NCBI GenBank assembly: GCA_041485905.1
Contig: JBGPKK010000001.1
Coordinates: forward strand, 38,141 to 102,140
Source: Vicinamibacteria bacterium
GTDB lineage: Bacteria > Acidobacteriota > Vicinamibacteria > Vicinamibacterales > CAVVIG01
DNA length: 64,000 nt
Reading direction: 5' to 3'
Part shown: positions 1-64,000 of the stretch, one piece after another
Position numbering within the stretch: position 1 is the stretch's first letter
How the letters are laid out: every line of letters begins with the position of its first letter
Program-made: the position numbers and the translations under genes
The notes under the pieces: model-generated
Databases searched by the model: none
Seen by the model: only the letters and a program-made list of their open reading frames with translations
Told to the model about the DNA's origin: nothing

Positions 1-275
1 TCGGCCTCTGCGAGCTTGGCGTCGATCGCTTCCAGCCGAGCGTCCACCGCAACTTGCGCGGCACGAGCCGTCTCTCGCACGCTGTCCAGCTCCGCGGCCA
101 GCGCGTCGCGCTCGCGGATCGCCTCGGCGGCACGCGCCTCCGCGTCTTTCAGCGCCCGCTCGGCCTCTGCGAGCTTGGCGTCGATCGCTTCCAGCCGAGC
201 GTCCACCGCAACTTGTGCGGCACGGGCCGTCTCTCGCACGCTGTCCAGCTCCGCGGCCAGCGCGTCGCGCTCGCG
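1..275. repeat. Near-identical direct repeat, 1-116 and 160-275, offset 159 bp (53 codons)
   Basis: tcggcctctgcgagcttggcgtcgatcgcttccagccgagcgtccaccgcaactt... occurs twice, with only 2-3 substitutions by eye. Confidence 0.9.
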
Positions 276-1076
276 AGTCACAGCGTCGGTGCGCTCGATC
301 CCCGCTTTCACAGCTTGCTCGAGCTCCACGGATCGACGTTCGAGGCCTTCCACTTTCGACCGGTGGGCTTCGTCTTCCGCGGCGCGCGTGTCGGTCGCGC
401 GCTGGGCGGCGGCCAGCTCGCGCTGAAGCGTCGCCACGGTCTCGGTCAGCTGCGCCCGTGCCTCGCGCTGCTGGGCGAGCTCGGCGTCGAGTGCGGCGCT
501 GTTTGCGCGCTCGATGCGGAGTGAGCTCTGCGCCTCTTCGATGTCGCGGCGGAGCGCGATGACGGCTTCGCGTTCCGTCGCCAGCGCGGCCCGTTCCTGC
601 TCGAGGTCGCGGTCGCGTGCCGCGTGGGCACCACGTTCCTCTTCCCACGCCGACCGGGTGTCGCCAAGCTCCCGACTGAGCCGCGCGCCCGCGTCGCGCT
701 CGCCTTCGACCGCCGCCTGCGCCTGCTCGAGCTCGATCCGCAGCGACGTGGTGCCCGCGCGTTCCGCCTCGAGCGACCGCTGCGCCTCGGCGGTGGCAAC
801 GGTTGCGCGCTCCTGCGCGTGCAGCTGCGCCTCCAGCGTCGCTCGCGCTGCGGCCGCTGCGGCTTCCGCCGTCGCGACACGGGCCAACCCGAGAACCAGA
901 TCCTCCAGAGGCGCATGCTGATCCGGATGCGCGAGGGCGGCTTCGAGGGCAGCCAGGCGAGCATCGAGCGCCGTGCGCAGCGCGTCAAGCTCGCGCTGGG
1001 CGTTCTCAGCAAGATAACGCCTGATGGCTTCAGGCGACGGGTCGGCGGCCGGTGGGGTGACGCGGGGTTTGCTCAT
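1..1076 (-). CDS. Ala/Glu/Arg/Leu-rich coiled-coil protein (3' part lies beyond the window start)
   Basis: Not in the ORF track because no stop lies inside the window. My reverse-strand read from the ATG (plus-strand cat 1074-1076) gives MSKPRVTPPAADPSPEAIRRYLAENAQRELDALRTALDARLAALEAAL... and stays open to position 1. The plus-strand ORFs 16..426, 54..524, 215..562, 514..921 and 624..1154 look like low-complexity shadows of it. Confidence 0.6.
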   Translation of the reverse strand, partial: MSKPRVTPPAADPSPEAIRRYLAENAQRELDALRTALDARLAALEAALAHPDQHAPLEDLVLGLARVATAEAAAAAARATLEAQLHAQERATVATAEAQRSLEAERAGTTSLRIELEQAQAAVEGERDAGARLSRELGDTRSAWEEERGAHAARDRDLEQERAALATEREAVIALRRDIEEAQSSLRIERANSAALDAELAQQREARAQLTETVATLQRELAAAQRATDTRAAEDEAHRSKVEGLERRSVELEQAVKAGIERTDAVTRERDALAAELDSVRETARAAQVAVDARLEAIDAKLAEAERALKDAEARAAEAIRERDALAAELDSVRETARAAQVAVDARLEAIDAKLAEA

Positions 1077-1111
1077 CGCGGTGACGCGGGAAGCGATTAT
1101 AGTTTTAGTCT

Positions 1112-2221
1112 GTGGCCTCGAACGACGGATCGCCGGACCGGCCTGCCAATCTGATCGCAGCCGCGCACACGGCCGCCAGCTGGGCCCGCGCGCGACGCAC
1201 GACGTGGACCGACCCGCCGGTGAGCCCGGTGAACGTTGTCGCGACCGAACCACGGGTAAAGCGAACCTCGCCGGCTGCGATCGTGCCGGCACGCGAGGCC
1301 GCGGCGCCGCCAGTCCCGCCCGCACCTGTCGCGAATCTCCCGCCGCCGCTCGCGAGTGCTCCGCCGGTGCCGGTCGCGATCCGGCGGACCGTTGCGTCGC
1401 TTGCCGCTCGGACCGCGAAGCTGGTGGCCATCGGAGCACCCGTGATGCGATGGCTGCCTCGCGTGGCCGTCGCAGCGGCGCTGCTGGCGGGCGGCGTGGC
1501 GAGCCGGCAGTACGTATGGAACCCATGGAACATGGCGACGACCTCAAAGACCCCCGTCGCGCCGATCGGGCCAGCGCCGGGTAATCCAGCCGCGACCGCG
1601 CACAAAGCGAGAGGCGGATTACGGGTGAAGTCGACGCCCCCTGGCGCGCGCGTGTTCGTCGACGGCAAGATGCGCGGCGTCACGCCGGTAACGCTCGCGG
1701 ATGTGAACGTTGGCCGCCACACGATCGAGCTCAAGAGCGACGCGGGGACGGTGCAGCGGGCCGTCACCGTGGCCGCCGACCAAACGGCGGAGCTCGACGA
1801 GTCGATCTTCTCGGGATGGCTCGCCGTGTATGCGCCGTTCGATCTGGTCGTCACCGAAGGTGGACGCGCGTTCCGTCTCGACGACCGGAACCAGCTCCTG
1901 CTGTCTCCGGGACAACACGAGCTCCATCTGACGAATCGAACGCTCGGATACGACGTCGTGCGCCAAGTGGAGTTGAAACCGGGTGAAACGACGACTCTAT
2001 CGCTGAAACCGCCGCCATCGACGATGACGGTGACGGCGAGTGAAGCGGCGGAGGTCTGGGTGGACCGCGCCCGGGTTGGACAGACGCCGCTGACCGACCA
2101 TCCGGCCGAGCTCGGCTCGCACGAAATCGTCGTCCGACGCGCGGCCGGAGGCGAGCGCCGATCCACCGTCACCGTTACCGTGCGCCCATTCACGTTGAAC
2201 GTCGACTTCTCCAAGCCTTAG
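1112..2221 (+). CDS. PEGA-domain protein (membrane-anchored or secreted)
   Basis: ORF track. Two PEGA-like modules (LRVKSTPPGARVFVDGKMRGVTPVTLADVNVGRHTIELK; VTASEAAEVWVDRARVGQTPLTDHPAELGSHEIVV). A hydrophobic segment MRWLPRVAVAAALLAGGVA suggests the true start may be the internal Met near 1445. Confidence 0.75.
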   Translation: MASNDGSPDRPANLIAAAHTAASWARARRTTWTDPPVSPVNVVATEPRVKRTSPAAIVPAREAAAPPVPPAPVANLPPPLASAPPVPVAIRRTVASLAARTAKLVAIGAPVMRWLPRVAVAAALLAGGVASRQYVWNPWNMATTSKTPVAPIGPAPGNPAATAHKARGGLRVKSTPPGARVFVDGKMRGVTPVTLADVNVGRHTIELKSDAGTVQRAVTVAADQTAELDESIFSGWLAVYAPFDLVVTEGGRAFRLDDRNQLLLSPGQHELHLTNRTLGYDVVRQVELKPGETTTLSLKPPPSTMTVTASEAAEVWVDRARVGQTPLTDHPAELGSHEIVVRRAAGGERRSTVTVTVRPFTLNVDFSKP

Positions 2222-3210
2222 ACGGATTTGTCGCGCCACACGCGCGCGCCTTCCGTGCGGAACGGTCCCCAGTACACCCGGCCGACGCTGCCGTGGGTGC
2301 TCAACACGGCGCGCACGCGCTCGGCGAGATCGAGGCCGGCCGCTTCACCGTCGACGATCCCGTACACCGCCGGACCCCACGAGCTCTGCCCCACTCCCGA
2401 TGCGCCCCACTCTGCCATGCGGCGCACCAGTTCTTCGCTCGGCCCGGGCGCGAACATGCCACCCTGCACCGACTCGAACCAGCGACCGGTAATCGCCTGG
2501 ATCGCGCTCAGCGCGGCGCCGAACGTCGCGAGATCGTCTTCTGCGACCGCCGGGAGCAGCGCCATGAGCACGAGATGCGCGACACGCTCGGCGTCACGTT
2601 CGGGCGGCGGCGGCAACTGCGCGAACGCCTCCGCTTCCGCCGCGCCGCTCATGCCCGGCGGGGAGTCCGGCACGGCAACGACGCATCGCCAGCTGGGCGG
2701 GAACCTCAGCCGCGCGAGCAGTGGAGCGACATCGTTGTGCTCGGGCCGCCGTCCACCTTCGAGCACGAGACCTCCTCCGTCGAACGTCCACGTGCCGATG
2801 GCGGAGCGCTGCGCGCGTCCGACCTCGCGCGCCAGTGCGGGCGCGTCCGTCGCGAGCCCATGGAGCTCCGCCAGCGCACGCGCGACAGCGAGCGCGAGCT
2901 GAGTACCTGAGCCGAGTCCCGCGTGCGACGGCAGCGCGCGGTGCACGGACAGCCGGGCGCCACGTTCCAGGCGGTGATGGGTTAGAAACCGCCGCGCGAA
3001 ATCGGCGGCCCGATCGGCGTCCTCCCCGGTCACCGTCAACCTGTCGGCTGCGCCCGCCGAGACGAGGAGCGTCGGCTCGGGCGCCGCCGCGCCGATGCCG
3101 CCAAACCGGCGGCCGAGCGCGCCGCGAAGGTCGAGCAGCCCGAAATGAAGACGCGCAGGCGCTTCGACGAACACCGCCTGATCGCCCGCGGGCTGAGAAT
3201 GTCCGGTCAT
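2218..3210 (-). CDS. mptG: beta-ribofuranosylaminobenzene 5'-phosphate (beta-RFAP) synthase, GHMP-kinase fold
   Basis: Real start taken as MTGHSQ (Met100 of ORF 2218..3507). APARLHFGLLDL, LPSHAGLGSGTQLALAVA and SSWGPAVYG match the MptG family as I remember it. Its start overlaps the stop of the upstream gene by 4 nt. Confidence 0.85.
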   Translation of the reverse strand: MTGHSQPAGDQAVFVEAPARLHFGLLDLRGALGRRFGGIGAAAPEPTLLVSAGAADRLTVTGEDADRAADFARRFLTHHRLERGARLSVHRALPSHAGLGSGTQLALAVARALAELHGLATDAPALAREVGRAQRSAIGTWTFDGGGLVLEGGRRPEHNDVAPLLARLRFPPSWRCVVAVPDSPPGMSGAAEAEAFAQLPPPPERDAERVAHLVLMALLPAVAEDDLATFGAALSAIQAITGRWFESVQGGMFAPGPSEELVRRMAEWGASGVGQSSWGPAVYGIVDGEAAGLDLAERVRAVLSTHGSVGRVYWGPFRTEGARVWRDKSV

Positions 3211-3830
3211 TCTTGATCGGACGCGACAGGCGCGGAGCGGATGTGGTCGGTGAGCAGTGCCATCGCCTCGAACTCCTGGGCGCCCGCGGTCTTGTCCACG
3301 ATCACCTGCAGCCGGGCCATCTCGCTCTCCACGAAGGCGCGTGGCAGGAAATGGACGCGCGTGGCATAGATGGCCGCCTCGAGCACCGCGTGCCTCGCCC
3401 GGTTGTAACCGATGAACTCGCGGCGCGTCCCATGGTGGACGACCGCCATGTCGATTCGCGAGCGCGGCGGCGTACTGTCGATCGCGCGGATCGTCAGCTC
3501 CCGCCACGAGCAGCAGTCGGCAAGCACAACGCCGCGAACGGCCACCGCCGGCACTGTCGGGTACTGCGGATTCGCGATCGCGGCGCGGGCGAACACCCGC
3601 ACATCGTCAGTGAGGTTGACGACCGCCGCGCCGGTCGCCACCACATTGCGGTATGTCGCCGTCTCGATGAAGGGCTTGAGGACGATGGTGTCGCCGTGAG
3701 TGCCGGGGTCCCACTCGACGCCCATAGGGGCGCAGTTCACCGTGCCGTCTTCGGCCAGGGTCGTGACGATAGTCTCGACGATCACGATCCGATCCGCGTC
3801 TGAGTCACTTGCCACACTCCTGCGCGACAA
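3207..3830 (-). CDS. DUF447-family (flavin-reductase-like split-barrel) protein of H4MPT gene islands
   Basis: ORF track. IVETIVTTL..DGTVNCAPMGV and YRNVVATGAAVVNLTDD resemble the DUF447 proteins encoded next to mptG in methylotroph islands. Assignment is from memory. Confidence 0.7.
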   Translation of the reverse strand: MSRRSVASDSDADRIVIVETIVTTLAEDGTVNCAPMGVEWDPGTHGDTIVLKPFIETATYRNVVATGAAVVNLTDDVRVFARAAIANPQYPTVPAVAVRGVVLADCCSWRELTIRAIDSTPPRSRIDMAVVHHGTRREFIGYNRARHAVLEAAIYATRVHFLPRAFVESEMARLQVIVDKTAGAQEFEAMALLTDHIRSAPVASDQE

Positions 3831-4689
3831 GGGCGGAGTACGCGCCGGCGAGCTTGCGCGTCAAGGCGCCGGGCGTACCTCGATGACGCGTGGAACGCGA
3901 CGTCGGGCCGATCGGATGCGCGTCCACGCGAACGAGCGGCGCGAGCCCGCGCAGCGAGCTGGTAAGGAACGCCTCCCGTGCGTCCACGAGATCGGCCAGC
4001 CCGAATGCGCGCTGCTCGTTCGGGACACCGAGCGAGGTCGCGAGCTCGAGCACTGCCTCCCGCGTAAGACCCGGGAGTGCGCCGCACGAGACTGGCGGCG
4101 TCAGAAGGATGCTCCCGGTCCAGATGAACAAATTGCTCGACGTGGCCTCTGAGCAATGCGATTCGGTGTCGAGAAAAATCGCCTCGTCCGCGCCGGCCCG
4201 GTGCGCCTCGAGCCATGCGGCGACCGCGTCGGTGTAGCCGAGCGTCTTGAGCCCGGCCGTCATCGCCCGCTCATTGCGGAGTCCCGACGCGACGTGCGCC
4301 GTGAGGCCGACGTCGTAGATCGCCGCCGGGAACACGGGCAGTGGGCTTACAGCAACGATCACTGTCGGACGCGCGTCGAGAGACGGCGCGACGCCACCGG
4401 CGCCGAGGCCGCGGGTCACCGTGAGGCGGACAGCCGCGTCAACGCGACCCGCCGAACCCGTCGCATCAAGCACCCACTCGCGCAGCTCGGGAGATTCCGG
4501 GATCTGGAGTGCGGCGAGCGCGGAGACGAGCCGCGCGAGATGGCGGTCGAGCCGAAATACCGCGCCGCTCTCCGCGCGCATCGTCTCGAAGACGCCGTCG
4601 GCGAGCGTGAGGCCGCGGTCGTTCGCCGAGACATGCAGGCCAGAGGACGGCTGCCGCTCGCCGTTGACCCACACCGCCGGCACCGTCAC
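3805..4689 (-). CDS. pabC: aminodeoxychorismate lyase / class IV aminotransferase
   Basis: ORF track. DRGLTLADGVFETMRA, SSNLFIW and the LPGLTR motif. GTG start overlaps the pabA stop (GTGA). Confidence 0.8.
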   Translation of the reverse strand: MTVPAVWVNGERQPSSGLHVSANDRGLTLADGVFETMRAESGAVFRLDRHLARLVSALAALQIPESPELREWVLDATGSAGRVDAAVRLTVTRGLGAGGVAPSLDARPTVIVAVSPLPVFPAAIYDVGLTAHVASGLRNERAMTAGLKTLGYTDAVAAWLEAHRAGADEAIFLDTESHCSEATSSNLFIWTGSILLTPPVSCGALPGLTREAVLELATSLGVPNEQRAFGLADLVDAREAFLTSSLRGLAPLVRVDAHPIGPTSRSTRHRGTPGALTRKLAGAYSALVAQECGK

Positions 4690-5375
4690 CGTACCAGATC
4701 CACCGGCGGCGGGACAAAGGCGTCATGAGCAGACTCCCACGGCAGCGCCGCTTCCGCTGGCGCGTGCATACCGTCAGCCCGGTTCGGAAGCTCGCTCGCG
4801 CGCGAGCGGTCGCCGTGCAGGAAGCGATCGAGCATCGCGTATCCATGCTCGCTGGCGGCCGACTCCGGATGGAACTGGACACCGATAACGGGATGCGTGC
4901 GGTGTTCGACCGCCATAATCTCGCCGTCGTCTTTGGCGGAAGCGATTACGCGCAGCGATTCCGGCAGTGAGGCACGCGCGATCACGAGCGAGTGGTAACG
5001 CGCGACCCGCAGCGGCGACGGCAGCCCGGCAAAGATGCTCGAACCGTCATGGACGACAGGCGAGGTTCTACCGTGCAACGGGCGGCCGGCCCGCACGATA
5101 TCGGCGCCGTACGCGGCGCCGATGCACTGGTGGCCGAGGCACACGCCGAGAACAGGTATCGTCGCGCCGAAGCGCAGGACGACATCGGTCGAGATCCCGG
5201 CTTCGAGCGGCGAACAGGGGCCGGGCGACAGAATGATGTGGCTCGGCGAGAGCGTCTCGATCCCCTCCAGCGTCACCTCGTCGTTCCGGCGCACGACGGC
5301 CTCACCGCCCAGTTCGCGCACGTATCGCGCCAGGTTGTGGACGAAAGAATCGTAGTTGTCGATGAGAAGGATCAT
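4686..5375 (-). CDS. pabA: aminodeoxychorismate synthase, glutamine amidotransferase component
   Basis: Start at MILLIDNYDSFVHNL (Met139 of ORF 4686..5789). GVCLGHQ catalytic Cys and FHPES. ATGA overlap with the pabB stop. Confidence 0.9.
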   Translation of the reverse strand: MILLIDNYDSFVHNLARYVRELGGEAVVRRNDEVTLEGIETLSPSHIILSPGPCSPLEAGISTDVVLRFGATIPVLGVCLGHQCIGAAYGADIVRAGRPLHGRTSPVVHDGSSIFAGLPSPLRVARYHSLVIARASLPESLRVIASAKDDGEIMAVEHRTHPVIGVQFHPESAASEHGYAMLDRFLHGDRSRASELPNRADGMHAPAEAALPWESAHDAFVPPPVDLVR

Positions 5376-6931
5376 GCGGGCACCGCGAGGACGTCGATCA
5401 TACCGCGCGCCTTGTCGAGTGTCTCGCGGTACTCCTGTTCGGGGTCCGAGTCGGCCACGATCCCGCCGCCGGCGCTGAAGTACACCCGGCCGCCGCGTGC
5501 GACGGCGGTGCGGATGGCGATGCTGCTGTCGAGCGGCCCGGTGACGCTCCAGTATCCGATGGCGCCGCAGTACACGCCCCGCGCCGATGGCTCCAGCTCG
5601 GCGATGATCTCCATCGCGCGCACTTTCGGGGCGCCGGTAATGGAGCCACCGGGAAACGCCGCACGCAGCAGATCGGCCCCGTCCGCGCCGGGCGAAAGCT
5701 CCCCGACCACGGTCGAGACCAGGTGGTGGACGGTGGCGTAGCGCTCGAGCGCGAACAGCTCGGGCACGCGGACGGTGCCGGGAGCGCACACGCGGGATAA
5801 GTCGTTTCGCATCAGGTCGACGATCATCAGGTTCTCGGCGCGATCCTTCGCGCTCTCGGTAAGCACCACGCCGAGCGCCGCGTCATGCTCGGGTCCCACG
5901 CCGCGTGGACGGGTCCCCTTGACCGGGCGCGTCTCGACGTGCCCGCCGACGTCCACTTGCAGGAAGCGCTCGGGCGACGCGCTGAGCACGACCGCGTCCG
6001 GAAAATCCAGATAGGCGGCGAAGGGAGCAGGGTTCCGCGTGCGCAGCCGCCGATAGAGCGCCCACGGCGGCTCCTCGAGCGGCGCGTCAAAGCGCTGAGA
6101 CAGGTTGGCCTGAAAAATGTCGCCGGCGAAGATGTATTCACGCACGCGGGCGACCGCATCGAGGTAACCCCTGTGCGTGAACGACGATCGAATCGCAAGG
6201 TGCGGGTCCCACCATCCACCCTCGACCGGATAGGCTGGCGCCGGGGCGTCCCGTGCAGTCGTCAGTCGACGGTCGTCAGTCGACAGTCGATCGACGACCG
6301 ACGACTGTCGACTGTCGACTGTCGACTGTAACCGCGCCCGCACGTCGGCCGCGCGTCGAGCGGCGCGGCGAGCGCGGGCCGCTGGTGATGTTTCCGGTAG
6401 GCCGGTGGAAATCAACCATGCACGGGATGCGTCGTGATCCCATGCCAGCACCCAGTCGTACACGCCGAAGACGAGGTCGGGCAGCACGAGATCATCGTGG
6501 CGTGGCGCCGGAAGGCGCTCGAGCGCGCGGCCCCAGTCATATGCCACGTAGCCGGCGGCGCCTCCCTGAAAGGGCGGCAGCCCAGGCACCGGATCAGCAG
6601 CGTGCGGGGCGAGCCATCCACGAACGGCGGCGAGCGCGTCACCTGCGACGAAGGGCGTGGTGATGGCCGGCAGCCCGCTGCGCATCTCGAGGCAATCGGT
6701 CCGCGTCCCTTTGCTGCGCACGACGGCCACCGGATCGGCGACGAGAAAGGAATAGCGGCCAAGACGCGTTCCCGGCGCTGCGCTGTCGAGAAACAGGCGA
6801 TACGGAAGTCCCTCGAGCCGTTCGCAGCAGCTCGAGGGATCGGGCGGTGGAACCAGTTCCTCGACGAGCGGAACGACGTTCAAGATACCCTCAGCGGTAA
6901 GTGTGAGGTCTGAAGTCTCAAGAGTGCGCAC
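5372..6931 (-). CDS. pabB: aminodeoxychorismate synthase component I, with a repeat-encoded in-frame insert
   Basis: ORF track. YIFAGDIFQANLSQRF, PFAAYLDF, GTRPRG and SITGAPKVRAMEIIAELEPSARGVYCGAIGY are chorismate-utilising-enzyme motifs. Residues about 202-225 (QSTVDSRQSSVVDRLSTDDRRLTT) are encoded by the heptamer array at 6256-6328. Confidence 0.9.
   Translation of the reverse strand: MRTLETSDLTLTAEGILNVVPLVEELVPPPDPSSCCERLEGLPYRLFLDSAAPGTRLGRYSFLVADPVAVVRSKGTRTDCLEMRSGLPAITTPFVAGDALAAVRGWLAPHAADPVPGLPPFQGGAAGYVAYDWGRALERLPAPRHDDLVLPDLVFGVYDWVLAWDHDASRAWLISTGLPETSPAARARRAARRAADVRARLQSTVDSRQSSVVDRLSTDDRRLTTARDAPAPAYPVEGGWWDPHLAIRSSFTHRGYLDAVARVREYIFAGDIFQANLSQRFDAPLEEPPWALYRRLRTRNPAPFAAYLDFPDAVVLSASPERFLQVDVGGHVETRPVKGTRPRGVGPEHDAALGVVLTESAKDRAENLMIVDLMRNDLSRVCAPGTVRVPELFALERYATVHHLVSTVVGELSPGADGADLLRAAFPGGSITGAPKVRAMEIIAELEPSARGVYCGAIGYWSVTGPLDSSIAIRTAVARGGRVYFSAGGGIVADSDPEQEYRETLDKARGMIDVLAVPA
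6256..6328. repeat. Palindromic heptamer array (CAGTCGA-type arm followed by TCGACTG-type arm) inside pabB
   Basis: cagtcgt cagtcga cggtcgt cagtcga cagtcga | tcgacga ccgacga ctgtcga ctgtcga ctgtcga ctg. cagtcgacagtcga and tcgactgtcgactg are perfect reverse complements. Confidence 0.9.
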
Positions 6932-6965
6932 AGTGCAGACTTCAAACTTGAGACGTGAGACACGC

Positions 6966-8414
6966 TTACGGCTCCCGCTCGTTTGGATTCCGCCCGCTCT
7001 GCCGTGCCGTGTTCTGCGTCAGCCGCACGTGCGCGGACTTGTCCTCGTCTGGCGGCGTGAGATATCCCCACGACAACGCCCCTTCCTGGCGATAGGTCTT
7101 GCCAAGCGTCACCGCGAGGCTGGCGCGCGCCAGTTCCTTACCCAGGTAAAAAGCGTGCGTCGGTTCGTTGACGTCGAGCTGCGCGAAGATGGCCTGCAGA
7201 TCCGTGCCGCGGACGAAGCGATCGCTGTTCAGCACGGTGATCGCCTCGTGGTCGGTGAAGATGCGGAAATTGGGATCGGTGATGCCGGACTGCAGCGCGC
7301 GGAGCTCGTCTTCAGTGAAGGTGAGCACGGCCGGATCCTTCACCGTGACGAGGCGGTCGTCCACACCTTTGGGGATCGTGGGTTGTGTGACCGCGTAGTG
7401 CATGAGCCGTCGCGCCACATCCACTTCGCGCACGGCGCCGCGCGCCCATGGGATGACTTCTGTCGTGAGCACCGTGCGCACGCCCAGTTCCTGGCAGACG
7501 GCGATCAGCAGAGCGTTCACGCCGGTCGAGTCGGCCGCGGTGAGCTCGGTGAGGTTGCCGATTCCCATCAGCATCTCCGCATCCGGATACCGTCGCCGCA
7601 CCTCAGCGTAGCGCTCGAGTGACGCCATGAAACCGAAGCCGATCGGCTCCAGGATCGGATCGATCAGGCACGGGACGCCCCACCGCATGAGCTTCTCGAG
7701 ACTGGGGTCCAGCGTGTCCAACGCGGCGCCGAGATCGGGCACCACGACCACGCGTGCGCCGGTGCCGGCGAGGTCGCGCGCGGTCTCGATGTTCGAGCGG
7801 TTCACGCTCAGCACGAGCTCGGCTCCAGCCGCGACCGCCGTGCGGATCTCGTCCGCGTCGAACGTATCGACGCTCACGCGCATCCCGGCCGCGGTGAGCT
7901 CGCCGACGACGTCGCCCAGCGCGGGGAAAGCCAGACCGGGGGTGCACCCGATGTCGATCACGTCGGCGCCAGACAGACGGAAATAATCCGCCGCGGCGCG
8001 CAGGGCCTCGCGCGACAGCCTTGGCGCATTGTTGATCTCGGCCAGGATTTCGATGTCCCAGGCGCCGTATTCGCGTGTCGCCGATGCCCGACCGAAGTGT
8101 TGCGGGATCTCGCGCAGGTCCTTGGGCCCTTTCTCCACCCGCACGCCGAGCTTCTCGCCGATCACCTGCGGGGACCCTTCGCACAGCCCTGGGATCAGCA
8201 CCAGGTCCGTGCCCTCCGGCACGTCCTGCCGATCAAGGTTGCGCGCGATCCAGTCGGTCGTCATGAGCGCCGCGACCGTGATCCGGAGCACGCTGACGTC
8301 GTACGCAAAGGGCGGCGCCATCTCGGCGAGGACGCGGCGGAGCGCCGGCTCGGCGAGTCGGCCGGTGACGAACAGCACGCGGCGCGACTCGGTCAGCGGG
8401 CTGGGGCTCTCCAT
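6966..8414 (-). CDS. dihydropteroate-synthase-like pterin-binding protein (H4MPT biosynthesis type)
   Basis: Start at MESPSPL (Met100 of ORF 6966..8711), ATGA overlap with the upstream stop. GADVIDIGCTPG is a pterin-binding-domain motif. Length and flanking domains fit the long DHPS-like proteins of H4MPT islands. Confidence 0.8.
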   Translation of the reverse strand: MESPSPLTESRRVLFVTGRLAEPALRRVLAEMAPPFAYDVSVLRITVAALMTTDWIARNLDRQDVPEGTDLVLIPGLCEGSPQVIGEKLGVRVEKGPKDLREIPQHFGRASATREYGAWDIEILAEINNAPRLSREALRAAADYFRLSGADVIDIGCTPGLAFPALGDVVGELTAAGMRVSVDTFDADEIRTAVAAGAELVLSVNRSNIETARDLAGTGARVVVVPDLGAALDTLDPSLEKLMRWGVPCLIDPILEPIGFGFMASLERYAEVRRRYPDAEMLMGIGNLTELTAADSTGVNALLIAVCQELGVRTVLTTEVIPWARGAVREVDVARRLMHYAVTQPTIPKGVDDRLVTVKDPAVLTFTEDELRALQSGITDPNFRIFTDHEAITVLNSDRFVRGTDLQAIFAQLDVNEPTHAFYLGKELARASLAVTLGKTYRQEGALSWGYLTPPDEDKSAHVRLTQNTARQSGRNPNEREP

Positions 8415-8776
8415 CAGCGCGGGTCGCCGCTCCGCACGAACTTGTTCGGCGTGCCCGTGAGTGCGCCACCGTCTGCCGGTCGCCAGAGTGCGACGTCCTC
8501 GATGCGGCGAGCCAGCGCGAAATCCTTGTCGGTGATTCCACCGGCGCTGTGCGTCGCCAGCTTGACCGTCACGCGGCCCCACGTCACTGCCAGATCGGGA
8601 TGATGGTAGGCGGCCTCCGCGATGTAGCCGATGGCGTTGACGAGCATGAGCGTCGTCGGCCACCCGTCGGTCTTGTACACACGGCGAATCCACCCGTCCT
8701 CGAAGTACCACCCGGGCAACTCGCTCAGGCGCCGGGCGATCTGCGACTCGTCGTATGTTTTCTCTTTATCTGACAT
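8414..8776 (-). CDS. pterin-4a-carbinolamine dehydratase-like protein
   Basis: ORF track. LPGWYFEDGWIRRVYK...AEAAYHHPDLAVTWGRVTVKLATHSAGGITDKD is the PCD/DCoH signature. Confidence 0.85.
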   Translation of the reverse strand: MSDKEKTYDESQIARRLSELPGWYFEDGWIRRVYKTDGWPTTLMLVNAIGYIAEAAYHHPDLAVTWGRVTVKLATHSAGGITDKDFALARRIEDVALWRPADGGALTGTPNKFVRSGDPR

Positions 8777-8791
8777 GCGAGCGGCCTCCTG

Positions 8792-9574
8792 TTACATGAC
8801 GACGCCGCCACCCACCAGGATCATCTGGCCGGTGAGAAACGCGGCGGCCGGCGAGGCGAGAAAGACGGCGGCGCCGGCGACGTCCTCGGGCGCGCCCCAC
8901 CGTTTAAGGGGCGTCGACTCCGCCACGGCGCGGTGCGTGTCCGCGTCCACGCCTCCGCCGAACGACGTCTCGATCCAACCCGGCGCGAGCACGTTGACGC
9001 GCACGCGCGGCGCGACCGACCTCGCCAGCGATTTGCTGAAGGCGAGCACGCCGCCTTTTACCGCCGCGTACAGCTGCGGGTTGAGGCCAGGCATGCCGGT
9101 GAGCACGTGATCCCAGCTCATATTGATGATGACGCCGCCCTCATCCTGCGCGCCCAGCATTTCCGCCGCCTGCCATGAGGCGAGCATCGTGCCGCGAAGA
9201 TCCACGGTGAGCAGCAGGTCGAGCTTGTCGACTGCCGACAGTGAGGCGCCCTCGCCCGTGAGGATGTCTGCGCCGGCGTTGTTCACCCAGACATCGAGGC
9301 GTCCGAGGGAGTCGCGGGCTGCCGACGCGAGAGTACGGATGGACCCGACGTCGGCGAGGTCGAGGTGGATGACGGCGGCGCGGCGTGCGAGCGACCGGAT
9401 CTCGGTTTCCACTTCGCGCGCGCCACTCTCGTTCGCGCGATAGGTAATCGCCACGTCGGCGCCCGCGCGGGCGGCGGCAAGCGCAATCGCCCGGCCGATT
9501 CCACTCGAGGCGCCGGTCACGAGCACGGCGCGACCGGTGAGCGGCGCAACGGGGTTGGTCATCGAAGACTTCAT
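8792..9574 (-). CDS. short-chain dehydrogenase/reductase (SDR)
   Basis: ORF track. VLVTGASSGIGRAIA Rossmann motif, NNAG, YAAVKGG (YxxxK). Confidence 0.85.
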   Translation of the reverse strand: MKSSMTNPVAPLTGRAVLVTGASSGIGRAIALAAARAGADVAITYRANESGAREVETEIRSLARRAAVIHLDLADVGSIRTLASAARDSLGRLDVWVNNAGADILTGEGASLSAVDKLDLLLTVDLRGTMLASWQAAEMLGAQDEGGVIINMSWDHVLTGMPGLNPQLYAAVKGGVLAFSKSLARSVAPRVRVNVLAPGWIETSFGGGVDADTHRAVAESTPLKRWGAPEDVAGAAVFLASPAAAFLTGQMILVGGGVVM

Positions 9575-9591
9575 CGAGGATCATACTAGAC

Positions 9592-10296
9592 ATGACTGCC
9601 GGGGCTACCGGGGACGGCCACTCCGAGGACGAGCTGCGCGCGATTTACGATCAGAGCTACGTCGATCAGTACGACCCGCATGCGGTCCGGCGGATGCGCC
9701 GCATGCTGCCGTTCTTCGACCTGTCCGGCCAGGAAGTCGTCGCCGACTTCGGGTGCGGGAACGGCGTCCTCCTCGAGCTCGTCGCTCCCCGCGTCCGCGA
9801 GTATGTCGGCATCGATTTCTCCGAGCCCTTCGTGCTGGCGGCCAGGCGCCGCCGAGACGCACGTGGCATCGAGAACGGGACGTTCCACTGCGCCGACATC
9901 GTCGCTTTCTGCGAAGAGCACCCGAACCACTTCGACGCCGCGTTCGCGCTCGACTTCTCGGAGCACGTGTACGACGACCAGTTCCTGCGGATCTTCCGCG
10001 CCATCCACGGCGCGCTAAAGCCAGGATCGTCGTTGTATCTGCACACGCCAAGCGGCGAGTACTTCATGGAGCGGTTCAGGGAGTGGGGCATCCTCACGCA
10101 GATCGAGGGCCATGTCGCGGTCCGGGATGCCCGACGTCATCGGACGCTTCTCGCGCAATGCGGCTTCGCGAACGTCCACGTCCGCTACCTCGCCCACTAC
10201 CTGTACGCGGCCTCGACGCTCCACTGGCTCGGCGCCTTGCCGCTGGTCGGTCGATACTTCCGCGCGCGATTGTTTCTCACATGTCGAAAGGACTAG
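9592..10296 (+). CDS. class I SAM-dependent methyltransferase
   Basis: ORF track. VVADFGCGNGVLL (motif I), later DAAFALDFSEHV. Confidence 0.8.
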   Translation: MTAGATGDGHSEDELRAIYDQSYVDQYDPHAVRRMRRMLPFFDLSGQEVVADFGCGNGVLLELVAPRVREYVGIDFSEPFVLAARRRRDARGIENGTFHCADIVAFCEEHPNHFDAAFALDFSEHVYDDQFLRIFRAIHGALKPGSSLYLHTPSGEYFMERFREWGILTQIEGHVAVRDARRHRTLLAQCGFANVHVRYLAHYLYAASTLHWLGALPLVGRYFRARLFLTCRKD

Positions 10297-10427
10297 TGGA
10301 CACCCACGCTGTGGCGCAGCGCTTGAGCGCTGCGAAAACGTGGCCGACTCGGAGGGCTGAAGCCCTGCGCTACAGCAGTACTGATTCAGCGCGGAGGTTC
10401 AAACCTGATAAAGAATAGGGCTCTCCC

Positions 10428-10454
10428 TCCGTGTCCTCTGTGTCCTCCGTGGTG
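10428..10454. repeat. Short tandem repeat, period 9 (gtgtcctct gtgtcctcc gtggtg)
   Basis: Read directly. Lies just upstream of the likely mfnB start. Confidence 0.7.
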
Positions 10455-10469
10455 GAGAGTGTGATCGGC

Positions 10470-11177
10470 ATGCGATTGCTGGTGAGCGTGATGGACGCGG
10501 CGGAGGCGGGCGCGGCGCTCGAGGGTGGCGCGGACGTGATCGACGCGAAAGATCCGTTTGCCGGCGCGCTCGGCGCGGTGTCGCGCGACGTGCTGCGCGC
10601 CATTCACGCGGCTGTTGGTGGTCAACGCCTTATCACCGCTGCGCTGGGCGACGCGACCGACGAAGCGGCGATTGAGCGAGCCGCCCGCGAATTCACCGCC
10701 GACGCGGCGCTGGTGAAGGTGGGCTTCGCCGGAATCGCCACCACCGGACGTGTGGCGGCGCTCATTGCGGCTGCAGTGCGCGGCGCGAGGGCCGGAAGCC
10801 ACGCGAACGGTGGGGTCGTCGCCGTCGCGTACGCCGATGCGGACCGTGCGGACGGCCTGGCGCCTGCCCTGATCATGGAAGCCGCAGCGGTTGCCGGCGC
10901 CGCGGGTGTGTTGCTCGACACGGCGAACAAGGGCGGACCCGGTCTCTGCGATCTCATCGCACCGGCTGCGCTCGCCGCCTGGGTGTCGCGGGCGCACCAA
11001 GCCGGCTTGCAGGTCGCCCTCGCCGGTCGCTTGACGGCGGATGATCTCCCGCTCGTGCGCGATGCCGGCGCGGACATCGCCGGGGTCCGCGGCGCCGCGT
11101 GCAAGGGCGGCCGTACCGGCCGCGTGTCGGCCGACAAGGTCCGTCTGCTGCGGACGCTACTCCGATTTCAGGGCTGA
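10470..11177 (+). CDS. mfnB: (5-formylfuran-3-yl)methyl phosphate synthase (methanofuran biosynthesis)
   Basis: Start taken at MRLLVSVMD (Met14 of ORF 10431..11177). GGADVIDAKDP, KVGFAG, LLDTANKGG, ALAGRL and IAGVRGAAC line up with archaeal MfnB as I remember it. Confidence 0.8.
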   Translation: MRLLVSVMDAAEAGAALEGGADVIDAKDPFAGALGAVSRDVLRAIHAAVGGQRLITAALGDATDEAAIERAAREFTADAALVKVGFAGIATTGRVAALIAAAVRGARAGSHANGGVVAVAYADADRADGLAPALIMEAAAVAGAAGVLLDTANKGGPGLCDLIAPAALAAWVSRAHQAGLQVALAGRLTADDLPLVRDAGADIAGVRGAACKGGRTGRVSADKVRLLRTLLRFQG

Positions 11178-12809
11178 GCTCAACGCGTCTGCTCGATCGG
11201 CGGCAACAATCACGGTCGTCACAGCCGCTGGCAGCGCGCGATCGAAATAATCATCCACCACGTCGCCACCGGCCGCACCGGGAGGCTTGACGAGAACGAG
11301 TCGGCTCGCACCGACTTCTCCCGCCACCCAGGCGGCGATGCTGTCGCTTGTCACGTCCCACGTGTGTGGAAGCGGATCGGCTTGGCGCAGCCAGCGCGAT
11401 GGCGCAAGTACCGGCAGATGGCCGGCGTCGAGCGCGGCAGCGATCTCTTGGGGCTTGGCGACGAGCACACCGCCGGCCACGCGCTCCACGATGAGGTGCG
11501 CGTACTGATCCATGGCCAGCACCGCCATCCAGTGCGCGGCATCGTCGGACAGATCGAGCCGCTGATCCACCGCACGAACGGCATCGGCGAACGGTCCACC
11601 TCCCGGCACCACAAGCAGCCGACGCTTGCGTGCGGCGGCAGCGATCGCCGCGAGCGCACCATCGAAATGCCCGGCGTCCGCGAGCACGCCGCCGCCAAGT
11701 TTCACGACCGTGTCGACGAAGGCCGTCACGCCCGCCACGGCGGGCCTCGAGGCTTGCACGACATCAACGACCGCTGGGCAAGCCTGCACGACATCACCTT
11801 GTGCCAGCGCCCGCTCGAGCAGTAGGGCGACGGCCGCAGCCGGTGTGCACCGCGCGACCGCGCTGCCGAGCTCCGTCGCCAGCCGCACAATCTGCAGCCC
11901 GGCCGCTCGTGCGGCCGCATCGCCCAGGAAGGCGCCCAGACCGGTGACCACCGCAATGTGCAGCGACGGATGGACGGTGAGCACGCGCCGAATCGCCGCG
12001 GTGATGCGCGCCACCTGCGCCTCCGCCAGCGCCGCGGCGATGGAAGACACCGCCGCTTCGTCCAGCAGCTCGCGATCCGCGCAGACGACGCGCGCGAGTC
12101 GTTCGCCGGCGAATTCGCGCGTGGCGGGACGCCCGTCGGGCGTCGGCGAGGTGTAGTCGGCCGGCGCGAGGTTGCCGCGCCACACGTGCACGTCGCCGGC
12201 AAGCGCGAACCCCTCCGCCGACACGCCGGTCAGCCTGCCGCCGACTGGCACGTGACTGGCCATCGCTTCGGCAGGAGTGCGGACCGCCCCCGTATATACG
12301 AGCTCGCCCGAGGCGAGGCGCTCCGGATCAGTCCGCCCTTCAGCGACCACTGCCCCTCCCACGATGGGAACGATGTCCGTGCTGGTGGTGCCGATGTCGA
12401 CAAGCAGCGCGTCAGGATGTCGGCCGGCGATCACGTGCGCGGTGGCCGCCCAGTTCGCCGCAGCCACGGCGAGCGCGTCCTGGCGAGCCTCGTCGGGCGC
12501 GAGGAAGCGCCCATCGACCGCGAACACTCGCACTACGCGCGACGGGAAAGCCGTCTCCACCGCGTCGAGCACGAACGCGACGCCTTCGCGTTTGGTGCGG
12601 AACATCTGCGACAGCTCGGCGGTCATGGTCACGCCGTGCGGGGCACAGACGTCGGCGCCGACTTCTGACGCGAGCCGACCGAGCAGCGATACGAGCGTGT
12701 CGGGAGCACGCTGCAGTTCAAAGGGCCGTGCGCGTACAGCCTTCACGTCGCCGTCCGCGATGCGCGCGACCTTCGTGGCCACGCCCCCGATGTCCCAGCC
12801 GATCACCAA
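11157..12809 (-). CDS. Fusion protein: hydantoinase-A-like MfnF-type domain plus amino-acid-kinase MfnE-type domain
   Basis: ORF track, 550 aa. The N-terminus MVIGWDIGGVATKVA...LLVDIGTTSTDIVPI is hydantoinase/oxoprolinase-like (H4MPT-island orf21/MfnF type). The C-terminus VKLGGGVL...LLVVPGGGPFAD...DVTSDSIAAWVA...LVLVKP is Asp/Glu/uridylate-kinase-like (orf22/MfnE type). Confidence 0.8.
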   Translation of the reverse strand: MVIGWDIGGVATKVARIADGDVKAVRARPFELQRAPDTLVSLLGRLASEVGADVCAPHGVTMTAELSQMFRTKREGVAFVLDAVETAFPSRVVRVFAVDGRFLAPDEARQDALAVAAANWAATAHVIAGRHPDALLVDIGTTSTDIVPIVGGAVVAEGRTDPERLASGELVYTGAVRTPAEAMASHVPVGGRLTGVSAEGFALAGDVHVWRGNLAPADYTSPTPDGRPATREFAGERLARVVCADRELLDEAAVSSIAAALAEAQVARITAAIRRVLTVHPSLHIAVVTGLGAFLGDAAARAAGLQIVRLATELGSAVARCTPAAAVALLLERALAQGDVVQACPAVVDVVQASRPAVAGVTAFVDTVVKLGGGVLADAGHFDGALAAIAAAARKRRLLVVPGGGPFADAVRAVDQRLDLSDDAAHWMAVLAMDQYAHLIVERVAGGVLVAKPQEIAAALDAGHLPVLAPSRWLRQADPLPHTWDVTSDSIAAWVAGEVGASRLVLVKPPGAAGGDVVDDYFDRALPAAVTTVIVAADRADALSSALKSE

Positions 12810-12883
12810 ATCGATGCCGATTCTAGTCGACTCCGATTCAGCGGGGCGCGGGCGGCTCTGGAAAGTCGCGGTATGATCCGCGC

Positions 12884-15352
12884 GTGAATGCCCTCGCGGC
12901 GGCCAGGCGACCGGGATTCTTCGTCCTGTGCGCAGCCGCGCTGAGCGTCACGGTGCACGCGTGGCTTTCCCGCGGCACATTCGTGCCGATCGCGCAGGGC
13001 GCGCGCATCGAATACGTGTGGGTTGCGGCCACGGTCGGCTCGTTCGTCGCAATCGCGATCGCCACGACCGCGCTGGTGTTCCTCGCGCATGCCCTCGTCA
13101 GGGGTGCCTCGGCGCGGGTAGGAACCCGGCCCCTTGAGCTCTTGTCGTGGGACGACGTGAGGTATGCGCGACCGCTGTTCTGGTTTGCCGCCAGCGCGGT
13201 GCCGCTGCTGAGTCTAGCGCCGGGGGTCGGCCGATGGCTGCCGGTCGCGTCGTATGTGATCGTCGATTTGCGATGGTGGTGGACGGCGTTGGTCGTGCTC
13301 TGGCTCGCGCGCAACATCGACGCACGGGCGCGTGGCGCGTGGCGTCGGTCGATCTCAAGCGTCCCGGTGCCAACCATCGTCCGGCGCTGGGCGCCAGAGG
13401 TGACGCTCGCCGCTATCGCCATCACGTGGGCGGTCGCAGGCACGCCGATCCTCCGATTGCTCGGCGGCACCAACGGGGACGAACCGAAGTACGTCCGGTA
13501 CTGCGAGAACCTGTATCAGGGCCTCGGCTTCGATGTCTCCCAGATCAAGGCGCTGTCGCAATTGCCGGCCGATTTTCGCCCGCGCGTGTTTCACAACCTC
13601 GTGCTGGTTGCCGAGACGCTCCCCGGCGATCTGAGAAACCTCGCCGCCGACGCGGTCGCGTTTCTTGGCAACCCGTCGCGCTCGTTCAATCGTGCGCACT
13701 ACCGCGACGCCGGTTTTCTCGACGGCAAGGACGGCGGGATGTACCAGGTGCACAATCCCGGCCTGTCGTTTCTGATGTTCCCGGCCTACTACGTGGACAG
13801 GCAACTCGCCCAGGTCGAACCCGGATCGCCGGCGCAGTGGCCGATCAGACTCCCCGCGGTCAACACGTTTTTCCTCGCCGTCTACGCGCTCTGGACCGTG
13901 CTGATCTACCGGTTCCTGCAAAAATGTGGCGCCACGAGCGGCGTCGCGTGGGTCGCCAGCCTCACCTCGATGCTGACGCTTCCGGTCGCGGCGTTTCCCT
14001 ATCAGTACTATCCGGAGCTCGCAGCCGGGATCTTCGTGTCAGCGGTGGGTGCTCACATTCTGTTCACCGATCCGCGCGGCCGGGCGGCGTCATTCTTTTA
14101 CGGTCTCCTCGCCGGCTACCTGCTGTGGCTGCATGTCAGATTCGTCGGCGTGACCGCGGCGCTCACGCTTGGGGCGCTCGTCGCCTGGCGGGGCGACAGG
14201 ACGCGGAGTCTCGTGTTCATCGCCGGCGTCACGATTCCGGTCGCGCTCTTTTCGCTCTACGCGTATCGAATCACCGGCAGCGTGTTGCCGTCGGCCCTCT
14301 GGTCCGTCGAAGGGAATGAAAATTTCACGTGGGTGCGGATGTTCAAGAACAGCGTTCCCTATCTGCTGGATCGTGAGTGGGGACTGTTCGCGCACTCGCC
14401 GGTCTTCCTGTTGGCGCTTCCCGGATACGTGTGGATGGCGCGGCGAAAACCGGCAGTCGCGTGGCTGAGCGCGCTGGTCTTCTTCGGGCTGCTGCTGCCC
14501 GCCGCCGGCAAGACGCTCGGCCAGACGACACCGATGCGCCTCATCTGCGCGGTCGTGCCGTTCGCCGCGACGCCGCTCATCGAACTGCTCGCCCGCCGCG
14601 GCAGATGGGCGGTTCAGATTGCCTTTGGACTACTGCTGATCCTCTCGCTGGACAACGCGCTGACCTACAACCTCCACCACTATCGTCACCTGTCCACGCT
14701 TGTCGACTGGAGCTTCAGCGGGTGGAAGGTGAACCTGCTCTTTCCGGTCCAGGCCAGGTCGCCGTGGCACATATCGGCGGCCAACGGAATCCTGCTGATC
14801 GCATGGATCGTCGTCGTGCTTGCGTTATTGGCAGCGCCGGCATTGCTGGGCTGGGCACGCGCACGAGAATGGACGCGACTCCAGATCGCTGCGAATGTTC
14901 GTTCGATGGTCGGTCCGGCGCTGGCGGCGACCGGAGTCTTCGTCGTGCTCAGTACCGCGATTTCTGCGGCGACCGGTTTCTGGACGACCCCCGACTATTT
15001 TATCCCTCCGCAGGAGGCGGCGCAGCAGGCCGCGCTGCTGGTGGACGATTTGGGCCGCTGCGTGCTGTGCGTCTCGTCGACCCACGGGCGGCTGTCTGCG
15101 CGCCGAATCGTGGCGAATCTGGAAGCCGTCGACCCTTCGGTGATCGCTCGCCAGCATCGAGAGGCGGAGGAACGAGCCTACAAAGACTGGCTCGCGATGC
15201 CCGGACAGATTCGTGCGTGGTACATCGAAGCCAACGGTCACGAGCCCGCCAACGAGGACCTCGGACACTACCTGTACCAGTGGCGCGAGGAGCACGTCGC
15301 GCGCGTGGAGATCCGGCGACGGATTTTCGAAGCCGTGAAAAAGGAACCCTAG
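12884..15352 (+). CDS. Large polytopic membrane protein, possibly a GT-C-fold (ArnT/PMT-like) glycosyltransferase
   Basis: ORF track, 822 aa with many hydrophobic segments. A GDEPKYVRY loop motif after the first TM helices resembles the DE-x-Y loop of GT-C enzymes. The function call is weak. Confidence 0.6.
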   Translation: MNALAAARRPGFFVLCAAALSVTVHAWLSRGTFVPIAQGARIEYVWVAATVGSFVAIAIATTALVFLAHALVRGASARVGTRPLELLSWDDVRYARPLFWFAASAVPLLSLAPGVGRWLPVASYVIVDLRWWWTALVVLWLARNIDARARGAWRRSISSVPVPTIVRRWAPEVTLAAIAITWAVAGTPILRLLGGTNGDEPKYVRYCENLYQGLGFDVSQIKALSQLPADFRPRVFHNLVLVAETLPGDLRNLAADAVAFLGNPSRSFNRAHYRDAGFLDGKDGGMYQVHNPGLSFLMFPAYYVDRQLAQVEPGSPAQWPIRLPAVNTFFLAVYALWTVLIYRFLQKCGATSGVAWVASLTSMLTLPVAAFPYQYYPELAAGIFVSAVGAHILFTDPRGRAASFFYGLLAGYLLWLHVRFVGVTAALTLGALVAWRGDRTRSLVFIAGVTIPVALFSLYAYRITGSVLPSALWSVEGNENFTWVRMFKNSVPYLLDREWGLFAHSPVFLLALPGYVWMARRKPAVAWLSALVFFGLLLPAAGKTLGQTTPMRLICAVVPFAATPLIELLARRGRWAVQIAFGLLLILSLDNALTYNLHHYRHLSTLVDWSFSGWKVNLLFPVQARSPWHISAANGILLIAWIVVVLALLAAPALLGWARAREWTRLQIAANVRSMVGPALAATGVFVVLSTAISAATGFWTTPDYFIPPQEAAQQAALLVDDLGRCVLCVSSTHGRLSARRIVANLEAVDPSVIARQHREAEERAYKDWLAMPGQIRAWYIEANGHEPANEDLGHYLYQWREEHVARVEIRRRIFEAVKKEP

Positions 15353-15353
15353 G

Positions 15354-16100
15354 CTATATCCCGCCGGTCACGTCGATGAAGGCGCCGGTCGTGAACGACG
15401 CTTCATCCGACAACAGCCAGAGAATGGCGTGGGCCACTTCGTCGACCGTCCCGCCGCGTTTCATCGGCACAAACGCTTTGACCCGGTCAACGCGGTTCGG
15501 CTCCCCGCCGCTGGCATGCAGCTCCGTGTAGATATGCCCGGCGCGAACGGCGTTCACACGGATGCGTTCTTCGGCCACTTCGCGCGCCAGGCCGATGGTC
15601 AGCGTATCGACCGCACCTTTGGACGCCGCGTAATCGACGTATTCGCCAGGCGATCCCAGACGTGCGGCACCAGAAGACACGTTCACGATGGCTCCGCCTG
15701 TTCCGCCGTGTTTGGTAGACATGCGGCGCACGGCCTCGCGGGCGCACAGAAAGGGACCGACGATGTTGGTCGTGAAGATGCGGTGCAGACGCGCCGCGTC
15801 CATCGCGTCGACGCGCATCTGCGTCTCAAGGATCCCGGCATTGTTGACGAGGGCCGCCGGACACCCAAGTGTCGCGTCGCAGGTTTCAAATAACCGCACC
15901 ACGTCGGCCTCGACGCCCACGTCGGCCGCTACAGCCGTGGCCTTGCCACCGCCGGATTCGATCGCCTGAACGACCTGGTTCGCGGCCTCGCGGTTGCGCC
16001 GATAATTGACGCACACCGCGTAGCCGCGCCGGGCGGCGAGGCGCGCCGTCGCCGCGCCGATGCCGCGGCCAGCGCCCGTGATCAGGATCACTTTGTCCAT
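15354..16100 (-). CDS. short-chain dehydrogenase/reductase (SDR)
   Basis: ORF track. ILITGAGRGIGAATA, NNAG, YAASKGA. Confidence 0.85.
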   Translation of the reverse strand: MDKVILITGAGRGIGAATARLAARRGYAVCVNYRRNREAANQVVQAIESGGGKATAVAADVGVEADVVRLFETCDATLGCPAALVNNAGILETQMRVDAMDAARLHRIFTTNIVGPFLCAREAVRRMSTKHGGTGGAIVNVSSGAARLGSPGEYVDYAASKGAVDTLTIGLAREVAEERIRVNAVRAGHIYTELHASGGEPNRVDRVKAFVPMKRGGTVDEVAHAILWLLSDEASFTTGAFIDVTGGI

Positions 16101-16150
16101 GGAGCAGTGGTTGGAGTCTAGAACCTATCTCATAGGCGCGGCATTTTTTG

Positions 16151-16174
16151 TTTCGTGTTTTCGTGTTTTCGTGG
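16151..16174. repeat. Tandem repeat, period 8 (tttcgtgt x3)
   Basis: tttcgtgttttcgtgttttcgtgg, in the divergent intergenic region between the SDR and HisA/F-like genes. Confidence 0.8.
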
Positions 16175-16195
16175 CAGATCGCTGCTTCGGTGCCC

Positions 16196-16963
16196 ATGCG
16201 AATCGTCGGCGTCGTTGACCTGCGCGGCGGCTGCGCCGTGCACGCGCGTGCCGGCGTGCGCGAGAACTACGCACCGGTCCGCGCGGTCGCCGGCGCGGTC
16301 ATCCAACCCGGCGACGCGCTCGCGCTGGCGCGCACGTACACGGACCGCCTCGGCGTCCGGGAGCTGTACGTCGCCGACCTCGATGCGATCGTTGGCCGCC
16401 ATGGCATCCAGGACGCGGTTGTCGCCGACCTGGCGGCGCTCGGCGCACCGCTCTGGCTGGACGCCGGCGCGTCATCCATCGATCAGGCGCGCCACGCGCT
16501 CGACCTGGGCAGCGCACACGTCGTCGTGGGGATCGAGACGCTCTCGTCGTACGACGCGCTTGCCGAGATCTGCGACGCGGTGGGCGGCGACCGCGTTGCC
16601 GTCAGCCTCGACCTGCGCAATGGTGCACCAGTGGTGAGCGGCATTCCGCCAGGCGAGCCGGCGCACGTGATAGCCGGGCGCGCGGCGAAGGCAGGAGCGA
16701 GCGCCGTGATCGTGATCGACCTGGCGCGCGTCGGCACCAGTCGCGGGCTCGATCTCGATCTGATCGCCCGGGTGCGCGAGGTCGCGGCGAACGTCACGCT
16801 GCTGGCCGGCGGCGGCGTTCGTGGGCTGCAGGACCTCGCACAACTCGCCGATGCCGGATGCGACGGCGCTCTGGTCGCGACGACGCTGCACGATGGCCGG
16901 ATCGGCGCCGCCGAGGTGGCGGCCGCGCGAGGATGGCATCGTTACGGGAGCCCGACGCGGTAA
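16196..16963 (+). CDS. HisA/HisF-family (beta/alpha)8-barrel protein
   Basis: Start at MRIVGVVDL (Met17 of ORF 16148..16963). VADLDAI, VVVGIETL, IVIDLARVGT and LAGGGVRGLQDL fit the HisA/HisF fold family. Confidence 0.75.
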   Translation: MRIVGVVDLRGGCAVHARAGVRENYAPVRAVAGAVIQPGDALALARTYTDRLGVRELYVADLDAIVGRHGIQDAVVADLAALGAPLWLDAGASSIDQARHALDLGSAHVVVGIETLSSYDALAEICDAVGGDRVAVSLDLRNGAPVVSGIPPGEPAHVIAGRAAKAGASAVIVIDLARVGTSRGLDLDLIARVREVAANVTLLAGGGVRGLQDLAQLADAGCDGALVATTLHDGRIGAAEVAAARGWHRYGSPTR

Positions 16964-17442
16964 ACGGCGGACTGCCCGAAGTTCTCCTCGATTTCCATCT
17001 CGATGGCCGTCAACCCGCGCGCGCCCACTGTCTCGAGCTCGGCGCGCAAGCGGCCCGCGAGGAGCTCGGCGAGCATCTCCACCGTCGTGTTCGGAACAGG
17101 GAGCAGCGAGCAGTCGCCGCGCGGGAAGAGATAGCGCGGTTTCCCTTCGTAGGCGACCGTCACTGACTCTCCGTCCTGACCGATCTGGATCTTCGGATTC
17201 TCCAGCGGGAGCAGGACTTTGTGGTCGATCTCGTCGCACAGCCGGCGCATGATCTTCTTGAGCACCACGAAGTCGAAGACGAACCAGCTGTCCTCATCGA
17301 GCTTTCCCTCGATCGTCACGCGCGCGCGGTAGTTGTGGCCGTGCAGTCCTTCGCAGCGGTGCCCGGCAAATGTGATGAAATGCGCGGAGGCGAAGACAAG
17401 GTAATCCTTCGAGACCGACACGCGGAACTCACCGCGTTGCAT
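16942..17442 (-). CDS. 6-pyruvoyl-tetrahydropterin synthase / QueD-family protein
   Basis: Start at MQRGEF (Met12 of ORF 16942..17475). FASAHFITFAGHRCEGLHGHNY is the PTPS/QueD zinc and active-site motif. Confidence 0.8.
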   Translation of the reverse strand: MQRGEFRVSVSKDYLVFASAHFITFAGHRCEGLHGHNYRARVTIEGKLDEDSWFVFDFVVLKKIMRRLCDEIDHKVLLPLENPKIQIGQDGESVTVAYEGKPRYLFPRGDCSLLPVPNTTVEMLAELLAGRLRAELETVGARGLTAIEMEIEENFGQSAVYRVGLP

Positions 17443-17495
17443 GGCAGCCTCCCGACGATACGTCCGCACGTCCAATCGCTTTCACGCTGCGCATT

Positions 17496-18353
17496 CTACG
17501 CGTTCCAGCCGCCGGCGAGCAGGACGACAAAGATCGCCGCGGCTGTGAGATCAGCGGTGGTGCCCGGGTTGGCGATGTTGCGCGGGTCGCGCAGCGCGCG
17601 GTCCATCTGGTCGATCGCATCCCGTCCGGCCGCCGAGCGGATGCCGCCCGCGGCGAGTGCGGTGCGCGCCCGCTGCGAGACGTCCTCCGCTCGGGCCGCC
17701 CCACCGCGCCGGACCACGTGCGTGTCCGGACCTGCGGCGAGCAGTGTCAGAAACGTTTCGACGACCGCTTCGTCCCAGGAGACCCCATCGCGGCGCGCCC
17801 GGTCGAGCGCGGGGACGGCGGTCTCGAACGTCACCTCGAACGCTGTGGCGTACTCGCGCGCAACGAGGTCCCGGCCCGCCGCAAGCCGCATCGCTTCGAG
17901 CAGCGTGACGTCTGGCTCGTCCGCGACGTCCTCGGTCTCCACTTTCCCAAGTCCGCCGGGCGCCGCCAGGCGAATCGCCGCGTACACGTCGCGGGCATCG
18001 TCGACAGTGGTCGCCTCCAGAACATCGCGCAGCGCGAAGCGGAGGTCCCCTTTTTCAGCCAGCAGCGCGGCACGCGCGAGCGGCGCCAGGAGCAGCACGA
18101 TACCGAGATTCGTGTTCGAGCGCGTCCAGCGCGCGGTCGCCTCGACGGCAAGGTACACGGTTGCGCCGAGGGGACGCGTGGCGGCGCCCCCCAGCGGACC
18201 GCCAATCGCGGCCGCGCTGGCCAGGAAATCCTCGTAGCGTGCGTCGGCGAAATGGCGTCCCGGTGAAACATTGCCCGGCTTCGGTGCGCTGGCCTCGAGC
18301 AGGCACGCCAGCTGTGCGGCGACCGTCACGTCCGCTGCGCTGAGAGTCGTCAC
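17496..18353 (-). CDS. triphosphoribosyl-dephospho-CoA synthase (CitG/MdcB) homologue of H4MPT islands
   Basis: GTG start (Val100 of ORF 17496..18650), 14 nt after the upstream stop. LLEASAPKPGNVSP, TNLGIVLLLAPL and PDTHVVRRGG fit the CitG family. Confidence 0.75.
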   Translation of the reverse strand: MTTLSAADVTVAAQLACLLEASAPKPGNVSPGRHFADARYEDFLASAAAIGGPLGGAATRPLGATVYLAVEATARWTRSNTNLGIVLLLAPLARAALLAEKGDLRFALRDVLEATTVDDARDVYAAIRLAAPGGLGKVETEDVADEPDVTLLEAMRLAAGRDLVAREYATAFEVTFETAVPALDRARRDGVSWDEAVVETFLTLLAAGPDTHVVRRGGAARAEDVSQRARTALAAGGIRSAAGRDAIDQMDRALRDPRNIANPGTTADLTAAAIFVVLLAGGWNA

Positions 18354-18367
18354 CCAACCGCCGCTCG

Positions 18368-19303
18368 TCACACCTGGACCTGCTCGGCAGGCCTCGGCGC
18401 GTCGACGCGATCGACGAGGTGGTCCACGATCGCTCCCGCGACGTCGAGTCCCGTGGCGTGCTGCAGCCCCTGCCATCCGGGGATCGCGTTTACCTCCAAC
18501 ACGAAGACCGGACCCTCGCGAGATGGCAGCAGGTCCACGCCGGCATAGTCCGCGCCGACGGCTGCCGCCGCGCGCACGGCGAGCTGCCCGAATGCGGGCG
18601 GGAGGTCGAAGGGCCGCGCGGATCCGCCACGCGATACATTGGTGCGCCACTCGCCTGGGGGCGCCCGGCGCTCGATCGCGCCAAGGACCCGGCCGCCGAC
18701 GACGAAGACGCGCACGTCGCGTCCACCATGATCGACCGCGCGCTGCACGTAGAACACGGTCCGCAGCTGCTCGAGCGATCGCAGCACGCGGAAGGCGACG
18801 TCGGGGTCGCTCACCCGCACAAGACCGTGTCCCATCGACCCGAAGATCGGTTTGATGATCACGTCGCCGCCGCCTTCGCCAGCGCTACGGCGCCCAAGCA
18901 TCGCGCGGATGGCGGCCATCGCGTCATCCGTTCTCTCGCAGACGACCGTCTCGGGGGTCGGCAGGCCCGCCTCCTGCAGCAGCGCTGTCGTGTAGAACTT
19001 GTCGACGGAGCGCTCGATCGCGCGCGGCGAGTTCATCACGGGCACGCCGCGCGTCTCGATCCAATGCAGCGCGTCCACGCGGTAGATGATTTGGTCGAGC
19101 GACCCGTTAGGGATGATTCGCGCCAGAACAGCGTCGGCGTCGAGAATGGCCACGCTCTCGCTCGAGAGCGCACCGGTGGCCCCGAATCGCGCGACCAATC
19201 CCTCGTACGGCCGGACACGACTGGAATGCTGGCGCTCGGCGAGGGCGCGGCACAGCTCGTCGGTATGCCAACCGGTGCGTGCACTGAGAATGACGATGTT
19301 CAT
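18368..19303 (-). CDS. RimK-type ATP-grasp ligase (MptN/CofF-like glutamate ligase)
   Basis: ORF track. DKFYTTALLQEAGLPTPETV, IIKPIFGSMGHGL, RVFVVGGRVLGAIERR..GEWRTNVSRGG, LEVNAIPGW. Confidence 0.8.
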   Translation of the reverse strand: MNIVILSARTGWHTDELCRALAERQHSSRVRPYEGLVARFGATGALSSESVAILDADAVLARIIPNGSLDQIIYRVDALHWIETRGVPVMNSPRAIERSVDKFYTTALLQEAGLPTPETVVCERTDDAMAAIRAMLGRRSAGEGGGDVIIKPIFGSMGHGLVRVSDPDVAFRVLRSLEQLRTVFYVQRAVDHGGRDVRVFVVGGRVLGAIERRAPPGEWRTNVSRGGSARPFDLPPAFGQLAVRAAAAVGADYAGVDLLPSREGPVFVLEVNAIPGWQGLQHATGLDVAGAIVDHLVDRVDAPRPAEQVQV

Positions 19304-19324
19304 CGAAGCTCAGATCGCTATATC

Positions 19325-21589
19325 TCATATCAACTTTTGCCGCGACAACGGCAGCTCGCGCACACGCTTGCCCGTGGCCGCGAAGATCGCGTTCCCGAGC
19401 GACGCGAGGACGGTCGGGACGCCCGGCTCGCCGACGCCGGTCGGCGGATTGTCGCTTTCCACGAAGTGCACGTTGGTCTGATACGGCGCGTCGTTCATGC
19501 GCGCCACCTGGAAGTCGTTGAAGTTGCTCTGCCGGATCCGCCCGTTGGCTGCGGTGATCTCCCCGGTTCTCGCGAGGCCGGCGGCCATGACCGCGGCGCC
19601 TTCGAGTTGCGCTCTGACCCGATCGGGATTGACGATCGTTCCGGCATCGACGATCTGATCGACACGCGGGATACGGAGCTGTCCCCGAGCGTCCACCTCG
19701 ACCTCGACGACCGACGCGACATAGGTGTTGAAGCTGCGATGTGCCGCGATCCCAAGGCCCCAGCCGTTGCCCGACTTGCGCTTGCCCCAGCCCGATCGTT
19801 CGCCGGCCACTTCCAGCACGCGCCGCAGCCGGCGCGTGTCGATTGGGTACTTGTCGTACGGCGCGCCGTAGTTGGAGTACTCCACGCCCTGTGCTTTCAA
19901 ATCGAGCACCTTGCCTGGTCCGAGCAGATCGAGGAGGAACTCGAGGGGATCGCGCCCGGCCGCGTGCGCCATTTCGTCCGCGAAGCTGTGGGCCGCGAAC
20001 GCATGGTAGTTGTTGGCGACCGCACGGAACCAGCCGATCCGAACGTGCGCCTCGGCCGCGCCGTTCTCCGCGCGGATGTTCGGGACGTCGAACGGCAGAT
20101 CGGACAGGCCCATGTCGAGCTCGATGCTCAGGCCGTGCCGCGCCTTCGGGTCGAACATCGCGGCGATCGGCGGAAACACCGATCGCTGGAGCCACGCCGT
20201 CGGGCGGCCGCGGCCGTCCACCGCCGCCTTGTGGTACACCGCCGCCGTCGTGTGGTAGTAATCGAAGCGGATGTCGTCTTCACGAGTCCACACGACCTTG
20301 ACCGGTTTCCCGAGCTTCTTCGAGAGCACCGCCGCTTCCGCCGCGTAGTCGGGCTTCGACTTGCGGCCGAAGCCGCCGCCGAGGAGCGTGACGTGGCAGG
20401 TGACGTCTTTCTTGTCGACGCCGACCGCAGCAGCCACCGTGTCCTGCACGGCCTGCGGATTCTGCGTGGGCGCCCAGACCGTGACCTTGCCGTCGCGATA
20501 CTCGGCGAGCGCCGCCGGCGGCTCCATGGCCGCGTGCGCCGCCATCGGCGTGTAGTACACGGCCTCGAGAATTTTGCCGCCCTTCGTGAATTCGGCGTCC
20601 ACGTTCCCGACGTTGCGCGCCACCTGACCCGGCTGCCGCACGGTCTGAAGCATTTGCTGCTTGAACGCCTCGGACTCGAAGCTCGCGTGCGCGCCATCCT
20701 CCCAATCGATCTTGAGGCGCTTTCGGCCCTGAAACGCCGCCCATGTGTTGTCGGCAATCACGGCGACGCCGCCGAGCGGCTTGAATTGGTAGGGCGGCTC
20801 GAACGGGTCGATGGGCACCGTTTGTTTCACGCCGCGCACGGCCAGCGCCGCCTTGTCGTCGTACCCGCGCACCTTGCCACCCAAGACCGGTGGGTGCTCG
20901 ATGGACGCGTACACCATCCCCTCGCGGAACACGTCCATGCCGAACTGCGCCTTGCCGGTGATGATGTCGGACTGATCGTAGATTGCGGTCTCTTTACCCA
21001 CGAGTCGCCACGCGGTCTTCGGCTTGAACTGCAACGTTTCCGGCCTCGGCACCGCGAGACGCGCGGCCGCCGGCACCAGCGCGCCATATCCGAGCCTGCG
21101 CCCGCTCCCCTGATGCACGATCTCGTGATTCTGCGCGACACATTCGGCCGCCGGCACGTTCCACTGCGCCGCCGCCGCGCCGACCAGCATCGTCCGCGCC
21201 GACGCGCCGGCACGCCGAAACGCTTCGTAGAAGTCGCGGATCGATCGCGAGCCGTCCGTGTTTTGATCGCCGTACCGCGCATCGCCGATGCCCTGCTCGA
21301 TCGTGACGCGGCTCCAATCGGCGTCGAGCTCGTCGGCCGCGACCATCGGCAGCGACGTTCTGATGCCGGTGCCCATTTCAGATCGGTGTGTGACGATGAA
21401 GACCGTGCCGTCCGGCTGGATGCCGAGGTAGATGCTCGGGCTGAGCGCGGCCGACTCCGCGCGGGTGCGGAACCCCGCCTCCTGCGCCCACACCGACTCC
21501 GGCAGGACGCGCGCGGCGAGGACGAAGGCGCCCGTCGTGAAGGCGCCTCCGAGAAACTGGCGTCGGCTGACGTTGTCGATGGCGCTCAT
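19325..21589 (-). CDS. Molybdopterin-binding large subunit of an IorB/aldehyde-oxidoreductase-type hydroxylase, Tat-exported
   Basis: Start at [17 protein letters not shown] (Met57 of ORF 19325..21757; twin-arginine motif). ATGA overlap with the small-subunit stop. LLGGGFGRK is a xanthine-dehydrogenase-family motif. Confidence 0.85.
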
Positions 21590-22041
21590 GCCTGCTCCTT
21601 TGCCGCCATCTTGATCGCGGCGCGAATCCGCTGGTAGGTGCCGCAGCGGCAGATGTTGCCCGCCATCGCGCGGTCGATGTCCTGGTCGCTCGGATTCGGC
21701 GTCCGCTGCAGCAGCGACGCCGCCTGCATGATCTGCCCCACCTGGCAGTAGCCGCACTGCGCGACGTTGAGGCTGGCCCAGGCCCGTTGGACCGGGTGCC
21801 GGCCGTCGGCGCTGAGGCCTTCAATCGTAATGACGCGCCTGTTCTGGATCGTGCGCATCGGCGTCTGGCACGACCTGACCGCCTGCCCGTCCAGATGCAC
21901 GGTGCACGCGCCGCACAATCCCGCGCCGCACCCGAACCGGGTTCCCGTCAATCGCGCTTCGTCGCGGAGATACCAGAGCAAAGGCATGTCCGGATCGCCG
22001 TCGAACGATCGGTCGGTTCCGTTGACTTTAAAATTCACCAT
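21586..22041 (-). CDS. [2Fe-2S]-binding small subunit of the Mo hydroxylase (IorA type)
   Basis: Start at MVNFKVNG (Met95 of ORF 21586..22323). [12 protein letters not shown] and [10 protein letters not shown]...NICRCGTY are the two 2Fe-2S motifs. Confidence 0.9.
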
Positions 22042-22066
22042 CGGTGGGGTCCTCGCTAGGCGCAGA

Positions 22067-23050
22067 TTATCGCATGAGCTTGTGCGTTCCACTCTCGAAG
22101 AGCGACGCGCGCAGCACGTCGGGATTGAGCCGCCCGGCGTGGAACGTCCGTCCGGTCGTCGCGCTGGTGAGCCACACCTCGGCGGGGCTGAACAGCATCG
22201 GGTCGATCTTATAGAAGTCGTTGTCGTAGCGCTTGAAGATGTCGTAGAACGGCGTCCCGTAATCAGCGGACGCGGACGCGGGCAGGCGTTCCGCAAGCTC
22301 GGCCAGCTCATCGTCCTGCGCACGAACCGTGTAGCGCGCCTGACCGCCGTACAAAATGCAGTCGTTCGTGCGGCCGATCGCGCGCACGTCGCTCCGCGCG
22401 GTCGGCGCGAGCGGCGCGGTGCCCATCGCGCTCACCACGCGGCGCACGTCGAAGCCGAGGGTATCCATCTTGTGCAGTCCCGTCTCGAGCACCCGCGCCA
22501 CGATCTGGACGCCGCCGGCCAGACTGGCGGTGGGAGCGACGGCGATGGTGAGCGCTCCGGACGCGACGCCCGCCTTTGCCGCCACCCACGCGGCGACTTC
22601 CTCGGTGGGCAACGTTCGCGCTTCCAGCACGAGCACTCCGTGGCTGGCATCCTCGGCGTATCCCAGTTTGCCAAACAGCTCTTTCTCGACTCGCGCTTTC
22701 GCGCGCAGCGGGCCCGAGCCCATCGCGAAGAACCCCTGGGGGTCAATCGCCCATCCGGCATACTGCGACGCCATGCACGATTCGGCCGGATGATCGGTCC
22801 ACACGTGCACACCGGGCCACGTCTCGCCGCCGATGGCGAGCGACCCAAACGCGACGTGCCCGAGACCGCCCATGCACAGCTCGGCCAGCCGACGCCCTGC
22901 GGCGAAGCCGCCGGGCACGTTAACGCCGGCGTCGATGACGCGCGCGCCGCTCGCGAGCGTGTGTACGGCGAGGCGCAGCTCGGTCGACTGCTCGATGCAG
23001 CGATCGGCCAACGCCCACGCGCGATGGTTCATCCCGAGATCGGTCGGCAT
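22067..23050 (-). CDS. mch: methenyl-tetrahydromethanopterin cyclohydrolase
   Basis: Start at [12 protein letters not shown] (Met88 of ORF 22067..23311), 327 aa. [15 protein letters not shown] and the overall length fit Mch as I remember it. Confidence 0.8.
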
Positions 23051-23152
23051 GTCATCTATTGTCAGGCGCCTGATTCTAACCTTCAACGAGCCATCTTCTC
23101 TTTGACATGCTCGTGCGCCTCGGCTAAAAGAAGGACCATAAGGAGCTCCCGC

Positions 23153-25084
23153 GTGAAAACGAAACTCATTCTTGTGGCCGCCGTCGCGTGCGGCTCGCTC
23201 AGTATTCTGACGACAGTCGGCACGGTGTATCCAGAGGCTGGAGCGCAGGCGGCCGCGAATCCACAAGCGCCCGCAGCGGGACAGCAACCTCCTCCGCCAG
23301 CCGGAGGGCAACGCGGAGGTGTGCCGGGCACCGAAAGCGGGTGGGCCACGTTTCAGACTCGCTGTTCAATCTGTCACGGCAATCCGACGGTCGAGCGCGC
23401 CCAATCGCCCGCAGCCATTCGTGACATGCCGCCGGAGCGAACCTACGACGCGCTCGTGTCCGGCTCGATGCAGGTGCAGAGTCAGGGTCTGAGCGATCAA
23501 CAGAAGCGTGCCGTGGCCGAGTTCATGAGCGGACGCCCGCTCGGGAGCGCGAAACAGGGCGACGCGCGGAACATGCCGAACAAGTGCGCCAGCAATCCGA
23601 CGCTGTCGGATCCCGCTCGAGGCGCCGCATGGAACGGGTGGGGCGCCGATCTGTCGAATACAAGGTTCCAGCCGGCGACGGCCGCGGGCCTGACAGCCGC
23701 CCAGGTCCCTCAGTTGAAGCTGAAGTGGGCCTTCGGCTATCCGACCGGCGTCTCTGCCAACGGCCAACCGACGATTGCGTCCGGACGCGTGTTTGTCGGC
23801 AGCGACAACGGGTTCGTCTATTCGCTGGACGCTGCGACCGGCTGTGTCTACTGGTCGTTCGAAAACGGATCGATCGTGCGGGGCGCTGTCACGATTGGAC
23901 CGGTCAGAGGTCGGGGCACCGCGCGGTATGCCGTGTACTTCGGCGACGGGAAGGCCAACATCTTCGCACTGGACGCACAAAACGGCAGACTGCTCTGGAA
24001 GACCAAAGCAGATCCCCACTTCATCGCGCGTATTACGGCGGGCACCAAACTGTATAACGGCAAGTTGTTCGTGCCTGTTTCCTCATCCGAGGAGTTCAGC
24101 AGCGGCACTCCCGACTATCCGTGCTGCACGTCCCGAGGCAGCGTCGTCGCGCTTGACGCGAACACCGGCAAGCAGGTGTGGAAAGCCTGGGTCGTTCCCG
24201 AGGAACCGCAGCCTTATAAGACGCAGCCCAACGGCGTGACCTTGTACAAGCCGGCCGGTGGAGCGGTCTGGAACACGCCCACCGTCGATCCGGTTCGACA
24301 GGCGATCTACTTCGGCACCGGCGACGCGACGACTGCGCCGTCTCCGAGAACGACCGACGCCATCATGGCGGTCGACATCAACACCGGAAGGCTGCTGTGG
24401 TCGTATCAGGCGACCGAAAGCGACGTCTTCATGGGTGGGTGCAACGGCGCGGTGCGCAGCGAGGCGTGCCCGAATCCGATGGGGCCCGATATGGACATCG
24501 GAAACTCTCCGATCCTGAAGACGTTGCCGAACGGCAAACGGGTGCTGCTCGCCGGAACCAAGAGCGCAGACGTGTTCGCCCTCGATCCCGACAATAACGG
24601 CGCGCTGCTGTATCGAATCAACGCGGCAGGAGCCGCGGTCGGGGCCGGGCGCGGCGGCCGGGGCTCGATCGTCTGGGGCGGCGCCGCCGACGATCAGCTC
24701 GCGTACTACGGACTTGGCGGGGCGGGGCTCGCGGCGGTCAGGCCCGCCACCGGAGAGCGCGTCTGGGTCTTTACTCCTCCAGCGCCGGCCGGCGGCGGCC
24801 GGGGCGCCTCGCTCGGCGCCGCGCCGACGGTCATCCCCGGCGTCGTCCTCCAGGGATCGTCCGATGGTAAGCTCTACGCGCTATCGGCGACTGACGGGAA
24901 GCTGCTCTGGGAATTCAACACCGCTCAGAATTTCGAGACGGTCAACAAGGTCCCAGCCCATGGCGGCGCGATCAGCACCTCGGGCGCCGTGGTGGCCGGA
25001 CGCATGGTGTTCGTCGGTTCCGGGTACGCGGTCGGCAGCGGCGCCTCGGGAGGCAACGTGCTGCTCGCGTTCGGGATCGAGTAG
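23153..25084 (+). CDS. Quinohemoprotein: N-terminal cytochrome c plus PQQ-dependent beta-propeller dehydrogenase (polyvinyl-alcohol-dehydrogenase-like architecture)
   Basis: In-frame GTG preceded by aaggag within ORF 21767..25084, whose upstream part is antisense to mch. Signal peptide VKTKLILVAAVACGS; heme motif CSICHG; WNGWGADLSNTRFQP...LKLKWAF and repeated beta-propeller W/G motifs. Confidence 0.8.
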   Translation: MKTKLILVAAVACGSLSILTTVGTVYPEAGAQAAANPQAPAAGQQPPPPAGGQRGGVPGTESGWATFQTRCSICHGNPTVERAQSPAAIRDMPPERTYDALVSGSMQVQSQGLSDQQKRAVAEFMSGRPLGSAKQGDARNMPNKCASNPTLSDPARGAAWNGWGADLSNTRFQPATAAGLTAAQVPQLKLKWAFGYPTGVSANGQPTIASGRVFVGSDNGFVYSLDAATGCVYWSFENGSIVRGAVTIGPVRGRGTARYAVYFGDGKANIFALDAQNGRLLWKTKADPHFIARITAGTKLYNGKLFVPVSSSEEFSSGTPDYPCCTSRGSVVALDANTGKQVWKAWVVPEEPQPYKTQPNGVTLYKPAGGAVWNTPTVDPVRQAIYFGTGDATTAPSPRTTDAIMAVDINTGRLLWSYQATESDVFMGGCNGAVRSEACPNPMGPDMDIGNSPILKTLPNGKRVLLAGTKSADVFALDPDNNGALLYRINAAGAAVGAGRGGRGSIVWGGAADDQLAYYGLGGAGLAAVRPATGERVWVFTPPAPAGGGRGASLGAAPTVIPGVVLQGSSDGKLYALSATDGKLLWEFNTAQNFETVNKVPAHGGAISTSGAVVAGRMVFVGSGYAVGSGASGGNVLLAFGIE

Positions 25085-25090
25085 AGGGAG

Positions 25091-25822
25091 CTACGGCTGG
25101 AGGCTGAAGTCGACCGTCACGATCATGCTGACCTCGACCGGAACGCAGTCGAGACGCGGCGGCGTCCATAGCCATTGATTCAGGGCGGCCATCGAGGCGT
25201 CGGCCAGTTCGCGATGGGCCGCTGTCACGACTCTCAAGTCGTGCAGCCGGCCATCGGTCGACACACGGCCGGCGAGGACGACTGACCCTTTGATTCCGGC
25301 GTCTCTCAGATGTCGAGGATACTCAGGCCGCGGGTCTCGAATCTTCATCGGCGGCCGCAGGTCCCCGCCAACCGCCGACAGCTCGCACTTCTCTGCGTCC
25401 CCCGAATCTCGACGCTCGCCGAGAAGATCCGCGGCGCGCGGAACATCCGTGTCCGCCACGGTGATGCGTTCCTCGAGCGATCCGATCTGCAGCGTGATGT
25501 CGTGCTGCAGATGCTCCCCCGCGTCCAGCTTCAGGCTGTCCTGAAGCGTGGCAAACCCCGACCGCTCCGCTTCGAGCAGGTAATCACCGGGCGTCAGCGC
25601 TTCGATCTCGAAGTGACCCAACTGATCGGTTCGAGCCTCGCGGTGCGCCATGCTCGTGCGGTTCGTGAGCACGACACTGACATACGGCAGGAGGCCGCCG
25701 ACCTGATCCGTTAAGTTCCCCGACACCTTCGCGGACGGAGTCTGCCCGAGCTCGTGGACGCCAGCGAAGGGAACCGCCCCGATGAACAAAGCCAACAGCG
25801 CGACGAACTTCATGACGTTCAT
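25091..25822 (-). CDS. TonB-family protein with a carboxypeptidase-regulatory-like domain
   Basis: ORF track. Signal/anchor MKFVALLALFIGA; YVSVVLTNRTS..TDQLGHFEIEALTPGDYLL (CarboxypepD_reg-like); C-terminal PEYPRHLRDAGIKGSVVLAGRVSTDGRL (TonB C-terminal domain). Confidence 0.75.
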   Translation of the reverse strand: MNVMKFVALLALFIGAVPFAGVHELGQTPSAKVSGNLTDQVGGLLPYVSVVLTNRTSMAHREARTDQLGHFEIEALTPGDYLLEAERSGFATLQDSLKLDAGEHLQHDITLQIGSLEERITVADTDVPRAADLLGERRDSGDAEKCELSAVGGDLRPPMKIRDPRPEYPRHLRDAGIKGSVVLAGRVSTDGRLHDLRVVTAAHRELADASMAALNQWLWTPPRLDCVPVEVSMIVTVDFSLQP

Positions 25823-25914
25823 GGAGCCAACCTACGATAGCAGATGGTGACTTGACTGTATCTGGCCATTGCTATAAAAGCGTGGCCATCTACTCACCAG
25901 TCAACGGAGGAAAC

Positions 25915-28900
25915 ATGCATCGGGCGTTCACGTCCTGTCGACATTCGGTCGTGGCTGTGGCCGTCATGCTGCTGTCGGCCACAGCGGCGCAGGCTCAGTT
26001 CGATTCGGCACAGGTTTCAGGCGTCGCCCAGGACGCGACCGGAGCGGTTCTTCCGGGCGTGGACGTGACGTTGACCAACGCCGGCACCGGTCAGGAACGC
26101 CGGACCGTCACCAACGACACCGGACTGTATACCTTCCCGAACGTCCCGGTCGGCACCTACACCGTGAACGCCGCGCTTTCAGGCTTCAAGGGATTCACGA
26201 AGACCGGCGTGCCGGTGGATGCAGGCGTCAATATTCGTGTGGACGTCCAGCTGCAGGTCGGCGCGGTCAGCGAAACCGTTCTCGTGCAGGCGTCGGCCAC
26301 CGTGATCGATACCGCCGTCATCGCGCGAACCGTGACCGCCGAGCAGATCGCCGCCACTCCGCTGAGTGGCCGCCGGGCCTCTCAAGTCGCCCAACTGACG
26401 GCCGGCGTCGTGGGCGGAAACATGGGCACCTTCGGCGGATCCGCGCTGAACTCGTTCGCCACCGGCGTGACCTCGATCAACGGCGGCCGCGCCGACGAGT
26501 TCATCACGACCGTTGACGGCGCCCCCTCGATCCGCGTGCGCGCCGCAGGCGGCTTCATGATGGGCGCGCAGAACATCGACACCGTGGAGGAAGTGCAGGT
26601 CCTGACGACGAACTATCAGGCCGAGTTGGGCCGGGCGTCGGCGGGACAACTGCGGCTGGTGACCAAGAGCGGCAGTCGCGACTTCCGCGGCAACATGTTC
26701 TGGAACTTCCAGAACGACAAGCTGGACGCCAATAGCTGGACTCGCAACCGCAGCGGGCTCGACAAAACCCTGCACGAGTTCAACGCGTCCGGGTTCACGC
26801 TCGGCGGACCGATCTACATCCCGGGAAAATTCAACACGAACAGGCAGAACCTCTTTTTCTTCTGGGGCGAGGAATGGACGCGGGACCGCTCCGAGGACAG
26901 CCAGACGGCCACGGTGCCGAGCCTGGCGATGCGCAACGGCGACTTCAGCGAGCTGCTGAACCCGGCGAACCCGTTCTTCAACCGGGCGCGCATCATCCGC
27001 GATCCGCTAACCGGACAGCCGTTTCCCAACAACGTCATCCCGGCGTTCCGCCTCAGTCCAAACGGCAAGGCGTTGCTCAACGCCTACCCGGCGCCGATTC
27101 CTGGTTTTCAACAGGGGGCGTCGAACTGGATTGGCACGCTGCCTGTTTTCAATCACCAGCGGAAAGACAGCATCAAGGTCGACTGGGTCCTCAACAACAC
27201 CCACCGCCTCGCGATCCGTCACACCTGGGCGCCGAACATCTGGAACATTCCCGAGGCCATGGGCCTCTACTCGAGCGTCTGGGACTATCCCGGTCGGACG
27301 ATGGCCGCGACCTTTACCAGCACGATCCGACCCACGCTGCTGAATGAGCTCACGTTCTCCTGGGGATCGACCAAACCCGCGCGGTTCCTCGGTCAGCGGA
27401 CCTGCGACTACTGCCCCGGAGGCGCAGACGCGTTCCTGTATCCGCTCGCGTCGCAATTGGGCATCAATTATCGCCAGCTCTTTCCGGGCACGAAGATGGA
27501 TCCGGACAAGCTGCCGAACCTCTCGATGTCAGGGTTCACGTCGATTAACAACAACGCGTATCCGGGCGTCTGGAACGACTTCGTGTTCCTGTGGGCGGAC
27601 AACGTGACGAAGATCAGCGGAAATCACACCTTCAAGGCGGGTGTGAGCGTCGAGCGTTCCGGGATGAACGACCAGATCCAGCTGACGTTCGCGCAGTCGC
27701 CGGCGACGGTCAACCAGAACGGTTCGTTCCGATTCACCGATACCACGCGGACCGATGGAACCAACTTGTCGGCGGCCAATGTGATTCTGGGACTGTTCGA
27801 CGACTACACCGAATTCGGCGTCAAGCCGAACACCCGTTGGGTGTCGATGGGCTACGACGCGTTCCTCCAGGACAGCTGGAAGCCCGTGCGCGATCTGACA
27901 CTCGAGCTCGGCCTCCGCTACTCGTTGTGGGAGCCCTGGGGCGCTCAGGACAACGAGCTGGCATCGTTCAACCCTCTGTTCTACGACCCCTCGAAAGCGG
28001 CGGTCATCAATCCCAGTCTCACCGGCGGATTCATCGTCAGCGGCGACCGCTTCAACGGAATCGTGCTGCCTGGTGACGGCCCCACGGCCCAGGCGCTTAT
28101 CGACTTCCCGCAGCTCGCCGACCTTCAGCGTCTCTATCACGGCGTGCCGCGCGGTTTCGCCCAGACGATGAAGGATGGGCTCCAGCCGCGACTCGGGTTG
28201 GCCTATGCGATCAACGACAAGACCACGTTTCGAACCGGCGTCGGCAAGTTTCTGAACCGGGTCCAAATCAACACGACGGCGGCCTACGGGTTCAATCCGC
28301 CGCTGTCCGAAATGCAGACCGTCATCAACGGAAACGTCGACCTGCCCGGCGGCGCCCAGACGCGCAACTTCCCGCTGGTGATGGCCATGCAGGATCCGAA
28401 CTTCACGAATCCGATCTCCTGGGCGTGGAACGCCACCGTGGACCGCGAGCTGCCCGGCACGATCCGCGCGCAGGTCTCCTACGTGGGTCGCGCGGCCTCG
28501 AATCTGGAACGCGCGCGGAATATCAATCAGCTCCAGCCGGGCACGATCCAGGCGAACCCGACGATCAACGTGAACGCGCTGCGGCCCTACAAGGGGTTTG
28601 GCCCCATCACGCTCTACGAGACGACGGGACGATCGCGGTACGACGCGATGCAGATTCAGGTCGAGCGGCGTGCTTCGCGCGCCGGATTCACAGCCGCGTA
28701 CACGTTCTCGCGGACCAAAGACGATTCCAGCGGCCGTGGGGACATCCTGCCGAACGCGTACGACGATACCGGTTACTACGGGATCTCCGATCTGGATCGG
28801 CCGCACGTCTTCGTGAGTCAGGCCCGGTACCGGTTCCCAATGCTCGACTCGGCTCCCGCGGCGGTGAGGGGCGTGTTTGGCAACTGGGACATCTCCGGGA

Positions 28901-29334
28901 TCTTCCAGGCGCAGTCAGGCGTGCCGTTCGACGTGCGAAGCCCGACGAACGATTTCGCCGGCGTCGGAGCCGGCAGCGGCCAGCAGTTTTTAGGCCTGGT
29001 CGGCGACCCCAACACCGGGCTCACGGATTTCGACGGCACGCGGGCGATCTGGTTCAACAAGAGCGCCTTCCAGAATCCCGCCGCGGGAACGTTCGGCAAT
29101 CAGGGTCAGAATCCGCTGCGTCAGCCCGGTTTCTGGGATCTCAATATGTCGCTTCGAAAGAGCGTCAGGTTGGACAGCGATCACCGGATCGAATTGCGCT
29201 GGGAAGCCTTCAACGTGCTGAATCACCCGCGATTGGATAACGCCGTGATCAACCCGAACTCGGGAGACTTCGGATCGATCATCGGGAAGACCGGGAGCCG
29301 GACGATGCAAGTAGGGCTTCAGTTCATCTTCTGA
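25915..29334 (+). CDS. TonB-dependent outer-membrane receptor with an N-terminal carboxypeptidase-regulatory-like domain
   Basis: Start at MHRAF (Met22 of ORF 25852..29334), preceded by ggagga. Signal peptide ...SATAAQAQ; GVDVTLTNAGTGQERRTVTNDTGLYTFPNVPVGTYTV; terminal ...MQVGLQFIF with a C-terminal Phe typical of OM barrels. Confidence 0.85.
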   Translation: MHRAFTSCRHSVVAVAVMLLSATAAQAQFDSAQVSGVAQDATGAVLPGVDVTLTNAGTGQERRTVTNDTGLYTFPNVPVGTYTVNAALSGFKGFTKTGVPVDAGVNIRVDVQLQVGAVSETVLVQASATVIDTAVIARTVTAEQIAATPLSGRRASQVAQLTAGVVGGNMGTFGGSALNSFATGVTSINGGRADEFITTVDGAPSIRVRAAGGFMMGAQNIDTVEEVQVLTTNYQAELGRASAGQLRLVTKSGSRDFRGNMFWNFQNDKLDANSWTRNRSGLDKTLHEFNASGFTLGGPIYIPGKFNTNRQNLFFFWGEEWTRDRSEDSQTATVPSLAMRNGDFSELLNPANPFFNRARIIRDPLTGQPFPNNVIPAFRLSPNGKALLNAYPAPIPGFQQGASNWIGTLPVFNHQRKDSIKVDWVLNNTHRLAIRHTWAPNIWNIPEAMGLYSSVWDYPGRTMAATFTSTIRPTLLNELTFSWGSTKPARFLGQRTCDYCPGGADAFLYPLASQLGINYRQLFPGTKMDPDKLPNLSMSGFTSINNNAYPGVWNDFVFLWADNVTKISGNHTFKAGVSVERSGMNDQIQLTFAQSPATVNQNGSFRFTDTTRTDGTNLSAANVILGLFDDYTEFGVKPNTRWVSMGYDAFLQDSWKPVRDLTLELGLRYSLWEPWGAQDNELASFNPLFYDPSKAAVINPSLTGGFIVSGDRFNGIVLPGDGPTAQALIDFPQLADLQRLYHGVPRGFAQTMKDGLQPRLGLAYAINDKTTFRTGVGKFLNRVQINTTAAYGFNPPLSEMQTVINGNVDLPGGAQTRNFPLVMAMQDPNFTNPISWAWNATVDRELPGTIRAQVSYVGRAASNLERARNINQLQPGTIQANPTINVNALRPYKGFGPITLYETTGRSRYDAMQIQVERRASRAGFTAAYTFSRTKDDSSGRGDILPNAYDDTGYYGISDLDRPHVFVSQARYRFPMLDSAPAAVRGVFGNWDISGIFQAQSGVPFDVRSPTNDFAGVGAGSGQQFLGLVGDPNTGLTDFDGTRAIWFNKSAFQNPAAGTFGNQGQNPLRQPGFWDLNMSLRKSVRLDSDHRIELRWEAFNVLNHPRLDNAVINPNSGDFGSIIGKTGSRTMQVGLQFIF

Positions 29335-29344
29335 AAGTTCGGAT

Positions 29345-29833
29345 CTATTTCATGGGCGAGTAGTCCGTCGCGCTCATGAAGATGTTGTCGACCTGCACGT
29401 TGACCTGCATCTCTGTTCGCGTCTTGACCCAGTCTGGATCGGCCCCGAACGCCGCCCATGCGGCGTCTCTGGCTGCGCCGTCTTTGTACGCGAGCAGGTA
29501 GATCAGCGTGTTGGGCTTGGTGACCGGCTGCCAGTACCCGATGATGGTCATGCCGTGCTTCTTGAAGAGCGGGGTCGTGCGCTCGCGAAATCGTGTGTGC
29601 AGGAGATCGATCGAGCTGCCCTCGCGCACCGTGTAGGTCCTCAGCTCGAAGCAGCGGGAATCCTTCGTCACGTTCTTGACGTCGGCGGGTAGATTCGGGC
29701 CGCATGGCGGCGTGGGCGCCGGCGGCGCACCTCGGCCCGCTTGTCCGGCGGGAGCCTGCGCCCCTGCGGCTGCAATGGCCAACCCGACGAACACGGCGAT
29801 CAGGCCGGCGAACCCGGCAAGGCGTTTTGTCAT
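29345..29833 (-). CDS. NIPSNAP-family protein, secreted
   Basis: Start at MTKRLAGFAGLIAVFVGLA (Met12). ELRTYTVREGS...LFKKHGMTIIGYW fits NIPSNAP. Confidence 0.65.
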   Translation of the reverse strand: MTKRLAGFAGLIAVFVGLAIAAAGAQAPAGQAGRGAPPAPTPPCGPNLPADVKNVTKDSRCFELRTYTVREGSSIDLLHTRFRERTTPLFKKHGMTIIGYWQPVTKPNTLIYLLAYKDGAARDAAWAAFGADPDWVKTRTEMQVNVQVDNIFMSATDYSPMK

Positions 29834-29961
29834 GGCTCCTCCTTTGTCTCTACCGCCCAGCGACACACGTCATCGAGGAACACATCATATCCGCGTCCCA
29901 CATTCGAGGCGCACCAGTTCTTCGATCAGATCCTGCGCGCCAGACTTGCAAAATACGAGGC

Positions 29962-30288
29962 TCATTTTGCCGCGGCAATCGAGTCCACCTGGATCGTCTT
30001 GGTCTTGGCGTCCAGCGTGCCGATGACCCTCACTTTCTGTGCCGCGAACTTTTCCGGCGTCTGCTGGTCGCTCAGCGTGTAGACGTCCTTGCCGTCATAC
30101 AGAACGTACGTGGCGCCATGGGCACTGATGCAGGCAATGGTGCACTCGGCGTCCGTCGGCCCCATTCGCATTTGGGAATGACCGGCTTTGGCGCACATGT
30201 TGTCCGTAATGGTGCCGGTGAACGTCTGTTTGCCGGGGGCTGCGGACAGCGCTGCAACTGCGAAAAGGCTCAAGATCAGATGCTTCAT
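29962..30288 (-). CDS. small secreted Cys-containing protein, unknown function
   Basis: ORF track, with signal peptide MKHLILSLFAVAALSA. Confidence 0.6.
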   Translation of the reverse strand: MKHLILSLFAVAALSAAPGKQTFTGTITDNMCAKAGHSQMRMGPTDAECTIACISAHGATYVLYDGKDVYTLSDQQTPEKFAAQKVRVIGTLDAKTKTIQVDSIAAAK

Positions 30289-30509
30289 AACCTCTCGTTC
30301 ACCTAATCTCTACGATGTCCAGTTAAGATCGATTTTGGCAGGCAGCCCGAGCTACGACCGTGCTGAAGCGCGGGTGGCTTGCGACGCCGCCCGTCAGTAT
30401 TGGGAGCGGTGCCGGGATCGACGGATCCCGGCCCTCTCATTGACTGTTTCGACGTGACGCAGAGGGTCCCAGGCTCGAAACAGCGACGTGCGCGGCCGAT
30501 GGACGCCTT

Positions 30510-31106
30510 CTATTCGCCCGGTATCATGAAGTGGGCGGTTGTCGTGCCCGCATTCATGATCCACACGCCACCCCCCCTGCCGTTGTCGGGCAGTCCGAGG
30601 GACTGCGTCGTGGCGCCCGGCACGGCGATGGTCATGTGCGTGCGAGCGGTCGCCCGGTCGGCGCCCATCAGGTGGTACCACACCGACCCGAACTCGGGCT
30701 TCACACGGGTTCCGTCCTTTTCCGCCGCATCGAGCGTTGCCTGTTTCTTGTCGCCCATCGCCTCGAACTTTAGATTCTGAGCGGCCCGGTTCAGGTTGCC
30801 GAGGCTGGTGCACTCAATCGAGAACGGCTGCTGTCCAGGAAAGCCCGACCGGTCGTAGCAGACCAGACGGTTCGTGCCCTTCCTCAACGTGTCGTACGTC
30901 TGGTCGGGTTTCCACTTGATGACCGTCGCCTGGGCCCCCAAATTGCCCGGGGCGGCAAGCAAGGCTTTGTCGACGTCGGCCTGCGACGCTCCCGGCTCGA
31001 GCGACGGTGGCGGCGGCGCCGGCGCGCCACGGCCTCCCTGCGCCTGCATCAACGCGCTGGCCGAGACCGCCATGACACTGAGGACACACAGAACAATGCG
31101 TTTCAT
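30510..31106 (-). CDS. secreted protein, unknown function
   Basis: Start at MKRIVLCVLSVMAVSASA (Met10 of ORF 30510..31133). Confidence 0.6.
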   Translation of the reverse strand: MKRIVLCVLSVMAVSASALMQAQGGRGAPAPPPPSLEPGASQADVDKALLAAPGNLGAQATVIKWKPDQTYDTLRKGTNRLVCYDRSGFPGQQPFSIECTSLGNLNRAAQNLKFEAMGDKKQATLDAAEKDGTRVKPEFGSVWYHLMGADRATARTHMTIAVPGATTQSLGLPDNGRGGGVWIMNAGTTTAHFMIPGE

Positions 31107-31191
31107 ACGAACCTCCAATTGACATCCGCGCAAATTTACGCGTCGAGATCGGCATCAGGATAGCACAGGAGGATCTGAAACCCTGTCGGTC

Positions 31192-31424
31192 ATGCGCTTC
31201 CTGCACGAATCGACCGTCATCCATGCCGGGGAGACCGTGAAGTGGACTAATCTGGACCATCAGACACTGCGCACTCGGGGTTCATCGTTTCGGCACCGCA
31301 AGAACGGACGGGGCTCGCTCAGGCACCGCTTGGCGTTACGCGATTCAGGGTCACGTTTCCGCATGCAGGAGTCTTTTCGTACATCTGTGCACTTCATGAC
31401 GATCTGGGCATGAAGGAAGAGTAA
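31192..31424 (+). pseudogene. Frameshifted, N-terminally truncated cupredoxin (plastocyanin/amicyanin-like) remnant
   Basis: Frame A reads ...STVIHAGETVKWTNLD. About 31258-31265 the sense continues in another frame: SDTAHSGFIVS...VTFPHAGVFSYICALHDDLGMKEE*, with C-x2-H-x4-M copper-ligand spacing. No signal peptide. Confidence 0.4.
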
Positions 31425-31826
31425 CTGTTGTCCCCTGAGATCGGTTGCGGACCTGAGGTTGCAGGACAGCAGGCTGAAAACTGCGTTGAGAAGAAGCCGT
31501 TGACAGCACGACTCTGGACGAGAGTTGGAACGAGCAGCGAAGACACGGCGTGCCGCAGCCCGGATCGGCTACCGGCCACTGGCGGGGCGCTGTGGTGCTC
31601 GGGGGGCTGCGCCTCGTCCCACTTCGAGCGCTGTGCAAGGTACCTGGTGGTCGAGATAAAACATTGAGCTGAGTATCCTCCCCGAGAAGTTCGAGGATCT
31701 CGCCGTTACCGATCCCGTTAGGCTGTCAGAAAGATCACTTCCGCTTGGTGCGGTGTTTTCGAATCCATTCTGCCAGTTCCTCGTCTGTGACCTCCGACGT
31801 GAACGCCGGGGCTCACACTCACCAAC

Positions 31827-32759
31827 TCACGAATTCACCAATTCGTGCAGGCGGAAGTGGTGTTTTCCGAGCTGGCCGCCGTAGTTGCCCGCCGAGATCT
31901 CGACGACACCAGGACGGCAGGCGGCCTCGATGCCGACGCGCAGCGCGCGCTCGATTGCCGGACGATCCAGGCCGTCCACGACGATCTCGAGCACGGCGTT
32001 GGCGTCCTCGGGCAGCTCGCTCGCGACGCCGGACCGTCCGCGCAGCGTCGGACAGTACGCGTCGTTGGTGGAGGCAATCATCTTCTTGTAGTGCTTCGCA
32101 CCGATCTTGCTCCCGGCGCGCACGATCCCGCCGGGAAACGGCAGCACGACGCCGCGCAGCCGGCGCATGGCCTCGACCGCCGATTCCGCCGCGGTGAGCG
32201 CGGCGGCCTGGTTCCTGGCCAGAATCAGGAAGTTGCCGCCGCCGATGGCTTCCTGGATCCCGAACCGTTCCTGCACCAGGAACTCGCCTTCCATCACCGG
32301 GATCCGCCAGTAACGCTGCCCGTCCAGGAATTTGCTCGATTGAAACCGGTCGCCGAAATGGCGCAGCTGTCCGCCGACGACGACGCGATCGGCCGCCTGA
32401 GGCAAACCGTCGAAGCAGGCCGTGGTCGGACAGGTGAGCACCGTCTGGCCCACTCTGTCGACCAGCCGGCCGCCGAGTCCCTCGAGGTCGAAGCCAAACA
32501 CCAGCACGCTGACGCCAGGCCGCCCGTCGGGCGTTTCCTGAGGACCCAGATCGGCCTCGATGCCCGCTTCGACTTTGCAGCCGATGACCGACGTGGCAAA
32601 GCCGGTCATGGACTGCGCCGCCGTCCGCGCCCACACCGGCGATTGGGCTGTGATCACGACGCGCGCGGCGCGCATGTCGAACGCTTCGGCAAAGGTGTCG
32701 ACGATCCGCACACCGCGGCGTTCGATGGTGACCGGGGTCACCGGTGCTTCGCCCGTCAT
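31827..32759 (-). CDS. fhcD: formylmethanofuran:H4MPT formyltransferase
   Basis: Start at MTGEAPV (Met75 of ORF 31827..32981), 310 aa. IVDTFAEAF, VVITA, LVFGF and GNFLI segments resemble Ftr/FhcD. Confidence 0.8.
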   Translation of the reverse strand: MTGEAPVTPVTIERRGVRIVDTFAEAFDMRAARVVITAQSPVWARTAAQSMTGFATSVIGCKVEAGIEADLGPQETPDGRPGVSVLVFGFDLEGLGGRLVDRVGQTVLTCPTTACFDGLPQAADRVVVGGQLRHFGDRFQSSKFLDGQRYWRIPVMEGEFLVQERFGIQEAIGGGNFLILARNQAAALTAAESAVEAMRRLRGVVLPFPGGIVRAGSKIGAKHYKKMIASTNDAYCPTLRGRSGVASELPEDANAVLEIVVDGLDRPAIERALRVGIEAACRPGVVEISAGNYGGQLGKHHFRLHELVNS

Positions 32760-33413
32760 GTTGAAGAGGAAGTGTACAGCAGACTGCGAGAACAACCGGG
32801 TGTGATACCGGTCAAGTGGTGGGTCAGTTTCGCGTGGCCGGCCGAGGGACCTCGGGCCGCGCCGCCCGAACGTCGCGCGGAAAACGCGTCCTCCCGGCCA
32901 ACGCTGTCGCACCCCGCGTCGCGTCAGCTTCCTCCCACGCCTCGGCCATGAACAGGGACCGACCGTGGTAACACGTCGCATCCGGGCGTCAATCCGGCGC
33001 GACCCGGTCGGGCCGCCTCCCGGACGCGTTTTCCACCGATCGCCCGACGCGCGAGTTCGATGCGTCGCCGCCCGAGGCCCCTCGGCCGGCTGTCCTCACG
33101 AGCCCTGCCGTGGCCTCGGTGATCGCCGACGTGGAGGCGTGCCGCGCACGATCGCATGACAGCGCGGCCGGAGCGTCTCATCGCGGCGGTCACGACGTGC
33201 AATGAACCTGGCCGTGACGTCCGCATCACCTCCACGGCGAACCCGCGCAGGTGCCGGACCGTCGATGAACCCCTTGACCGCCGCGTGAGCGGCCGAGTAC
33301 GACGCGCAGGACGCGCTGTCCGGCACGCCGACCCGGAGGCGATTACCGAGGCCAGGGCGGGGCGTCACAAACGAGACGCGACGCCGAAACTCAAACTGAC
33401 CCAGTACGCGGTT

Positions 33414-34229
33414 TCAAGACGCCCGGGGCTTCCAGACCAGAATCTCGCCTTTGCCCGGAACGGCCGCGTCGCCAGTGTAACGTTCGTAGGACCCATCTTG
33501 TTCTTCAAACGGGATGGCGAATTCGAGCGATTCCAGGTGCCTCGCGTACAGACGCAGGAACGTCGGGTTGTACGCGGACGCGTACGTGAACGTCGGCAGG
33601 AGCTGGAGGGGCGTCAACGTGATAATCGTGCCGCGAAGCATCCAGGCACCAGTCCGCAGCTCGGCTCCCTTGCGGAGGATCAGGGTACCGCCTTTCATCT
33701 GCAAGCCGGCGAAGTCTCTCACTGCGCCGCCGATCGCGATGATGCCTCGCTTCATCCGCATGCCGACTTCGAGGCCGGCCGTGCCGTCGACGACGATCGT
33801 CCCGTCCGTCATCCCCGAGAGGCTTCCGCGGTAGGCCGCCCCCACTTGTCCACCGGCGTTGCCGCGAACGCGGATGAGTCCCCCCGACATCTCTGCGCCG
33901 AGCCAGTCCGAAACGTCGCCGGAGACTTCGATCGTGCCTCCCTTCATGTACGCCCCGAGATGCATGCCGGCGTTGCCGGCGATGGTGATGCGGCCCCGAG
34001 TCATGCCGCGGCCGATCCATTTGACCTTCGCCAGGTCGCCGCGGATCTCCACCTCGTCGCTCGCTCGGCCCTCGACGTCGAAAAAGTCCTCCACGCGGCG
34101 CTGCCGCTTTCCCAGATAAACCGGCAGGGCGCGGATCTCGTCGTTTGTCAGCGCCGCCATCACGTCCGGCGAGATCATCTCCGCTTCGAGCGGAACGTTG
34201 GGTGGCTCTTTGAGGGTGAGTGTGATCAT
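33414..34229 (-). CDS. fwdC: formylmethanofuran dehydrogenase subunit C homologue
   Basis: ORF track. Gly-rich beta-helix repeats (ITIAGNAGMHLGAYMKGGTIEVSGDVSDWLGAEMSGGLIRVRGNAGGQVGA...) typical of FwdC/FhcC. Confidence 0.85.
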   Translation of the reverse strand: MITLTLKEPPNVPLEAEMISPDVMAALTNDEIRALPVYLGKRQRRVEDFFDVEGRASDEVEIRGDLAKVKWIGRGMTRGRITIAGNAGMHLGAYMKGGTIEVSGDVSDWLGAEMSGGLIRVRGNAGGQVGAAYRGSLSGMTDGTIVVDGTAGLEVGMRMKRGIIAIGGAVRDFAGLQMKGGTLILRKGAELRTGAWMLRGTIITLTPLQLLPTFTYASAYNPTFLRLYARHLESLEFAIPFEEQDGSYERYTGDAAVPGKGEILVWKPRAS

Positions 34230-34290
34230 GCTCGGACTTGTTTGGGCGGCCCTGAAGGGCCTCCCCTGCAGCGTACGCAGCGGACGGCCT

Positions 34291-35916
34291 TTAGACCGTC
34301 CCGATGACCTCCGGTCGCCGGATCCGTTCCATCTCCACCGGATAGTTGTCGAAGGACATCGTGTAGACCTTCTGGAACACCGGACGCAAATACTCCGTGA
34401 TGTGCTCGTCGAACGGGGGCTGAACCAGGAACTGCCGTCCGTTGCTGACCGAGCGGATCTCGCCGTCCTCGACCACGACTTCCCCGCTCTTGATCACGTA
34501 GCGCGGATACTCGAACATCAGGCTCGGATCCGGGTTCGCGTGATACAGCGCCACATCCGCGTCCGCGCCCACACCCAGGTGACCTTTCTGGGTGAGGCCC
34601 AGCGCGCGCGCCGGGCCCGCGGACGTGATGATGGCGATGTCGGACAGCGTGTACTTTCGATCCAGATCCGCCAGAACGATCCGCTTCTGCGCCTCCTCCG
34701 GCAGCCTGTTCACGCACTCGCGCCGGTACTCCACGTCCATCAAAAGACGGATCAGCTCCGGGTATCGCCAGAAACACGCCCCGTTGGGATGATCCGTCGT
34801 CAGGAAGATCCGCCAGGGATCGGTGATGAGGAGCAGCAGTTCCAATCCGACTGCCCACTGGATGGCGTTGACCAGCTTGTGCTCTTTGTACACGTAGGGA
34901 ACGATCCCGCATCCGGTCTCATTCTCCACGTCGAGGTTGCCCCACTTGTGGCCGGTGAGCTGATAGAGGACGTGCTGCCACGGGCCGTCGGCGGTGATCG
35001 TCACGGTGTTGCCGAACAGGATCGCCCCCGCGTCGGTCGTGAAGTTCGTATGCGTGTTGAAGTACTCGGCGACAGTGGCCGCTTCCGAGCGCATCGAGCC
35101 CCAGTCGTCTCCACCGTAGGAGTGGAATTGCAGGTGCGCGAGATGCGCCCGACGCCCCTCCAGGACCTTCATCGTCTCGATCGTCGTCGTGAAGTTGCCC
35201 GGAGCGCCGAGGTTGTTGCAGTGGATGTGGAGCGGGTGCGGCAGACCCAGATCGTCGATGATGGTCGCGAGGTCCGAGATGATCCTGGCCGGCGTCACTT
35301 TGCTGTACCCGTCAATCGATTCGAACAGCTTCTTGGCGTCGTGCCCGTACTTCCAGTTCACGACGCCCCCGGGATTGACTGCCTTGACGCCGTACGCCTT
35401 GGCCGCGCCGATCAGCCACGCCACGACGTGCCTGGCGCGTTCCAGTTCGCCCGCCTCCAGCAGGTCCAGCACGATTTCGTTGTTGGCCATCAACACGAGC
35501 GTGGACTTGTCGACGATGGGCGTGTCGTGCAGCTCTTCGTGCGTGTGTCTCGCAGAGAGCACCGGCATGGCGGCCTCGTTCACCGTCGTCCAGCCCATGC
35601 CCGCGTACAAGTACCCGGTGGCGAAGGTCGTGGGGGTGATGCCGCCGAGACCGGCACGGAACTCGGGCGTGTGCACGAACGGCAGCCCACGCCGCATGTG
35701 CTCGGGCGTCAGGCCGCGCGCGAAATTCAGCGCGGCTCCGGCCACGTGGGTGTGGACGTCGACGCCGCCGGGGAATACGACCAGGCCGGTGGCATCGATC
35801 GAGCGGCCGCCTTCGACCTGAGACACGATGCGGCCGTCGGAGATGCAGACGTCCTTGACGACGCCGTCGATCCCGTTGGCCGGATCGTAAACCTTCCCGC
35901 CTGTTATGCGCAGCAT
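34291..35916 (-). CDS. fwdA: formylmethanofuran dehydrogenase subunit A homologue (amidohydrolase)
   Basis: ORF track. MLRITGGKVYDP...GLVVFPGGVDVHTHVAG (HxH metal site). Confidence 0.9.
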   Translation of the reverse strand: MLRITGGKVYDPANGIDGVVKDVCISDGRIVSQVEGGRSIDATGLVVFPGGVDVHTHVAGAALNFARGLTPEHMRRGLPFVHTPEFRAGLGGITPTTFATGYLYAGMGWTTVNEAAMPVLSARHTHEELHDTPIVDKSTLVLMANNEIVLDLLEAGELERARHVVAWLIGAAKAYGVKAVNPGGVVNWKYGHDAKKLFESIDGYSKVTPARIISDLATIIDDLGLPHPLHIHCNNLGAPGNFTTTIETMKVLEGRRAHLAHLQFHSYGGDDWGSMRSEAATVAEYFNTHTNFTTDAGAILFGNTVTITADGPWQHVLYQLTGHKWGNLDVENETGCGIVPYVYKEHKLVNAIQWAVGLELLLLITDPWRIFLTTDHPNGACFWRYPELIRLLMDVEYRRECVNRLPEEAQKRIVLADLDRKYTLSDIAIITSAGPARALGLTQKGHLGVGADADVALYHANPDPSLMFEYPRYVIKSGEVVVEDGEIRSVSNGRQFLVQPPFDEHITEYLRPVFQKVYTMSFDNYPVEMERIRRPEVIGTV

Positions 35917-36000
35917 TGGGGAAATTGGGAATTAAGAATTAGGAATTCAGAATTCAGAATTCGAGCCACGAATTCCTAATTTCGAATTCTGAATTCATAA
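35917..36000. repeat. A+T-rich palindromic heptamer array filling the whole fwdB-fwdA intergenic space
   Basis: gaattaa gaattag gaattca gaattca gaattcg agcc acgaatt cctaatt tcgaatt ctgaatt cataatt. gaattcagaattcga and tcgaattctgaattc are perfect inverted repeats. Contains several GAATTC cores. Confidence 0.9.
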
Positions 36001-37344
36001 TTACGCGATTGCCGCGCGGACGTGCGTCTCGGGCGACCAGGCAGGCTTCGCGGCCACCGCCTCGCGGATGCGCCGGACGACCTCTTCGTCGGTCGGATAC
36101 GGCGACTTGAGCGCCGGCCGAAGCGGCAGGGGTATTTCGTCCATGCGATACGCAGTCCCCGGCGCGCTGATACCTGTGACCGCCGTGGTGATGTGCACGC
36201 GGGACAGGCGGCTCGTGTGAGTCACCTTGGGATCCAGCACGATCGTGGGAATGCGAGCCAGGTGATCGATGCCCGGCTGCGGCATCGTCGCTCCCGGATC
36301 CGCGCCGAGGATGAGCGCGGCGTCGTTGTCGCCGCGGACGATCAGGTCCACGGTCGAGAACTCCCCCGGATTGAAACGGGGGTAGCCCCGACTCAAGCTC
36401 ACACCGAACGGGTAGCCGGTCGACCAGCGCAGGACCATGTCCGATCCGGTGACGTTGCCGTGCCCTCGCATCGGCATGCACACGAACTTGGTGAACGCGT
36501 TCAGCTCCGCGGCCAGCGAGAGCACGCCCGCCGAGTTCATGTGCTTTCCACGGGTCATCGAGAGCCCCATGCCGAAGAAGATCACGCCGAATTTTGCGCG
36601 CTTCATTCGGTTGACGAGGTCCTGGAGTTGATCGACCGAGAGTCCGGTTTCCGCCACGCTCTCGGCATTGACCCTCTGGTTCTTGACAAGCGCGCGCAAG
36701 GTGGTGAGAACCTCGAAGTCCTTGCCCGGCCGAATCTGCAGGAAGAGGTCCGCAGCCTTCACGCTGGGCGTTTCGCGGATGTCCACCAGGACCATGAAGC
36801 GTCCCTTGCGCCCTTCCGGCACGAACCTGCCCTTCTGGGTCAGCGTGTATTTGGTGAAGTGCCGCGGGTGGCATTCCGCCGGGTTGCCGCCCCAGTAGAT
36901 GATGAAGTCGGCCCGATTCTTCACTTCGCCGAGCGTGCATGTAATCTTGCCACCCAACTGGGCGGCTATCTCAGTGGGGCCGTGTCAAAGCGAGGTGTGG
37001 CTGTCGACCACACCCCCGATCAACTCAGCCAGTGCCACGGCTTCCCGCTGGGCCTCGCACGTGATGTTGCTGAGTCCGTACACCAGTGGCATGTTGGCGG
37101 CATACAGGTAGTCGGCCGCGGCTGCGACGGCCGCGTCGAGAGTGGCCGGCTTCCCGTCGATCAGCGCGTCTGGAAACAGACGCTCCGCCGTGTGGTGTTT
37201 GAACCACGACTCGCCGAGACTGCAGGCGTTCTTGGCCTTGACGATGCGATCGCCTTCGGTGTGCAACTCGATGTCGTCACAGACGCATCCGCAGAACGTG
37301 CACGTGGCGTTGGGCACGACGTTGCTCGCAACGTTGAGGGTCAT
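36001..37344 (-). CDS. fwdB: formylmethanofuran dehydrogenase subunit B with an in-frame TGA (probable selenocysteine) at 36985-36987
   Basis: ORFs 36985..37482 (from MTLNV, Met47) and 36001..36957 are in the same frame, separated only by TGA plus 9 sense codons: ...GGVVDSHTSL-TGA-HGPTEIAAQLGGKITC.... The N-terminus has CTFCGCVCDD...C (Fe-S-like). The TGA is codon 120 and is followed by His. Confidence 0.75.
36953..36978 (-). promoter_or_regulatory. Candidate bacterial SECIS-like hairpin downstream of the fwdB UGA
   Basis: mRNA reads UGA CACGGC CCCACUG AGAUAGCCGCC CAGUUGGG: a 7-bp stem with one bulged U and an 11-nt loop, starting 7 nt after UGA. Folded by eye only. Confidence 0.3.
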
Positions 37345-37362
37345 CGAATCTCCCACATCATT

Positions 37363-37386
37363 TCTTGGTCTCGCTCTTGGTCTCGC
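37363..37386. repeat. Tandem repeat, period 12 (tcttggtctcgc x2), upstream of the fwdB start
   Basis: Read directly. Lies 19-42 nt upstream of the fwdB ATG on the coding strand. Confidence 0.75.
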
Positions 37387-37417
37387 CCCGACCCTGACCG
37401 GGCGGGATGACGAACGT

Positions 37418-37576
37418 TCATCCAAGCTCCCGACCGGGAAAGCTGCCACGAATGCGGCGCGGCATGTACCGCCCGGCCTCAATCATCTCCCAGGCCGGGA
37501 CATGTTCCTGGGGCGCGGCTTCAGACACTTCCCGCAGGATCCAGGTTTTCTTCTGGTCGAGAAGAATGTCGTTCAC
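37418..37576 (-). CDS. Hypothetical 52-aa ORF translationally coupled to fwdD
   Basis: GTG overlaps the fwdD TGA (GTGA). Product VNDILLDQKKTWILREVSEAAPQEHVPAWEMIEAGRYMPRRIRGSFPGRELG. I recognise no family. Confidence 0.3.
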   Translation of the reverse strand: MNDILLDQKKTWILREVSEAAPQEHVPAWEMIEAGRYMPRRIRGSFPGRELG

Positions 37577-37911
37577 GCGATCGCCTCGACTTCCACTTCC
37601 CAGCCCTTGGAGGTGGGCATTCCGGTGCCATCGGTATATCGGCCCATGAGATGGCACGTGGGCGGTCCATAAGGGATGAAGATCATTCCCAAGGGCACCT
37701 TCCCTTCCACGCACTTGAACGTAACCTCACCGTACTCGGACCGAACCATGGCGCTGCCACCGGACTGAATTCCCACCGCCTTCATATCATCGGGATGCAT
37801 CGTCATGGTGCTCACGATGGCTTGATACTCGGGTGAATCCTTCCCGATATTGATCTGCTGGCCCTGCTTGGTCGTGCGGCCGGCGTTCATGATAAAGCGC
37901 TTGTTTCCCAT
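37573..37911 (-). CDS. fwdD: formylmethanofuran dehydrogenase subunit D (molybdopterin-dinucleotide-binding beta-barrel domain)
   Basis: Start at MGNKRFIMNAGRTTKQGQ (Met18 of ORF 37573..37962). ...MHPDDMKAVGIQSGGSAMVRSEYGEVTFKC fits the FwdD / MopB C-terminal domain. Confidence 0.8.
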   Translation of the reverse strand: MGNKRFIMNAGRTTKQGQQINIGKDSPEYQAIVSTMTMHPDDMKAVGIQSGGSAMVRSEYGEVTFKCVEGKVPLGMIFIPYGPPTCHLMGRYTDGTGMPTSKGWEVEVEAIA

Positions 37912-38079
37912 TGGATAACGGTCTGGAACTGTCAGATTTACGAAAGAAAACCATTGTAGCACGCAGCGCGCAGGCGGTTAATGGCGTCGCCGTGACGTCC
38001 ACACGGCCTGCGGTCGGCCAGAACGTCACTCTGCGCCATCGCCGGACGAGAAACGTGTATATTGCGCCCGGGGAACTGG

Positions 38080-38631
38080 ATGAAACGGACTGTCGGCGAC
38101 CGGACGATCTCCCACGTGGCCCGGTCGATCGTGATCGCCGCGGTGCTTGGCGTCAGCGCCGTATCGGCGCACCTTGCGCGCGCTCAGGATCAGCGGAGCG
38201 GCGACGCGCTCGAGGTGCTTCAGGTGCAGCCGAACTTTTACATGATCGGTCGCGCGGGCGGCAACATCGCCGTCCAAATCGGGCCCGATGGGGTCGTCCT
38301 CGTGGACTCGGGTTCGAGGGAGATGGCGGACGCGGTCGTGGCGGCGATAAAGAAGCTGACCGATCAGCCGATTCGCTACATCATCAACACCAATCCGGAT
38401 GCCGACCCCAGTGGAGGCTGTGCTCGGCGGCGCGGACACCATGTATCCGGAGTATCGAAAGAAACTGAAGGCGACCTACGTCGCGCCCGAGAAATGCGTC
38501 CGTTATTGCTGTGGATGGGGAGGAGGCGGGGGAAACCCCGCGCCGGGCCTGACGGGTTGCATCAGCGGCGGCGGGCCCCCATAAACAGGGTCCGCCCCCG
38601 CCAGTGCGTTTCTAGTCTCTCTTCAGCTTGA
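38080..38631 (+). pseudogene. MBL-fold hydrolase N-terminal fragment (degenerate, probably inactive)
   Basis: Signal peptide, then LQVQPNFYMIGRAGGNIAVQIGPDGVVLVDSG...IRYIINTNPDADPSGG. The expected THxHxDHxGG metal motif has lost its His residues, and the remaining about 70 codons are low-complexity. Confidence 0.45.
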
Positions 38632-39013
38632 AATCGGCCTTCGTCGATCCGTGGTTCCAGGTGCCGGTCAGCGTGCGGTTGTACGAGCCGATGTCCGCCA
38701 GCTTCCCGTCGGCGACGATCTTCACCAGTGCGCCTGATTTGTCCTTGGCATCGGCCTCGAGATGAAGCATCCATTTCGTGGAGTCGAGCGTCGCGACCTT
38801 GATGGCGACGGCATCGGGCCCTGGGTCGATCGTCCCGGTGATATTCTTGCCGTCCCAGTACATGACCACCGTGATCTGCGTGCGCTGCGTCGGCGTCGCG
38901 CCCCAGTCGCCGTACCACGTGCCGACCAGCGGGTGACCTTCCTGGGCCAGTGCCGACACTGAAAGCGCGACGACGGCCAACGCGCACGATAACCAGGCAG
39001 CTTTTCGTCTCAT
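38612..39013 (-). CDS. small secreted protein, unknown function
   Basis: Start at MRRKAAWLSCALAVVALSVSALA (Met12 of ORF 38612..39046). Confidence 0.6.
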   Translation of the reverse strand: MRRKAAWLSCALAVVALSVSALAQEGHPLVGTWYGDWGATPTQRTQITVVMYWDGKNITGTIDPGPDAVAIKVATLDSTKWMLHLEADAKDKSGALVKIVADGKLADIGSYNRTLTGTWNHGSTKADFKLKRD

Positions 39014-39035
39014 CGTTATCTCCAGGCCCCGAGCG

Positions 39036-39962
39036 CTAGGGAACAATCCGGCTGGTGCGATCGACCGATTTCTCGGAACCGATCATGAGCACCGGTGCGA
39101 AGTTATTGTCCTGGCAGACGTATTCAAACAGTTCCTGTCCTGGACTCCAGCGAAGCGTGAAGCCGGTATTCCAGGTCGCTGTGTACGCGCCGGGATCGTC
39201 GATGGTGATTTCGTATTTGATCACGTTCATGTTCAGGCGGGTGAATCGCTCGATGTAGTGCAGCTTCTCGGTGTGCGGCGATCCCTGGCGATCCATCCAG
39301 AACCGTTCGTTGAACCCGAAGTTGTCCACGACCAGCGTGTCCCCCTCCCAGTGGCCGATCGAGTGTCCGTAATAGCTCGGCACCAGATCCTTGGGATGCT
39401 CCCGTCCATCCATATAGATGATCCGGTAGGTGTGCGGGCCGCCGATGTCCATGATGTACATGCGCTTGAGCTCCGGCATGTCCACGAACTCGACGCCGTA
39501 CGGCGTGAGGAACTGGCGTGAGCCGCCGGAAGGCTTGCAGCGCGTATGCGGCTCGAACTGCGTGCCCTGCCGGTAGGCGTAAAGCGCGCGGGCCCACGGC
39601 TGGAACGGCACTTCGCTCAACTTCGGTTTCGGAGGTGCGCCGGGCGCTGCGGGACCGCCCGCAATCGCGGCGCGGCTCGGTGTGTCGGGATCGGCGAACG
39701 TGCCGCCGCCAGGCAACCAGACCCCGAGCTCGCCAGGAAGCGGACCGAAGATCGGTTTGCCGTCCGCCCCGCGCGGCGCCGGCAGAGCCGGAGCGGCCGG
39801 ACCGCCGCGGCCGCCGCCGCGCCCCGCCCCCTGTCCGCGAGCCGGAGCGGGAGCGGCGGGAGCCTGTGCCTGCGGCGCTGCCTGCGAAAATGACGAAGCA
39901 GCCGGCAGCGTGACAAGCGCCAGCCCCAGGCCCACAGACGCGACGATGAGACGCTTACGCAT
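39036..39962 (-). CDS. secreted protein, unknown function (domain X)
   Basis: ORF track. Signal peptide, Pro/Gly/Ala-rich linker, then CKPSGGSRQF...YRIIYMDGREHP...WEGDTLVVDNFGFNERFWMD..GSPHTEKLHYIERFTR...YEITIDDPGAYT. Paralogous to the C-terminal half of 40448..41563. Confidence 0.7.
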   Translation of the reverse strand: MRKRLIVASVGLGLALVTLPAASSFSQAAPQAQAPAAPAPARGQGAGRGGGRGGPAAPALPAPRGADGKPIFGPLPGELGVWLPGGGTFADPDTPSRAAIAGGPAAPGAPPKPKLSEVPFQPWARALYAYRQGTQFEPHTRCKPSGGSRQFLTPYGVEFVDMPELKRMYIMDIGGPHTYRIIYMDGREHPKDLVPSYYGHSIGHWEGDTLVVDNFGFNERFWMDRQGSPHTEKLHYIERFTRLNMNVIKYEITIDDPGAYTATWNTGFTLRWSPGQELFEYVCQDNNFAPVLMIGSEKSVDRTSRIVP

Positions 39963-40004
39963 ATCCTGACCTCAGTATGGAAATCTGCACGTCGGTCGCG
40001 GATG

Positions 40005-40409
40005 TTAGGGTGTCTCGGTTTCGCTGGAGGCCGCGCCCATCCGCTGTCCCGTGGACGCCATGGTTACGGTCCTGGCGTTGCCGCGGTTGCTCAGGTTCCT
40101 AGCGGCCGTGCCCTCCACGATCACTTCGTCGCCCAGCTTCATCGTCGTGCGCGTCCATCCCCTGGTCTGGAGTCCGTGCGGCGGCCCCATCTCGAAGCCC
40201 CAGTTGGTGACGGTGCCGTCGTCGTTCTTGACGTTGAGATAGAACCACACGTGGGGATTGGTCCATTCGACCTTCGTCACATATCCCTGTTTCTTGACCA
40301 CCTTGGTATTGTCGAATTCCGCCGCAAAGGAGTGGTGTGCTTTGACCGGTTTGGCCGACAGCATCACACCCAAAGCGAGGGCCAGAAGACCAACCGTGCG
40401 TAATCTCAT
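40005..40409 (-). CDS. DUF6152-like secreted protein
   Basis: Start at MRLRTVGLLALALG (Met99 of ORF 40005..40703), preceded by ggagga. AHHSFAAEFD...VTKVEWTNPHVWFYL. Paralogous to the N-terminal third of 40448..41563. Confidence 0.7.
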   Translation of the reverse strand: MRLRTVGLLALALGVMLSAKPVKAHHSFAAEFDNTKVVKKQGYVTKVEWTNPHVWFYLNVKNDDGTVTNWGFEMGPPHGLQTRGWTRTTMKLGDEVIVEGTAARNLSNRGNARTVTMASTGQRMGAASSETETP

Positions 40410-40447
40410 TGGAAATCCTCCTCTTAACCGTGAACGAGAACGATACA

Positions 40448-41563
40448 TTATGGTCTGTTGTCCTGGCAAAAATACAGCGGAAGCTCTTCGCCGGCCATCC
40501 ACTGCAGGTTCCACCCGGTGGACCAGGTTCGCGTGTAGGCGCCGGGATCGTCGATGGTGACTTCGTACTTCAAGGTATTGGCATCGGTGCGCGTGAGCCG
40601 CTCGATCAGGTGCAGCTTCTCGGAGTGCGGCAGGCCGCCATTGGTAAACCAGAACTTTTCGTTGAAGCTGTTGGTGTCGACGACCAGCGTATCTTTCTCC
40701 CATTTGGCCACGGCGCGCCCGTAATACAGCGGGTTGTCTGCATCGCCCCGCAACTGGCCTTGTTGCTTGCGGCCGTCCGTATAGATGATGCGGTAGTTAT
40801 GATCGCCGCCTCCGACGAAGACGAAAATCCGCTTGCGATTCTGGTCCTCGACAAACTGCAGGCCCTCGGGCATCTGGAACTGGCGCGGGCCACCCGCAGG
40901 CTTGCAGAACAGGAACATCGGGTCGTCCTTCAGAAAATTGCGCTGCCGCAATTCGTAGAGGTCTCGAGCCCAGCGCTGAAAGGGTGCGACCTTGTCCACA
41001 TCCGTGATGTTGCGCAGGAGGCCGTAGGCGTCCATCGGAATTTTCGCGGCGTTCTCCACCATCACCGTGGAGCTCGGGTTCGCCCAATATCCTGTCTCGC
41101 CTGGCGCGGGACCGAGTCGCGGCTGGCCGTCCGGCCACCGAGGCGTGGGCCGAGCGGCACGTGACGCAGAAGACGCAGCGGCCGGCACGGTCAACAAGCT
41201 CTTGCCGGTCGTGGTCATCACCACGGACTTCGCCCACGCCTGGCGGCTTCCGTCTCTGGCGGCAATGCCGCGAACGGTGAGCGCGTCGCCAATCTTCAGC
41301 GAGTCGCGCGTCCAGCCGCCTTTGCGAAGCTCCACCGGACTTTCGAGCTCAATGGCCCAAATCGCAACGCCGCTGCCATCGGGGACGCCGATGAATAAGT
41401 GGGCGTGCGGATTGAGCCAATCGATCTTGCTGACAACCCCCTTCAGGGTCACCGCTTTGTTGTCGTCGAACTTGGCCGCAATCTCGTGGTGGGCGATCAC
41501 CGGCGCGGACGCCAGAAACAGGCCCAAACCGAGGGCCAAAAGGCCGCAGACACGATGCCTCAT
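40448..41563 (-). CDS. Fusion of a DUF6152-like domain and domain X, secreted
   Basis: Start at MRHRVCGLLALGLG (Met21). The N-terminus AHHEIAAKFD...VSKIDWLNPHAHLFI and the C-terminus CKPAGGPRQF...YRIIYTDGRKQQ...WEKDTLVVDTNSFNEKFWF..GLPHSEKLHLIERLTR...YEVTIDDPGAYT. Confidence 0.75.
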   Translation of the reverse strand: MRHRVCGLLALGLGLFLASAPVIAHHEIAAKFDDNKAVTLKGVVSKIDWLNPHAHLFIGVPDGSGVAIWAIELESPVELRKGGWTRDSLKIGDALTVRGIAARDGSRQAWAKSVVMTTTGKSLLTVPAAASSASRAARPTPRWPDGQPRLGPAPGETGYWANPSSTVMVENAAKIPMDAYGLLRNITDVDKVAPFQRWARDLYELRQRNFLKDDPMFLFCKPAGGPRQFQMPEGLQFVEDQNRKRIFVFVGGGDHNYRIIYTDGRKQQGQLRGDADNPLYYGRAVAKWEKDTLVVDTNSFNEKFWFTNGGLPHSEKLHLIERLTRTDANTLKYEVTIDDPGAYTRTWSTGWNLQWMAGEELPLYFCQDNRP

Positions 41564-41740
41564 CGATATTTCTCCCGTCGCGACTGGAAGGCGGCCCAGG
41601 ATCACCGCTGAAGAATACAACAAACCGGGGGCAAAAGTTTATCTTTGCGCGGCAAGGCGGTCCTGCAGCGCCCGCACCAGCGGCCCGGTGGCGGGCGGTC
41701 CGGCCGCCCACGGATCCGGGTACGTAGGATCCGCGGTCGG

Positions 41741-42985
41741 TCACGCGACCTGCCGCTCCCACGCGGCGAGGTCCGCGTATACGCGCTCGGCGCGCCCGAC
41801 GAGCGCCGCGTAGCAGGACGCCTCGTCGACGCCGGAGGCGTACACGGTGCAGACCGGCCGGCCCGCCGCCATGCGGTCGCCCGGACGGGGCACGTCGCCG
41901 ACGCCCCCGGCTTCGTCGGCACCCCTTCCCACGAGCCACGCGGTCGTGTCGCCGACGGTCACGTTGCGCCGCGCGAACACCACCGCCTTGCCCACCGCGT
42001 CAATCCCTCCAGGGCCGCCAGGGCCGCACCGCACCTGCGCGAGATCGAACGCAGGCAGCGTGCCGCCGACGCACGCTGCAACGTGCGCGCCGAACACAGA
42101 CAGCCCGCATGCGCGTTCCACAAGATCCATCGACGAGGACCACCGCGGGTTCACTTCGATCGCGTACGGAACGCCGCCTCGGGCGATGAAGTCGACGCCA
42201 TTGACGCCGACAAGGTCGAAGTCCTCGGCCACTGCGCGGGCGAGCGCGCACGCTCGATCCACCAGCTCGACATCGCCGGTCGCGAGGATGTTCCCGCAGT
42301 ACCGGTATCCTGCTGCGCCGAAGGCGTGGTCGCCGACGATCTGTCGAGACACGGCGAGCGGGACCGCGCGTCCGCCGGCCGCGACGAACACCACCGAGCC
42401 GGGCGTTCCCTCGACGAGCTCCTGCAGATAACAGCCGCGAGGGATGAGCGTGCCGCGGCGCCAGGCTCGCACGCGGTGTCCTCCTCCCGACTTCAACGGC
42501 TTCACGAGCCAGCGATGTCGATGTAGGTCGGACCTTATTAGGTCCGCCGCCTCAATGAGGTCCGCCGACTCAGGCGCCACATGCACGATGGGCGCGGCAA
42601 TCCCCCGCCGACCGAGCGCTTCTGCCACGAGCAGCGGATCGCGTACGCGCCACAGCACCGCCGGCGCGTTTCCCCACAGCGCGCGTCCGGCAGCGAGCGC
42701 GGTCACGGCGTTGGGATGATTCTCGAAGCTCGAAAGGTACGCGACCGCGTCGCACTCGATGCCGCGGCCGGCCCGCGCCGCAGCGTGCGCGGTGAAGCGG
42801 CGCCCAAGCGAGCGGTTACGGACCGACGGGTGCTGATCGAGATCGCCGAACGCGTCGATCGCCGTCACCGTGAAGCCGGCCCGCGCCGCCGATGTCGCGG
42901 CCGCGCGCGTCGAGACCCCTGCGATGAGGACGCGTGCAGCCGGCGACGTGGCAGCGCCCGGCCTCTCCACCTCACGCCATCCCAA
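41741..42985 (-). CDS. ATP-grasp enzyme of H4MPT/MFR islands
   Basis: ORF track. WLVKPLKSGGGHRV, YLQELVEGTPGSVVF, GVNGVDFI..GGVPYAIEVNPR. Overlaps the upstream DUF1464 gene by 14 nt. Confidence 0.75.
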   Translation of the reverse strand: MGWREVERPGAATSPAARVLIAGVSTRAAATSAARAGFTVTAIDAFGDLDQHPSVRNRSLGRRFTAHAAARAGRGIECDAVAYLSSFENHPNAVTALAAGRALWGNAPAVLWRVRDPLLVAEALGRRGIAAPIVHVAPESADLIEAADLIRSDLHRHRWLVKPLKSGGGHRVRAWRRGTLIPRGCYLQELVEGTPGSVVFVAAGGRAVPLAVSRQIVGDHAFGAAGYRYCGNILATGDVELVDRACALARAVAEDFDLVGVNGVDFIARGGVPYAIEVNPRWSSSMDLVERACGLSVFGAHVAACVGGTLPAFDLAQVRCGPGGPGGIDAVGKAVVFARRNVTVGDTTAWLVGRGADEAGGVGDVPRPGDRMAAGRPVCTVYASGVDEASCYAALVGRAERVYADLAAWERQVA

Positions 42986-44069
42986 CGCGCAATCGCGCCG
43001 CAGCCGGCGAGATCACGTGCAGATGATCGAGCACCGTGCCGGACGCCTCGCGGATGCGCAGCGCATCGACGATCGGCGCCGACCGACCGCCCGCAAGCCC
43101 GTCGGCGATCAACGCGGCGCCTTGGGCCGCCTGACTGGCTGTCGGGGCGAAGCCGGTGAGGACGTGCACCGAGGCATCGGCTCTCACGCCGGCGAGGCGC
43201 CGCGCGAACTCCTCCGGGACGCCGGCGACGCGAGCCACCCGTCCGGACAGAATCACCTCACGTGATTGCGGCACCGCCACTGCGAGCGCCGCCACGGCTT
43301 TCACAGCACTCTCGACGTAGGCGTCCCACGCCAGGTGGCCGCGTGGCGTGCTCGGCGCCGCGAGCGACTCGGCCGTCGCCGCGGGCGCTCCAGCGATCGT
43401 CGCGGCGCCGCCCCCGAAGAGCAGGTCCTTCGAAACGGAGCCTGCGAGGAACGCGACCTCGCCGTCGAGCGCGCCGGCGGCGCGCGCGCCGAGCGGTCCG
43501 GACGACCCGCCAACGCCGTCGACGATGGCACCGCGATCGACGGCGATCGCCGCCGTGAACGCGCCGCCCAATTCGAGCAGGATGAACGAGACGTCTTGCA
43601 CGGCGCACGCGCGTCGTTCGGTCTGCTCGCGCACAGCCAGCGCGGCCGCGCACACCTTGTCCGCGGTGCCCATATCGACGCGGTTCACTTTCCGGTGCGC
43701 GGGTACCGACGGAAGGTGCACGACGCCGGGCGTGAAGACCACCGGCATCGAGGAGCGCGCCAGGACCCGCATCAGCGACCGGAGTCCTTCGATCCCTCCG
43801 GACTCTCCCTCGGCCGCCAGGCAGGCGAGCCGAAGGTCATCGTCTGTGAGGTCGCGGGCCATCGTGAGCGGCAGGCCGTAACCGGATGGTCCCGCGACGA
43901 GATCCAGCGGAGCGGCGCGATGAGCCGCGTCGAGCAATCCCGCGAGCACCGACGGATCGATGAGCGCCTCGGACGTCGGAAGCGATCGGTCGAGGAAGAC
44001 ATGCCCATCGTCGAGTCCACAGACGTCGATGCTCACTGTGCCGGGGTCGATCCCGATCACGCGCGGCAT
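42972..44069 (-). CDS. DUF1464-like ASKHA (actin/sugar-kinase fold) protein
   Basis: ORF track. MPRVIGIDPGTVSIDVCGLDDG... and VDMGTADKV fit ASKHA phosphate motifs. The family name is from memory. Confidence 0.6.
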   Translation of the reverse strand: MPRVIGIDPGTVSIDVCGLDDGHVFLDRSLPTSEALIDPSVLAGLLDAAHRAAPLDLVAGPSGYGLPLTMARDLTDDDLRLACLAAEGESGGIEGLRSLMRVLARSSMPVVFTPGVVHLPSVPAHRKVNRVDMGTADKVCAAALAVREQTERRACAVQDVSFILLELGGAFTAAIAVDRGAIVDGVGGSSGPLGARAAGALDGEVAFLAGSVSKDLLFGGGAATIAGAPAATAESLAAPSTPRGHLAWDAYVESAVKAVAALAVAVPQSREVILSGRVARVAGVPEEFARRLAGVRADASVHVLTGFAPTASQAAQGAALIADGLAGGRSAPIVDALRIREASGTVLDHLHVISPAAARLRVGMA

Positions 44070-44087
44070 GGGAAAAGTCCTTGGTCC

Positions 44088-44960
44088 CTAAGTACCGGTG
44101 CGAGCGATTTCAGCGATCGTCTCGGCATCGAGCACGAGATCGTTTTTTTCGAACAGGCGGAAGATGCACGCGTTGTGGATCTTCATCTTCAGACTACCGA
44201 CGCCCAAGGCCCCGAACACCGTCACACCCTCACGCTCCACGCCATCGTCGGTGACGTCAATGCCTTCCACGCCGAGCGGCGGGACAGCGTTGACGTCGGC
44301 CACGCCGCGCAGTCCGGCGCGTCCGGCCCAGGCGTCGCGCGGGATCAGACAGACGCCGGCCGGACCCGCGTTGAGGAGCAGCTCGGCTCCCTCGCCGGCA
44401 CCGATGACGGCGGCCGCCTGCGAGCGGTCGGCCAGCGTCGCCGCGCGCACGGTGCCGCCGAAACGCTGCCGGATCCGCTCGACAACCTGCGCGCCTGGCT
44501 CGGGCCGGCGGGAGGTGATGGTGACGTCGGCGCCAGCCTGCGCAAGAAGGCCGGCCGCTCGCATGCCGACAGGACCCGTACCGGCCGTCACCACAGCGCG
44601 ACGTCCCTGAAGACTGCCGCCGGCGGCCTGCTGCAGCTTCGCAACCGCGGCGGACGCCGTCGTGTTCGATCCGTTCGAGTCGAGCATCACCGACACGCGC
44701 AGCGGGCCGAAGAACGTCTTCCGCACGGCCGCGAGGAGCTTCTCGCCCACGGCCATGTCGGTCCCGCCGATGAAGATCGCAGAGTGGCGGAGATCCTTGG
44801 GGCCTCGCGTGAACATCGCGCCGTACACGAGATCGCGGACCGCCTCCTCCGTCACGCTGCCGTAGCTCAGGACTTCGTCAGCACCAGCGTCAAAGGCGAC
44901 GATGCGATCGAAGACGCTCGGGTGCGGAGAGCTGTCGAGGTGGAGGAGCAGGTTCTTCAT
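44088..44960 (-). CDS. mtdB: NAD(P)-dependent methylene-H4MPT dehydrogenase (MtdA/MtdB family)
   Basis: Start at MKNLLLHLD (Met24 of ORF 44088..45029). FDAGAD, IFIGG, VVTAGTGPVGMRAAGLLAQAGADV Rossmann. I cannot separate MtdA from MtdB by eye. Confidence 0.75.
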   Translation of the reverse strand: MKNLLLHLDSSPHPSVFDRIVAFDAGADEVLSYGSVTEEAVRDLVYGAMFTRGPKDLRHSAIFIGGTDMAVGEKLLAAVRKTFFGPLRVSVMLDSNGSNTTASAAVAKLQQAAGGSLQGRRAVVTAGTGPVGMRAAGLLAQAGADVTITSRRPEPGAQVVERIRQRFGGTVRAATLADRSQAAAVIGAGEGAELLLNAGPAGVCLIPRDAWAGRAGLRGVADVNAVPPLGVEGIDVTDDGVEREGVTVFGALGVGSLKMKIHNACIFRLFEKNDLVLDAETIAEIARTGT

Positions 44961-45057
44961 AATCCCAAGGCAGGATGGAGGGACAAGGCGAGCGGGAACC
45001 GCGCCGGGAGAGACGCACGAGGGCGACAACCGCGCGTCGCCCTCGCGCTGAGGGTTT

Positions 45058-45570
45058 CTAGCCTTCGGCGCCGCCCGCGAACGGGTGCTTCGCCGTCTTC
45101 GATTTCGTGATGACCTCGTCGGCCTTCGGGATCCCCTTCAGGGCGCGGCTGATCGATTCCTTGGTTGCCTTGTAGTTGAAGTCGAAGATCTTCTTGTCGT
45201 CTTTCGCATCCCAGTGGATGAACACGCCGACAAGCACGCAGTAGTCGTCCACTTTGTCTTTCGGGATGGTGCCATCGGCCACCGAGTCGACGACCGCCCG
45301 CGCCACCGCCGCCTGCGCCGGCCCGAACATCTGCACCGCCTGCGTGGCGCCCTTGATCGTGACCTTGTTGAAGAGGATCGTGTCGGGCTTGGCCGCCAGG
45401 TTCGGCGTCACGACCGCGAGGAGGGTGCTGAAGCCGTCCTTCTGATTCGAGAGGGCATGAACGAAGGCAGACCCCGCAGGTCCCGATTTCGATCCGATGA
45501 TCAGATCGATGTGCGCGATCTCATTCCCGTCGCCGACCAGCGATTCACCGATGAAAAAGTCCGTTGCCAT
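45058..45570 (-). CDS. fae: formaldehyde-activating enzyme
   Basis: ORF track. [53 protein letters not shown] and KHPFA closely track Methylobacterium Fae as I remember it. A gaaaggag RBS precedes it. Confidence 0.9.
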
Positions 45571-45738
45571 GTGGAACCACTCCTTTCAAAACAAATTAGG
45601 TAAAGTCTTGCTGAGAGCTGGCCGTGCATGGTCGCGACGCGACGGAGTGGCACGCCAAGCGCGGGAGTATATCATCACGAGCGCTGGACGCGACCGGCGG
45701 CCTACAATACCCGAAATTCGTGCAGCGGAGGTGACATC

Positions 45739-46218
45739 GTGAAAGTGCCCGTCGGCATCACCGTCAACGGCCGTCGCTATCAACGCGACGTCGAACCGCG
45801 TCAGCTCCTGGTGCATTTCATCCGCGACCTCGGTGGCGTCACGGGTACCAAGATCGGGTGCGACACCAGTCAGTGCGGTGCGTGCACGGTGCTGCTCGAC
45901 GGCGTGGCGATCAGGTCATGTACCTGTCTGGCCGTGCAGGTGGACGGTAGCGCCGTCACGACTATCGAAGGACTCGCACCCCCCGGCAAGCTGCACCCGC
46001 TCCAGGAGGCGTTCTGGAACAAGCACGGGTTACAGTGCGGCTTCTGCACGCCGGGCATGATCCTGGCGTCCCACGAGCTGCTTCGCCAGAATCCAACGCC
46101 GAGCGACGCGGAGATTCGGCACGGCCTGGAAGGCAACATGTGCCGGTGCACCGGCTACCAGAACATCGTGCGCGCGGTTCGAGAAGCCTCGATCACGATG
46201 GGAGGGAAACAGCCATGA
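45739..46218 (+). CDS. coxS: [2Fe-2S] small subunit of a CoxSLM-type molybdo-flavoenzyme
   Basis: GTG (Val38 of ORF 45628..46218) preceded by ggagg. CDTSQCGACTV and CGFCTPGMI...NMCRCTGY. Confidence 0.9.
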   Translation: MKVPVGITVNGRRYQRDVEPRQLLVHFIRDLGGVTGTKIGCDTSQCGACTVLLDGVAIRSCTCLAVQVDGSAVTTIEGLAPPGKLHPLQEAFWNKHGLQCGFCTPGMILASHELLRQNPTPSDAEIRHGLEGNMCRCTGYQNIVRAVREASITMGGKQP

Positions 46219-48590
46219 GCTCCCGAATTTTTGGCTCAGGCATCCGGCGGCGGGAAGATCCGCGGCTGATTACCGGGACCGCGTTGTACACCGACGATCT
46301 GACGCTGCCGGCGATGGTCCACGCGGCCATGCTGCGCAGCCCGCACGCCTACGCGCGCATCACGAGGATTGACGTCAGCCGCGCGAAAGCGGCGCCGGGC
46401 GTGCTGGCCGCCTACACGGCCGCGGACATCGACGCGCTGAAGCCGGTGCCGTGCGCGTGGCTGCTGCCGAACGCGAACCTCAAGATCGCCGGCTACCCGT
46501 GCATGGCCAGGGACACCGTCCGCTACGTCGGCGACATCGTGGCGGTCGTCGTCGCCGAGACCGCGTATCAGGCGTACGACGCGCTCGATCTCCTCGAGGT
46601 GGACTACGACGCGTTGCCCGCAGTCACCGATCCAAAGGCAGCGGCCCAGCCCGGCGCGCCGCAGCTGCACGCCGACATACCAAACAACGAGGCGTTTCAC
46701 TGGGTGGTGGCTGGCGGCGATATCGACGCCGCCTTCAAGAACGCTGAAGTCATCGTCAAGGAGCGCATCGTTCAGCAACGGCTCATTCCCAACGCGATGG
46801 AGCCACGGGCCGCGCTCGCGCAGTGGAGCGGCGCGTCGGGAGAGCTGACGCTCTGGAACACGACCCAGAACCCCCACATCCTCCGCTACCTCACCTCGGT
46901 CGTCACCGGCGTGCCGGAAGACAAGCTGCGTGTGGTCGCCCCTGAAGTCGGCGGCGGGTTTGGCAGCAAGATCGCGGCGTATCCGGCGGACTTCATCACC
47001 TGTTTCTGCGCGATGACCTTGAATCGGCCGGTCAAGTGGAACGAAACGCGCAGCGAGAACTATCAGGCGACAACGCACGGCCGCGATCACATCCAGGAGG
47101 TCGAGCTCGCCGCGAAGAAGGACGGGACGATCCTCGGACTGCGCGCCGAGATCTGGGCGGGCATGGGCGCGTATCTGTCGACGGCGGCGCCCGGCATCCC
47201 GACGATTCTGCACGGCCTGATGCTGTCGGGCGTGTACAACCTGCCCGCCGTCAAGGAACACGTCCACGGCGTATATACCAACGCCACGCCGGTCGAGGCG
47301 TATCGCGGCGCCGGACGACCCGAAGCGACGTTCATGATCGAACGCATGATGGACAAGCTGGCGAGCACGATCGGGATGGATCCGGTTGACCTGCGGTTGA
47401 AGAACATGATCCCGCGCTTCGAGAACGGGCACACGGTCATCACCGGGCTCACCTACGACAGCGGCGACTACCCGGCGGGATTGAAGAAGATCCTGGATCA
47501 CGTGAAGTACAAGGAGCTGCGCAAGGAGCAGGCGGACGCGCGCAAGAAGGGACGCTACATCGGCATCGGCGTGGCGTCCTACGTCGAGATCTGCGGACTC
47601 GGGCCGTCACAGGTCGCCGGCGCGATCGGCTTCCAGGGAGGTCTGTGGGAAAGCGCCATCGTGCGCGTCCATCCCACAGGGAAGGTTCACGTCTTCATCG
47701 GCGCGTCGCCGCACGGTCAAGGCGAAGAGACGACGTTCGCCCAGCTCGTCGCCAGCGAGATCGGCGTCGATACCAACGACGTCAAGGTGTTTCACGGCGA
47801 CACCGACGTCACCCCGATGGGATGGGGCACCTACGGCAGCCGGACGACCGCGGTCGGCGGTGCGGCCCTGATCCTCGCGACGCGCAAGGTCAAGGAGAAG
47901 GCCAAGGTCATTGCCGCGCACCTGCTCGAAGCCTCGGTCGAGGACATGGACTACGCCGACGGCAGGTTCTTCGTGAAGGGATCGCCCGACAAGGCGAAGA
48001 CGATTCAGGAGGTCGCGCTGATGGCGCACCTGTCGTGGAACATGCCGAAGGACGTCGAGTCGGGACTCGAGGCGTCGATGTTCTACGACCCGCCCAACTT
48101 TACGTATCCGTTCGGATCGCACGTCGCGGTGGTCGAAGTCGATCCGGAGACGGGACAGATCGATCTCAAGCGGTACGTCGCGCTCGACGACTGCGGCCCG
48201 CAGATCAATCCGGTCATCGTCGAAGGCCAGGTGCACGGCGGCGTCGTGCAGGGTCTGGGTCAGGCGCTCTGGGAAGAAGCGGTGTACGACGAGAACGGGC
48301 AGCTGGTCACGGGGTCGATGCTCGACTACGCCCTGCCCCGCGCCGACACGCTCTGCGACATCGAGGTGATTTCGACGGTCACGCCGTCGCCGCATCATCC
48401 GCTTGGACTCAAAGGCGTTGGCGAAGCCGGCACGATCGCGTCGACCGTGACGATGTACAGCGCCGTGATGGACGGGCTCGCGCCCCTGGGCGTCCAGCCG
48501 CTTCGGATGCCGATGACGGCCGAACGCGTGTGGCGGGCCATTCAAGAGGGCAAAGCGCAAAGGGCAGAGGGCAAAGCGCAGAAGGCATAG
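46215..48590 (+). CDS. coxL: Molybdopterin large subunit, form-II CoxL-like (AYRGAGR active-site loop)
   Basis: Start at MSSRIFGSGIRRRED (Met61 of ORF 46035..48590), ATGA overlap with coxS. EVGGGFGSK; VEAYRGAGRPEA rather than the AYRCSFR of form I. The last about 14 residues are encoded by the heptamer array. Confidence 0.85.
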   Translation: MSSRIFGSGIRRREDPRLITGTALYTDDLTLPAMVHAAMLRSPHAYARITRIDVSRAKAAPGVLAAYTAADIDALKPVPCAWLLPNANLKIAGYPCMARDTVRYVGDIVAVVVAETAYQAYDALDLLEVDYDALPAVTDPKAAAQPGAPQLHADIPNNEAFHWVVAGGDIDAAFKNAEVIVKERIVQQRLIPNAMEPRAALAQWSGASGELTLWNTTQNPHILRYLTSVVTGVPEDKLRVVAPEVGGGFGSKIAAYPADFITCFCAMTLNRPVKWNETRSENYQATTHGRDHIQEVELAAKKDGTILGLRAEIWAGMGAYLSTAAPGIPTILHGLMLSGVYNLPAVKEHVHGVYTNATPVEAYRGAGRPEATFMIERMMDKLASTIGMDPVDLRLKNMIPRFENGHTVITGLTYDSGDYPAGLKKILDHVKYKELRKEQADARKKGRYIGIGVASYVEICGLGPSQVAGAIGFQGGLWESAIVRVHPTGKVHVFIGASPHGQGEETTFAQLVASEIGVDTNDVKVFHGDTDVTPMGWGTYGSRTTAVGGAALILATRKVKEKAKVIAAHLLEASVEDMDYADGRFFVKGSPDKAKTIQEVALMAHLSWNMPKDVESGLEASMFYDPPNFTYPFGSHVAVVEVDPETGQIDLKRYVALDDCGPQINPVIVEGQVHGGVVQGLGQALWEEAVYDENGQLVTGSMLDYALPRADTLCDIEVISTVTPSPHHPLGLKGVGEAGTIASTVTMYSAVMDGLAPLGVQPLRMPMTAERVWRAIQEGKAQRAEGKAQKA

Positions 48591-48650
48591 GGCAAAGCGC
48601 AGAGGGCATAGGGCAAAGGGGTTTTTGCCCTTTGCCTTTTGCCTTTTGCA
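48548..48650. repeat. Heptamer array pair: about 10 x GGGCAAA-type units, then 3-4 x TTGCCCT-type units (hairpin)
   Basis: gggcaaa gcgcaaa gggcaga gggcaaa gcgcaga aggcata gggcaaa gcgcaga gggcata gggcaaa ggggttt ttgccct ttgcctt ttgcctt ttgcact. Confidence 0.9.
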
Positions 48651-48666
48651 CTACGAGGTTCTTCTT

Positions 48667-49533
48667 ATGTATGCATCAGAGTTCGACTACTACCGCGCCG
48701 GCACCGTGGCGGAAGCCGGCGAGCTTCTGCGGAAATATCCTGGCGCCAAACTCCTGGCCGGCGGCCACAGCCTGATTCCGCTGCTGAAACTGCGTCTCGC
48801 CGCGCCACCCGCGCTCATCGACATCGGCCGCATCGTGGAGCTCAAAGGCGTGACGGTCACAGGGGGAACCGTCCGCATCGGCGCGCTCACCACGCATGCC
48901 GATCTGGCGGCCTCCAACGCGCTAGGCGAGAGTTGCCCTGCGCTCGCCGAGGCGGCGCAACAGGTGGGCGATCCGGCGGTGCGAAACCGGGGGACCATCG
49001 GCGGCAACGTCGCTCACGCCGATCCGGCGTCGGACCTGCCGACGGTGCTCACCGCGCTCGGCGCACGGTTCACCATCGCCGGGCCGCGCGGAACGAGGAC
49101 CGTCGACGCCGGCGGTTTTTTCACCGGCATGATGACCACCGCGCTCGACGATCAGGATCTGCTCACGGCGATCGAAATTCCCGCGAAGCAGAAGGGCCAG
49201 GGCATGGCGTACGTGAAATTCTCGCATCCGGCGTCGCGCTACGCCGTCATCGGCGTCGCCGCGAGCGTCACGGTGACCGGCGGTACGTGTACTGCCGCAG
49301 GCGTGGCGATCGGCGGGCTCGTCCCCACGGCCACGCGCGCCCGGTCGGTTGAGAAGGCGCTCGTCGGTCAGCCGCTGTCGGCCGACGCCATTGCGAAGGC
49401 GGCCCATCAGATCGCGCAGGACTTGGGAGCCGACATCCTCGGCGATCTCTACGCATCGGCCGATTACCGCAAGGCGGTCGCGCCGGTGTGGGTGAAGCGA
49501 GCGCTCACCGCGGCGGCGGATCGCGCACGATAA
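48667..49533 (+). CDS. coxM: FAD-binding medium subunit
   Basis: Start at MYASEFDYYRAG (Met15 of ORF 48625..49533). LLAGGHSLIP and RNRGTIGGN. Confidence 0.9.
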   Translation: MYASEFDYYRAGTVAEAGELLRKYPGAKLLAGGHSLIPLLKLRLAAPPALIDIGRIVELKGVTVTGGTVRIGALTTHADLAASNALGESCPALAEAAQQVGDPAVRNRGTIGGNVAHADPASDLPTVLTALGARFTIAGPRGTRTVDAGGFFTGMMTTALDDQDLLTAIEIPAKQKGQGMAYVKFSHPASRYAVIGVAASVTVTGGTCTAAGVAIGGLVPTATRARSVEKALVGQPLSADAIAKAAHQIAQDLGADILGDLYASADYRKAVAPVWVKRALTAAADRAR

Positions 49534-49536
49534 AAG

Positions 49537-50436
49537 GTGGTTCCCGCATCCATCGACGAGCTGCAGGCGCTTCTCGAGCGACAGCTCTACATCGCCGATC
49601 GCGGCCTCGCGACCTCCATCTATCTCGCGCTGAAGCTGCAGCGTCCGCTGCTGCTCGAGGGCGAGGCCGGTGTCGGCAAGACCGAAGTCGCCAAAGTGCT
49701 GGCTGCTGCCTTCGACACCGACCTGATCCGCCTCCAATGTTACGAAGGCCTCGACATCAGCCATGCGGTGTACGAATGGAACTACGCGCGGCAGTTGCTG
49801 GAGATCCGGTTGATGGAAGCATCCGGCGCAGTGGATCGCCAGAAGGCTGCGAGCGAGCTGTTCGGCGAAGAATTTCTCATCAGGCGGCCGCTGCTTCAGG
49901 CGCTGTCGAACCGCGGGACGCGGCCGGTTCTCCTGATCGACGAGCTGGATCGCGCTGACGAAGAGTTCGAGGGCTATTTGCTCGAGCTGCTCAGCGACTT
50001 TCAAATCACGATTCCCGAGATTGGCACGATCCGCGCCGGCACTCCGCCGATTGTCATCATCACGTCGAACCGGACCCGCGAGCTGCACGACGCGCTGAAG
50101 CGGCGCTGCCTGTATTTCTGGATCGATTACCCGGACGCTCAGAAAGAGCTTCGCATCGTCACGACGAAACTGCCGGGCGCGCCCGCGCGGCTGGCTGAGC
50201 AGGTGACCGCATTCGTCCAGGAGCTCCGCGCGATGGATCTTTACAAAGCCGCCGGCGTCTCCGAGACACTGGACTGGGTCGCCGCGCTCGTCGCGCTCGA
50301 TCGCCAGGAGCTCGACGCCGACGCGATCGAGCAGACGCTCGGCATCCTGCTCAAGAACCAGGAAGACATTCAGGCGATGCGCGGCGGGCGGATCTCGGAG
50401 CTGCTCAATCGCACTCGATCTGCTTCGCTCGGATAA
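49537..50436 (+). CDS. coxD: MoxR-family AAA+ ATPase (CoxD-like)
   Basis: ORF track. LLLEGEAGVGKT Walker A, VLLIDELDRA Walker B. Confidence 0.85.
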   Translation: MVPASIDELQALLERQLYIADRGLATSIYLALKLQRPLLLEGEAGVGKTEVAKVLAAAFDTDLIRLQCYEGLDISHAVYEWNYARQLLEIRLMEASGAVDRQKAASELFGEEFLIRRPLLQALSNRGTRPVLLIDELDRADEEFEGYLLELLSDFQITIPEIGTIRAGTPPIVIITSNRTRELHDALKRRCLYFWIDYPDAQKELRIVTTKLPGAPARLAEQVTAFVQELRAMDLYKAAGVSETLDWVAALVALDRQELDADAIEQTLGILLKNQEDIQAMRGGRISELLNRTRSASLG

Positions 50437-50626
50437 AGATCATCGGGTCTTTGCACACCAGCGTTTCGTTGTCCTTCGTCACCTCCCATCCTTTCAGGAT
50501 TCCGTTGCGAAGGACAAGGGCCGGCTCGTCAGCCAACAAAAATACACTTCCCATTCCGAGCGCGACACCTACCACGATTCCGACACACAGAACCCGAATT
50601 GACGGCATGCGTCGGAACAACTGCAA
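50405..50626 (-). CDS. Hypothetical small single-TM protein
   Basis: ORF track. Hydrophobic VLCVGIVVGVALGMGSVFLL. A+T-richer than its surroundings. Overlaps the coxD 3' end by 32 nt, so uncertain. Confidence 0.4.
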   Translation of the reverse strand: MQLFRRMPSIRVLCVGIVVGVALGMGSVFLLADEPALVLRNGILKGWEVTKDNETLVCKDPMIFIRAKQIECD

Positions 50627-50732
50627 ATGACGCGCCGGTTGAGATTGTTGGGGTTTTGAAAGCCAGCAGCCTGGAAGGGGGCAATTCTTGTCCCGGTGCC
50701 GATGGCGTCTAATGGCAGATTCTGCGTCTCTG

Positions 50733-51461
50733 TCATGGGGCCGGCGGCTTACAGATCGCGCATGGTCCGTGTTTCTTGATCGCTTCGGCTAACGCCATCG
50801 GAGTCGCGTGGCTGCGGGCCAGGAGTGGGCAATCAGCACGATGATATTTCGTTCCAGTTCTTGTGACATAAACGGTCACCTGTTGTGAAGTGGATTGTGA
50901 GCGATTGTTGGACCGGGCGGCCGGCGGAACCGTTTTCTTGTCTGGGGCCCAGAGTCCAAGGTTCCTTTCGCGAGCCTCACGTTCGAGCTTCCTGAACTGC
51001 TCCAGGTATTTGAACGGATACCTGGTGTAAGCGAACCCGTAACCCTGTCGAATGATCTCGGCGTTTACGAACGTGCCGTCCAATAGATAGATGTACGCCA
51101 ACGTTCGGTTGTACTTGTCTCTTCGATTCCAGTCGTATTCAACTCGCACGCGCTTGCCGTCGACAAGCCGGTGCATGAAGGCGCTCGCTTCCCGACCGAA
51201 TCGCTGGATCGGACGTCGCGGATCAACCGTTTCAGGTGTGTCGATGCCAATCAGGCGGACCTTGCCAATCCGTTCAAGCACAATCGTGTCGCCATCAACG
51301 ACTCGAGTCACACGGTACGATTCCGAGGTGGTCTGGGAAGACGCGACCAGCGTCGAGAAGATCAGTGCAAAGACCGTGTACAGCGGGACCAGCACTTTGG
51401 CCGCAGGCCGGCGCGGAGCCGAGCCCTCAGAGGTCAGCGCGAGAGTCAACGGTTTGTCCAT
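50733..51461 (-). CDS. Secreted/membrane-anchored thermonuclease (SNase)-family nuclease with a C-terminal Cys/His-rich tail
   Basis: Start at MDKPLTL (Met12 of ORF 50733..51494). TM/signal VLVPLYTVFALIFSTLVA; VVDGDTIVL...VRLIGIDTPE...GREA...DKYNRTLAYIYL...NAEIIRQGYG...E..AR....GLW is the SNase core. The tail is YHRADCP...HGPCAICKP. Confidence 0.8.
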   Translation of the reverse strand: MDKPLTLALTSEGSAPRRPAAKVLVPLYTVFALIFSTLVASSQTTSESYRVTRVVDGDTIVLERIGKVRLIGIDTPETVDPRRPIQRFGREASAFMHRLVDGKRVRVEYDWNRRDKYNRTLAYIYLLDGTFVNAEIIRQGYGFAYTRYPFKYLEQFRKLEREARERNLGLWAPDKKTVPPAARSNNRSQSTSQQVTVYVTRTGTKYHRADCPLLARSHATPMALAEAIKKHGPCAICKPPAP

Positions 51462-51583
51462 CGTCAGAATGAGCGCAGGCGAGCCGTGGCGCAATGGAAA
51501 AATTCTTCAGGCGCCCCCGCTTTAAATCGATCATTGCTTGAGTCCGGGACTCTGTACGGACCGTCTCTCTAGGCAAGCCATGC

Positions 51584-51618
51584 ATTCCTGATTCATAATT
51601 CCTAATTGTAAATTGCCC
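51584..51618. repeat. A+T-rich heptamer half-array (attcctg attcata attccta attgtaa attgccc) running into the coxE start codon
   Basis: Read directly. Same flavour as the arm next to the fwdA start. Confidence 0.85.
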
Positions 51619-52773
51619 TTTCTCTTCCACAACATCGTCCACTTCGGCCGGCTCCTGCACGCGCTTGGCCTGGACGTGCATGCCGGACGCATGCTCGATG
51701 TGGCCGGGGCGCTGGAGCACATCGACATCGGACGCCGCTCGGACTTTTGCGTCGCGCTGCAATCTCTTCTCATTCACCGCCCGCAGGATCTGCCGATCTT
51801 TGACGAGGCGTTCCGCGTGTTCTGGAAGCCGCCGCCAGGTGAATGGGCATCGACCGATCTGCGGGCCATGGGTGAACAGCGCCGCTCCGGAGCGCCCCAA
51901 GTCGATGTACCAGCGGCACAACCCGATTCACTGGACGATCCCTCGCTTCCCCTGCTCGCTGAGACCGTCCAGCGCATCGCGCCGAGAGGTTACAGCTCGC
52001 AGGAGGTATCGCGCGTCAAGGACTTCGAGCAGTTCACGGAGGCCGAGCTCGAAGCCGCGAAGGCGATGATCGCAGAGCTGACGTGGGACCTTGGGACGCG
52101 ACAGACTCGCCGCTGGAAGTCCGGCGACGGCAGGGTACTGGATTTCAGGAAGGTCATGCGCCGCAACCTTCGCTACGGCGGCGAACCGCTCGCGCTGCCG
52201 ACACGCGAGCGAGCGTCACGGCGCCGGCCGCTCGTGCTGCTCTGCGACGTCAGCGGATCGATGGAGCGGTACGCGCGCATGCTGCTGCATTTCATGCATA
52301 GTCTGGCCGCCGGCCTCGAACACGTCGAGGCGTTCGTGTTCGCGACGCGGTTGACCCGGATCACACGCGATCTCTCCGCGCGCGGCGGCCGCGAATCGCT
52401 GCCCACGATCCCGCGGCGCGTGCCCGACTGGGCCGGGGGCACGCGCATCGGAGACGCGGTGCGGACGTTCAACGTGCAGTGGGCGCGCCGCGTCATGGGA
52501 CATGGACCAGTCGTGCTGTTGATCTCTGACGGGTGGGATCGCGGGGAACCCGAGGTGCTCGCCCGCGAGATGAGCCGCCTCCAGCGAAGCTGTCATCGTC
52601 TCATCTGGCTCAACCCGCTGCTCGGATCGGCGGACTATCAGCCGCTGACGCGCGGGATGCAGGCGGCGCTACCGTTCGTCGACGATTTCCTGCCGGTGCA
52701 CAATCTGGCCAGCCTGGAAGCGCTTGCGCGGCACCTCAACAAACTGCCGGCGCGCCGCGCGGTCAGGGCATAG
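51613..52773 (+). CDS. coxE: VWA-domain protein (CoxE-like)
   Basis: ORF track (TTG start). LVLLCDVSGSM MIDAS motif and VVLLISDGWD. Confidence 0.85.
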   Translation: MPFLFHNIVHFGRLLHALGLDVHAGRMLDVAGALEHIDIGRRSDFCVALQSLLIHRPQDLPIFDEAFRVFWKPPPGEWASTDLRAMGEQRRSGAPQVDVPAAQPDSLDDPSLPLLAETVQRIAPRGYSSQEVSRVKDFEQFTEAELEAAKAMIAELTWDLGTRQTRRWKSGDGRVLDFRKVMRRNLRYGGEPLALPTRERASRRRPLVLLCDVSGSMERYARMLLHFMHSLAAGLEHVEAFVFATRLTRITRDLSARGGRESLPTIPRRVPDWAGGTRIGDAVRTFNVQWARRVMGHGPVVLLISDGWDRGEPEVLAREMSRLQRSCHRLIWLNPLLGSADYQPLTRGMQAALPFVDDFLPVHNLASLEALARHLNKLPARRAVRA

Positions 52774-52835
52774 GGCATAGGGCAAAGGGCAAAGGGCAGA
52801 GGGCAGAGGGCAAAGGGCAGAGGGCAGAGGGCAAA
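52766..52835. repeat. Heptamer array, 10 x GGGCAxA (left arm of the four-helix-bundle cassette)
   Basis: gggcata gggcata gggcaaa gggcaaa gggcaga gggcaga gggcaaa gggcaga gggcaga gggcaaa. Contains the coxE stop codon. Confidence 0.95.
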
Positions 52836-52839
52836 AGAC

Positions 52840-53217
52840 TCACACTGATGGGGATCCGCGGTACGGTGAGGCACGAGCCGTTCTGATGGCGCTGATGACC
52901 ATCGCTCGAAGTTGGTTCGCTTCGCCGAGTTCCCATTCGGCTTCATCCTTCGTCACGACCGCAATCTTCAGAGCGACGCGAAGCCACCAGATGGTCTCGC
53001 GCGCCTCCTTTCGGGAAATACTCAGCTTTGCAATGAAATCCGGCTTCGACTGGCCTTCTTGCGCTTCTTCTGCGTTGGAGCCGATCGAGGTGCCGCAACG
53101 CATTAGCTGTGACGCCACGTGTCGAGCCGCTGGCCCGCGCGACCAGATCTTCTCCGACAGCTTCAAGATGCAGCAGGCAAATTCGAACGCTCGCTCGCAG
53201 ATGATGGAGTGGGTCAT
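52840..53217 (-). CDS. four-helix-bundle protein (23S rRNA intervening-sequence protein family)
   Basis: Start at MTHSIICERAFEF (Met9 of ORF 52840..53241). SIGSNAEEAQEGQSKPDFIAKLSISRKEARETIWWL matches that family's hallmark as I remember it. Confidence 0.75.
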   Translation of the reverse strand: MTHSIICERAFEFACCILKLSEKIWSRGPAARHVASQLMRCGTSIGSNAEEAQEGQSKPDFIAKLSISRKEARETIWWLRVALKIAVVTKDEAEWELGEANQLRAMVISAIRTARASPYRGSPSV

Positions 53218-53346
53218 GACGCGCTGGAGTTCAAGGTTCACGCCACCGGAAATGTCACGAAAGGCTGGTAAAAACAGATGCCGGCATTGGCGGTTTGAAA
53301 TTCATACATCCCCCCGCGCACCGCGGAGATCTCTTTTTGTGCGATC

Positions 53347-53381
53347 TGCCCTTTGCCCTTTGCCCTTAGCCCTTAGCCCTT
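53347..53381. repeat. Heptamer array, 5 x TGCCCTT/AGCCCTT (right arm, inverted relative to 52766-52835)
   Basis: tgccctt tgccctt tgccctt agccctt agccctt. Contains the coxG stop codon. Confidence 0.95.
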
Positions 53382-53803
53382 TCCTGAAGGCACCCGAAGA
53401 ACCGGTCCATCATCATCTTCGAGACCGTGCCGAGCAGACGCTGACCAACCCGCGCCATGAGACCGCCGACCTGCCCCTGACCTTTTACGTTCACGATCGT
53501 CGTGTCGTTCTGTTCCACGAGCTCGACCGTCGCCTCGCCCTTGACAAAGCCGGCCTTGCCGGTGCCTTCGACAACCAGTCGATAGGAGTGCGGCGGCCGT
53601 TTGTCGAGAATCGCGACCGTCCCCGTGTACTGACCGCTGACCGCCGCGACGGCCAAGGTCAACGACGCTCGATATTGATCCTCGCCAATCGGCTCCAACC
53701 GATCGCAACCCGGCAGACATTCCGCAACGACGATGGGATCGATGAGCAGATTCCAGACCGCGGTGGGAGGGGCGGCGAAGGTGTAAGAAGCGGCAAGATC
53801 CAT
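53366..53803 (-). CDS. coxG: SRPBCC-fold CoxG-like protein
   Basis: ORF track. VWNLLIDPIVVAECLPGCDRLEPIGEDQYRA...VSGQYTGTV...GGLMARVGQRLL fits CoxG. Confidence 0.8.
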   Translation of the reverse strand: MDLAASYTFAAPPTAVWNLLIDPIVVAECLPGCDRLEPIGEDQYRASLTLAVAAVSGQYTGTVAILDKRPPHSYRLVVEGTGKAGFVKGEATVELVEQNDTTIVNVKGQGQVGGLMARVGQRLLGTVSKMMMDRFFGCLQERAKG

Positions 53804-53812
53804 GACGGGGAT

Positions 53813-54610
53813 CTACGGCTTCGTCACGGTGTACTCTGCCGGAATCTTGAATACCTCGTCCGCAATCGGCGCCAGGGAAACTTCGGTGACCTTGCTGGTC
53901 AGCTTCATCGGCAGCTTGAACGCGTCAACGAGCGGCGAACCCCCTTCGAGGGAGACCTCGAAGTCGGTGAGGCACGTGATGCCTTCAGCGCGGGCGAATA
54001 GCTGGTTCAGATCGACGCTGCCCGAAGACTGCGCCGTGCCGGGAAGGTTCGCCGCGATGGCGCGCTTCTGAAACGCGACATACTCCGCAGCACCAGGCGC
54101 GTTGTTCGACACCCACACGACGCCGTTGGACGTCAGCCGGGCGTCCTTGAACGTTTCGGCTGCTTCCTTGGACATCTGCCGCTGTGCCATGTCGACCGAC
54201 ATCGATACTTTGAACTCGTCGCATCGCTGGCCGAAGAATGTCTGCGACCGTCCCGTTGGCTCGAGAGTGAGGTCGACGTTCGGCATCGTTTCCCGCGCCT
54301 CAGCGGTCGGCGCATCGGACACCTGCGCGATTTTCTGCGGGCCGATCAGATGGATCACCCGACCCGTCGTCAGGTCGACAATGGTCGAAATCGTCGCGCC
54401 CTGGGACTCGGAATCCGTACGCGACTTCGTACCCTTGATGCGCGTGATCGCACGCGCTGTGCTGATGTTCGGCGCGCCTTCCATCGTGAGGGTCGTTGTC
54501 ATGGTAATCGTGACGTCGGCGCGAAGCACGGTCGAGCACATCGCGATCAGGGCAAGCGCTATCCATGACGACTGTCGACTGACGACGGTCGACTGTCGAC
54601 TGCTGATCAT
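53813..54610 (-). CDS. secreted protein or lipoprotein, unknown function
   Basis: ORF track. N-terminus MISSRQSTVVSRQSSWIALALIAMCSTVLRA. The charged n-region is encoded by the heptamer half-array. Confidence 0.65.
   Translation of the reverse strand: MISSRQSTVVSRQSSWIALALIAMCSTVLRADVTITMTTTLTMEGAPNISTARAITRIKGTKSRTDSESQGATISTIVDLTTGRVIHLIGPQKIAQVSDAPTAEARETMPNVDLTLEPTGRSQTFFGQRCDEFKVSMSVDMAQRQMSKEAAETFKDARLTSNGVVWVSNNAPGAAEYVAFQKRAIAANLPGTAQSSGSVDLNQLFARAEGITCLTDFEVSLEGGSPLVDAFKLPMKLTSKVTEVSLAPIADEVFKIPAEYTVTKP
54567..54602. repeat. Heptamer half-array (cgactgt cgactga cgacggt cgactgt cgactgc), same flavour as the pabB insert
   Basis: Read directly. Lies at the junction of the CHRD gene stop and the downstream gene start. 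Confidence 0.9.
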
Positions 54611-55047
54611 CTTGATGCTGCGTCGGGTAACAACCAGCCCCAGAGGTTTCCCTCGGGCGCCTTCTCGCTGTGTATCTGTATGTAGAAGCGGCTGCTCTTG
54701 ACAGCCTGAACCAGTTCCGGCGTCAGCATGAACGTGCCGGCGATCGTCCCGCTCGTGGCCTTCGTGACGGTGAGATCGAAAATCACCGGTCCGCGCACCC
54801 CACGCGGGCCGAGATGAATCTGCGCAATCGTCGCGGCGCTCTTCATCCCGTCGAACGTGCCGCGAACCGACAGGCTGCGCCCGGTCAGCGTCGCGGTAAC
54901 CGAACCTGATCCGGTGATCCCATCCCGCGTGCTCGCCACCGGCACCGGCGAGAGGCGCGCCTTGTACGTCTCGCTCTGAGCCGAGGTTATCGGCCCGAAC
55001 AACAGAGTCGTCGTCACGATCAGGACCGCAATACGACGTCGCTGCAT
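54607..55047 (-). CDS. CHRD-domain protein, secreted
   Basis: ORF track. Signal peptide; AQIHLGPRGVRGPVIFDL and FYIQIHS....GNLWG are CHRD-like. Confidence 0.65.
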   Translation of the reverse strand: MQRRRIAVLIVTTTLLFGPITSAQSETYKARLSPVPVASTRDGITGSGSVTATLTGRSLSVRGTFDGMKSAATIAQIHLGPRGVRGPVIFDLTVTKATSGTIAGTFMLTPELVQAVKSSRFYIQIHSEKAPEGNLWGWLLPDAASR

Positions 55048-55081
55048 CGTGCCTCCGCTTGGATTGTACAGGGGTCTGGCG

Positions 55082-55170
55082 GGGCAGGTGGGTCAGGTGC
55101 GCCGGGTAGGTAACCCACCCGACCTACACGACCTACCCCGACTCACCCGACCTACCTGCCCTACCCGACC
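55082..55170. repeat. G+C-rich inverted repeat array (GTAGGTC/GACCTAC flavour) just downstream of the amidase stop
   Basis: gggcaggtgggtcaggtgcgccgggtaggtaa / cccacccgacctacacgacctaccccgactcacccgacctacctgccc. The outer 8 nt gggcaggt and acctgccc are perfect complements. Confidence 0.8.
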
Positions 55171-56651
55171 AGCTTGGGTTTCCGCGTATGCCAGTCGGTC
55201 GCCTGCTCGTAGGCGTGCGCCAGCGCGAGCACGGTCGACTCGGCAAAGGGCGCGCCGCTGATTTGAAGACCGATCGGCAGCCCCGACGCCGAGAAGCCGC
55301 ACGGAATCGAGATCGTCGGCAGACCGAGGATGTCGAAGACCGCGTTGTTGTTCCCGCCGCCACCGGCCGCGCCCGGTGCGCCCAATTTCGGCGGCGGCGT
55401 CTTCATCGTCGGCGTGATGAGGAGATCGACGTTGACGAACACACTCTTGATTTCGCGCCGGAGTGTTTCCACCTGACGCCGCGCCCGCACGTAGTCGGCC
55501 GCCTTGGCCTGCATCGATCCCTCGAGCGATCGTCGGGTGCCCGGCTGGTACTTCTCGGGCGACTCCGTAATCCACTTGGTGTGATAAACGAGCGCTTCGG
55601 GGCCCCAAATGGTCGCCGGATTCGGGGTCGCCGGCAATTGGAGGTCGGTCGGCGTTCCCGCCGTGAGCCGGCGCAGCACGTCGATCGCCTGGTCCACAGC
55701 TTTGGCGACCTCGGGATCGAGGTTGTCGTAGAACGGCTTGCGCGGAACGGCAAGCCTTAACCTCCCTGTTGGAGCCTTGAGCGCGCGCGTGTAATCGGGC
55801 ACGGCGACCTCAAAGGTCGTGGGATCGAGGTCGTCGTACCCGGCAATGATATTCATCATCACGGCGACGTCCTCAACGGTTTTACACATCGGCCCGACGT
55901 GGTCCAGCGTCCACGACAGCGTCATCACGCCGCGCGTGCTGACGCGGCCGTAGGTGGGCTTCAATCCCACGATGCCGCAATGCGCGGCGGGCATCCGGAC
56001 CGAACCTGCCGTATCGGTGCCGAGCGCCGCGAAACAGAGATCGGCGGCGACCGCGACGCCTGGGCCCCCCGACGATCCGCCGGTCACGTACTCGAGGCCC
56101 CACGGATTGTGCATCGTGCCGTACGCCGTCACCGTCGATGATCCGCCGTATGCGAACTCGTGAAGATTCAGTTTGCCCAGGAGAATCGCGCCGGCGTTCT
56201 TCAACCGTCGCGCGACTTCCGCATCCTCCGTCGGAATGCGATCCTTGAATAGATCGCTTGCGCCGGTGGTGCGCACGCCCGCGGTGTCCATGTTGTCCTT
56301 GAGCGCGATCGGGACGCCGTGGAGCGGCCCTCGCCATTTCCCCCGCTGCTGTTCCGCCTCCATCTCGCGCGCCGCGGCGAGCGCCTGATCGGGCACGACG
56401 GTGATGAACGCGTTGAGCGCGGCGTTGTATTTCTGGATCCGATCGAGGCACGCGCGTGTGAGATCGACGGGCGAGGCGTCCTTGCTGCGAATCAGGTCGA
56501 CGGCCTTCTTCAGGCTGAGCGACGCGAGGTCCGCCGCGGGAGCCGCAGCAGCAATCCGGCTTAAGCCGTACGACGACTCTGCGAGTGACGGCGCAAACGC
56601 GAAAGAGCCGACCGCGGCCGCACCCGACGCGAGAAATTCTCTTCGTTTCAT
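55161..56651 (-). CDS. amidase-signature-family amidase, Tat-exported
   Basis: ORF track. MKRREFLASGAAAVG twin-arginine signal; GGSSGGPGVAVAA; KDNMDTAGVRTT. Confidence 0.85.
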   Translation of the reverse strand: MKRREFLASGAAAVGSFAFAPSLAESSYGLSRIAAAAPAADLASLSLKKAVDLIRSKDASPVDLTRACLDRIQKYNAALNAFITVVPDQALAAAREMEAEQQRGKWRGPLHGVPIALKDNMDTAGVRTTGASDLFKDRIPTEDAEVARRLKNAGAILLGKLNLHEFAYGGSSTVTAYGTMHNPWGLEYVTGGSSGGPGVAVAADLCFAALGTDTAGSVRMPAAHCGIVGLKPTYGRVSTRGVMTLSWTLDHVGPMCKTVEDVAVMMNIIAGYDDLDPTTFEVAVPDYTRALKAPTGRLRLAVPRKPFYDNLDPEVAKAVDQAIDVLRRLTAGTPTDLQLPATPNPATIWGPEALVYHTKWITESPEKYQPGTRRSLEGSMQAKAADYVRARRQVETLRREIKSVFVNVDLLITPTMKTPPPKLGAPGAAGGGGNNNAVFDILGLPTISIPCGFSASGLPIGLQISGAPFAESTVLALAHAYEQATDWHTRKPKLVG

Positions 56652-56661
56652 GGCGTGTTTA

Positions 56662-57729
56662 TCACCGGCATTTCTTCACTTCGGCCATCATGTTTCCGAG
56701 GCTCGAGACAAATCCGACCCCGAATCCCCTTCCGCGTCCGGACGAAGAACGGATGAATGTGCTGGAGGCGTCGAGCGGCAGCGTCGCCACGTTCCGGCAG
56801 AAGTCGGTCCACTTTTCTTTCTGACCCAGCTCGAACAGCGACGCTCCCGGCCTGCGCGGATACAGATACTGCTCGACGTTGGACAGGTAGAACGCGGTCA
56901 CCGTGGCATCGTGCGCCTTGAGATAGGCCGCAACCGCGCGGATCGCCTTCGGGCCGGCGAAGTCTCCGACGATCGGCACGACGAGGTTATTCGATTCGAG
57001 TTCTTTTAGAAACGCGAAGCCGGCCTCCGCGGCCAGGTAGCTGCGAGTGACGCCTTCATCGTCGGTTTCCGTCATGAGATCGACGTAGGTCGGCGAGTCA
57101 CGGACCGCGAAGCCCCGCGAGCGAAACGCGCGATACACGTACTCGATCCCTTCGAGATCGCTCGGCGAGAGCGGAAGCGCGTGGGTCCCGGTCAGGCGAC
57201 TCTCGATCGCCTGCAGATTCCGCTCCGACAGCGCCGTGTCTGCCGGTGAGTCATCAAAGGCTGAAAACAGATCGTCGGCTGTCGAACCGGCGCCCAGGCC
57301 GGGCGGCCGCGGCTTCGAGAACAGCATCGCGACGAAGTCGGCGCGATCCGCCGCGAGCTCGAACAGCGCTTTGTACATGAGCTGTGCGAGCAGATTGCCG
57401 CGGCGGATGTCAAAGATGATGGCCATCGACGGCCGCAGAGCGGCCATGTACGTGAAGTTTTGCTCCGGCCCCACCCCAAGGTACACGCCGCCGGGACGGG
57501 TTCGGTTGACGAGATCTGGTATGACGTGCTGGAACCAGAGCTCGTTCGAGGTGAGGTTGTCCGACCGGAAGTACCCGTTCGGCTCCGAGGAGTTGGTGAC
57601 GAGCTTCCAGAACTCCCGATCGCTCAGGCGGCCCGGCAGCTCGGTGGCGTGAGCCTCGGGACGCGGCGCGCACGCGATCGCGCTGAGGCCGAGTGCCAGC
57701 GCGAGAAGGACCCTGCTGCCTACTGACAT
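56662..57729 (-). CDS. secreted protein, unknown function (tandem paralogue A)
   Basis: ORF track. Signal peptide. FWKLVTNSSEPNGYFRSDNLTSNE...GVYLGVGPEQNFTYMAA...FDIRRGN is shared with the neighbour. Confidence 0.7.
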   Translation of the reverse strand: MSVGSRVLLALALGLSAIACAPRPEAHATELPGRLSDREFWKLVTNSSEPNGYFRSDNLTSNELWFQHVIPDLVNRTRPGGVYLGVGPEQNFTYMAALRPSMAIIFDIRRGNLLAQLMYKALFELAADRADFVAMLFSKPRPPGLGAGSTADDLFSAFDDSPADTALSERNLQAIESRLTGTHALPLSPSDLEGIEYVYRAFRSRGFAVRDSPTYVDLMTETDDEGVTRSYLAAEAGFAFLKELESNNLVVPIVGDFAGPKAIRAVAAYLKAHDATVTAFYLSNVEQYLYPRRPGASLFELGQKEKWTDFCRNVATLPLDASSTFIRSSSGRGRGFGVGFVSSLGNMMAEVKKCR

Positions 57730-58745
57730 TCCCTGATCTCGGAGGCCATCGACCCGAGGCTCGAGACAAATCCGACGCCAAAGCCCAGGCCGCGGCCCGA
57801 GGCCGATCGAATGAACGTGCTCGATTGATCGAGTGGCAGCGCCGCGACGTTCTTACAGAACGCGTCCCATTTTCCGTCCCGATCCAGATACTGCTCGACG
57901 TTCGACAGATAGAACGCAGTCACCGTCGCGTCGTGCGCCTTCAGATACGTGCCGATCGCGCGAAGCGCCTTCGGTCCCGCGAAATCGCCGACGACCGGGA
58001 CGACGAGGTTCTTCGACTCGAGCTCCTTGAGAAACATGAAGCCCGCTTCGCTCGCGAGATAGCTGCGGGAGACGCCGTCGTTGTCGGTTTGCGTCATGAG
58101 ATCGGCGTAGGTCGGCGTGGAGCGGACCGCAAACCCTCTCGAGTAGAACGCGTGGTAGGCGTATTCGATGCCTTCCAGATCTTCAGTCGCGAGCGGAAAC
58201 CTGCGCAGACGATCGTCAATCGCCTTGAGGTTTCGCTCGTACACCGAGAGGTCTGCCGGCAGGGCGCCCACCGCCGAAAACAGGTCGGCCGCGGTCGAGT
58301 CGGGCCTGACGCCTCGCGGCCGCTGCCGCGAAAACAACATCGACACGAATTCGGCGCGGTCCCTGGCAAGCTCGAAGAGCGCCTTGTACATCAGCTGCAC
58401 GAGCATGTTGCCGCGGCGAATGTCGAAGATGACGGCGAAGGCTGGGCGCACCGCCGCCATGTAGGTGAAGTTCTGCTCCGGGCCGACGCCGAGATACACC
58501 GCGCCGGCCCGCGTCCGGCTGACGAGCGCCGGAATCACGCGCTGGTACAAGAGCTCGTTCGACGTCAGGTTGTCGGATTGGAAGTACCCATTGGCTTCGG
58601 ACGAATCGACCACGAGCCGCCAGAAATCGCGGTCGTTCAGACCTGGCGGCAGCTCGGCTGCGCCCGCGGCGGACCGCTGAGGGGCGAGGCCGAGGCCGAG
58701 GCCCAGCGCAAGGCCGAACCAGATGAGCCGCCGCCGCGTGATCAC
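57720..58745 (-). CDS. secreted protein, unknown function (tandem paralogue B)
   Basis: ORF track. FWRLVVDSSEANGYFQSDNLTSNE...AVYLGVGPEQNFTYMAA...FDIRRGN. Confidence 0.7.
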   Translation of the reverse strand: MITRRRLIWFGLALGLGLGLAPQRSAAGAAELPPGLNDRDFWRLVVDSSEANGYFQSDNLTSNELLYQRVIPALVSRTRAGAVYLGVGPEQNFTYMAAVRPAFAVIFDIRRGNMLVQLMYKALFELARDRAEFVSMLFSRQRPRGVRPDSTAADLFSAVGALPADLSVYERNLKAIDDRLRRFPLATEDLEGIEYAYHAFYSRGFAVRSTPTYADLMTQTDNDGVSRSYLASEAGFMFLKELESKNLVVPVVGDFAGPKALRAIGTYLKAHDATVTAFYLSNVEQYLDRDGKWDAFCKNVAALPLDQSSTFIRSASGRGLGFGVGFVSSLGSMASEIRECQ

Positions 58746-60079
58746 GCGAAGACCACAACCGATGCGACCGTCGTGCGGTCGGCCGCCGCCTGATACGCCT
58801 CCCGCGTCCGATCGAGCGGAAACAGGGCCGTCGCCAGCGACTTGGCATCGAACAGGCCGGCTTCAATGAGCTTCACGAAACGCGGCAGATCGCGCATCGA
58901 ATGTGCGCCCGCAAGGTTGCCGGGATGATGGTTCTTGCTCGCGTTCGCCCACTGGTTTGCCGGGAATGACACCATCGTGCCCGGCGGATGACCGATGCTG
59001 GTCGTGACGACGTGCCCGGTCGGCGAACACAGTTGCCAGGCCTGCTGCAGCGAGAGGACGCCGGTCGGATCCGGACCGACCTCCGCCTTCGGCGGAAACA
59101 GATCGCCGCCGACGGCTTCGATGACGAAGTCGGGTCCGGGATTGCCGCCGCCAGCCAACCGTCGATCGGTGGGCCGATTGCACAGCTGTTGGATCTTCTG
59201 CACGAGCATCGTGCCCTCGACATTCGGATCGAGCACCTTGGTCGCGCCGACCTTGAGCGCGAGCTCGCGGCGGTACCGAATCGGCTCGACCGCGATGATC
59301 CGCGCCGCGCCCTTGATGCGCGCGCCCTGCACCGCGCTCAAACCGAGCGGACCGCACCCGAGCACGACCACGTCTGAGCCCGGCTCCACCGGCGCCACGG
59401 TCATCGTCGCCGCCAGGCCGACCATCCCGACGTCGTGGAGCATCGCCAGCTCGATCGACGACACTCTCGTGAACACGGGGACGCACGAGTCCTCGAACGT
59501 GACCATCAGCTCGGAGCAGCCGCCTCTGAATCCGGCGACCCTGGTCCCGTCGCGCATCTCGGCGATCGGCTGGTTGGGGCCGCCGCCGCCGTTCCCCATC
59601 AGACAGCGGTCTGCGCGTCCGTGCAGGCAGTGGTAGCACTGGCCGCACTCGGTTCCGCCCGCGACGATCACGCGGTCGCCGACCTGGACACGCGCGACCA
59701 TCGGTCCCACTTCGATCACGGTTCCAACACCGCCGTGACCCGGAATGAGCGCCTGCGTCACGGCGGAGGTCCCGAGCCCCTGAGCGGTGGTCGTGTAACA
59801 GATCTGGGCCGCCTCAGTCTTGACAACCACCTGCCGCGGCGAAATCGGGAGCAGCTTCAGCTCCTGCACCGACGCGCCGGTGCCGAATCTCACGAACGCG
59901 CGAAATCGCTGACCGGCGGCGCTCGGCGTCTGCGCAGCGGGAGCCGTGCCCGCCTGCCCCGCGTTGGCGGCGCCACCGCCCAGCAGGGTCGCCGCGCCTC
60001 CGCCCACTGCGGCGGCGGTCTTCTTGAGCATGCTGCGGCGCGACACGGACTCGGCGTGCGGTGAGGACTTGCGAGGCAT
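58742..60079 (-). CDS. Zn-dependent MDR-family alcohol/aldehyde dehydrogenase with a Tat signal peptide
   Basis: Start at MPRKSSPHAESVSRRSMLKKTAAAVGG (Met103 of ORF 58742..60385), preceded by ggagga. ICYTT, PGHGGVGTVIEVG, CGQCYHCLHGRADRC (structural Zn), VVVLGCGPLGL (Rossmann). Confidence 0.8.
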   Translation of the reverse strand: MPRKSSPHAESVSRRSMLKKTAAAVGGGAATLLGGGAANAGQAGTAPAAQTPSAAGQRFRAFVRFGTGASVQELKLLPISPRQVVVKTEAAQICYTTTAQGLGTSAVTQALIPGHGGVGTVIEVGPMVARVQVGDRVIVAGGTECGQCYHCLHGRADRCLMGNGGGGPNQPIAEMRDGTRVAGFRGGCSELMVTFEDSCVPVFTRVSSIELAMLHDVGMVGLAATMTVAPVEPGSDVVVLGCGPLGLSAVQGARIKGAARIIAVEPIRYRRELALKVGATKVLDPNVEGTMLVQKIQQLCNRPTDRRLAGGGNPGPDFVIEAVGGDLFPPKAEVGPDPTGVLSLQQAWQLCSPTGHVVTTSIGHPPGTMVSFPANQWANASKNHHPGNLAGAHSMRDLPRFVKLIEAGLFDAKSLATALFPLDRTREAYQAAADRTTVASVVVFA

Positions 60080-60136
60080 CTGAATTCCTCCCGTCAAAAT
60101 GGGACCGCGGGGAAGCAGACTATATAGTAACTCCCC

Positions 60137-61312
60137 ATGATCAACGCGACGAAAGCGCTGCAGTTGCCGACGACCATCACCGGATCGCTGCCCAGGCCCG
60201 TGTGGTACACCGAAAACCTCGGCATGCGGCCGTTCCGCGACGCGCTGGCCGACGCGCGTTTTCGCGAGCAGTACACCGATGCGGTCGGCACCTACATCCG
60301 CGACCAGGAGCGCGCGGGTCTCGACATCGTCACCGACGGAGACGCGCGGTTCGACACCGACGTCGGCGGCATGAGCTGGTTTCAATATCCCGCCCGGCGA
60401 TTCAAAGGACTCGCTGGCGGCGATTACTACCGCACCCGAAAGGGATACGGCGGGACCGCCAAGGGCGACATCATCTTCGAGGTGATGGAAAGCCGCGTGA
60501 TGCCTCGCTGTGTCGACAAGATCGAGCGCGGGCCGCTGCAGTACGCGTCTCTGTGGAAAGTTGCCCAGGGAATGACGGGGCGGCCGGTCAAATTCGGAAC
60601 CATCACGCCAGAGCTGATCGGCACCTCAGTCGGCAATGTTTACTACGCGACCCAGGAGCAGCTGCTGCGCGACATCAGCGCGGCGATGCGCGACGAGCTC
60701 CACGAGCTGGCCGGCGCCGGCTGCGCGATCGTTCAGATGGAAGAACCGAACATCCATCTGGTCGGTGTGCAACGAGGCGGCGGCGCACAGCTGGGCGTCG
60801 AGTTTTTTGTCGAGATCTTCAACAACACGGTGAAAGGATTGCGAGACCTCACCGAAGTCTGGTGTCACACCTGTTGGGGCAATCCGGCGCAACAGCGCCT
60901 GTTCGCGACCAATCAGTCGTACAAAGACGCGCTCCCCCATTTGAACAAGCTGGACGTCGACGTGCTGACGTTCGAGTGTGCCACCAGCGACGGCATGGAT
61001 CTCGAGGTGATCGGCAGGACGATCACCGACAAGAAAATCGCCATCGGCGTCGTCGATCACAGAAATCTCCAGGTCGAACGCCCCGAGCAGGTCGCCGATC
61101 TGATCCGGCGGGCGCTCAAATACATCCCGGCCGACCGCCTGATCCTGTCGAGCGACTGCGGTTTCGGCCGCGAGGGTATGAGTCGCCGTATCGCGTTCTA
61201 CAAGATGGTGGCGATCGTGCGCGGCACGAACATCGTGCGCAAGGAGCTCGGCCTGCCGGAAGCGCGATGCCTCGCCGCGGATCCACGCTACGCGCTGGCA
61301 GACGAGATGTAG
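60137..61312 (+). CDS. cobalamin-independent methionine-synthase-like (MetE C-terminal / UROD-fold) protein
   Basis: ORF track. TTITGSLPRP, DIVTDGD, IVQMEEP, HTCWGN and SSDCGFG fit the MetE-II family. Confidence 0.7.
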   Translation: MINATKALQLPTTITGSLPRPVWYTENLGMRPFRDALADARFREQYTDAVGTYIRDQERAGLDIVTDGDARFDTDVGGMSWFQYPARRFKGLAGGDYYRTRKGYGGTAKGDIIFEVMESRVMPRCVDKIERGPLQYASLWKVAQGMTGRPVKFGTITPELIGTSVGNVYYATQEQLLRDISAAMRDELHELAGAGCAIVQMEEPNIHLVGVQRGGGAQLGVEFFVEIFNNTVKGLRDLTEVWCHTCWGNPAQQRLFATNQSYKDALPHLNKLDVDVLTFECATSDGMDLEVIGRTITDKKIAIGVVDHRNLQVERPEQVADLIRRALKYIPADRLILSSDCGFGREGMSRRIAFYKMVAIVRGTNIVRKELGLPEARCLAADPRYALADEM

Positions 61313-61316
61313 GGGT

Positions 61317-62333
61317 TCAGCCGGACCGGCGCGGCAATTCGAACGCGTCGGCAAGCAGCTCGTACGATCGACGACGGGCGGCATGATCGTGAGTGATCGT
61401 TACGATCATGACCTCTTCGGCGCCGTATTCTTCCGCAAGCGCCTCGATCCCGGCGCGAACCGTTGCCGGCGACCCGACGATGCTCCGCCGCCGGCGGCCG
61501 AGCGCTTGAACACTCCCAGGATGTCCGGCCAGAAACTCCACCGCCGTCTCAACGGGCGGCACCGGAATGAGCGTGCCTTGCAGGAACAACGTGAAGGCCA
61601 TGCGGCTGCTCGACGCCAGCCGTTGCGCATCATCGTCGGTGTCGGCGCACAGCGCCGATGCGGCTGCAATCACCCGCGGCGCGCCATTCACGCCAGACGC
61701 CTCGAAGTGCTGCCGATAGTGGGCCGCGATGGCCGCTCCGGCTGGATTGATGAAGTCCGCGAAGGCATACGGCAGTCCCAATTCCGCCGCCCAGGCGCCG
61801 CTTTGCGGAGACGACCCAAGGAGCCAGACCTCAGGTCGCTCAGGGAGACCAGGCAGCGCGGCGAGCCGCGCGAACCGATGCTCAGGAGGCATTCGGTCCC
61901 AGACATACGCGAGGAGCTCGGCCAGCTGCTGCGGGAAATCGTCCGGCGCCGTGTGCCGGCGATCGCGCTGAAGCGCAAACGCCGTCAGCGGATCGCTGCC
62001 CGGCGCGCGGCCGACGGCGAGATCGATGCGGTCCGCGTAGAGCGCGCTCAACATGCTGAACGTCTCGGCGACCTTGAGCGGGCTGTAATGCGGGAGCATG
62101 ACGCCGCCGCTCCCGACGCGAATACGTCCGGTCGCCGCAGAAATCGCGGCGATGAGCACTTCAGGACTGGCACACGCCAGCATCGGCGTGGCGTGATGCT
62201 CGGCGACCCAGTACCGGTGATAGCCCACCTGCTCGGCCAGCTGCGCGAGGTCGATGGAGTTTTTCAGCGCCGCAGCGCCGGTTGAACCTTCCGCGATCGG
62301 CGATTGATCCAGGATGCTCAGTCGAAGAGACAT
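61317..62333 (-). CDS. LLM-class (luciferase-like) flavin-dependent oxidoreductase
   Basis: Start at MSLRLSILDQSP (Met30 of ORF 61317..62420). GYHRYWVAEHH, GSGGVMLPHYSPLKVAE. Confidence 0.8.
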   Translation of the reverse strand: MSLRLSILDQSPIAEGSTGAAALKNSIDLAQLAEQVGYHRYWVAEHHATPMLACASPEVLIAAISAATGRIRVGSGGVMLPHYSPLKVAETFSMLSALYADRIDLAVGRAPGSDPLTAFALQRDRRHTAPDDFPQQLAELLAYVWDRMPPEHRFARLAALPGLPERPEVWLLGSSPQSGAWAAELGLPYAFADFINPAGAAIAAHYRQHFEASGVNGAPRVIAAASALCADTDDDAQRLASSSRMAFTLFLQGTLIPVPPVETAVEFLAGHPGSVQALGRRRRSIVGSPATVRAGIEALAEEYGAEEVMIVTITHDHAARRRSYELLADAFELPRRSG

Positions 62334-62430
62334 CTTCACCGAGCGTACATCACCGACGCGCGGTTGATGCACAGCGAGTGCAACCCATTCGGGTGATGCG
62401 GGCGCTACGCGTGTCGGCAAGAATCAGCGG

Positions 62431-63315
62431 ATGCTGACTGAACTTTCGACACAAATGGCGGACGCGGTCGCGGCCATCGCGCCGTCTGTCGTGCAGGTAC
62501 ACGGCCGCCGCCGTCCCGCCAGCGGACTCGTCTACGGAGACGCCGTCGTCGTCACCACGATTCACGCATTGGGCCGCGAGGACGGCCTGCGGGTGCGCCG
62601 GCACGACGGTCAGGCGCTCGACGCAGAGCTGTCCGGATGGGATCCGACGACGAACCTCGCCGTCCTGCGCGTGGCGGGCCTCGACACCGCTCCGATCGCG
62701 GCGGCGACCGCCGCCGCCCGCGTCGGTCACCTGGCGCTCGCGGTCGCGCGCTCGTGGAGCAATGCAGTCACCGCCAGCGCCGGCATCGTGTCGGTCATCG
62801 GAGGTCCGCTGCCGACCGGCCGTCACCGCGCCATCGATCAGGTCATTCGCACGACCGCGCCGATGCACGAGGGATTCGCCGGAGGCGCGTTCGTCGACAC
62901 GGCGGGCGGATTACTCGGCATCGCCACGGCTGCCACGATTCGCGGTCTGGGCGTCATCATTCCCACGGCGATTGCGTGGAAGACCGTGGCGACGGTGCTC
63001 GAGCACGGCCGGATGAAACGCGGATACCTGGGCATCGCGGGGCAGCCTGTGACGCTGCCCGAGAGTCAACGTGTCCACGGGCGCGCGGACGCGCTGCTTG
63101 TCGTCGGCGTGACGGACGGCAGTCCAGCGGCCTCGGCCGGCCTGCTTGTCGGCGACGTGCTCGTCGCGCTCGACGGACAGCCACTCGAATCGCCGCAGGA
63201 TCTGATGGACCGATTGCTCGGCGCTCACATCGGCCGCCCAGTTTCGCTGCAGGTACTTCGCGGTGGTACGGCAATCGACGCCGCGGTGACGGTTGGGGAA
63301 CGGCCGACTCCATAG
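62431..63315 (+). CDS. HtrA/DegP-like trypsin-fold plus PDZ protein, apparently lacking the catalytic Ser and Asp
   Basis: ORF track. His region VVTTIHAL is present. NLAVLRV sits where DLAVL is expected, and GFAGGAF where GNSGGPL is expected. The PDZ is VVGVTDGSPAASAGLLVGDVLVALDGQPL. Confidence 0.75.
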   Translation: MLTELSTQMADAVAAIAPSVVQVHGRRRPASGLVYGDAVVVTTIHALGREDGLRVRRHDGQALDAELSGWDPTTNLAVLRVAGLDTAPIAAATAAARVGHLALAVARSWSNAVTASAGIVSVIGGPLPTGRHRAIDQVIRTTAPMHEGFAGGAFVDTAGGLLGIATAATIRGLGVIIPTAIAWKTVATVLEHGRMKRGYLGIAGQPVTLPESQRVHGRADALLVVGVTDGSPAASAGLLVGDVLVALDGQPLESPQDLMDRLLGAHIGRPVSLQVLRGGTAIDAAVTVGERPTP

Positions 63316-63336
63316 CGGACGTGGTATGTAGGTTCA

Positions 63337-63741
63337 ATGCGTGCGATCCTCGCTGGCTCTCCCCGCGACCGTGCACGGCTGCGATCTCAACTGGAGGGCA
63401 CGTTTATCGAGATCGTCGGCGAGGTCCTGTCTGCCGCCGACCGACGCCGATCGGACACGTCCTTCGACGTCATCATCATAGCGAGAGACCGATCGGGCGA
63501 CCGAGGCCCGAGTGAGGTCGTAGACGAGGATGAGCCGCCCGCCGAACCGTTGACGGCGCGCGAAACACAGGTGCTCGAGCTGATGGCCGAAGGGTTGCCG
63601 AATAAAGCGATCGCCGACGCGCTCGGGATCAGCGATCAGACCGTCAAGTTTCACGTGGCGTCGATCGCGGGAAAGCTGGGCGCCGCCAATCGGACCGATG
63701 CGGTCAGGCGGGCCGTGCGGCGTGGGCTAATTGCTCTGTAA
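63337..63741 (+). CDS. LuxR/FixJ-type HTH transcriptional regulator with a degenerate N-terminal domain
   Basis: ORF track. LTARETQVLELMAEGLPNKAIADALGISDQTVKFHVASI. Confidence 0.8.
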   Translation: MRAILAGSPRDRARLRSQLEGTFIEIVGEVLSAADRRRSDTSFDVIIIARDRSGDRGPSEVVDEDEPPAEPLTARETQVLELMAEGLPNKAIADALGISDQTVKFHVASIAGKLGAANRTDAVRRAVRRGLIAL

Positions 63742-64000
63742 TTCCGCGGGCAACACGGTCAGCCGTCGGCGCTGACCGGCGCGCAGGATCGTCAGCCCGC
63801 ACGGGACGTCGATGCGATCGGCCGTCAGGAAGCGGTGAAGATCGTCGACACCTGACACCGGATCATCGCCGAGCGCCAGGATCACGTCGCCTTCCCGCAC
63901 GCCGCCCGTCGCGGCGGGGCTGTCCCGTTCCACCGAGACGACGACCACGCCGGACGCGATCGCGAGCTGGTGCGCCCGCGCGAGCGCGCCAGGAATCAGC
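63727..64000 (-). CDS. C-terminal PDZ part of a protease-like protein (5' part beyond the window end)
   Basis: ORF 63727..63948 plus my upstream read to 64000 (...LIPGALARAHQLAIASGVVVVSVERDSPAATGGVREGDVILALGDDPV...). Open to the window edge. Confidence 0.6.
   Translation of the reverse strand, partial: LIPGALARAHQLAIASGVVVVSVERDSPAATGGVREGDVILALGDDPVSGVDDLHRFLTADRIDVPCGLTILRAGQRRRLTVLPAELQSN

Follow-up and report, generated by a model that had tools for sequence, protein, structure and literature searches.

Complementary heptanucleotide tandem arrays in a soil Acidobacteriota genome and the four-helix-bundle gene cassette that they enclose

The GGGAATC repeats of Xanthomonas and the GGGGAYT repeats of Nostoc are tandem 7-nt arrays of 2 to more than 20 copies, found genome-wide and mostly between genes (Rehm et al. 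2015, PMC4692102). Each Xanthomonas genome has 70–75 inverted (convergent) GGGAATC pairs, most of which are transcribed. Copy numbers in both systems vary between related genomes while the sites are kept, and the G-rich repeats form G-quadruplexes (G4) in vitro (PMC4692102). Heptamers also make up the cyanobacterial STRR and the TAACTGA repeats of Beggiatoaceae, Cyanobacteria, and Bacteroidetes, whose patchy phylogenetic spread suggests transfer (MacGregor 2015, PMC4679880). In the 23S rRNA intervening sequence (IVS) of Coxiella, terminal inverted repeats form a stem that is cut by RNase III and carries the S23p ORF in its loop, and 2–3 tandem GACAGAT heptamers, variable between strains, occur between the 5' terminus and the ORF, just upstream of the latter (PMC4990558). 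The ORF-bearing IVS of Coxiella, Leptospira, and Brucella are regarded as selfish (PMC4990558).

We analysed a stretch of 64 kb from the genome of an uncultured soil member of the Acidobacteriota (hereafter, the window). Its heptanucleotide tandem arrays form a family that is specific to the lineage and that gains, loses, and alters copies rapidly. These arrays belong to the known class of heptanucleotide repeats that includes the cyanobacterial STRR and the inverted GGGAATC pairs of Xanthomonas. We found no literature report of this class in Acidobacteriota.

Heptamer arrays in the window

The lag-7 scan of the window identified 8 segments, compared with 0.5 in shuffles, and the other lags between 4 and 13 remained at background (0–2 segments versus 0.2–0.9). 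The excess of tandem arrays is specific to period 7. Heptamer arrays are nearly absent from more than 500 kb of unrelated loci with similar G+C. We confirmed individual arrays with TRF, the lag-7 scan, and direct reading of the sequence. The initial annotation had placed 12 sites in one family, of which 8 were retained: six period-7 arrays (6256–6329, 35917–36000, 48548–48650, 52766–52835, 53347–53381, and 54567–54602) and two degenerate ones, at 55082–55170 (period 7–9, hairpin fold retained) and 51584–51618 (a clean (AATTCCT)5.6 array in the ortholog, contig L003). The other four were rejected. The site at 42521–42569, within an ATP-grasp ORF, has no period-7 signal and a fold with z = -1.5; the 82 bases that blastn leaves unaligned there have a counterpart in L003 that is likewise unaligned and also exactly 82 bases long, which excludes an indel at this site. 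The sites at 16151–16174, 10428–10454, and 37363–37386 have 2–3 copies with periods of 8, 9, and 12, in numbers equal to the shuffle expectation. The heptamer arrays are not an artefact, since every base of the 48548 array (the only one so checked) is identical between two independent metagenome assemblies (L001 and L002) and similar arrays are also present in finished plasmid records.

Four arrays have complementary arms placed back to back and fold as long RNA hairpins (z = -3.2 to -4.9), as had been predicted for arms with opposite spacer bases. One of them (6256..6329, minus strand), which reads (CAGTCGW)~5 then (TCGACTG)~5 on the plus strand, lies in frame within a pabB-like gene (5372..6931) and is translated into about 25 residues of an inter-domain linker. 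PabB structures in the PDB align on both sides of it (query residues 36–175 and 248–512), the linker is hypervariable among 120 homologues, and a PabB homologue with 89% identity (P0122) shares the peptide QSTVDSRQST. Its RNA fold has -57.3 kcal/mol (z = -4.9). The hairpin at 35917..36000 (minus strand; (GGAATTN)~6 and (GAATTCN)~4; z = -4.5) contains no ORF and forms the entire spacer between the stop of the gene at 36001..36957 and the start of an amidohydrolase gene (34291..35916; Pfam); contigs L003 and L025 hold the same unit family. Another ORF-less hairpin (48548..48650, plus strand; z = -3.2) is made of (GGGCAAA/GCGCARA)~10 with a 21-nt super-period, followed by (TTTGCCY)4. The final 11 codons and the stop of a CoxL-like gene lie in its long arm, and the hairpin ends 17 nt before the start of CoxM. 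The last of the four (55082..55170, minus strand) combines the degenerate G-rich array with a short complementary arm in the amidase–CHRD spacer, where it overlaps the amidase stop at 55161 (z = -3.6); in L003 the junction holds a repeat hairpin of another kind.

Two further arrays are single arms. The (GACTGWC)5 array at 54567..54602 (minus strand) is read as the N-terminus (MISSRQSTVVSRQSS) of the ORF at 53813..54610. The degenerate, ATTCCTR-like arm at 51584..51618 (plus strand), recognised from the sequence and from its ortholog (L003, 11869–11907), lies directly upstream of the CoxE start, and its RNA fold is not significant. The initial annotation correctly located the arrays at gene borders or in frame: the confirmed sites are at the stops of CoxL, CoxE, and CoxG, at the start of the ORF 53813..54610, in operon spacers, and in the PabB insert. 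Arrays survive where they are tolerated, i.e., in intercistronic spacers, in last or first codons, and in a disordered protein linker.

At the orthologous junctions, relatives have no array, an array of other units, or a different number of copies. Six relatives (L003, L004, L021, L023, L024, and L026) lack the array of the CoxL–CoxM junction, and different arrays are in place in L020 and L022; the CoxM–MoxR junction shows the reverse pattern. The array at 54567 has 5 copies in the window versus 28 in L003, where they lie in the 5' untranslated spacer. At the one locus that carries the identical protein P0110, represented by 10 contigs of separate samples, the number of units ranges from about 5 to 15 in the 5' arm and from 5 to 10 in the 3' arm.

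A cassette with a four-helix-bundle gene

The arrays had been described as not explained by any annotated feature type. This does not hold, because inverted heptamer pairs are known in Xanthomonas and cyanobacteria (PMC4692102) and because a gene lies between two of the listed arrays. These are the GGGCA arrays at 52766 and 53347, which serve as the arms of a single 616-bp element with a four-helix-bundle gene inside. The element is on the minus strand. Its 5' arm (53347..53381; (AAGGGCW)5 by TRF and sequence) overlaps the final codons and stop (53366–53368) of CoxG. It is followed by a leader of 129 nt (53218..53346), which reaches the start codon, and by the gene itself (52840..53217; ATG at 53217). 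The first unit of the 3' arm (52766..52835; (UNUGCCC)10 on the minus-strand RNA, by TRF and sequence) lies 3–4 nt past the stop of the gene, and on the plus strand this arm begins on the stop codon of CoxE. The 125-aa product belongs to PF05635 ("23S rRNA intervening sequence protein", S23p, or Avd-like; Pfam 1.7e-18), matches PDB 2rld (2.9e-17), and has 432 homologues, many of them titled "four helix bundle protein". Length comparison shows that the leader keeps its length class (123–146 nt) in five other Acidobacteria-like cassettes, and its sequence is not kept. It may contain its own promoter, in which case the mRNA of the gene may be without the 5' arm. The two arms pair in the MFE and centroid folds alike. 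In comparison with L003 and L004, neither of which has the element, the cassette is an insertion; L003 keeps a two-unit remnant of the 5' arm. Within the 64 kb, only the GGGCA flavour has a cassette, the other flavours being GTCGACW, GAATTCN, and GGTAGGTC.

Of 31 independent four-helix-bundle loci, about 27 are flanked by heptamer arrays, with complementary arms where both arms were detected, and the flanked loci with named organisms represent five phyla. Cassette arrays are present in all six independent Acidobacteria-like loci (soil contigs), in all nine plasmid loci (from Nostoc, Anabaena, Planktothrix, Bernardetia, Chlorohelix, and Treponema, i.e., Cyanobacteriota, Bacteroidota, Chloroflexota, and Spirochaetota), and in about 12 of 16 viral-contig loci, the other 4 being without arrays at the threshold used. 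In whole plasmids the arrays cluster at the gene (3 of 4 in 50 kb, 1 of 1 in 38.6 kb). The repeat unit varies among cassettes, and an AGGGC core is kept among those whose proteins are 66–73% identical to that of the window. A scan of 793 kb, blind to gene positions, found inverted array pairs with gaps of either at most about 50 nt or 380–575 nt. All pairs of the latter class contain a four-helix-bundle gene, those other than the window cassette coming from loci fetched for carrying it. The arms of complementary arrays are either adjacent, back to back, as in the ORF-less hairpins, or about 0.5 kb apart with the gene between them. In the cassette, about 130 nt separate the G-rich arm from the downstream start codon, and the C-rich arm follows shortly after the stop. 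This arrangement recurs around homologous genes in soil contigs of Acidobacteria-like type, plasmids from four further phyla, and viral contigs. ORF-less hairpins made of the cassette's own unit are found nearby in the window (4 kb), in two viral contigs (L094 and L095), and in a Planktothrix plasmid (L078).

Proposed RNA stems and the rival explanations

We consider it somewhat probable that the arrays form the arms of RNA stems like those of an IVS, whether or not a gene lies between them. The arms would work at the RNA level, where they could pair in numerous registers whichever strand is transcribed. The resulting long duplex would loop out the intervening sequence and would be an RNase III substrate, as in the ORF-bearing 23S rRNA IVS. 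Such cutting would explain why the host gene survives when the element lies inside an operon or, in other bacteria, inside 23S rRNA. Hairpins that lack an ORF would be the gene-free version of the same element, acting as processing or 3'-end-stabilising structures between cistrons, and the arrays would lengthen or shorten by replication slippage and by the copying of one arm from the other. We infer RNA processing and any role of the four-helix-bundle protein, a candidate for the putative array-binding protein that the initial annotation had proposed. The initial annotation had suggested RNase III processing or an mRNA element; the IVS-like architecture of one pair and the RNA folds agree with this, and RNase III action on the window arrays is proposed by analogy. 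The sense-strand fold is at least as stable as the antisense one in 9 of 10 hairpins, with more G-U pairs on the sense strand, an asymmetry that could partly stem from G+T strand bias in this small sample. Several points count against RNA stems. Besides the possible promoter in the leader, the restriction of the window cassette to the GGGCA flavour, and the viral-contig loci without arrays, the cassette arms of the window are matched imperfectly, with bulges in the fold; the single arms at 54567 and 51584 form no stem on folding; and the presence/absence polymorphism means that each individual hairpin is dispensable.

A rival explanation is that slippage accounts for everything, the arrays being functionless, neutral by-products that arise from chance proto-repeats, and their link to the gene a co-occurrence in repeat-prone genomes. 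The hypervariable copy number and the presence or absence of arrays among orthologs would fit, as would the in-frame copies, which are confined to a linker that is variable in all relatives, and the CoxL-end array, which begins on unit-like native codons (GAAGGTAAA in L004 and GCAAAAGGC in L003 versus GAGGGCAAAG in the window). A polymerase-slippage account of heptamer excess has also been proposed in literature cited in PMC4692102. We nevertheless find neutral slippage rather unlikely, given that one small set of units is found repeatedly, at sites that are not linked and in further genomes (GACTGWC and AATTCCT in L003, GGAATTR in L025), that arm complementarity is far above chance, that the geometry of the cassette is constant over five phyla, that the AGGGC core outlasts such protein divergence, and that plasmid arrays concentrated at the gene are otherwise missing from those plasmids. 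Repeat-made intrinsic terminators or attenuators are scarcely credible: the inner hairpin of the 48548 array (48610–48638), with its T-rich 3' arm, fits a loose terminator pattern, but it is the only site flagged, the total of 18 for the region is within about 2 sd of shuffles (11.8 ± 3.4), several hairpins lie within coding sequence or between cistrons of one operon, and no U-runs follow the other stems. The earlier statement that these are not U-tailed terminators is borne out apart from this loose match.

Mobile DNA of the REP/RAYT or MITE kind would make the hairpins non-autonomous copies and the cassette the autonomous form, whose protein mobilises them. The hairpins are indeed dispersed at gene ends, with filled and empty orthologous sites, the protein gene lies between inverted repeat copies like RAYT genes between REPs, and ORF-less hairpins of the cassette unit occur near cassettes (in the window, L094, L095, and L078). 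We regard such mobility as improbable, because no transposase, RAYT, or recombinase adjoins the cassette, there are neither target-site duplications nor fixed ends (array ends merge into native codons), leader ends are not conserved, lengths vary continuously, and no catalytic activity is known for the protein, a small helical bundle. The REP/MITE-like proposal of the initial annotation therefore survives as an analogy, and its exclusion of CRISPR and of a transposase was right. The GGGCANA arrays might instead form G4 in DNA or RNA that modulate the transcription or translation of neighbouring genes, as proposed for Xanthomonas GGGAATC. Strict (G3N1-7)4 motifs occur at the two cassette arms and nowhere else in the 64 kb, and the G-rich strand is the sense strand at the CoxL, CoxE, and CoxG stops, matching the placement in Xanthomonas and Nostoc (PMC4692102). 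Yet G4 are impossible for the GTCGACW and GAATTCN flavours and for most cassette units elsewhere (AATTCAA, AAGTAAA, ATTAGTG, and TAATTCG), their folding competes with pairing to the complementary arm, and the property common to the arrays is arm complementarity rather than G-tracts, which makes this explanation highly improbable.

Comparison with known systems

REPs are single imperfect palindromes, and RAYT is a Y1 transposase. The window arrays resemble REP/BIME and RAYT systems (REPtrons) in having hairpins dispersed at gene 3' ends and a gene between inverted repeat copies, and differ in that the repeats are tandem heptamers and no Y1 transposase is present there. With the Xanthomonas and Nostoc repeats they share the inverted pairs and a G-rich strand that is sense-oriented just past stop codons (PMC4692102). 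Unlike them, they occur in another phylum, in several unrelated units per genome, some not G4-capable, and in frame inside genes; PMC4692102 does not mention a bracketed four-helix-bundle gene. Period 7, intergenic location, 7-nt-step indels between strains, and contig breaks in the repeats are shared with STRR and TAACTGA (PMC4679880), but TAACTGA sets are mostly direct and just upstream of starts, with one inverted case reported, and no associated gene was identified in that study (PMC4679880). The pairing of arrays with four-helix-bundle genes in at least five phyla may explain the long-puzzling class of heptanucleotide repeats.

The Avd accessory proteins of diversity-generating retroelements belong to the same Pfam family (PF05635) and fold family as the cassette protein (PMC10053308). 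Heptamer brackets are, however, not a described feature of these retroelements, and no reverse transcriptase was found among the flanking genes scanned against Pfam. Compared with the ORF-bearing IVS, the window element lies between two protein-coding genes rather than in rRNA, and its termini are heptamer arrays (5 and 10 units) instead of a unique 28-bp inverted repeat. Like them, it consists of a four-helix-bundle ORF in the loop of a long stem with complementary ends.

Heptanucleotide arrays at gene borders

The window has a G+C content of 59-71%. The nearest genomic relatives of its CoxM-like protein come from two uncultured Acidobacteriota MAGs, L003 (84% amino-acid identity) and L004 (74%), and a 100% identical copy of its PabB-like protein is found on a 134-kb NCBI contig. 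Tandem Repeats Finder identified period-7 arrays at 6256, 35929, 48547/48623, 52765, 53347, and 54569, and an array of period 7-9 at 55072-55170. A strict self-match scan gave five segments at lag 7 and none at lags 4-6 and 9-13, while the lenient scan gave 8 segments at lag 7 (0.5 in first-order shuffles) and 0-2 at other lags (0.2-0.9 in the shuffles). The units are 7 nt long, stand head to tail, and are in excess over other periods. They occupy 8 sites in 64 kb, and the same unit families recur in L003, in a metagenome CoxM relative (L025), and in soil and metagenome loci (L056-L069). Period-7 arrays are abundant in close relatives and nearly absent from unrelated loci with a comparable G+C content (>500 kb in all) that had been retrieved for other purposes. 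A JGI and a Logan contig, assembled from different samples, carry the 48548 array in identical form. This excludes an assembly artefact, a concern raised in the initial annotation.

The array family described in that annotation is therefore real and exceeds chance at lag 7, but four of its listed sites do not belong. The period-8, -9, and -12 sites are at chance level, since counts at lags other than 7 match those of the shuffles. The fourth, 42521-42569, lies inside an ATP-grasp gene and has neither periodicity nor a significant fold; the 82 bases left unaligned there by blastn face exactly 82 unaligned bases in L003, and there is thus no indel. The lineage is not strictly confined to period 7, because another metagenome CoxM relative (L022) carries long period-9 arrays, (CCGAACGNT)n, at 1-177 and 1036-1159, with inverted arms on both sides of the gene. 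At the left edge of the window (1-352), a high-GC3 ORF contains a 159-nt tandem duplication (approximately 2 copies, 82-90% matches).

Arrays are densest in a cox-like cluster encoding a molybdopterin subunit, an FAD subunit, a MoxR-type ATPase, a CoxE VWA protein, and CoxG, with genes for an amidase, a CHRD protein, and the tetrahydromethanopterin pathway nearby. Beside the cluster, 41741-45570 encodes a formaldehyde-activating enzyme, a methylene-H4MPT dehydrogenase-like Mpt_N protein, an ATP-grasp protein, and a DUF1464 protein. Complementary arms stand back to back at four sites (6245-6340, 35905-36010, 48535-48665, and 55060-55180), and the RNA folds of all four have z-scores between -3.2 and -4.9, in agreement with the hairpins initially proposed. 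The 54567 and 51584 arrays are single arms.

The placement of the arrays at gene borders or in frame was also upheld. The 48548 array encodes the C-terminal 11 residues of the CoxL-like protein and its stop codon, the 52766 array begins on the CoxE stop codon, the 53347 array spans the final codons and stop of CoxG, and the 35917 hairpin occupies an entire intercistronic spacer. Arrays are tolerated in coding sequence, where they create or reshape protein termini and linkers. Translation of the 54567 array yields the N-terminus of a secreted-looking protein (ORF 53813-54610, minus strand): the start ATG overlaps the CHRD stop (ATGA), and the heptamers encode the first 15 residues, apparently recruited to serve as the charged beginning of a signal peptide. 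Within the PabB homolog, the 6256 array is in frame. Solved PabB structures align on both sides of it, and the linker is 44 residues longer than in E. coli. The length and sequence of this linker vary in all 120 closest homologs, several of which have 7-residue (21-nt) repeats. Five of these proteins (P0127, P0162, P0174, P0181, and P0185) have other short peptide repeats in the same linker (PAPSLQP, PASSPQP, SER-rich); the linker is therefore a recurrent landing place for short DNA repeats.

A four-helix-bundle cassette and the turnover of arrays

Between CoxE and CoxG, the window is longer than both L003 and L004 by approximately 600 bases, which consist of the 52766 array, a minus-strand ORF, and three additional units of the 53347 array. 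The resulting cassette (52766-53381, 616 bp) encloses a gene at 52840-53217 whose product belongs to PF05635, "23S rRNA intervening sequence protein" (Pfam, 1.7e-18), and has PDB 2rld as its closest solved relative (2.9e-17). The minus strand of the cassette carries, in order, (AAGGGCW)5, a 129-nt leader, the 125-aa ORF, 3-4 nt, and (UNUGCCC)10. Both arms are paired in the MFE and centroid structures predicted for the 641-nt RNA of 52755-53395 on the minus strand (z = -3.2). On a Logan contig from ERR5029654, a gene with 94% identity (P0001) adjoins CoxG, apparently on the opposite strand relative to CoxG when compared with the window. The gene table from which this locus is known suggests an inversion of the cassette, as expected from recombination between inverted arrays.

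We studied turnover by synteny with L003 and L004 and with eight metagenome CoxM relatives; because the contigs of the latter are mostly 1-5 kb long, the broad comparison covers two junctions. The CoxL/CoxM junction holds a GGGCAAA hairpin in the window, a (GGGCTCA)n/(TGAGCCA)n hairpin in the relative L020, a period-9 array in L022, and nothing in six others. The CoxM/MoxR junction is empty in the window and holds (AGTCGTC)9 in L003, (CGCACCC)n in L020, a GGAATTR hairpin in L025, and a period-9 hairpin in L022. The comparison of orthologous loci suggested in the initial annotation thus revealed both filled and empty sites, along with changes in copy number. Individual hairpins are non-essential, since there are relatives without them. 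The 54567 array has 5 units in the window and 28 at the orthologous site in L003, where it is untranslated, in the spacer ahead of an MKRS... start. In L003, a clean (AATTCCT)5.6 is the ortholog of the degenerate 51584 array. The array at the end of CoxL begins on native codons already similar to its unit, a resemblance that suggests seeding at microhomology.

A minus-strand staphylococcal-nuclease-like gene (PF00565; 50436-51584) is inserted relative to both L003 and L004. Since it directly adjoins the degenerate AATTCCT array, arrays may mark the spots where extra genes enter operons. At 56650-58742, the window has two tandem DUF7790 genes that are absent from the syntenic L003 locus.

Array-bracketed genes in metagenomes, plasmids, and viruses

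Close homologs of the cassette protein number in the hundreds, and many of them come from very short contigs. The arrangement recurs at five further independent soil or metagenome loci (L054, L055, L056/57, L058/59, and L060-69). At all five, 123-146 nt separate the start codon from a 5' arm of (AGGGCNN) or (AGAGGGN) type, and a complementary array, the 3' arm, begins 7-17 nt past the stop. One locus encodes an identical protein (P0110) in contigs from 10 samples, whose 5' arms have approximately 5-15 units and whose 3' arms have 5-10; together with the 5 and 28 copies at the 54567 site, this is a polymorphism in unit steps at conserved positions. The lengths of the two arms were not significantly correlated among the four P0110 contigs with complete arms (rho 0.33). 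At least three contigs of this locus (L063, L066, and L068) start within an array, and the arrays disrupt short-read assemblies, in which several contigs begin inside them. An alignment of leaders from seven cassette sequences, representing six independent cassettes, has a mean identity of 45% and shows no shared end motif; the leaders therefore contain no conserved recombination site. A TTGCAGAAC(C/G)TGCAA palindrome is found in some leaders only.

A tblastn search of PLSDB retrieved 25 plasmid records: 15 from Nostoc, seven from other cyanobacteria, and one each from Bernardetia, Chlorohelix, and Treponema. Period-7 arrays flank the gene annotated "four helix bundle protein" in all nine plasmid loci that we read, and in at least seven of these loci they are inverted; the units are mutually unrelated (AATTCAA, AAGTAAA, ATTAGTG, ATGAAGG, GAAAGNG, AATCCCC/AATCGTA, GTCGGAR, GATTGCN). 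In whole plasmids the arrays cluster at the gene: three of the four arrays in 50 kb of a Planktothrix plasmid (L078) are located there and the fourth, 4.4 kb from it, has the cassette's unit, while the sole array in 38.6 kb of the Nostoc C057 plasmid is 43 nt from the gene's stop. Among viral contigs, about 12 of 16 independent loci have the cassette arrangement, one of them with period 8 (L085), and four have no arrays at the detection threshold used. Three viral contigs free of tandem arrays (L081, L083, and L089, at 2340-2500) have a 7-8-nt motif (TATATCAT, CCTTCAC, or ATTTCAC) upstream of the four-helix-bundle gene, spaced every 20-24 nt with small palindromes between.

A gene-blind scan of 793 kb identified inverted array pairs with gaps either of at most approximately 50 nt or of 380-575 nt. 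All pairs of the second kind enclose a four-helix-bundle gene; the scan includes loci chosen for carrying it, and outside these the only such pair is the window cassette. Hairpins without an ORF, made of the unit of a nearby cassette, occur in the window (48548, 4 kb away) and in two viral contigs (L094 and L095).

In plasmids of Anabaena cylindrica (L071, 1027-1860) and Nostoc TCL26-01 (L072, 1114-1690), the bracketed gene lies antisense between cas2 and cas1. Elsewhere it lies between helicase-related and N-6 DNA methylase genes (L074), between helicase-related and large hypothetical genes (L076), or next to tnsA and xisH/xisI (L077). Units of the ATTGCRG/CAATCTG type form an ORF-less hairpin on a soil contig (L056, 918-1000 and 19619-19762) and flank the gene on a Nostoc plasmid (L079, 11994-12480) and a high-GC viral contig (L090, 2366-2826). 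Such sharing hints that cassettes have moved between distant hosts.

Possible mechanisms and relation to known elements

Several classes of elements were considered and rejected. For a REP/BIME with RAYT, the bracketed gene belongs to PF05635 rather than to the Y1-transposase-like RAYT genes, and no transposase domain was detected in the neighbours scanned. A MITE does not fit, as array lengths vary continuously, filled and empty sites differ by no direct duplication, and the ends merge with native codons. As to a diversity-generating retroelement, the flanking genes scanned (CoxE, CoxG, CHRD protein, and amidase) include no reverse transcriptase. Nor are these CRISPR, as had been recognised initially: the units are 7 nt and contiguous, whereas CRISPR repeats are 23-50 nt, with unique spacers of similar length.

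The arrays could be explained in other ways. Neutral slippage as their origin accords with the copy-number changes in unit steps, and has to be weighed against the recurrent bracketing of one gene by inverted arms. Mobility at the DNA level, driven by the protein, would fit the filled and empty orthologous sites and sits less easily with the divergent leaders. Regulation by G-quadruplexes could involve the cassette arms, 52766-52831 (+) and 53349-53379 (-), which are the only strict motifs in the window (at least four G3 tracts, loops of 1-7 nt) and are not matched by the other array flavours. As for transcription termination, only 48610-48638 fits a loose terminator pattern and the total count is not above that of shuffles, consistent with the initial view that they are not classical terminators.

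We infer instead that the arrays act in RNA. Complementary arms would form the closing stem in the transcript of either strand, and arms of unequal length would still pair because tandem units allow many registers. Where the sense strand is known, its RNA equals or exceeds the antisense RNA in folding stability in nine of ten hairpins (by 0.2-16.6 kcal/mol) and has more G-U pairs, an asymmetry that is a modest hint of such action. By analogy with rRNA, the transcript of the host operon would loop out the insert and RNase III would cut the stem. A broader and rather improbable proposal is that the four-helix-bundle gene and its arrays are one self-propagating system, in which the protein recognises or helps generate 7-nt arrays of its own unit and the cassette seeds nearby ORF-less hairpins. 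It would be the common basis of heptamer repeats (cyanobacterial STRR, Xanthomonas, Bacteroidota, Acidobacteriota), multi-copy "four helix bundle protein" genes, and ORF-bearing 23S rRNA intervening sequences, and, if true, would unite three puzzles so far treated apart.

Cyanobacterial heptamer repeats were described decades ago and those of Xanthomonas in 2015, with no origin or function assigned (PMC4692102, PMC4679880). The Xanthomonas GGGAATC forms 70-75 inverted pairs per genome and is located at stop codons, on the sense strand, and the Nostoc heptamer is GGGGAYT (PMC4692102); three heptamers have been described in Calothrix, and TAACTGA occurs in Beggiatoaceae, cyanobacteria, and Bacteroidetes (PMC4679880). 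Since such repeats were already described, the core observation of the initial annotation is a new member of this class, and the window arrays taken alone add only a new phylum to it.

The closest parallel to the cassette is the 23S intervening sequence of Coxiella, where an S23p ORF lies in the loop of a stem formed by inverted termini and cut by RNase III, with 2-3 tandem GACAGAT heptamers, variable among strains, directly upstream of the ORF (PMC4990558). The same paper mentions an S23p structure from Xanthomonas campestris (PMC4990558), and heptamer-repeat taxa are thus carriers of the S23p gene. In a literature search with most subscription journals outside its scope, this paper was the only one found to bear on a link between four-helix-bundle genes and heptamer repeats, and none stated it in general. 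Like ORF-bearing 23S intervening sequences, the cassette has complementary termini that close a stem in the predicted fold and an S23p/PF05635 ORF within the loop. Unlike them, it does not interrupt helix 25 or 45 of a 23S rRNA gene but sits between the CoxE and CoxG genes, and Rfam at the gathering threshold finds no rRNA or other family in the whole window. In five phyla or more, complementary arrays enclose four-helix-bundle genes in a fixed geometry, and the enclosed unit is built like an rRNA intervening sequence. This bracketing rule could point to a candidate protein partner for the heptamer repeats and to an RNA mechanism open to testing, and it suggests an origin for rRNA intervening sequences. 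The value of the finding is the array-bracketed cassette and its wide recurrence, which tie heptamer repeats to elements of the intervening-sequence type.

Follow-up and report, generated by a model that had tools for sequence, protein, structure and literature searches.

A heptanucleotide tandem array as the likely hypervariable linker of PabB in an acidobacterium

Several dispersed families of tandem heptanucleotides, called STRR, are present in the single genome of Calothrix PCC 7601, where their function is unknown. To our knowledge, there is no case of an STRR array that forms an in-frame protein linker. At phase-variable SSR loci, for example those of Haemophilus influenzae, the gain or loss of units changes expression or reading frame. 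REP and REPIN elements are dispersed hairpin repeats, including inverted doublets, that are found at gene ends and inside operons, and REPs are single imperfect palindromes of 20–40 nt that are mobilised by RAYT transposases. Heptamer arrays have also been described for Xanthomonas (GGGAATC) and Nostoc (GGGGAYT), scattered over each genome in numbers that range from dozens to hundreds (Rehm et al. 2015, PMC4692102). These arrays are mostly intergenic and lie near the 3' end of the upstream ORF, 7–11% of them overlap ORFs, and both their length and their sequence vary between close relatives (PMC4692102). The STRR heptamers of heterocystous cyanobacteria are cited in that paper, as is the hypothesis that the preference for 7 nt reflects a polymerase footprint (PMC4692102). 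In the 23S rRNA intervening sequences of Coxiella and Leptospira, an S23p (PF05635) ORF is located within a long inverted stem, and in Coxiella two to three tandem GACAGAT heptamers, whose copy number varies by strain, lie just upstream of the ORF (PMC4990558).

Here we describe a heptamer array within the pabB gene of an acidobacterium, and hereafter we use ‘window’ for the whole 64-kb stretch of DNA that was analysed. Like the Xanthomonas and Nostoc heptamers, the window arrays consist of tandem 7-nt units, over-represent period 7 and include inverted pairs that converge and can fold into stem-loops. However, their units are not G4-forming and differ by locus (CAGTCGA, GAATTCA, AGGGCAR), and the pabB array is carried by an acidobacterium, mid-gene and in frame, where it constitutes a whole protein linker at a site that is occupied by different units in the orthologous genes of sister lineages. 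The array has the head-to-tail 7-nt tandem structure of SSR/STRR-like arrays. Its position within a gene is atypical of such arrays, which are mainly intergenic (the STRR arrays being, in addition, cyanobacterial), although intragenic arrays are a known minority in Xanthomonas, and therefore we regard it as an atypical member rather than an excluded one. Phase-variable tracts are long and perfect, belong to surface or restriction-modification genes, where they occupy the promoter or the 5' coding part, and have on/off alleles; none of these traits was found for the pabB array. REP and REPIN elements are likewise dispersed and hairpin-forming, but they are not tandem 7-nt arrays. Thus, the pabB array looks like an already known kind of repeat, one of many in its lineage, and not a special switch. 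We judge it likely that the segment is a heptanucleotide microsatellite, of a period-7 class that is abundant in the lineage, which forms the hypervariable linker of PabB and is carried as a tolerated passenger.

The pabB gene (Table 1) codes for a protein that is 100% identical over 503 aa to a database entry (P0001), and the open frame around it (5372..6931, minus strand) extends beyond the called start to position 6931 and reads through the array. Its score with the TIGR00553 pabB model (369.1 bits) is above the curated equivalog threshold of 328.4. The closest solved structure is that of Escherichia coli PabB (1K0E, E = 2e-102), and the motif TRPVKGTRPRG, with its catalytic-type lysine, aligns to TRPIKGTLPR of the E. 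coli enzyme. A GATase gene (pabA) and an Aminotran_4 gene (pabC-like) are located directly downstream. Together with a DUF6513 dihydropteroate-synthase-like gene and a pterin-4a dehydratase gene nearby, they agree with the pABA/H4MPT setting proposed in an earlier sequence-only reading of this DNA. With both domains in place, a score above the cut-off and these two downstream partners, pabB is predicted to be intact. On the opposite strand, an ORF at 6253..6663 overlaps the pabB frame, which is well supported, and for that reason it is regarded as spurious.

The sequence-only reading had described about 72 nt of CAGTCGA/TCGACTG units inside pabB, and repeat finding bears this out with an array of 73 nt, or 24 codons plus 1 nt. 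Tandem Repeats Finder reports an array of period 7 at positions 6256–6326 (consensus CAGTCGA), with 82% matches over 10.1 copies; 3.9 perfect tandem units stand at its 5' end. Translation of 6328..6257 gives exactly the peptide that had been claimed, and Pfam places it, as also anticipated, between the N-terminal domain and Chorismate_bind, with the conserved core YIFAGDIFQANLSQRF found 39 residues further on (about 40 had been stated). The frame is indeed kept across the array despite the 7-nt unit, and the arithmetic behind the warning that a gain or loss of one unit would shift it is correct. The two arms of the array, each 34 nt long, are 85% complementary and are separated by 5 nt. The 14-bp perfect stem noted previously is available to the RNA: the 14-mer CAGTCGACAGTCGA is present at 6277 on the plus strand, and its reverse complement occurs at 6308 and 6315. 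When up to two mismatches are allowed, this 14-mer has 15 matches in the window versus 1.04 expected, a number reached by none of 100 shuffles. The mRNA-sense strand is predicted to fold at −56.6 kcal/mol (z = −6.8), which was equalled by none of 200 shuffled sequences.

Table 1. Coordinates of pabB, its heptamer array and other period-7 features, numbered from the first nucleotide of the window
Feature	Position	Strand	Remarks
pabB (aminodeoxychorismate synthase component I)	5372..6883	-	503 aa from a TTG start, per public gene call
Chorismate_bind (PF00425) domain of PabB	5411..6172	-	Pfam; residues 254-507 of the 519-aa ORF
Heptanucleotide array, about 10.4 units	6256..6328	-	Encodes PabB residues 186-209 (QSTVDSRQSSVVDRLSTDDRRLTT), essentially the entire variable linker
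3' arm of the array (coding strand)	6256..6289	-	TCGACTG-type units; the array in inverted copy
5' arm of the array (coding strand)	6295..6328	-	Direct units: CAGTCGA three times, then CAGTCGT, CGGTCG
Anth_synt_I_N (PF04715) domain of PabB	6416..6838	-	Pfam; residues 32-172 of the 519-aa ORF
Spacer 5' of pabB	6884..6965	-	Low GC (52%); degenerate period-7 inverted repeat seen by eye
GAATTCA/GAATTAG hairpin array	35920..36002		AT-rich, 31% GC; fold z = -5.3
AGGGCAA/AGCGCAG array, then inverted TTTTGCC units	48545..48649	+	Hairpin without internal ORF; z = -4.4
AGGGCAR array, 10 units, downstream arm of cassette	52765..52835		Starts on the last coxE codons
Four-helix-bundle / 23S rRNA intervening-sequence protein gene	52840..53241	-	PF05635, TIGR02436
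TGCCCTT array, 5 units (reverse complement of AAGGGCA), upstream arm of cassette	53347..53382
Second CAGTCGA array, 5 units	54566..54602	-	In-frame, 5'-terminal part of DUF4412 gene 53813..54610

A linker is present at the array site in all 119 close orthologues of PabB, where it is 17–43 aa long (median 23, versus 27 in the window protein). These linkers are hypervariable and unrelated in sequence but similar in length. The earlier description of the array as an insertion therefore holds only in comparison with E. coli PabB (1K0E), relative to which the inter-domain region is about 44 aa longer; against the 119 close orthologues there is no net insertion. As judged from these alignments, the array is the PabB linker itself, in a lineage-specific form, rather than something added to it. 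Its start falls on the linker's ‘L-Q-S’ codons, which are widely conserved. The variability of the sequence, together with an AlphaFold2 model, suggests that the linker is presumably disordered: residues 189–215 are modelled as coil with pLDDT below 50. The model was made from a 30-sequence alignment, and its mean pLDDT of 51 did not justify a fold search; it lends weak support for coil only.

A search of genome contigs yielded approximately eight useful close loci among the matches listed, most of which were distant PabBs. Orthologues carry heptamer arrays at the linker that are built from different units. The ortholog L081 (89% identical) also uses CAGTCGA, with all units in direct orientation, whereas the linkers of the sister lineages L082, L083 and L008 consist of CCAGCCY (about 13 units), GGACCAM (about 13 units, following its own inverted complement) and CCCCTGC (about five units), respectively. 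Among the other orthologues, eight linkers exhibit a 7-residue periodicity and none a periodicity of five or eight residues. Two further relatives (75–76% identical) have the array in decayed form (L164) or as just two to three units (L166). Given its presence in L081 and these short or decayed versions, the array is old within its own subclade.

Neither CAGTCGA nor its complement contains a stop codon in any frame, and the same holds in all six frames for every unit seen in PabB linkers, but not for the commonest intergenic units, AGGGCTG and AGGGCTT. As 3 does not divide 7, every frame of a perfect heptamer array yields one and the same cyclic peptide of seven residues. A stop-free array should therefore be tolerable in a linker, provided that its overall length leaves the codons beyond it in frame. 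One pair of orthologues is instructive in this regard. Proteins P0242 and P0119 are 100% identical over 505 aa, except that P0242 lacks GPRTTEKGPRTTDH. The difference, derived from gene coordinates and the protein alignment, is 42 nt, or six units, between genes of 1518 and 1560 nt with the same synteny. The change lies in the homologous GGACCAM array of a sister lineage and keeps the frame. The single-unit variation that the sequence-only reading had proposed to look for was not seen in the material covered, where this six-unit change is the sole one. The pabB array has the same copy number in two strains that differ by 0.3%, and differs in length and arrangement in L081. We infer that replication slippage alters the array and that, in intact genes, only changes by multiples of three units would survive; point decay and inversion are a second and a third route of change.

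Inversion also accounts for the hairpin. The 5' arm matches the start of the L081 array unit for unit. The reverse complement of the 3' arm agrees with the direct L081 array at 31 of 33 positions, with the variant units in the same order, while the unreversed 3' arm does not reach half of that score. Since the L081 array is entirely direct, the second arm of the window array is an inverted copy, and the hairpin thus results from half of the array being inverted relative to the sister lineage. The GTCGAC palindrome that is contained in every unit may have aided this event. Both the hairpin and the peptide sequence would then be by-products that arose without selection, and the array as a whole is probably neutral.

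Other period-7 arrays are abundant in this DNA. The 64-kb window holds six period-7 loci, compared with none in shuffled sequence, and tandem repeats of periods 4–6, 8–13 and 15 have no locus in it. The density of period-7 arrays per 100 kb is 12.5 in the window, 6.7 in close relatives and 0.1 in distant bacteria (1.36 Mb of distant PabB-bearing contigs among the matches listed), or roughly 100-fold higher in the host lineage than in the distant set. The lineage hosting this class is acidobacterial, probably within the Vicinamibacterales. A search of viral contigs for (CAGTCGA)n was uninformative, with three unrelated contigs of far lower GC content (45–55%).

The window arrays other than that of pabB sit at gene boundaries, where they intrude on coding ends, including the CoxL tail, the CoxG tail with its stop codon and the DUF4412 signal peptide. 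The GAATTCA/GAATTAG array fills the gap between the stop of one minus-strand gene (36001..36957) and the ATG of the next (34291..35916), and the AGGGCAA/AGCGCAG array covers the final 46 nt and the stop codon of a CoxL-like ORF. The second CAGTCGA array, 48 kb from pabB, is identical at 32 of 35 positions to 6256–6290, with variant units in the same order, and places MISSRQSTVVSRQSSW where DUF4412 proteins usually have an ‘MKR’ signal-peptide start. A 35-nt module common to pabB and this unrelated gene is not sufficiently explained by purely local slippage, and hints at copying between arrays.

Also within the window is a cassette (52765–53382) located between coxE and coxG, in which a PF05635 ORF lies inside inverted flanks. 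It resembles the 23S rRNA intervening sequences in this respect, except that the flanks are heptamer arrays and the location is not in rRNA. The gene has a GC content of 58.7% compared with 65.8% for the window, and the upstream array also encodes the last coxG codons and stop. Of 80 metagenome loci with PF05635 genes, most have heptamer arrays in inverted orientation on the two sides of the gene. Counted from the tblastn matches, an upstream array is present at 61 of 71 loci, a downstream array at 55 of 72 and both at 43 of 63, with strand polarity that is uniform in 73/73 and 66/67 cases. Gene limits redefined from ORFs were set aside for these counts because the arrays also read as open frames, so that many starts were misplaced. 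Such bracketing is more unusual than the pabB array. Beyond the note on Coxiella we found no published link between PF05635 and heptamers in literature whose coverage was incomplete, and its novelty is unproven.

These cassettes offer another way to view the pabB array, namely as an ORF-less relative of them that arrived, or was refreshed, by copying rather than by local slippage. Consistent with this reading are the near-uniform polarity of the arrays flanking PF05635 genes, the presence in the window of both a full cassette and an ORF-less AGGGCAR hairpin (48545–48649), the 35-nt module shared by two unrelated loci, and the filling of the pabB site by different units in different lineages. 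However, the unit CAGTCGA lacks the core of the cassette arrays (xAGGGCx, xATGGCx or xAGAGCx, with the G-rich arm first). Only 5 nt separate the pabB arms, with no PF05635 or TIGR02436 ORF between them, so that the array also differs from the 23S rRNA intervening sequences, in ORF content as well as in unit. Nor was any ORF remnant, target-site duplication or empty/filled pair found at pabB. Instead, the two to three units of L166 and the decayed array of L164 at the same codons fit growth and decay in place, and the array start coincides with the conserved ‘L-Q-S’ codons. We therefore give this origin of the pabB array a small chance. Similarly unlikely, in our view, is the broader proposition that the period-7 hairpin arrays, including the PabB linker and its DUF4412 twin, are ORF-less members of an undescribed cassette system spread by copying, whose full form would be a PF05635 (Avd/S23p-like) gene in the loop of an inverted-heptamer stem, an analogue of 23S rRNA intervening sequences that lies between protein-coding genes. 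If so, the abundance of heptamers in the lineage would reflect the activity of this system and not generic polymerase slippage, and arrays would occasionally be domesticated by genes, to serve as a linker, as the head of a signal peptide or as a C-terminal tail.

A regulatory role for the mRNA hairpin of about −57 kcal/mol, which might slow ribosomes between the two domains, giving a co-translational folding pause, or serve as an RNase III or other processing site that tunes pabB, is distinctly improbable. The structure is strong, non-random and positioned exactly at the domain boundary, a second lineage (L083) also carries a hairpin-forming array at its linker, and, by analogy, RNase III acts on the long stems that 23S rRNA intervening sequences form (PMC4990558). 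Nevertheless, the hairpin is not conserved among PabB orthologues: the fold z-score at the linker is −3.6 in L083 and −2.7 in L081, whose array is all direct, and the structure is weak or absent in L082 (−0.55) and L005 (+0.2). Moreover, the orthologous linkers are non-homologous and give no basis for covariation, and an Rfam scan of the whole window matched no family. A promoter and terminator scan of 5300–7100 placed no terminator-like site or T-run at the hairpin, and it is therefore not an intrinsic terminator. Programmed −1 frameshifting was likewise rejected because no slippery heptamer is present upstream of the hairpin.

Very improbable is the possibility that pabB is a contingency locus, in which slippage by single units would toggle the gene by frameshift and produce a reversible auxotrophy for the pABA/H4MPT precursor. 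The unit length is indivisible by three, perfect tandem units open the array on its 5' side, and copy number does vary in the homologous array of P0242 and P0119. Heptanucleotide repeats are also reportedly discussed in papers on H. influenzae phase variation. Yet the array is imperfect, with no long perfect tract, and lies mid-gene (residues 186–209 of 503) in a biosynthetic housekeeping gene rather than at the 5' end or promoter of a surface gene. It is also identical in the two strains noted above, and the only length change observed is in frame. No out-of-frame pabB allele was seen among the assembled, called genes and these two strains. All 120 database homologues are full length, a weak argument, as frameshifted genes escape full-length calling. 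There is thus no evidence for phase variation of the pabB array. Although repeats and palindromes mis-assemble easily and many contigs with heptamer arrays are short, an artefact of this metagenome-assembled genome is effectively refuted by L165, an independently sampled and assembled contig that is 99.68% identical over 4108 bp and has exactly the same linker and array, as well as by the CAGTCGA units of the related L081 and by the open, full-length gene.

As a presumably tolerated microsatellite, the pabB array of this soil acidobacterium provides a clean natural case of a non-triplet repeat in a housekeeping gene that is intact. When free of stop codons, a heptamer array specifies one peptide in every frame and so can supply a disposable, fast-evolving protein linker, and at this one site at least four heptamer units have been used for the linker, with a frame-preserving change in copy number. 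This bears on the origin of low-complexity linkers and also on annotation, since heptamer linkers may resemble frameshift-prone errors. The lineage enrichment and the stereotyped inverted bracketing of PF05635 genes touch on the old question of why heptamers are over-represented in some bacteria, and the bracketing bears on the nature of the widespread ‘23S rRNA IVS protein’ genes. A last observation concerns the spacer 5' of pabB, which gives a weak folding signal (z = −1.66). It is identical in L165; in L081 the two genes overlap and there is no such spacer.

The sequence-only reading described the heptamer repeat within pabB as a hairpin-forming array inserted in frame, and every detail of that description is confirmed by Tandem Repeats Finder, arm pairing, the perfect 14-mer, folding and translation. 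This 14-mer occurs once in the forward and twice in the reverse-complemented orientation with zero mismatches, and 15 matches are found in the window at two or fewer mismatches, compared with 1.04 expected. The array is predicted to fold in the mRNA at -56.6 kcal/mol (z = -6.8) and encodes the peptide QSTVDSRQSSVVDRLSTDDRRLTT, which forms PabB residues 186-209. The word ‘inserted’, however, holds only in a limited sense, because the linker that carries the array is present across PabB homologues.

The identity of the gene is well supported. Its product scores 369 bits against the NCBIfam pabB equivalog TIGR00553 (cut-off 328), combines an Anth_synt_I_N domain (residues 32-172) with a Chorismate_bind domain (residues 254-507), and has Escherichia coli PabB (1K0E, E = 2e-102) as its closest solved structure. 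Genes for a glutamine amidotransferase (pabA) and a class-IV aminotransferase (pabC-like) follow, and genes for a DUF6513/pterin-binding dihydropteroate-synthase-like protein and a pterin-4a dehydratase precede it. A public gene call with 100% identity to this PabB (P0001) starts at a TTG at 6883 and yields 503 aa. The spacer ahead of pabB contains a weak, degenerate period-7 inverted repeat (z = -1.7); the same spacer sequence is present in a near-identical contig from an independent metagenome (L165) and is missing from an 89%-identical orthologue locus (L081), where the two genes overlap.

Coordinates (window positions) of pabB, its array and other features of the window
Feature	Position	Strand	Remarks
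pabB ORF	5372..6931	-	open through the whole array segment
CAGTCGA array in pabB	6256-6326		period 7, 10.1 copies, 82% matches
Inverted arms of the pabB array	6256-6289 and 6295-6328		34 nt each, 85% complementary, 5-nt gap
Spacer, DUF6513 dihydropteroate-synthase-like gene to pabB	6884-6965		low GC (52%)
GAATTCA/GAATTAG hairpin array	35920-36002		31% GC in a 66% GC genome; z = -5.3
AGGGCAA/AGCGCAG array with inverted TTTTGCC units	48545-48649		hairpin, z = -4.4; no ORF inside
AGGGCAR x10, cassette array	52765-52835
PF05635/TIGR02436 four-helix-bundle ‘23S rRNA intervening-sequence protein’ gene (Avd-like)	52840..53241	-	GC 58.7% (window 65.8%)
TGCCCTT x5, cassette array	53347-53382		inverted relative to the AGGGCAR array
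Second CAGTCGA array	54566-54602		in frame, 5' end of DUF4412 gene
DUF4412 gene ORF	53813..54610	-

We aligned 30 close PabB homologues (76-89% identical) from Acidobacteriota metagenome-assembled genomes, and the stretch from the conserved helix ‘...RAAAVRERL’ to ‘APSYPVEGGWW’ is unalignable in all of them. Nevertheless, every one of 119 homologues except a truncated sequence possesses this linker, at 17-43 aa (median 23; 27 in the window). Given that the linker is always present and of similar length, the array is the linker itself rather than an addition to it. The inter-domain region is approximately 44 aa longer than that of E. coli PabB (residues 159-232 versus 156-185), and the linker thus characterizes this clade. 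The AlphaFold2 prediction for the protein is poor overall (mean pLDDT 51), although it places a helix with confidence at 167-186, after which residues 189-215 are coil with pLDDT below 50; as the coil coincides with the array-encoded residues, the model hints that these may be disordered.

Related linkers are built from several different units. The L081 linker comprises approximately 13 CAGTCGA units, all direct, with an 11-nt interruption, whereas others consist of approximately 13 CCAGCCY units encoding PAPSLQP repeats (L082), approximately 13 GGACCAM units preceded by their own inverted complement (L083), or approximately five CCCCTGC units (L008); the linker DNA of two further loci (L005 and L002) has no array. 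At the protein level, a 7-residue periodicity is evident in eight of the 118 other linkers and a 3-residue (9-nt) repeat in four, while periods of 5 or 8 are found in none. Four homologues (P0061, P0065, P0087 and P0103) have a linker of ERS/ERF triplets and no heptamer array. Elsewhere in PabB, one homologue (P0034) carries a 40-aa insert, ‘PADRLRQGYGGPPTCPPKLQWRRKLHEKEEAGHGE’, after ‘ECLDL’ (alignment columns 120-160), and smaller inserts are present in two other homologues (P0009 and P0012). The loop is a second insertion-tolerant site and may hold another repeat family.

The array is old in the CAGTCGA subclade rather than recently acquired, because two distant members (75-76% identical) retain it in shortened or degenerate form at the corresponding codons (CAGTCGT...TCGACTG TCGGCTG in L164; CAGTCGACTGTCGAC in L166). 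The first four to five units match L081 base for base, and the second arm, once reverse-complemented, matches the direct L081 array at 31 of 33 positions, with variant units in the shared order CAGTCrT CAGTCGA CGGTCGT CAGTCG; read as it stands, the same arm yields less than half the score. It follows that the hairpin results from inversion of half the array in either the window lineage or that of L081. We infer that such inversion is eased by the palindrome GTCGAC within every unit. Since L164 and L166, which are more distant than L081, hold both orientations, the arrangement seen in the window may predate that of L081.

The survival of the reading frame follows from the unit length. As 7 is not divisible by 3, each of the three frames of a perfect heptamer array yields the same cyclic peptide of seven residues, and a given unit has stops in all frames or in none. 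Neither strand of CAGTCGA, CCAGCCY or GGACCAM contains a stop, whereas the commonest intergenic units, AGGGCTG and AGGGCTT, are not stop-free. For a stop-free array, the frame downstream then depends on total length alone.

Collectively, we consider it likely that the array is a tolerated heptanucleotide microsatellite that acts as a disordered PabB linker and that slippage, decay and inversion reshape. It belongs to a known class of heptameric simple-sequence repeats and is atypically placed. In Xanthomonas and Nostoc, such repeats are over-represented at period 7, form convergent inverted pairs, and lie mainly in intergenic regions near the upstream ORF (ORF overlap 7-11%); polymerase slippage has been proposed as their origin (PMC4692102). 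The window arrays likewise show over-representation of period 7 and inverted pairs.

The main observation that falls outside the microsatellite explanation is a 35-nt module common to two loci. The second CAGTCGA array is identical to 6256-6290 at 32 of 35 positions, with variant units in the same order, and gives the DUF4412 signal peptide MISSRQSTVVSRQSSW in place of the ‘MKR’ head seen in approximately 30 homologues. A copied or mobile hairpin element could account for this, although we judge it unlikely for the pabB array, whose unit is not of the type found in the PF05635 cassette. A regulatory structure is improbable despite the stable predicted fold: z-scores at the linker across orthologues are -6.8, -2.7, -0.55, +0.2 and -3.6, so the hairpin is not conserved, an Rfam scan of the whole window gave no family match, and no terminator-type T-run follows the hairpin. 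Neither a regulatory role nor phase variation gained any support from the analysis.

A contingency switch is very improbable as well. The sole copy-number change observed distinguishes two proteins, P0242 and P0119, that are 100% identical over 505 residues except for GPRTTEKGPRTTDH, absent from P0242; these 14 aa correspond to 42 nt, or exactly six units, and the frame is kept (gene lengths 1518 and 1560 nt, respectively, with the same synteny). Frameshifted alleles would not appear among called full-length proteins, and therefore their absence is weak evidence. Moreover, the arrays are identical in two strains 0.3% apart, the window and L165. An assembly artefact is ruled out, as L165 matches the window at 99.68% identity over 4108 bp (13 mismatches, no gap) and throughout the linker.

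The cassette itself lies between coxE and coxG, and its upstream array supplies the last codons (RAKG) and TAA stop of coxG (53366..53803, minus strand). Among 80 metagenome loci of PF05635 homologues (L084-L163), chosen by protein alone, we identified 108 period-7 arrays. The 250 nt on either side of the ORF account for 15% of bases but for 99 of these arrays; other periods gave 0-7 arrays. Where sequence sufficed, arrays were present upstream in 61 of 71 loci, downstream in 55 of 72 and on both sides in 43 of 63. Upstream arrays are G-rich (73/73) and end a median of 118 nt ahead of the ATG, and downstream arrays are C-rich (66/67) and begin at the stop codon. Paired arrays tend to share their unit: the distance is 0-1 in 15 of 19 cases, compared with 34% when arrays from different loci are compared. 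Most contigs in the full set of PF05635 homologue hits are very short (0.5-2.5 kb), which fits with flanking repeats breaking metagenome assemblies, although only four of the 80 loci start or end within an array. The arrangement resembles the Coxiella 23S intervening sequence, in which two to three tandem GACAGAT heptamers, variable among strains, precede a homologous S23p ORF (PMC4990558). We found no description of the general association in the literature searched, of which coverage was partial, and it merits attention in its own right.

Apart from 7 and its multiple 14, no short tandem period occurs in the window: six loci have period-7 arrays, none has periods 4-6, 8-13 or 15, and shuffled sequences gave none. 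The pabB array is part of a class spread across this lineage, as period-7 density per 100 kb is 12.5 in the window and 6.7 in close pabB loci; the pabB neighbourhoods of distant bacteria (1.36 Mb in total) give 0.1. The other window arrays lie at gene boundaries and often provide terminal codons. For example, the AGGGCAA/AGCGCAG array encodes the last 15 codons (QEGKAQRAEGKAQKA) and stop of a CoxL-like molybdenum hydroxylase gene, and a CoxM-like gene starts 18 nt past it. The GAATTCA/GAATTAG array occupies the gap between two co-oriented formylmethanofuran-dehydrogenase-like genes, for a molybdopterin oxidoreductase-like protein (FwdB/FhcB-like) and an amidohydrolase (FwdA/FhcA-like). Two longer-period repeats were also noted: a 159-nt tandem duplication (approximately two copies, 82-90% matches) at the window start (1-352), and a 9-nt repeat, ACCTACCCG (approximately six copies, 74% matches), at 55113-55170, between a gene ending at 55047 and an amidase-like ORF (55161..56651).

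Follow-up and report, generated by a model that had tools for sequence, protein, structure and literature searches.

What is an A+T-rich palindrome doing between two genes of the same operon in a G+C-rich bacterium? The question is raised by the window (the whole stretch of DNA analysed here, 64,000 nt from a Vicinamibacteria bacterium), in which the genes for subunits B and A of formylmethanofuran dehydrogenase, fwdB and fwdA, are separated by such an element. An earlier note had proposed that a stable hairpin at this site could tune or uncouple the expression of the two subunits, or serve as a processing site. The answer reached below is that the spacer is ordinary for this genome, namely a heptanucleotide repeat hairpin, and that its wider interest lies in the pairing of such arrays with a four-helix-bundle gene across phyla.

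The spacer comprises the 84 nt on the minus strand between the TAA stop codon of fwdB (36003-36001) and the ATG of fwdA (35916-35914), bounds that the earlier note had already read correctly. It is an array of 7-nt units followed by complementary units (Table 1). The claim that it contains only units and their inverted counterparts was too strict: the heptamer palindrome is there, but it comes with a lead of 4 nt, a G+C loop of 5 nt and a degenerate tail of 12 nt. Tandem Repeats Finder assigns 10.7 copies of a 7-nt period to 35929-36002, and the spacer has the head-to-tail 7-nt units, in at least three copies, by which heptanucleotide simple sequence repeats (SSRs) are defined. Its A+T richness, also pointed out earlier, is pronounced: G+C amounts to 33% in the spacer, compared with 62-71% in the flanking 200-nt windows and ~65% in the genome. 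With up to one mismatch allowed, the 64-kb window has four occurrences of GAATTCNGAATTC (expected, 0.09), each of them within the spacer element. With regard to MITE features, no direct repeat is found at the borders (TAA followed by TTAT at one end, CCCCA followed by ATG at the other), and related arrays in other genomes can be aligned but differ in their unit counts.

The genes on either side are readily recognized. The TAA of fwdB abuts the array directly; further upstream, the gene contains an in-frame TGA (36985-36987), and the same frame continues through it. The alignment of orthologues begins at residue 1 of fwdA, which marks the ATG at 35914-35916 as its true start. Exact-protein look-ups found no protein on record that is identical to the window FwdA. 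Downstream of fwdA lie a GXGXG gene (subunit C) and a formyltransferase gene. The earlier remark that genes in this region are joined by 4-nt overlaps fails inside the fwd cluster, where the fwdA-fwdC spacer measures 61 nt and the distance from fwdD to the start of fwdB is about 228 nt.

Table 1. Parts of the fwdB-fwdA spacer (unit sequences in mRNA sense), the two flanking genes and further heptamer arrays in the window.
Feature	Position	Strand	Basis or remark
fwdB, formylmethanofuran dehydrogenase subunit B	36001..37344	-	TIGR03129, E 1e-107 for the product of 36001-36957
4-nt lead TTAT	35997..36000	-	With the TAA stop reads TAATTAT, a degenerate first unit
5′ arm, four heptamers: GAATTCA, GAATTCG, AAATTAG, GAATTCG	35969..35996	-	Sequence, Tandem Repeats Finder, fold
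G+C-rich loop TGGCT, 5 nt	35964..35968	-	Fold, alignment
3′ arm, five heptamers: CGAATTC, TGAATTC, TGAATTC, CTAATTC, TTAATTC	35929..35963	-	Sequence, fold
Degenerate pyrimidine-rich tail CCAATTTCCCCA, 12 nt (CCAATTT, then CCCCA)	35917..35928	-	Unpaired in best fold, without Shine-Dalgarno motif
fwdA, formylmethanofuran dehydrogenase subunit A	34291..35916	-	TIGR03121, E 1e-205
Palindromic CAGTCGA/TGTCGAC array	6256..6329	.	In frame inside an anthranilate-synthase-like ORF
Gene-less array: about 10 units AGGGCAA/AGCGCAG, loop GGGGTTTT, 4 units TTTTGCC	48545..48649	+	
Full-length element: inverted AGGGCAn arrays around a four-helix-bundle gene	52765..53382	-	Tandem Repeats Finder, profiles, fold
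CGACTGT units	54566-54602		Tandem Repeats Finder, sequence
GGTAGGT-type, then ACCTACC-type units	55072..55170	.	Between amidase and CHRD-domain genes, both minus strand

The stable hairpin envisaged in the earlier note is borne out by folding. As RNA, the 106-nt stretch submitted to the analysis reaches -28.6 kcal/mol (z = -4.46), a value matched by none of 200 dinucleotide shuffles, and the 84-nt spacer alone is predicted to fold at -23.7 kcal/mol (antisense, -23.5 kcal/mol). The best fold pairs 8 + 13 + 3 bp and leaves one whole unit (7 nt) bulged; here, the first three heptamers of the 3′ arm pair with the 5′ arm, and the last 22 nt together with the AUG are single-stranded. An alternative register can be read from the sequence, in which the last three heptamers of the 3′ arm would face the 5′ arm and 17 of 21 positions pair. 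The lack of a Shine-Dalgarno motif before fwdA, another observation of the earlier note, was confirmed for the spacer; yet 26 of 51 orthologous fwdA starts likewise have no such motif, and its absence here is therefore unremarkable in these phyla.

Sense and antisense folding energies were compared for 22 junction elements as a G-U pairing test for the transcribed strand, and no bias was detected; since the two folds are equally stable, they give no sign of selection acting on the transcript. As a test, this comparison neither supports nor excludes an RNA role. The order of the arms, with the purine-rich arm first, was considered as a strand signal and dropped, given that a palindrome reads the same on both strands. 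Membership in a known Rfam family was likewise rejected: only sub-threshold microRNA-precursor matches appeared at a permissive threshold (the best, mir-1006, at 28.2 bits versus a gathering score of 64), and these reflect a generic hairpin.

Besides the spacer, no fewer than five heptamer arrays are present in the window (Tandem Repeats Finder, period 7 to 9, 64 kb), two of them inside ORFs. The GAATTnn unit occurs in a single place, and the other arrays use CAGTCGA, AGGGCAn and GGTAGGT units. One of these arrays, at 48545..48649, lies between the gene for the large subunit of a molybdopterin dehydrogenase and the gene for its FAD subunit, and the ORF upstream of it terminates at a TAG within the array. 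Several such arrays, mostly intergenic, are thus dispersed in one genome, as is typical of SSRs and of STRR (short tandemly repeated repetitive) sequences; the recurrence of one or a few units genome-wide, as known for STRR1-3, GGGAATC and TAACTGA, is not seen within the 64 kb.

Period 7 also stands out in a broader sample, which consisted of 80 loci encoding FwdA relatives, drawn from species-representative genomes of Vicinamibacterales, other Acidobacteriota and many Planctomycetota. Among arrays of at least 3.5 copies in the window plus these fwdA loci (1.26 Mb), 50 have a period of 7, while periods 6, 8, 9 and 3 account for 16, 15, 5 and 8, respectively. Dozens of the arrays in this 1.26 Mb, a large share, are built of two mutually inverted arms around a loop of 4-100 nt, and the unit differs from array to array. 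In this genome (as extrapolated from 64 kb) and in related Acidobacteriota and Planctomycetota, arrays of this kind are common; they lie mainly in spacers between genes of the same operon and are not specific to fwd.

Comparison with orthologous operons, a check proposed in the earlier note, provides a view of the history of the element. The fwdB-fwdA spacers of 51 junctions have a median length of 52 nt, many with GGAGA a few bases before the ATG, and the window array stands in place of this short GGAGA-bearing spacer. Strongly structured inserts were found at 11 of the 51 fwdB-fwdA junctions (long spacers, z below -4) and at 17 of 75 fwdA-fwdC junctions, with unrelated sequences; about one-fifth of junctions thus carry a hairpin of their own, built from unrelated units. 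Repeat palindromes at fwdB-fwdA include GCACGAAG/CTTCGTGC (L041 and L053), CACAGAG/CTCTGTG (L058), GCAGGAA/TTCCTGC (L069) and CTTAATC/GATTAAG (a Kuenenia locus).

Only among the closer relatives can the GAATT array itself be followed. Locus L205, whose FwdA is 88% identical (four-fold third-position identity, 0.65 versus 0.39 by chance), keeps a homologous GAATT-type palindromic array of 104 nt at the fwdB-fwdA junction, with the centre GGAATTCG-TG as in the window. Its dominant unit pair is GAATTAG/CTAATTC, and that of the window is GAATTCA/TGAATTC; both arms have changed, and their complementarity has been kept. The closest relative, L001, is an Acidobacteria metagenome-assembled genome with a FwdA about 92-93% identical (0.81 at four-fold sites). 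Its fwdB-fwdA junction holds a nested, G+C-rich palindromic insert of 184 nt, around which only a tail survives as a remnant resembling the GAATT array, and its fwdA-fwdC junction holds a long GAATT-type array with the same centre as the window, inside which the fwdA frame ends at a TAG. By alignment, the extended centre GGAATTCG-TG..-ATTC is common to the arrays of the window, L205, L001 and L018. In loci L206-L209 (FwdA 84%), which share identical FwdA and identical spacers, the fwdB-fwdA hairpin is not made of repeats, whereas the fwdA-fwdC junction is occupied by an array of AAGTTCA heptamers. In L208, the seemingly 129-nt gap between fwdA and fwdC reflects a different gene call only.

Every member of the clade with FwdA identities of at least 84% has a long (84-184 nt), hairpin-forming fwdB-fwdA spacer without a Shine-Dalgarno motif, and the sequences of these spacers differ. 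The GAATT array is thus old enough to be shared across considerable synonymous divergence, and mobile or replaceable on the same time scale; more generally, unit sequence, copy number and position turn over quickly, and the arms stay complementary. A cluster of EcoRI sites, which the window units might suggest, was rejected as the relevant property: the GGAATTA/CTAATTC units of relatives lack the site, and so the restriction site is not a conserved feature.

Arrays of this unit type are also found far from fwd genes. A metagenome scan for GAATTNN x4 arrays returned at least 120 contigs of 29-69% G+C, and none of the contigs listed encodes fwd genes; a fwd-specific association of GAATT arrays was therefore rejected. 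High-G+C soil contigs (L082, L090, L097, L100 and L167) contain near copies of the palindromic form with its G+C-rich centre.

Longer copies of the same build carry a gene between their arms, encoding a four-helix-bundle protein (23S rRNA intervening-sequence protein, Avd-like). Within the window, this gene is the ORF at 52840-53217, which comprises 125 codons and matches TIGR02436 (E 2e-22) and PF05635, the '23S rRNA-intervening sequence protein' family (E 1e-18). It is flanked on one side by AGGGCAn x10 (52765-52833) and on the other by the inverted partner TGCCCTT x5 (53347-53382), and when 52765-53382 is folded as RNA, the two arrays are predicted to pair as an outer stem that encloses the ORF. 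Soil metagenomes contain hundreds of homologues of the protein (65-94% identical). The gene is bracketed by inverted heptamer arrays in three of four longer soil contigs, with differing neighbour genes, and the fourth contig has one arm only. A tblastn search with the window protein found no further copies in the 80 fwd loci, meaning that the arrays there are all gene-less. A profile of homologues, run against the 16,380 ORFs of all loci, uncovered four additional copies, each on a contig whose GAATTnn array had been the sole reason for including it. All four sit between two inverted GAATT-type arrays, one example being located between the genes for carbamate kinase and ornithine carbamoyltransferase.

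The same arrangement extends to other phyla. The four-helix-bundle gene was detected by tblastn in 25 records, 21 of which are cyanobacterial, and 10 finished plasmids (from cyanobacteria, Bacteroidota and Spirochaetota) were fetched. In nine, the annotated gene lies between tandem arrays that are inverted relative to each other, and the inverted-flank alignment scores are 45-69; in a control using a gene-sized gap and 1,199 random placements, scores reached at most 46, with a median of 18 and a 99th percentile of 29. Three plasmid examples (L210, L213 and L219) have AATTC-type units, and a GAATT-type unit flanks four-helix-bundle genes in Nostoc and Dolichospermum plasmids as well as in metagenome contigs. 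Host sites on the plasmids include cas2-cas1, helicase-methylase operons and a site beside a truncated cytosine methyltransferase gene. Bracketing was present in most cases examined from Acidobacteriota, Cyanobacteriota, Bacteroidota and Spirochaetota, and weakly in Chloroflexota. An assembly artefact was ruled out, as finished plasmids and long-read genomes contain arrays built in the same way.

Shared architecture, unit types and co-occurrence appear to tie the gene-less arrays to the gene-bearing cassettes. Cyanobacteria are the classical hosts of the heptamer 'STRR' repeats. A limited literature search found no paper reporting that four-helix-bundle genes are generally bracketed by inverted heptamer arrays, which does not prove novelty. 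To the best of our knowledge, a function for PF05635/TIGR02436 four-helix-bundle proteins is known only in diversity-generating retroelements, and we know of no explanation for the over-representation of heptamers in bacteria, familiar for decades.

Taken as a whole, these observations favour the reading that the spacer belongs, in gene-less form, to a widespread class of inverted heptamer repeats, palindromic long SSRs akin to cyanobacterial STRR, and we hold this reading with moderate confidence. It competes with four others. The spacer might be a plain SSR generated by polymerase slippage and a strand switch, bearing no relation to four-helix-bundle or IVS elements and having no consequence at the RNA level. 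Polymerase slippage has been put forward as the reason why heptameric repeats are over-represented in many bacteria (PMC4692102, PMC4679880), and both the differences in unit from array to array and the symmetric stabilities of sense and antisense folds are in keeping with such an origin. We nevertheless find it rather doubtful: GAATT-type arrays of different genomes and junctions can be aligned and share a G+C-rich centre, their unit recurs beside four-helix-bundle genes on cyanobacterial plasmids and metagenome contigs, and inverted pairs are far too common to have arisen as independent accidents. Moreover, a 24-bp stem, once transcribed, likely forms whatever its origin. More doubtful still is a regulatory hairpin dedicated to fwd, in which selection would keep a structured fwdB-fwdA spacer that sets the ratio of subunits B and A through mRNA processing, differential decay or controlled re-initiation, the heptamers being merely the current means of making a stem. 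The main point in its favour is the persistence of long hairpin spacers of differing sequence throughout the clade of close FwdA relatives; in addition, structured inserts at this junction span two phyla, and fwdB contains an in-frame UGA (selenocysteine) codon, so that coupling to fwdA might need special handling. However, structured inserts are equally frequent at the fwdA-fwdC junction, members of the class also occupy unrelated operons and, within the window, even coding sequence, the closest relative has its array at the other junction, the folds show no strand asymmetry, and most orthologues manage with short spacers.

The two remaining explanations would place the function in transcription or in the DNA itself. 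One is a transcription signal: the hairpin could stop or attenuate transcription behind fwdB as an intrinsic terminator would, or the A+T-rich stretch could harbour an internal fwdA promoter. An A+T-rich island in a G+C-rich genome and a hairpin that is followed by a U-containing tail would fit such a signal. The consensus scan, however, revealed nothing promoter-like between 35000 and 37000 and nothing terminator-like at the element; an intrinsic terminator has a G+C-rich stem followed by a U run, whereas the stem here is A/U-rich and its tail, CUAAUUCUUAAUUCCC, has no such run, and efficient termination would cost fwdA its transcription. This explanation is accordingly very improbable. Least probable of all is an array of protein-binding sites, occupied by a regulator that recognizes the heptamer direct repeats or by an A+T-seeking nucleoid protein. 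Heptameric direct repeats are reportedly binding sites for some regulators, and the A+T content does stand out against the genome; among relatives, however, it is the complementarity of the arms at this junction that is conserved and not the unit sequence, and no regulator gene is associated with the arrays.

On the reading preferred here, such arrays would grow, shrink and homogenise via slipped-strand mispairing and hairpin-templated repair. On the fwd transcript, a stem-loop of about 24 bp would start right after the fwdB UAA and leave the fwdA AUG in an unstructured, pyrimidine-rich leader without a Shine-Dalgarno motif. Such a hairpin would break the stop-start coupling of fwdB and fwdA, and fwdA would thus have to initiate independently.

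Two known elements suggest what may happen to this stem. The 23S intervening sequence of Coxiella has a 28-bp inverted-repeat stem around an S23p ORF of the PF05635 family, with two or three tandem heptameric repeats at its RNase III cleavage site, and RNase III excises the element in vitro (PMC4990558). PF05635 proteins, in turn, have a relative in Avd, an accessory protein of diversity-generating retroelements (PMC10053308). The transcribed (ATCTTTC)n array in the 5′-UTR of Haemophilus influenzae hmw1A forms one arm of a leader hairpin that is processed by RNase III, and changes in repeat number require both the hairpin and RNase III (PMC12721329). Because both of these related architectures are cut by RNase III, an effect on processing or uncoupling of the fwd transcript is plausible by analogy, and the stem is likely, or at least plausibly, an RNase III substrate or a block to 3′ exonucleases. 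An A/U-rich stem with a 7-nt bulge may also be a poor substrate for this enzyme, easily melted by translating ribosomes.

The proposal that the hairpin tunes the expression of subunits B and A stands in part. The hairpin is real, stable and placed exactly from stop to start, but arrays of the same build in other spacers and ORFs of the window argue against a role dedicated to fwd; an effect on the B:A ratio would more likely be a tolerated by-product of a self-maintaining repeat than a device evolved for the operon. Arrays or hairpins persist at the junction across Ks values of roughly 0.6-0.9, a pattern that could reflect selection for a structured spacer. On present evidence, the element matters little for the fwd operon: fwd junctions tolerate rapidly changing hairpin inserts, and the fwdA of this lineage is apparently translated uncoupled from fwdB and without a Shine-Dalgarno motif.

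A bolder proposition, possible rather than probable, is that palindromic heptamer arrays, and probably many cyanobacterial STRRs as well, are the gene-less form of a cross-phylum IVS-like family, whose repeat stem would be tolerated because it is processed by RNase III and would be acted upon by the four-helix-bundle protein. The full-length form would have an Avd-like four-helix-bundle gene between inverted arrays, and the family would settle in operon spacers (fwd, cox, cas2-cas1, helicase-methylase and arcC-argF) and in 23S rRNA; the protein would bind the repeat stem or help it to expand and spread. If this is true, the orphan PF05635 family gains a function and the over-representation of 7-nt repeats in bacteria an explanation. 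Should the bracketing hold in a full census, it would link the two puzzles and make both testable.

Comparison with established repeat families places the element more precisely. REP/BIME and REPIN sequences are extragenic palindromes in operon spacers of enterobacteria and pseudomonads; folded in the mRNA, they can stabilise the part that lies upstream. A consensus of 20-40 nt is conserved among REPs, which occur in hundreds of copies and depend on a RAYT transposase. The fwdB-fwdA spacer resembles them as a short palindrome that would fold in the mRNA of an operon, but it is built of tandem heptamers, and neither it nor the other arrays of the window share a REP-type consensus.

The known heptanucleotide repeats are closer. 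They include GGGAATC arrays in Xanthomonas (some as inverted pairs), GGGGATT arrays in Nostoc (one of them in pecE-pecF) and TAACTGA arrays in Beggiatoaceae (PMC4692102, PMC4679880). Like the spacer, these repeats and the cyanobacterial STRR are intergenic 7-nt tandems, present at many loci and variable between close relatives, and some, as in pecE-pecF, lie inside operons. They differ in having one dominant unit per genome, whereas each array here has its own; the palindromic arrangement, an exception among them, is the rule here, and the host belongs to Acidobacteriota.

The hmw1A leader of Haemophilus shares with the spacer a transcribed 7-nt array of variable copy number, held in a long hairpin just before a start codon. 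Its second arm is a G-rich region and not an inverted array, and it occupies a 5′ UTR, while the window element lies between two cistrons. RNase III cleavage and an effect on expression have been demonstrated for hmw1A, whereas the window hairpin is predicted from its sequence.

The 23S IVS elements of Coxiella and Leptospira have a terminal-inverted-repeat stem of more than 20 bp, at which heptameric repeats of variable copy number are located. The predicted stem of the spacer (8 + 13 + 3 bp) falls within the 20-28 bp or more that characterizes an IVS; the insertion into 23S rRNA, at helix 25 or 45, and the S23p/four-helix-bundle ORF in the loop are replaced here by an mRNA spacer and a 5-nt loop devoid of any ORF. 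The element at 52765-53382, by comparison, has the same stem-plus-ORF build as the 23S IVS, with a member of the same PF05635 family inside.

Inverted short tandem arrays, mostly of heptamers, bracket four-helix-bundle genes well beyond the window. The bracketing was found in soil contigs carrying homologues of the window's gene (L201-L203), in metagenome contigs selected for the GAATTnn array alone (L140, L152, L156 and L186), and in nine of ten finished plasmids examined that carry the gene (L210-L219). The bracketed plasmid copies come from Nostoc, Anabaena, Dolichospermum, Planktothrix, Bernardetia and Treponema, and most of the bracketing scores were out of reach of random controls, in which inverted flanks were aligned around randomly placed gene-sized gaps.

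Several of these plasmid settings deserve separate mention. In plasmids of Nostoc sp. TCL26-01 (L211) and Anabaena cylindrica (L212), the array-flanked gene lies between cas2 and cas1, on the strand opposite to both. Plasmid pNsp_c of Nostoc sp. ATCC 53789 (L219) carries a cassette at 455-1351 with AATTCGC/GCGAATT arms; a 77-residue 'DNA cytosine methyltransferase' fragment directly precedes it and a short hypothetical ORF follows, and the cassette may split a gene.

Within the window, heptamer arrays also overlap coding regions. The palindromic array in the anthranilate-synthase-component-I-like ORF lies between the N-terminal and chorismate-binding domains and keeps the frame open, encoding the stretch ..LQSTVDSRQSSVVDRLSTDDRRLTT.., while the single-orientation CGACTGT array encodes MISSRQSTVVSRQSS, followed by a signal-peptide-like stretch. 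The gene-less AGGGCAn array is entered for approximately 45 nt by the ORF upstream of it, to which it supplies the TAG stop codon.

Heptamer arrays and the four-helix-bundle gene in the window
Feature	Position	Strand	Setting or family
Palindromic CAGTCGA/TGTCGAC heptamer array	6256-6329		inside anthranilate-synthase-component-I-like ORF (5372-6931, minus)
Gene-less palindromic AGGGCAn array	48545-48649		between the genes for the large and FAD-binding subunits of a molybdopterin dehydrogenase
Four-helix-bundle gene	52840-53217	minus	TIGR02436 / PF05635
CGACTGT heptamer array, single orientation	54566-54602		first codons of ORF 53813-54610 (minus)

At the fwd locus of the closest relative (L001, whose FwdA is 92% identical), the fwdB-fwdA spacer (9817-10000) contains a G+C-rich nested palindrome of 184 nt (-91.6 kcal/mol). 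A+T-rich remnants similar to the window's GAATTnn array flank it, an arrangement that looks like one hairpin element inserted within an earlier one. In the window, fwdB itself contains an in-frame TGA (36985-36987, minus strand) within the motif DSHTSL-U-HGPTEIA, at the site where molybdopterin enzymes of the formate dehydrogenase type have Cys or Sec. Approximately 20 nt downstream, a GCCGCCC-AGUU-GGGUGGC hairpin (36949-36966, minus strand) could serve as a selenocysteine insertion element. Because the subunit B model matches the ORF downstream of the TGA only from profile position 125, fwdB is a single selenoprotein ORF at about 36001-37344.

Elsewhere in the window, roughly 650 nt separate the fwdC stop codon from the likely formyltransferase start (32760-33413), and no convincing ORF was identified in this gap. 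The window's very start (1-352) is occupied by a tandem repeat with a period of 159 nt and about two copies (82-90% identical), probably within a coding region.

The window's own four-helix-bundle gene is flanked on both sides by inverted AGGGCAn heptamer arrays, forming a cassette (52765-53382) situated between a coxE-like VWA gene and coxG. When the cassette is folded as RNA, the arrays pair with one another to form an outer stem, a feature in which it resembles the 23S rRNA intervening sequence.
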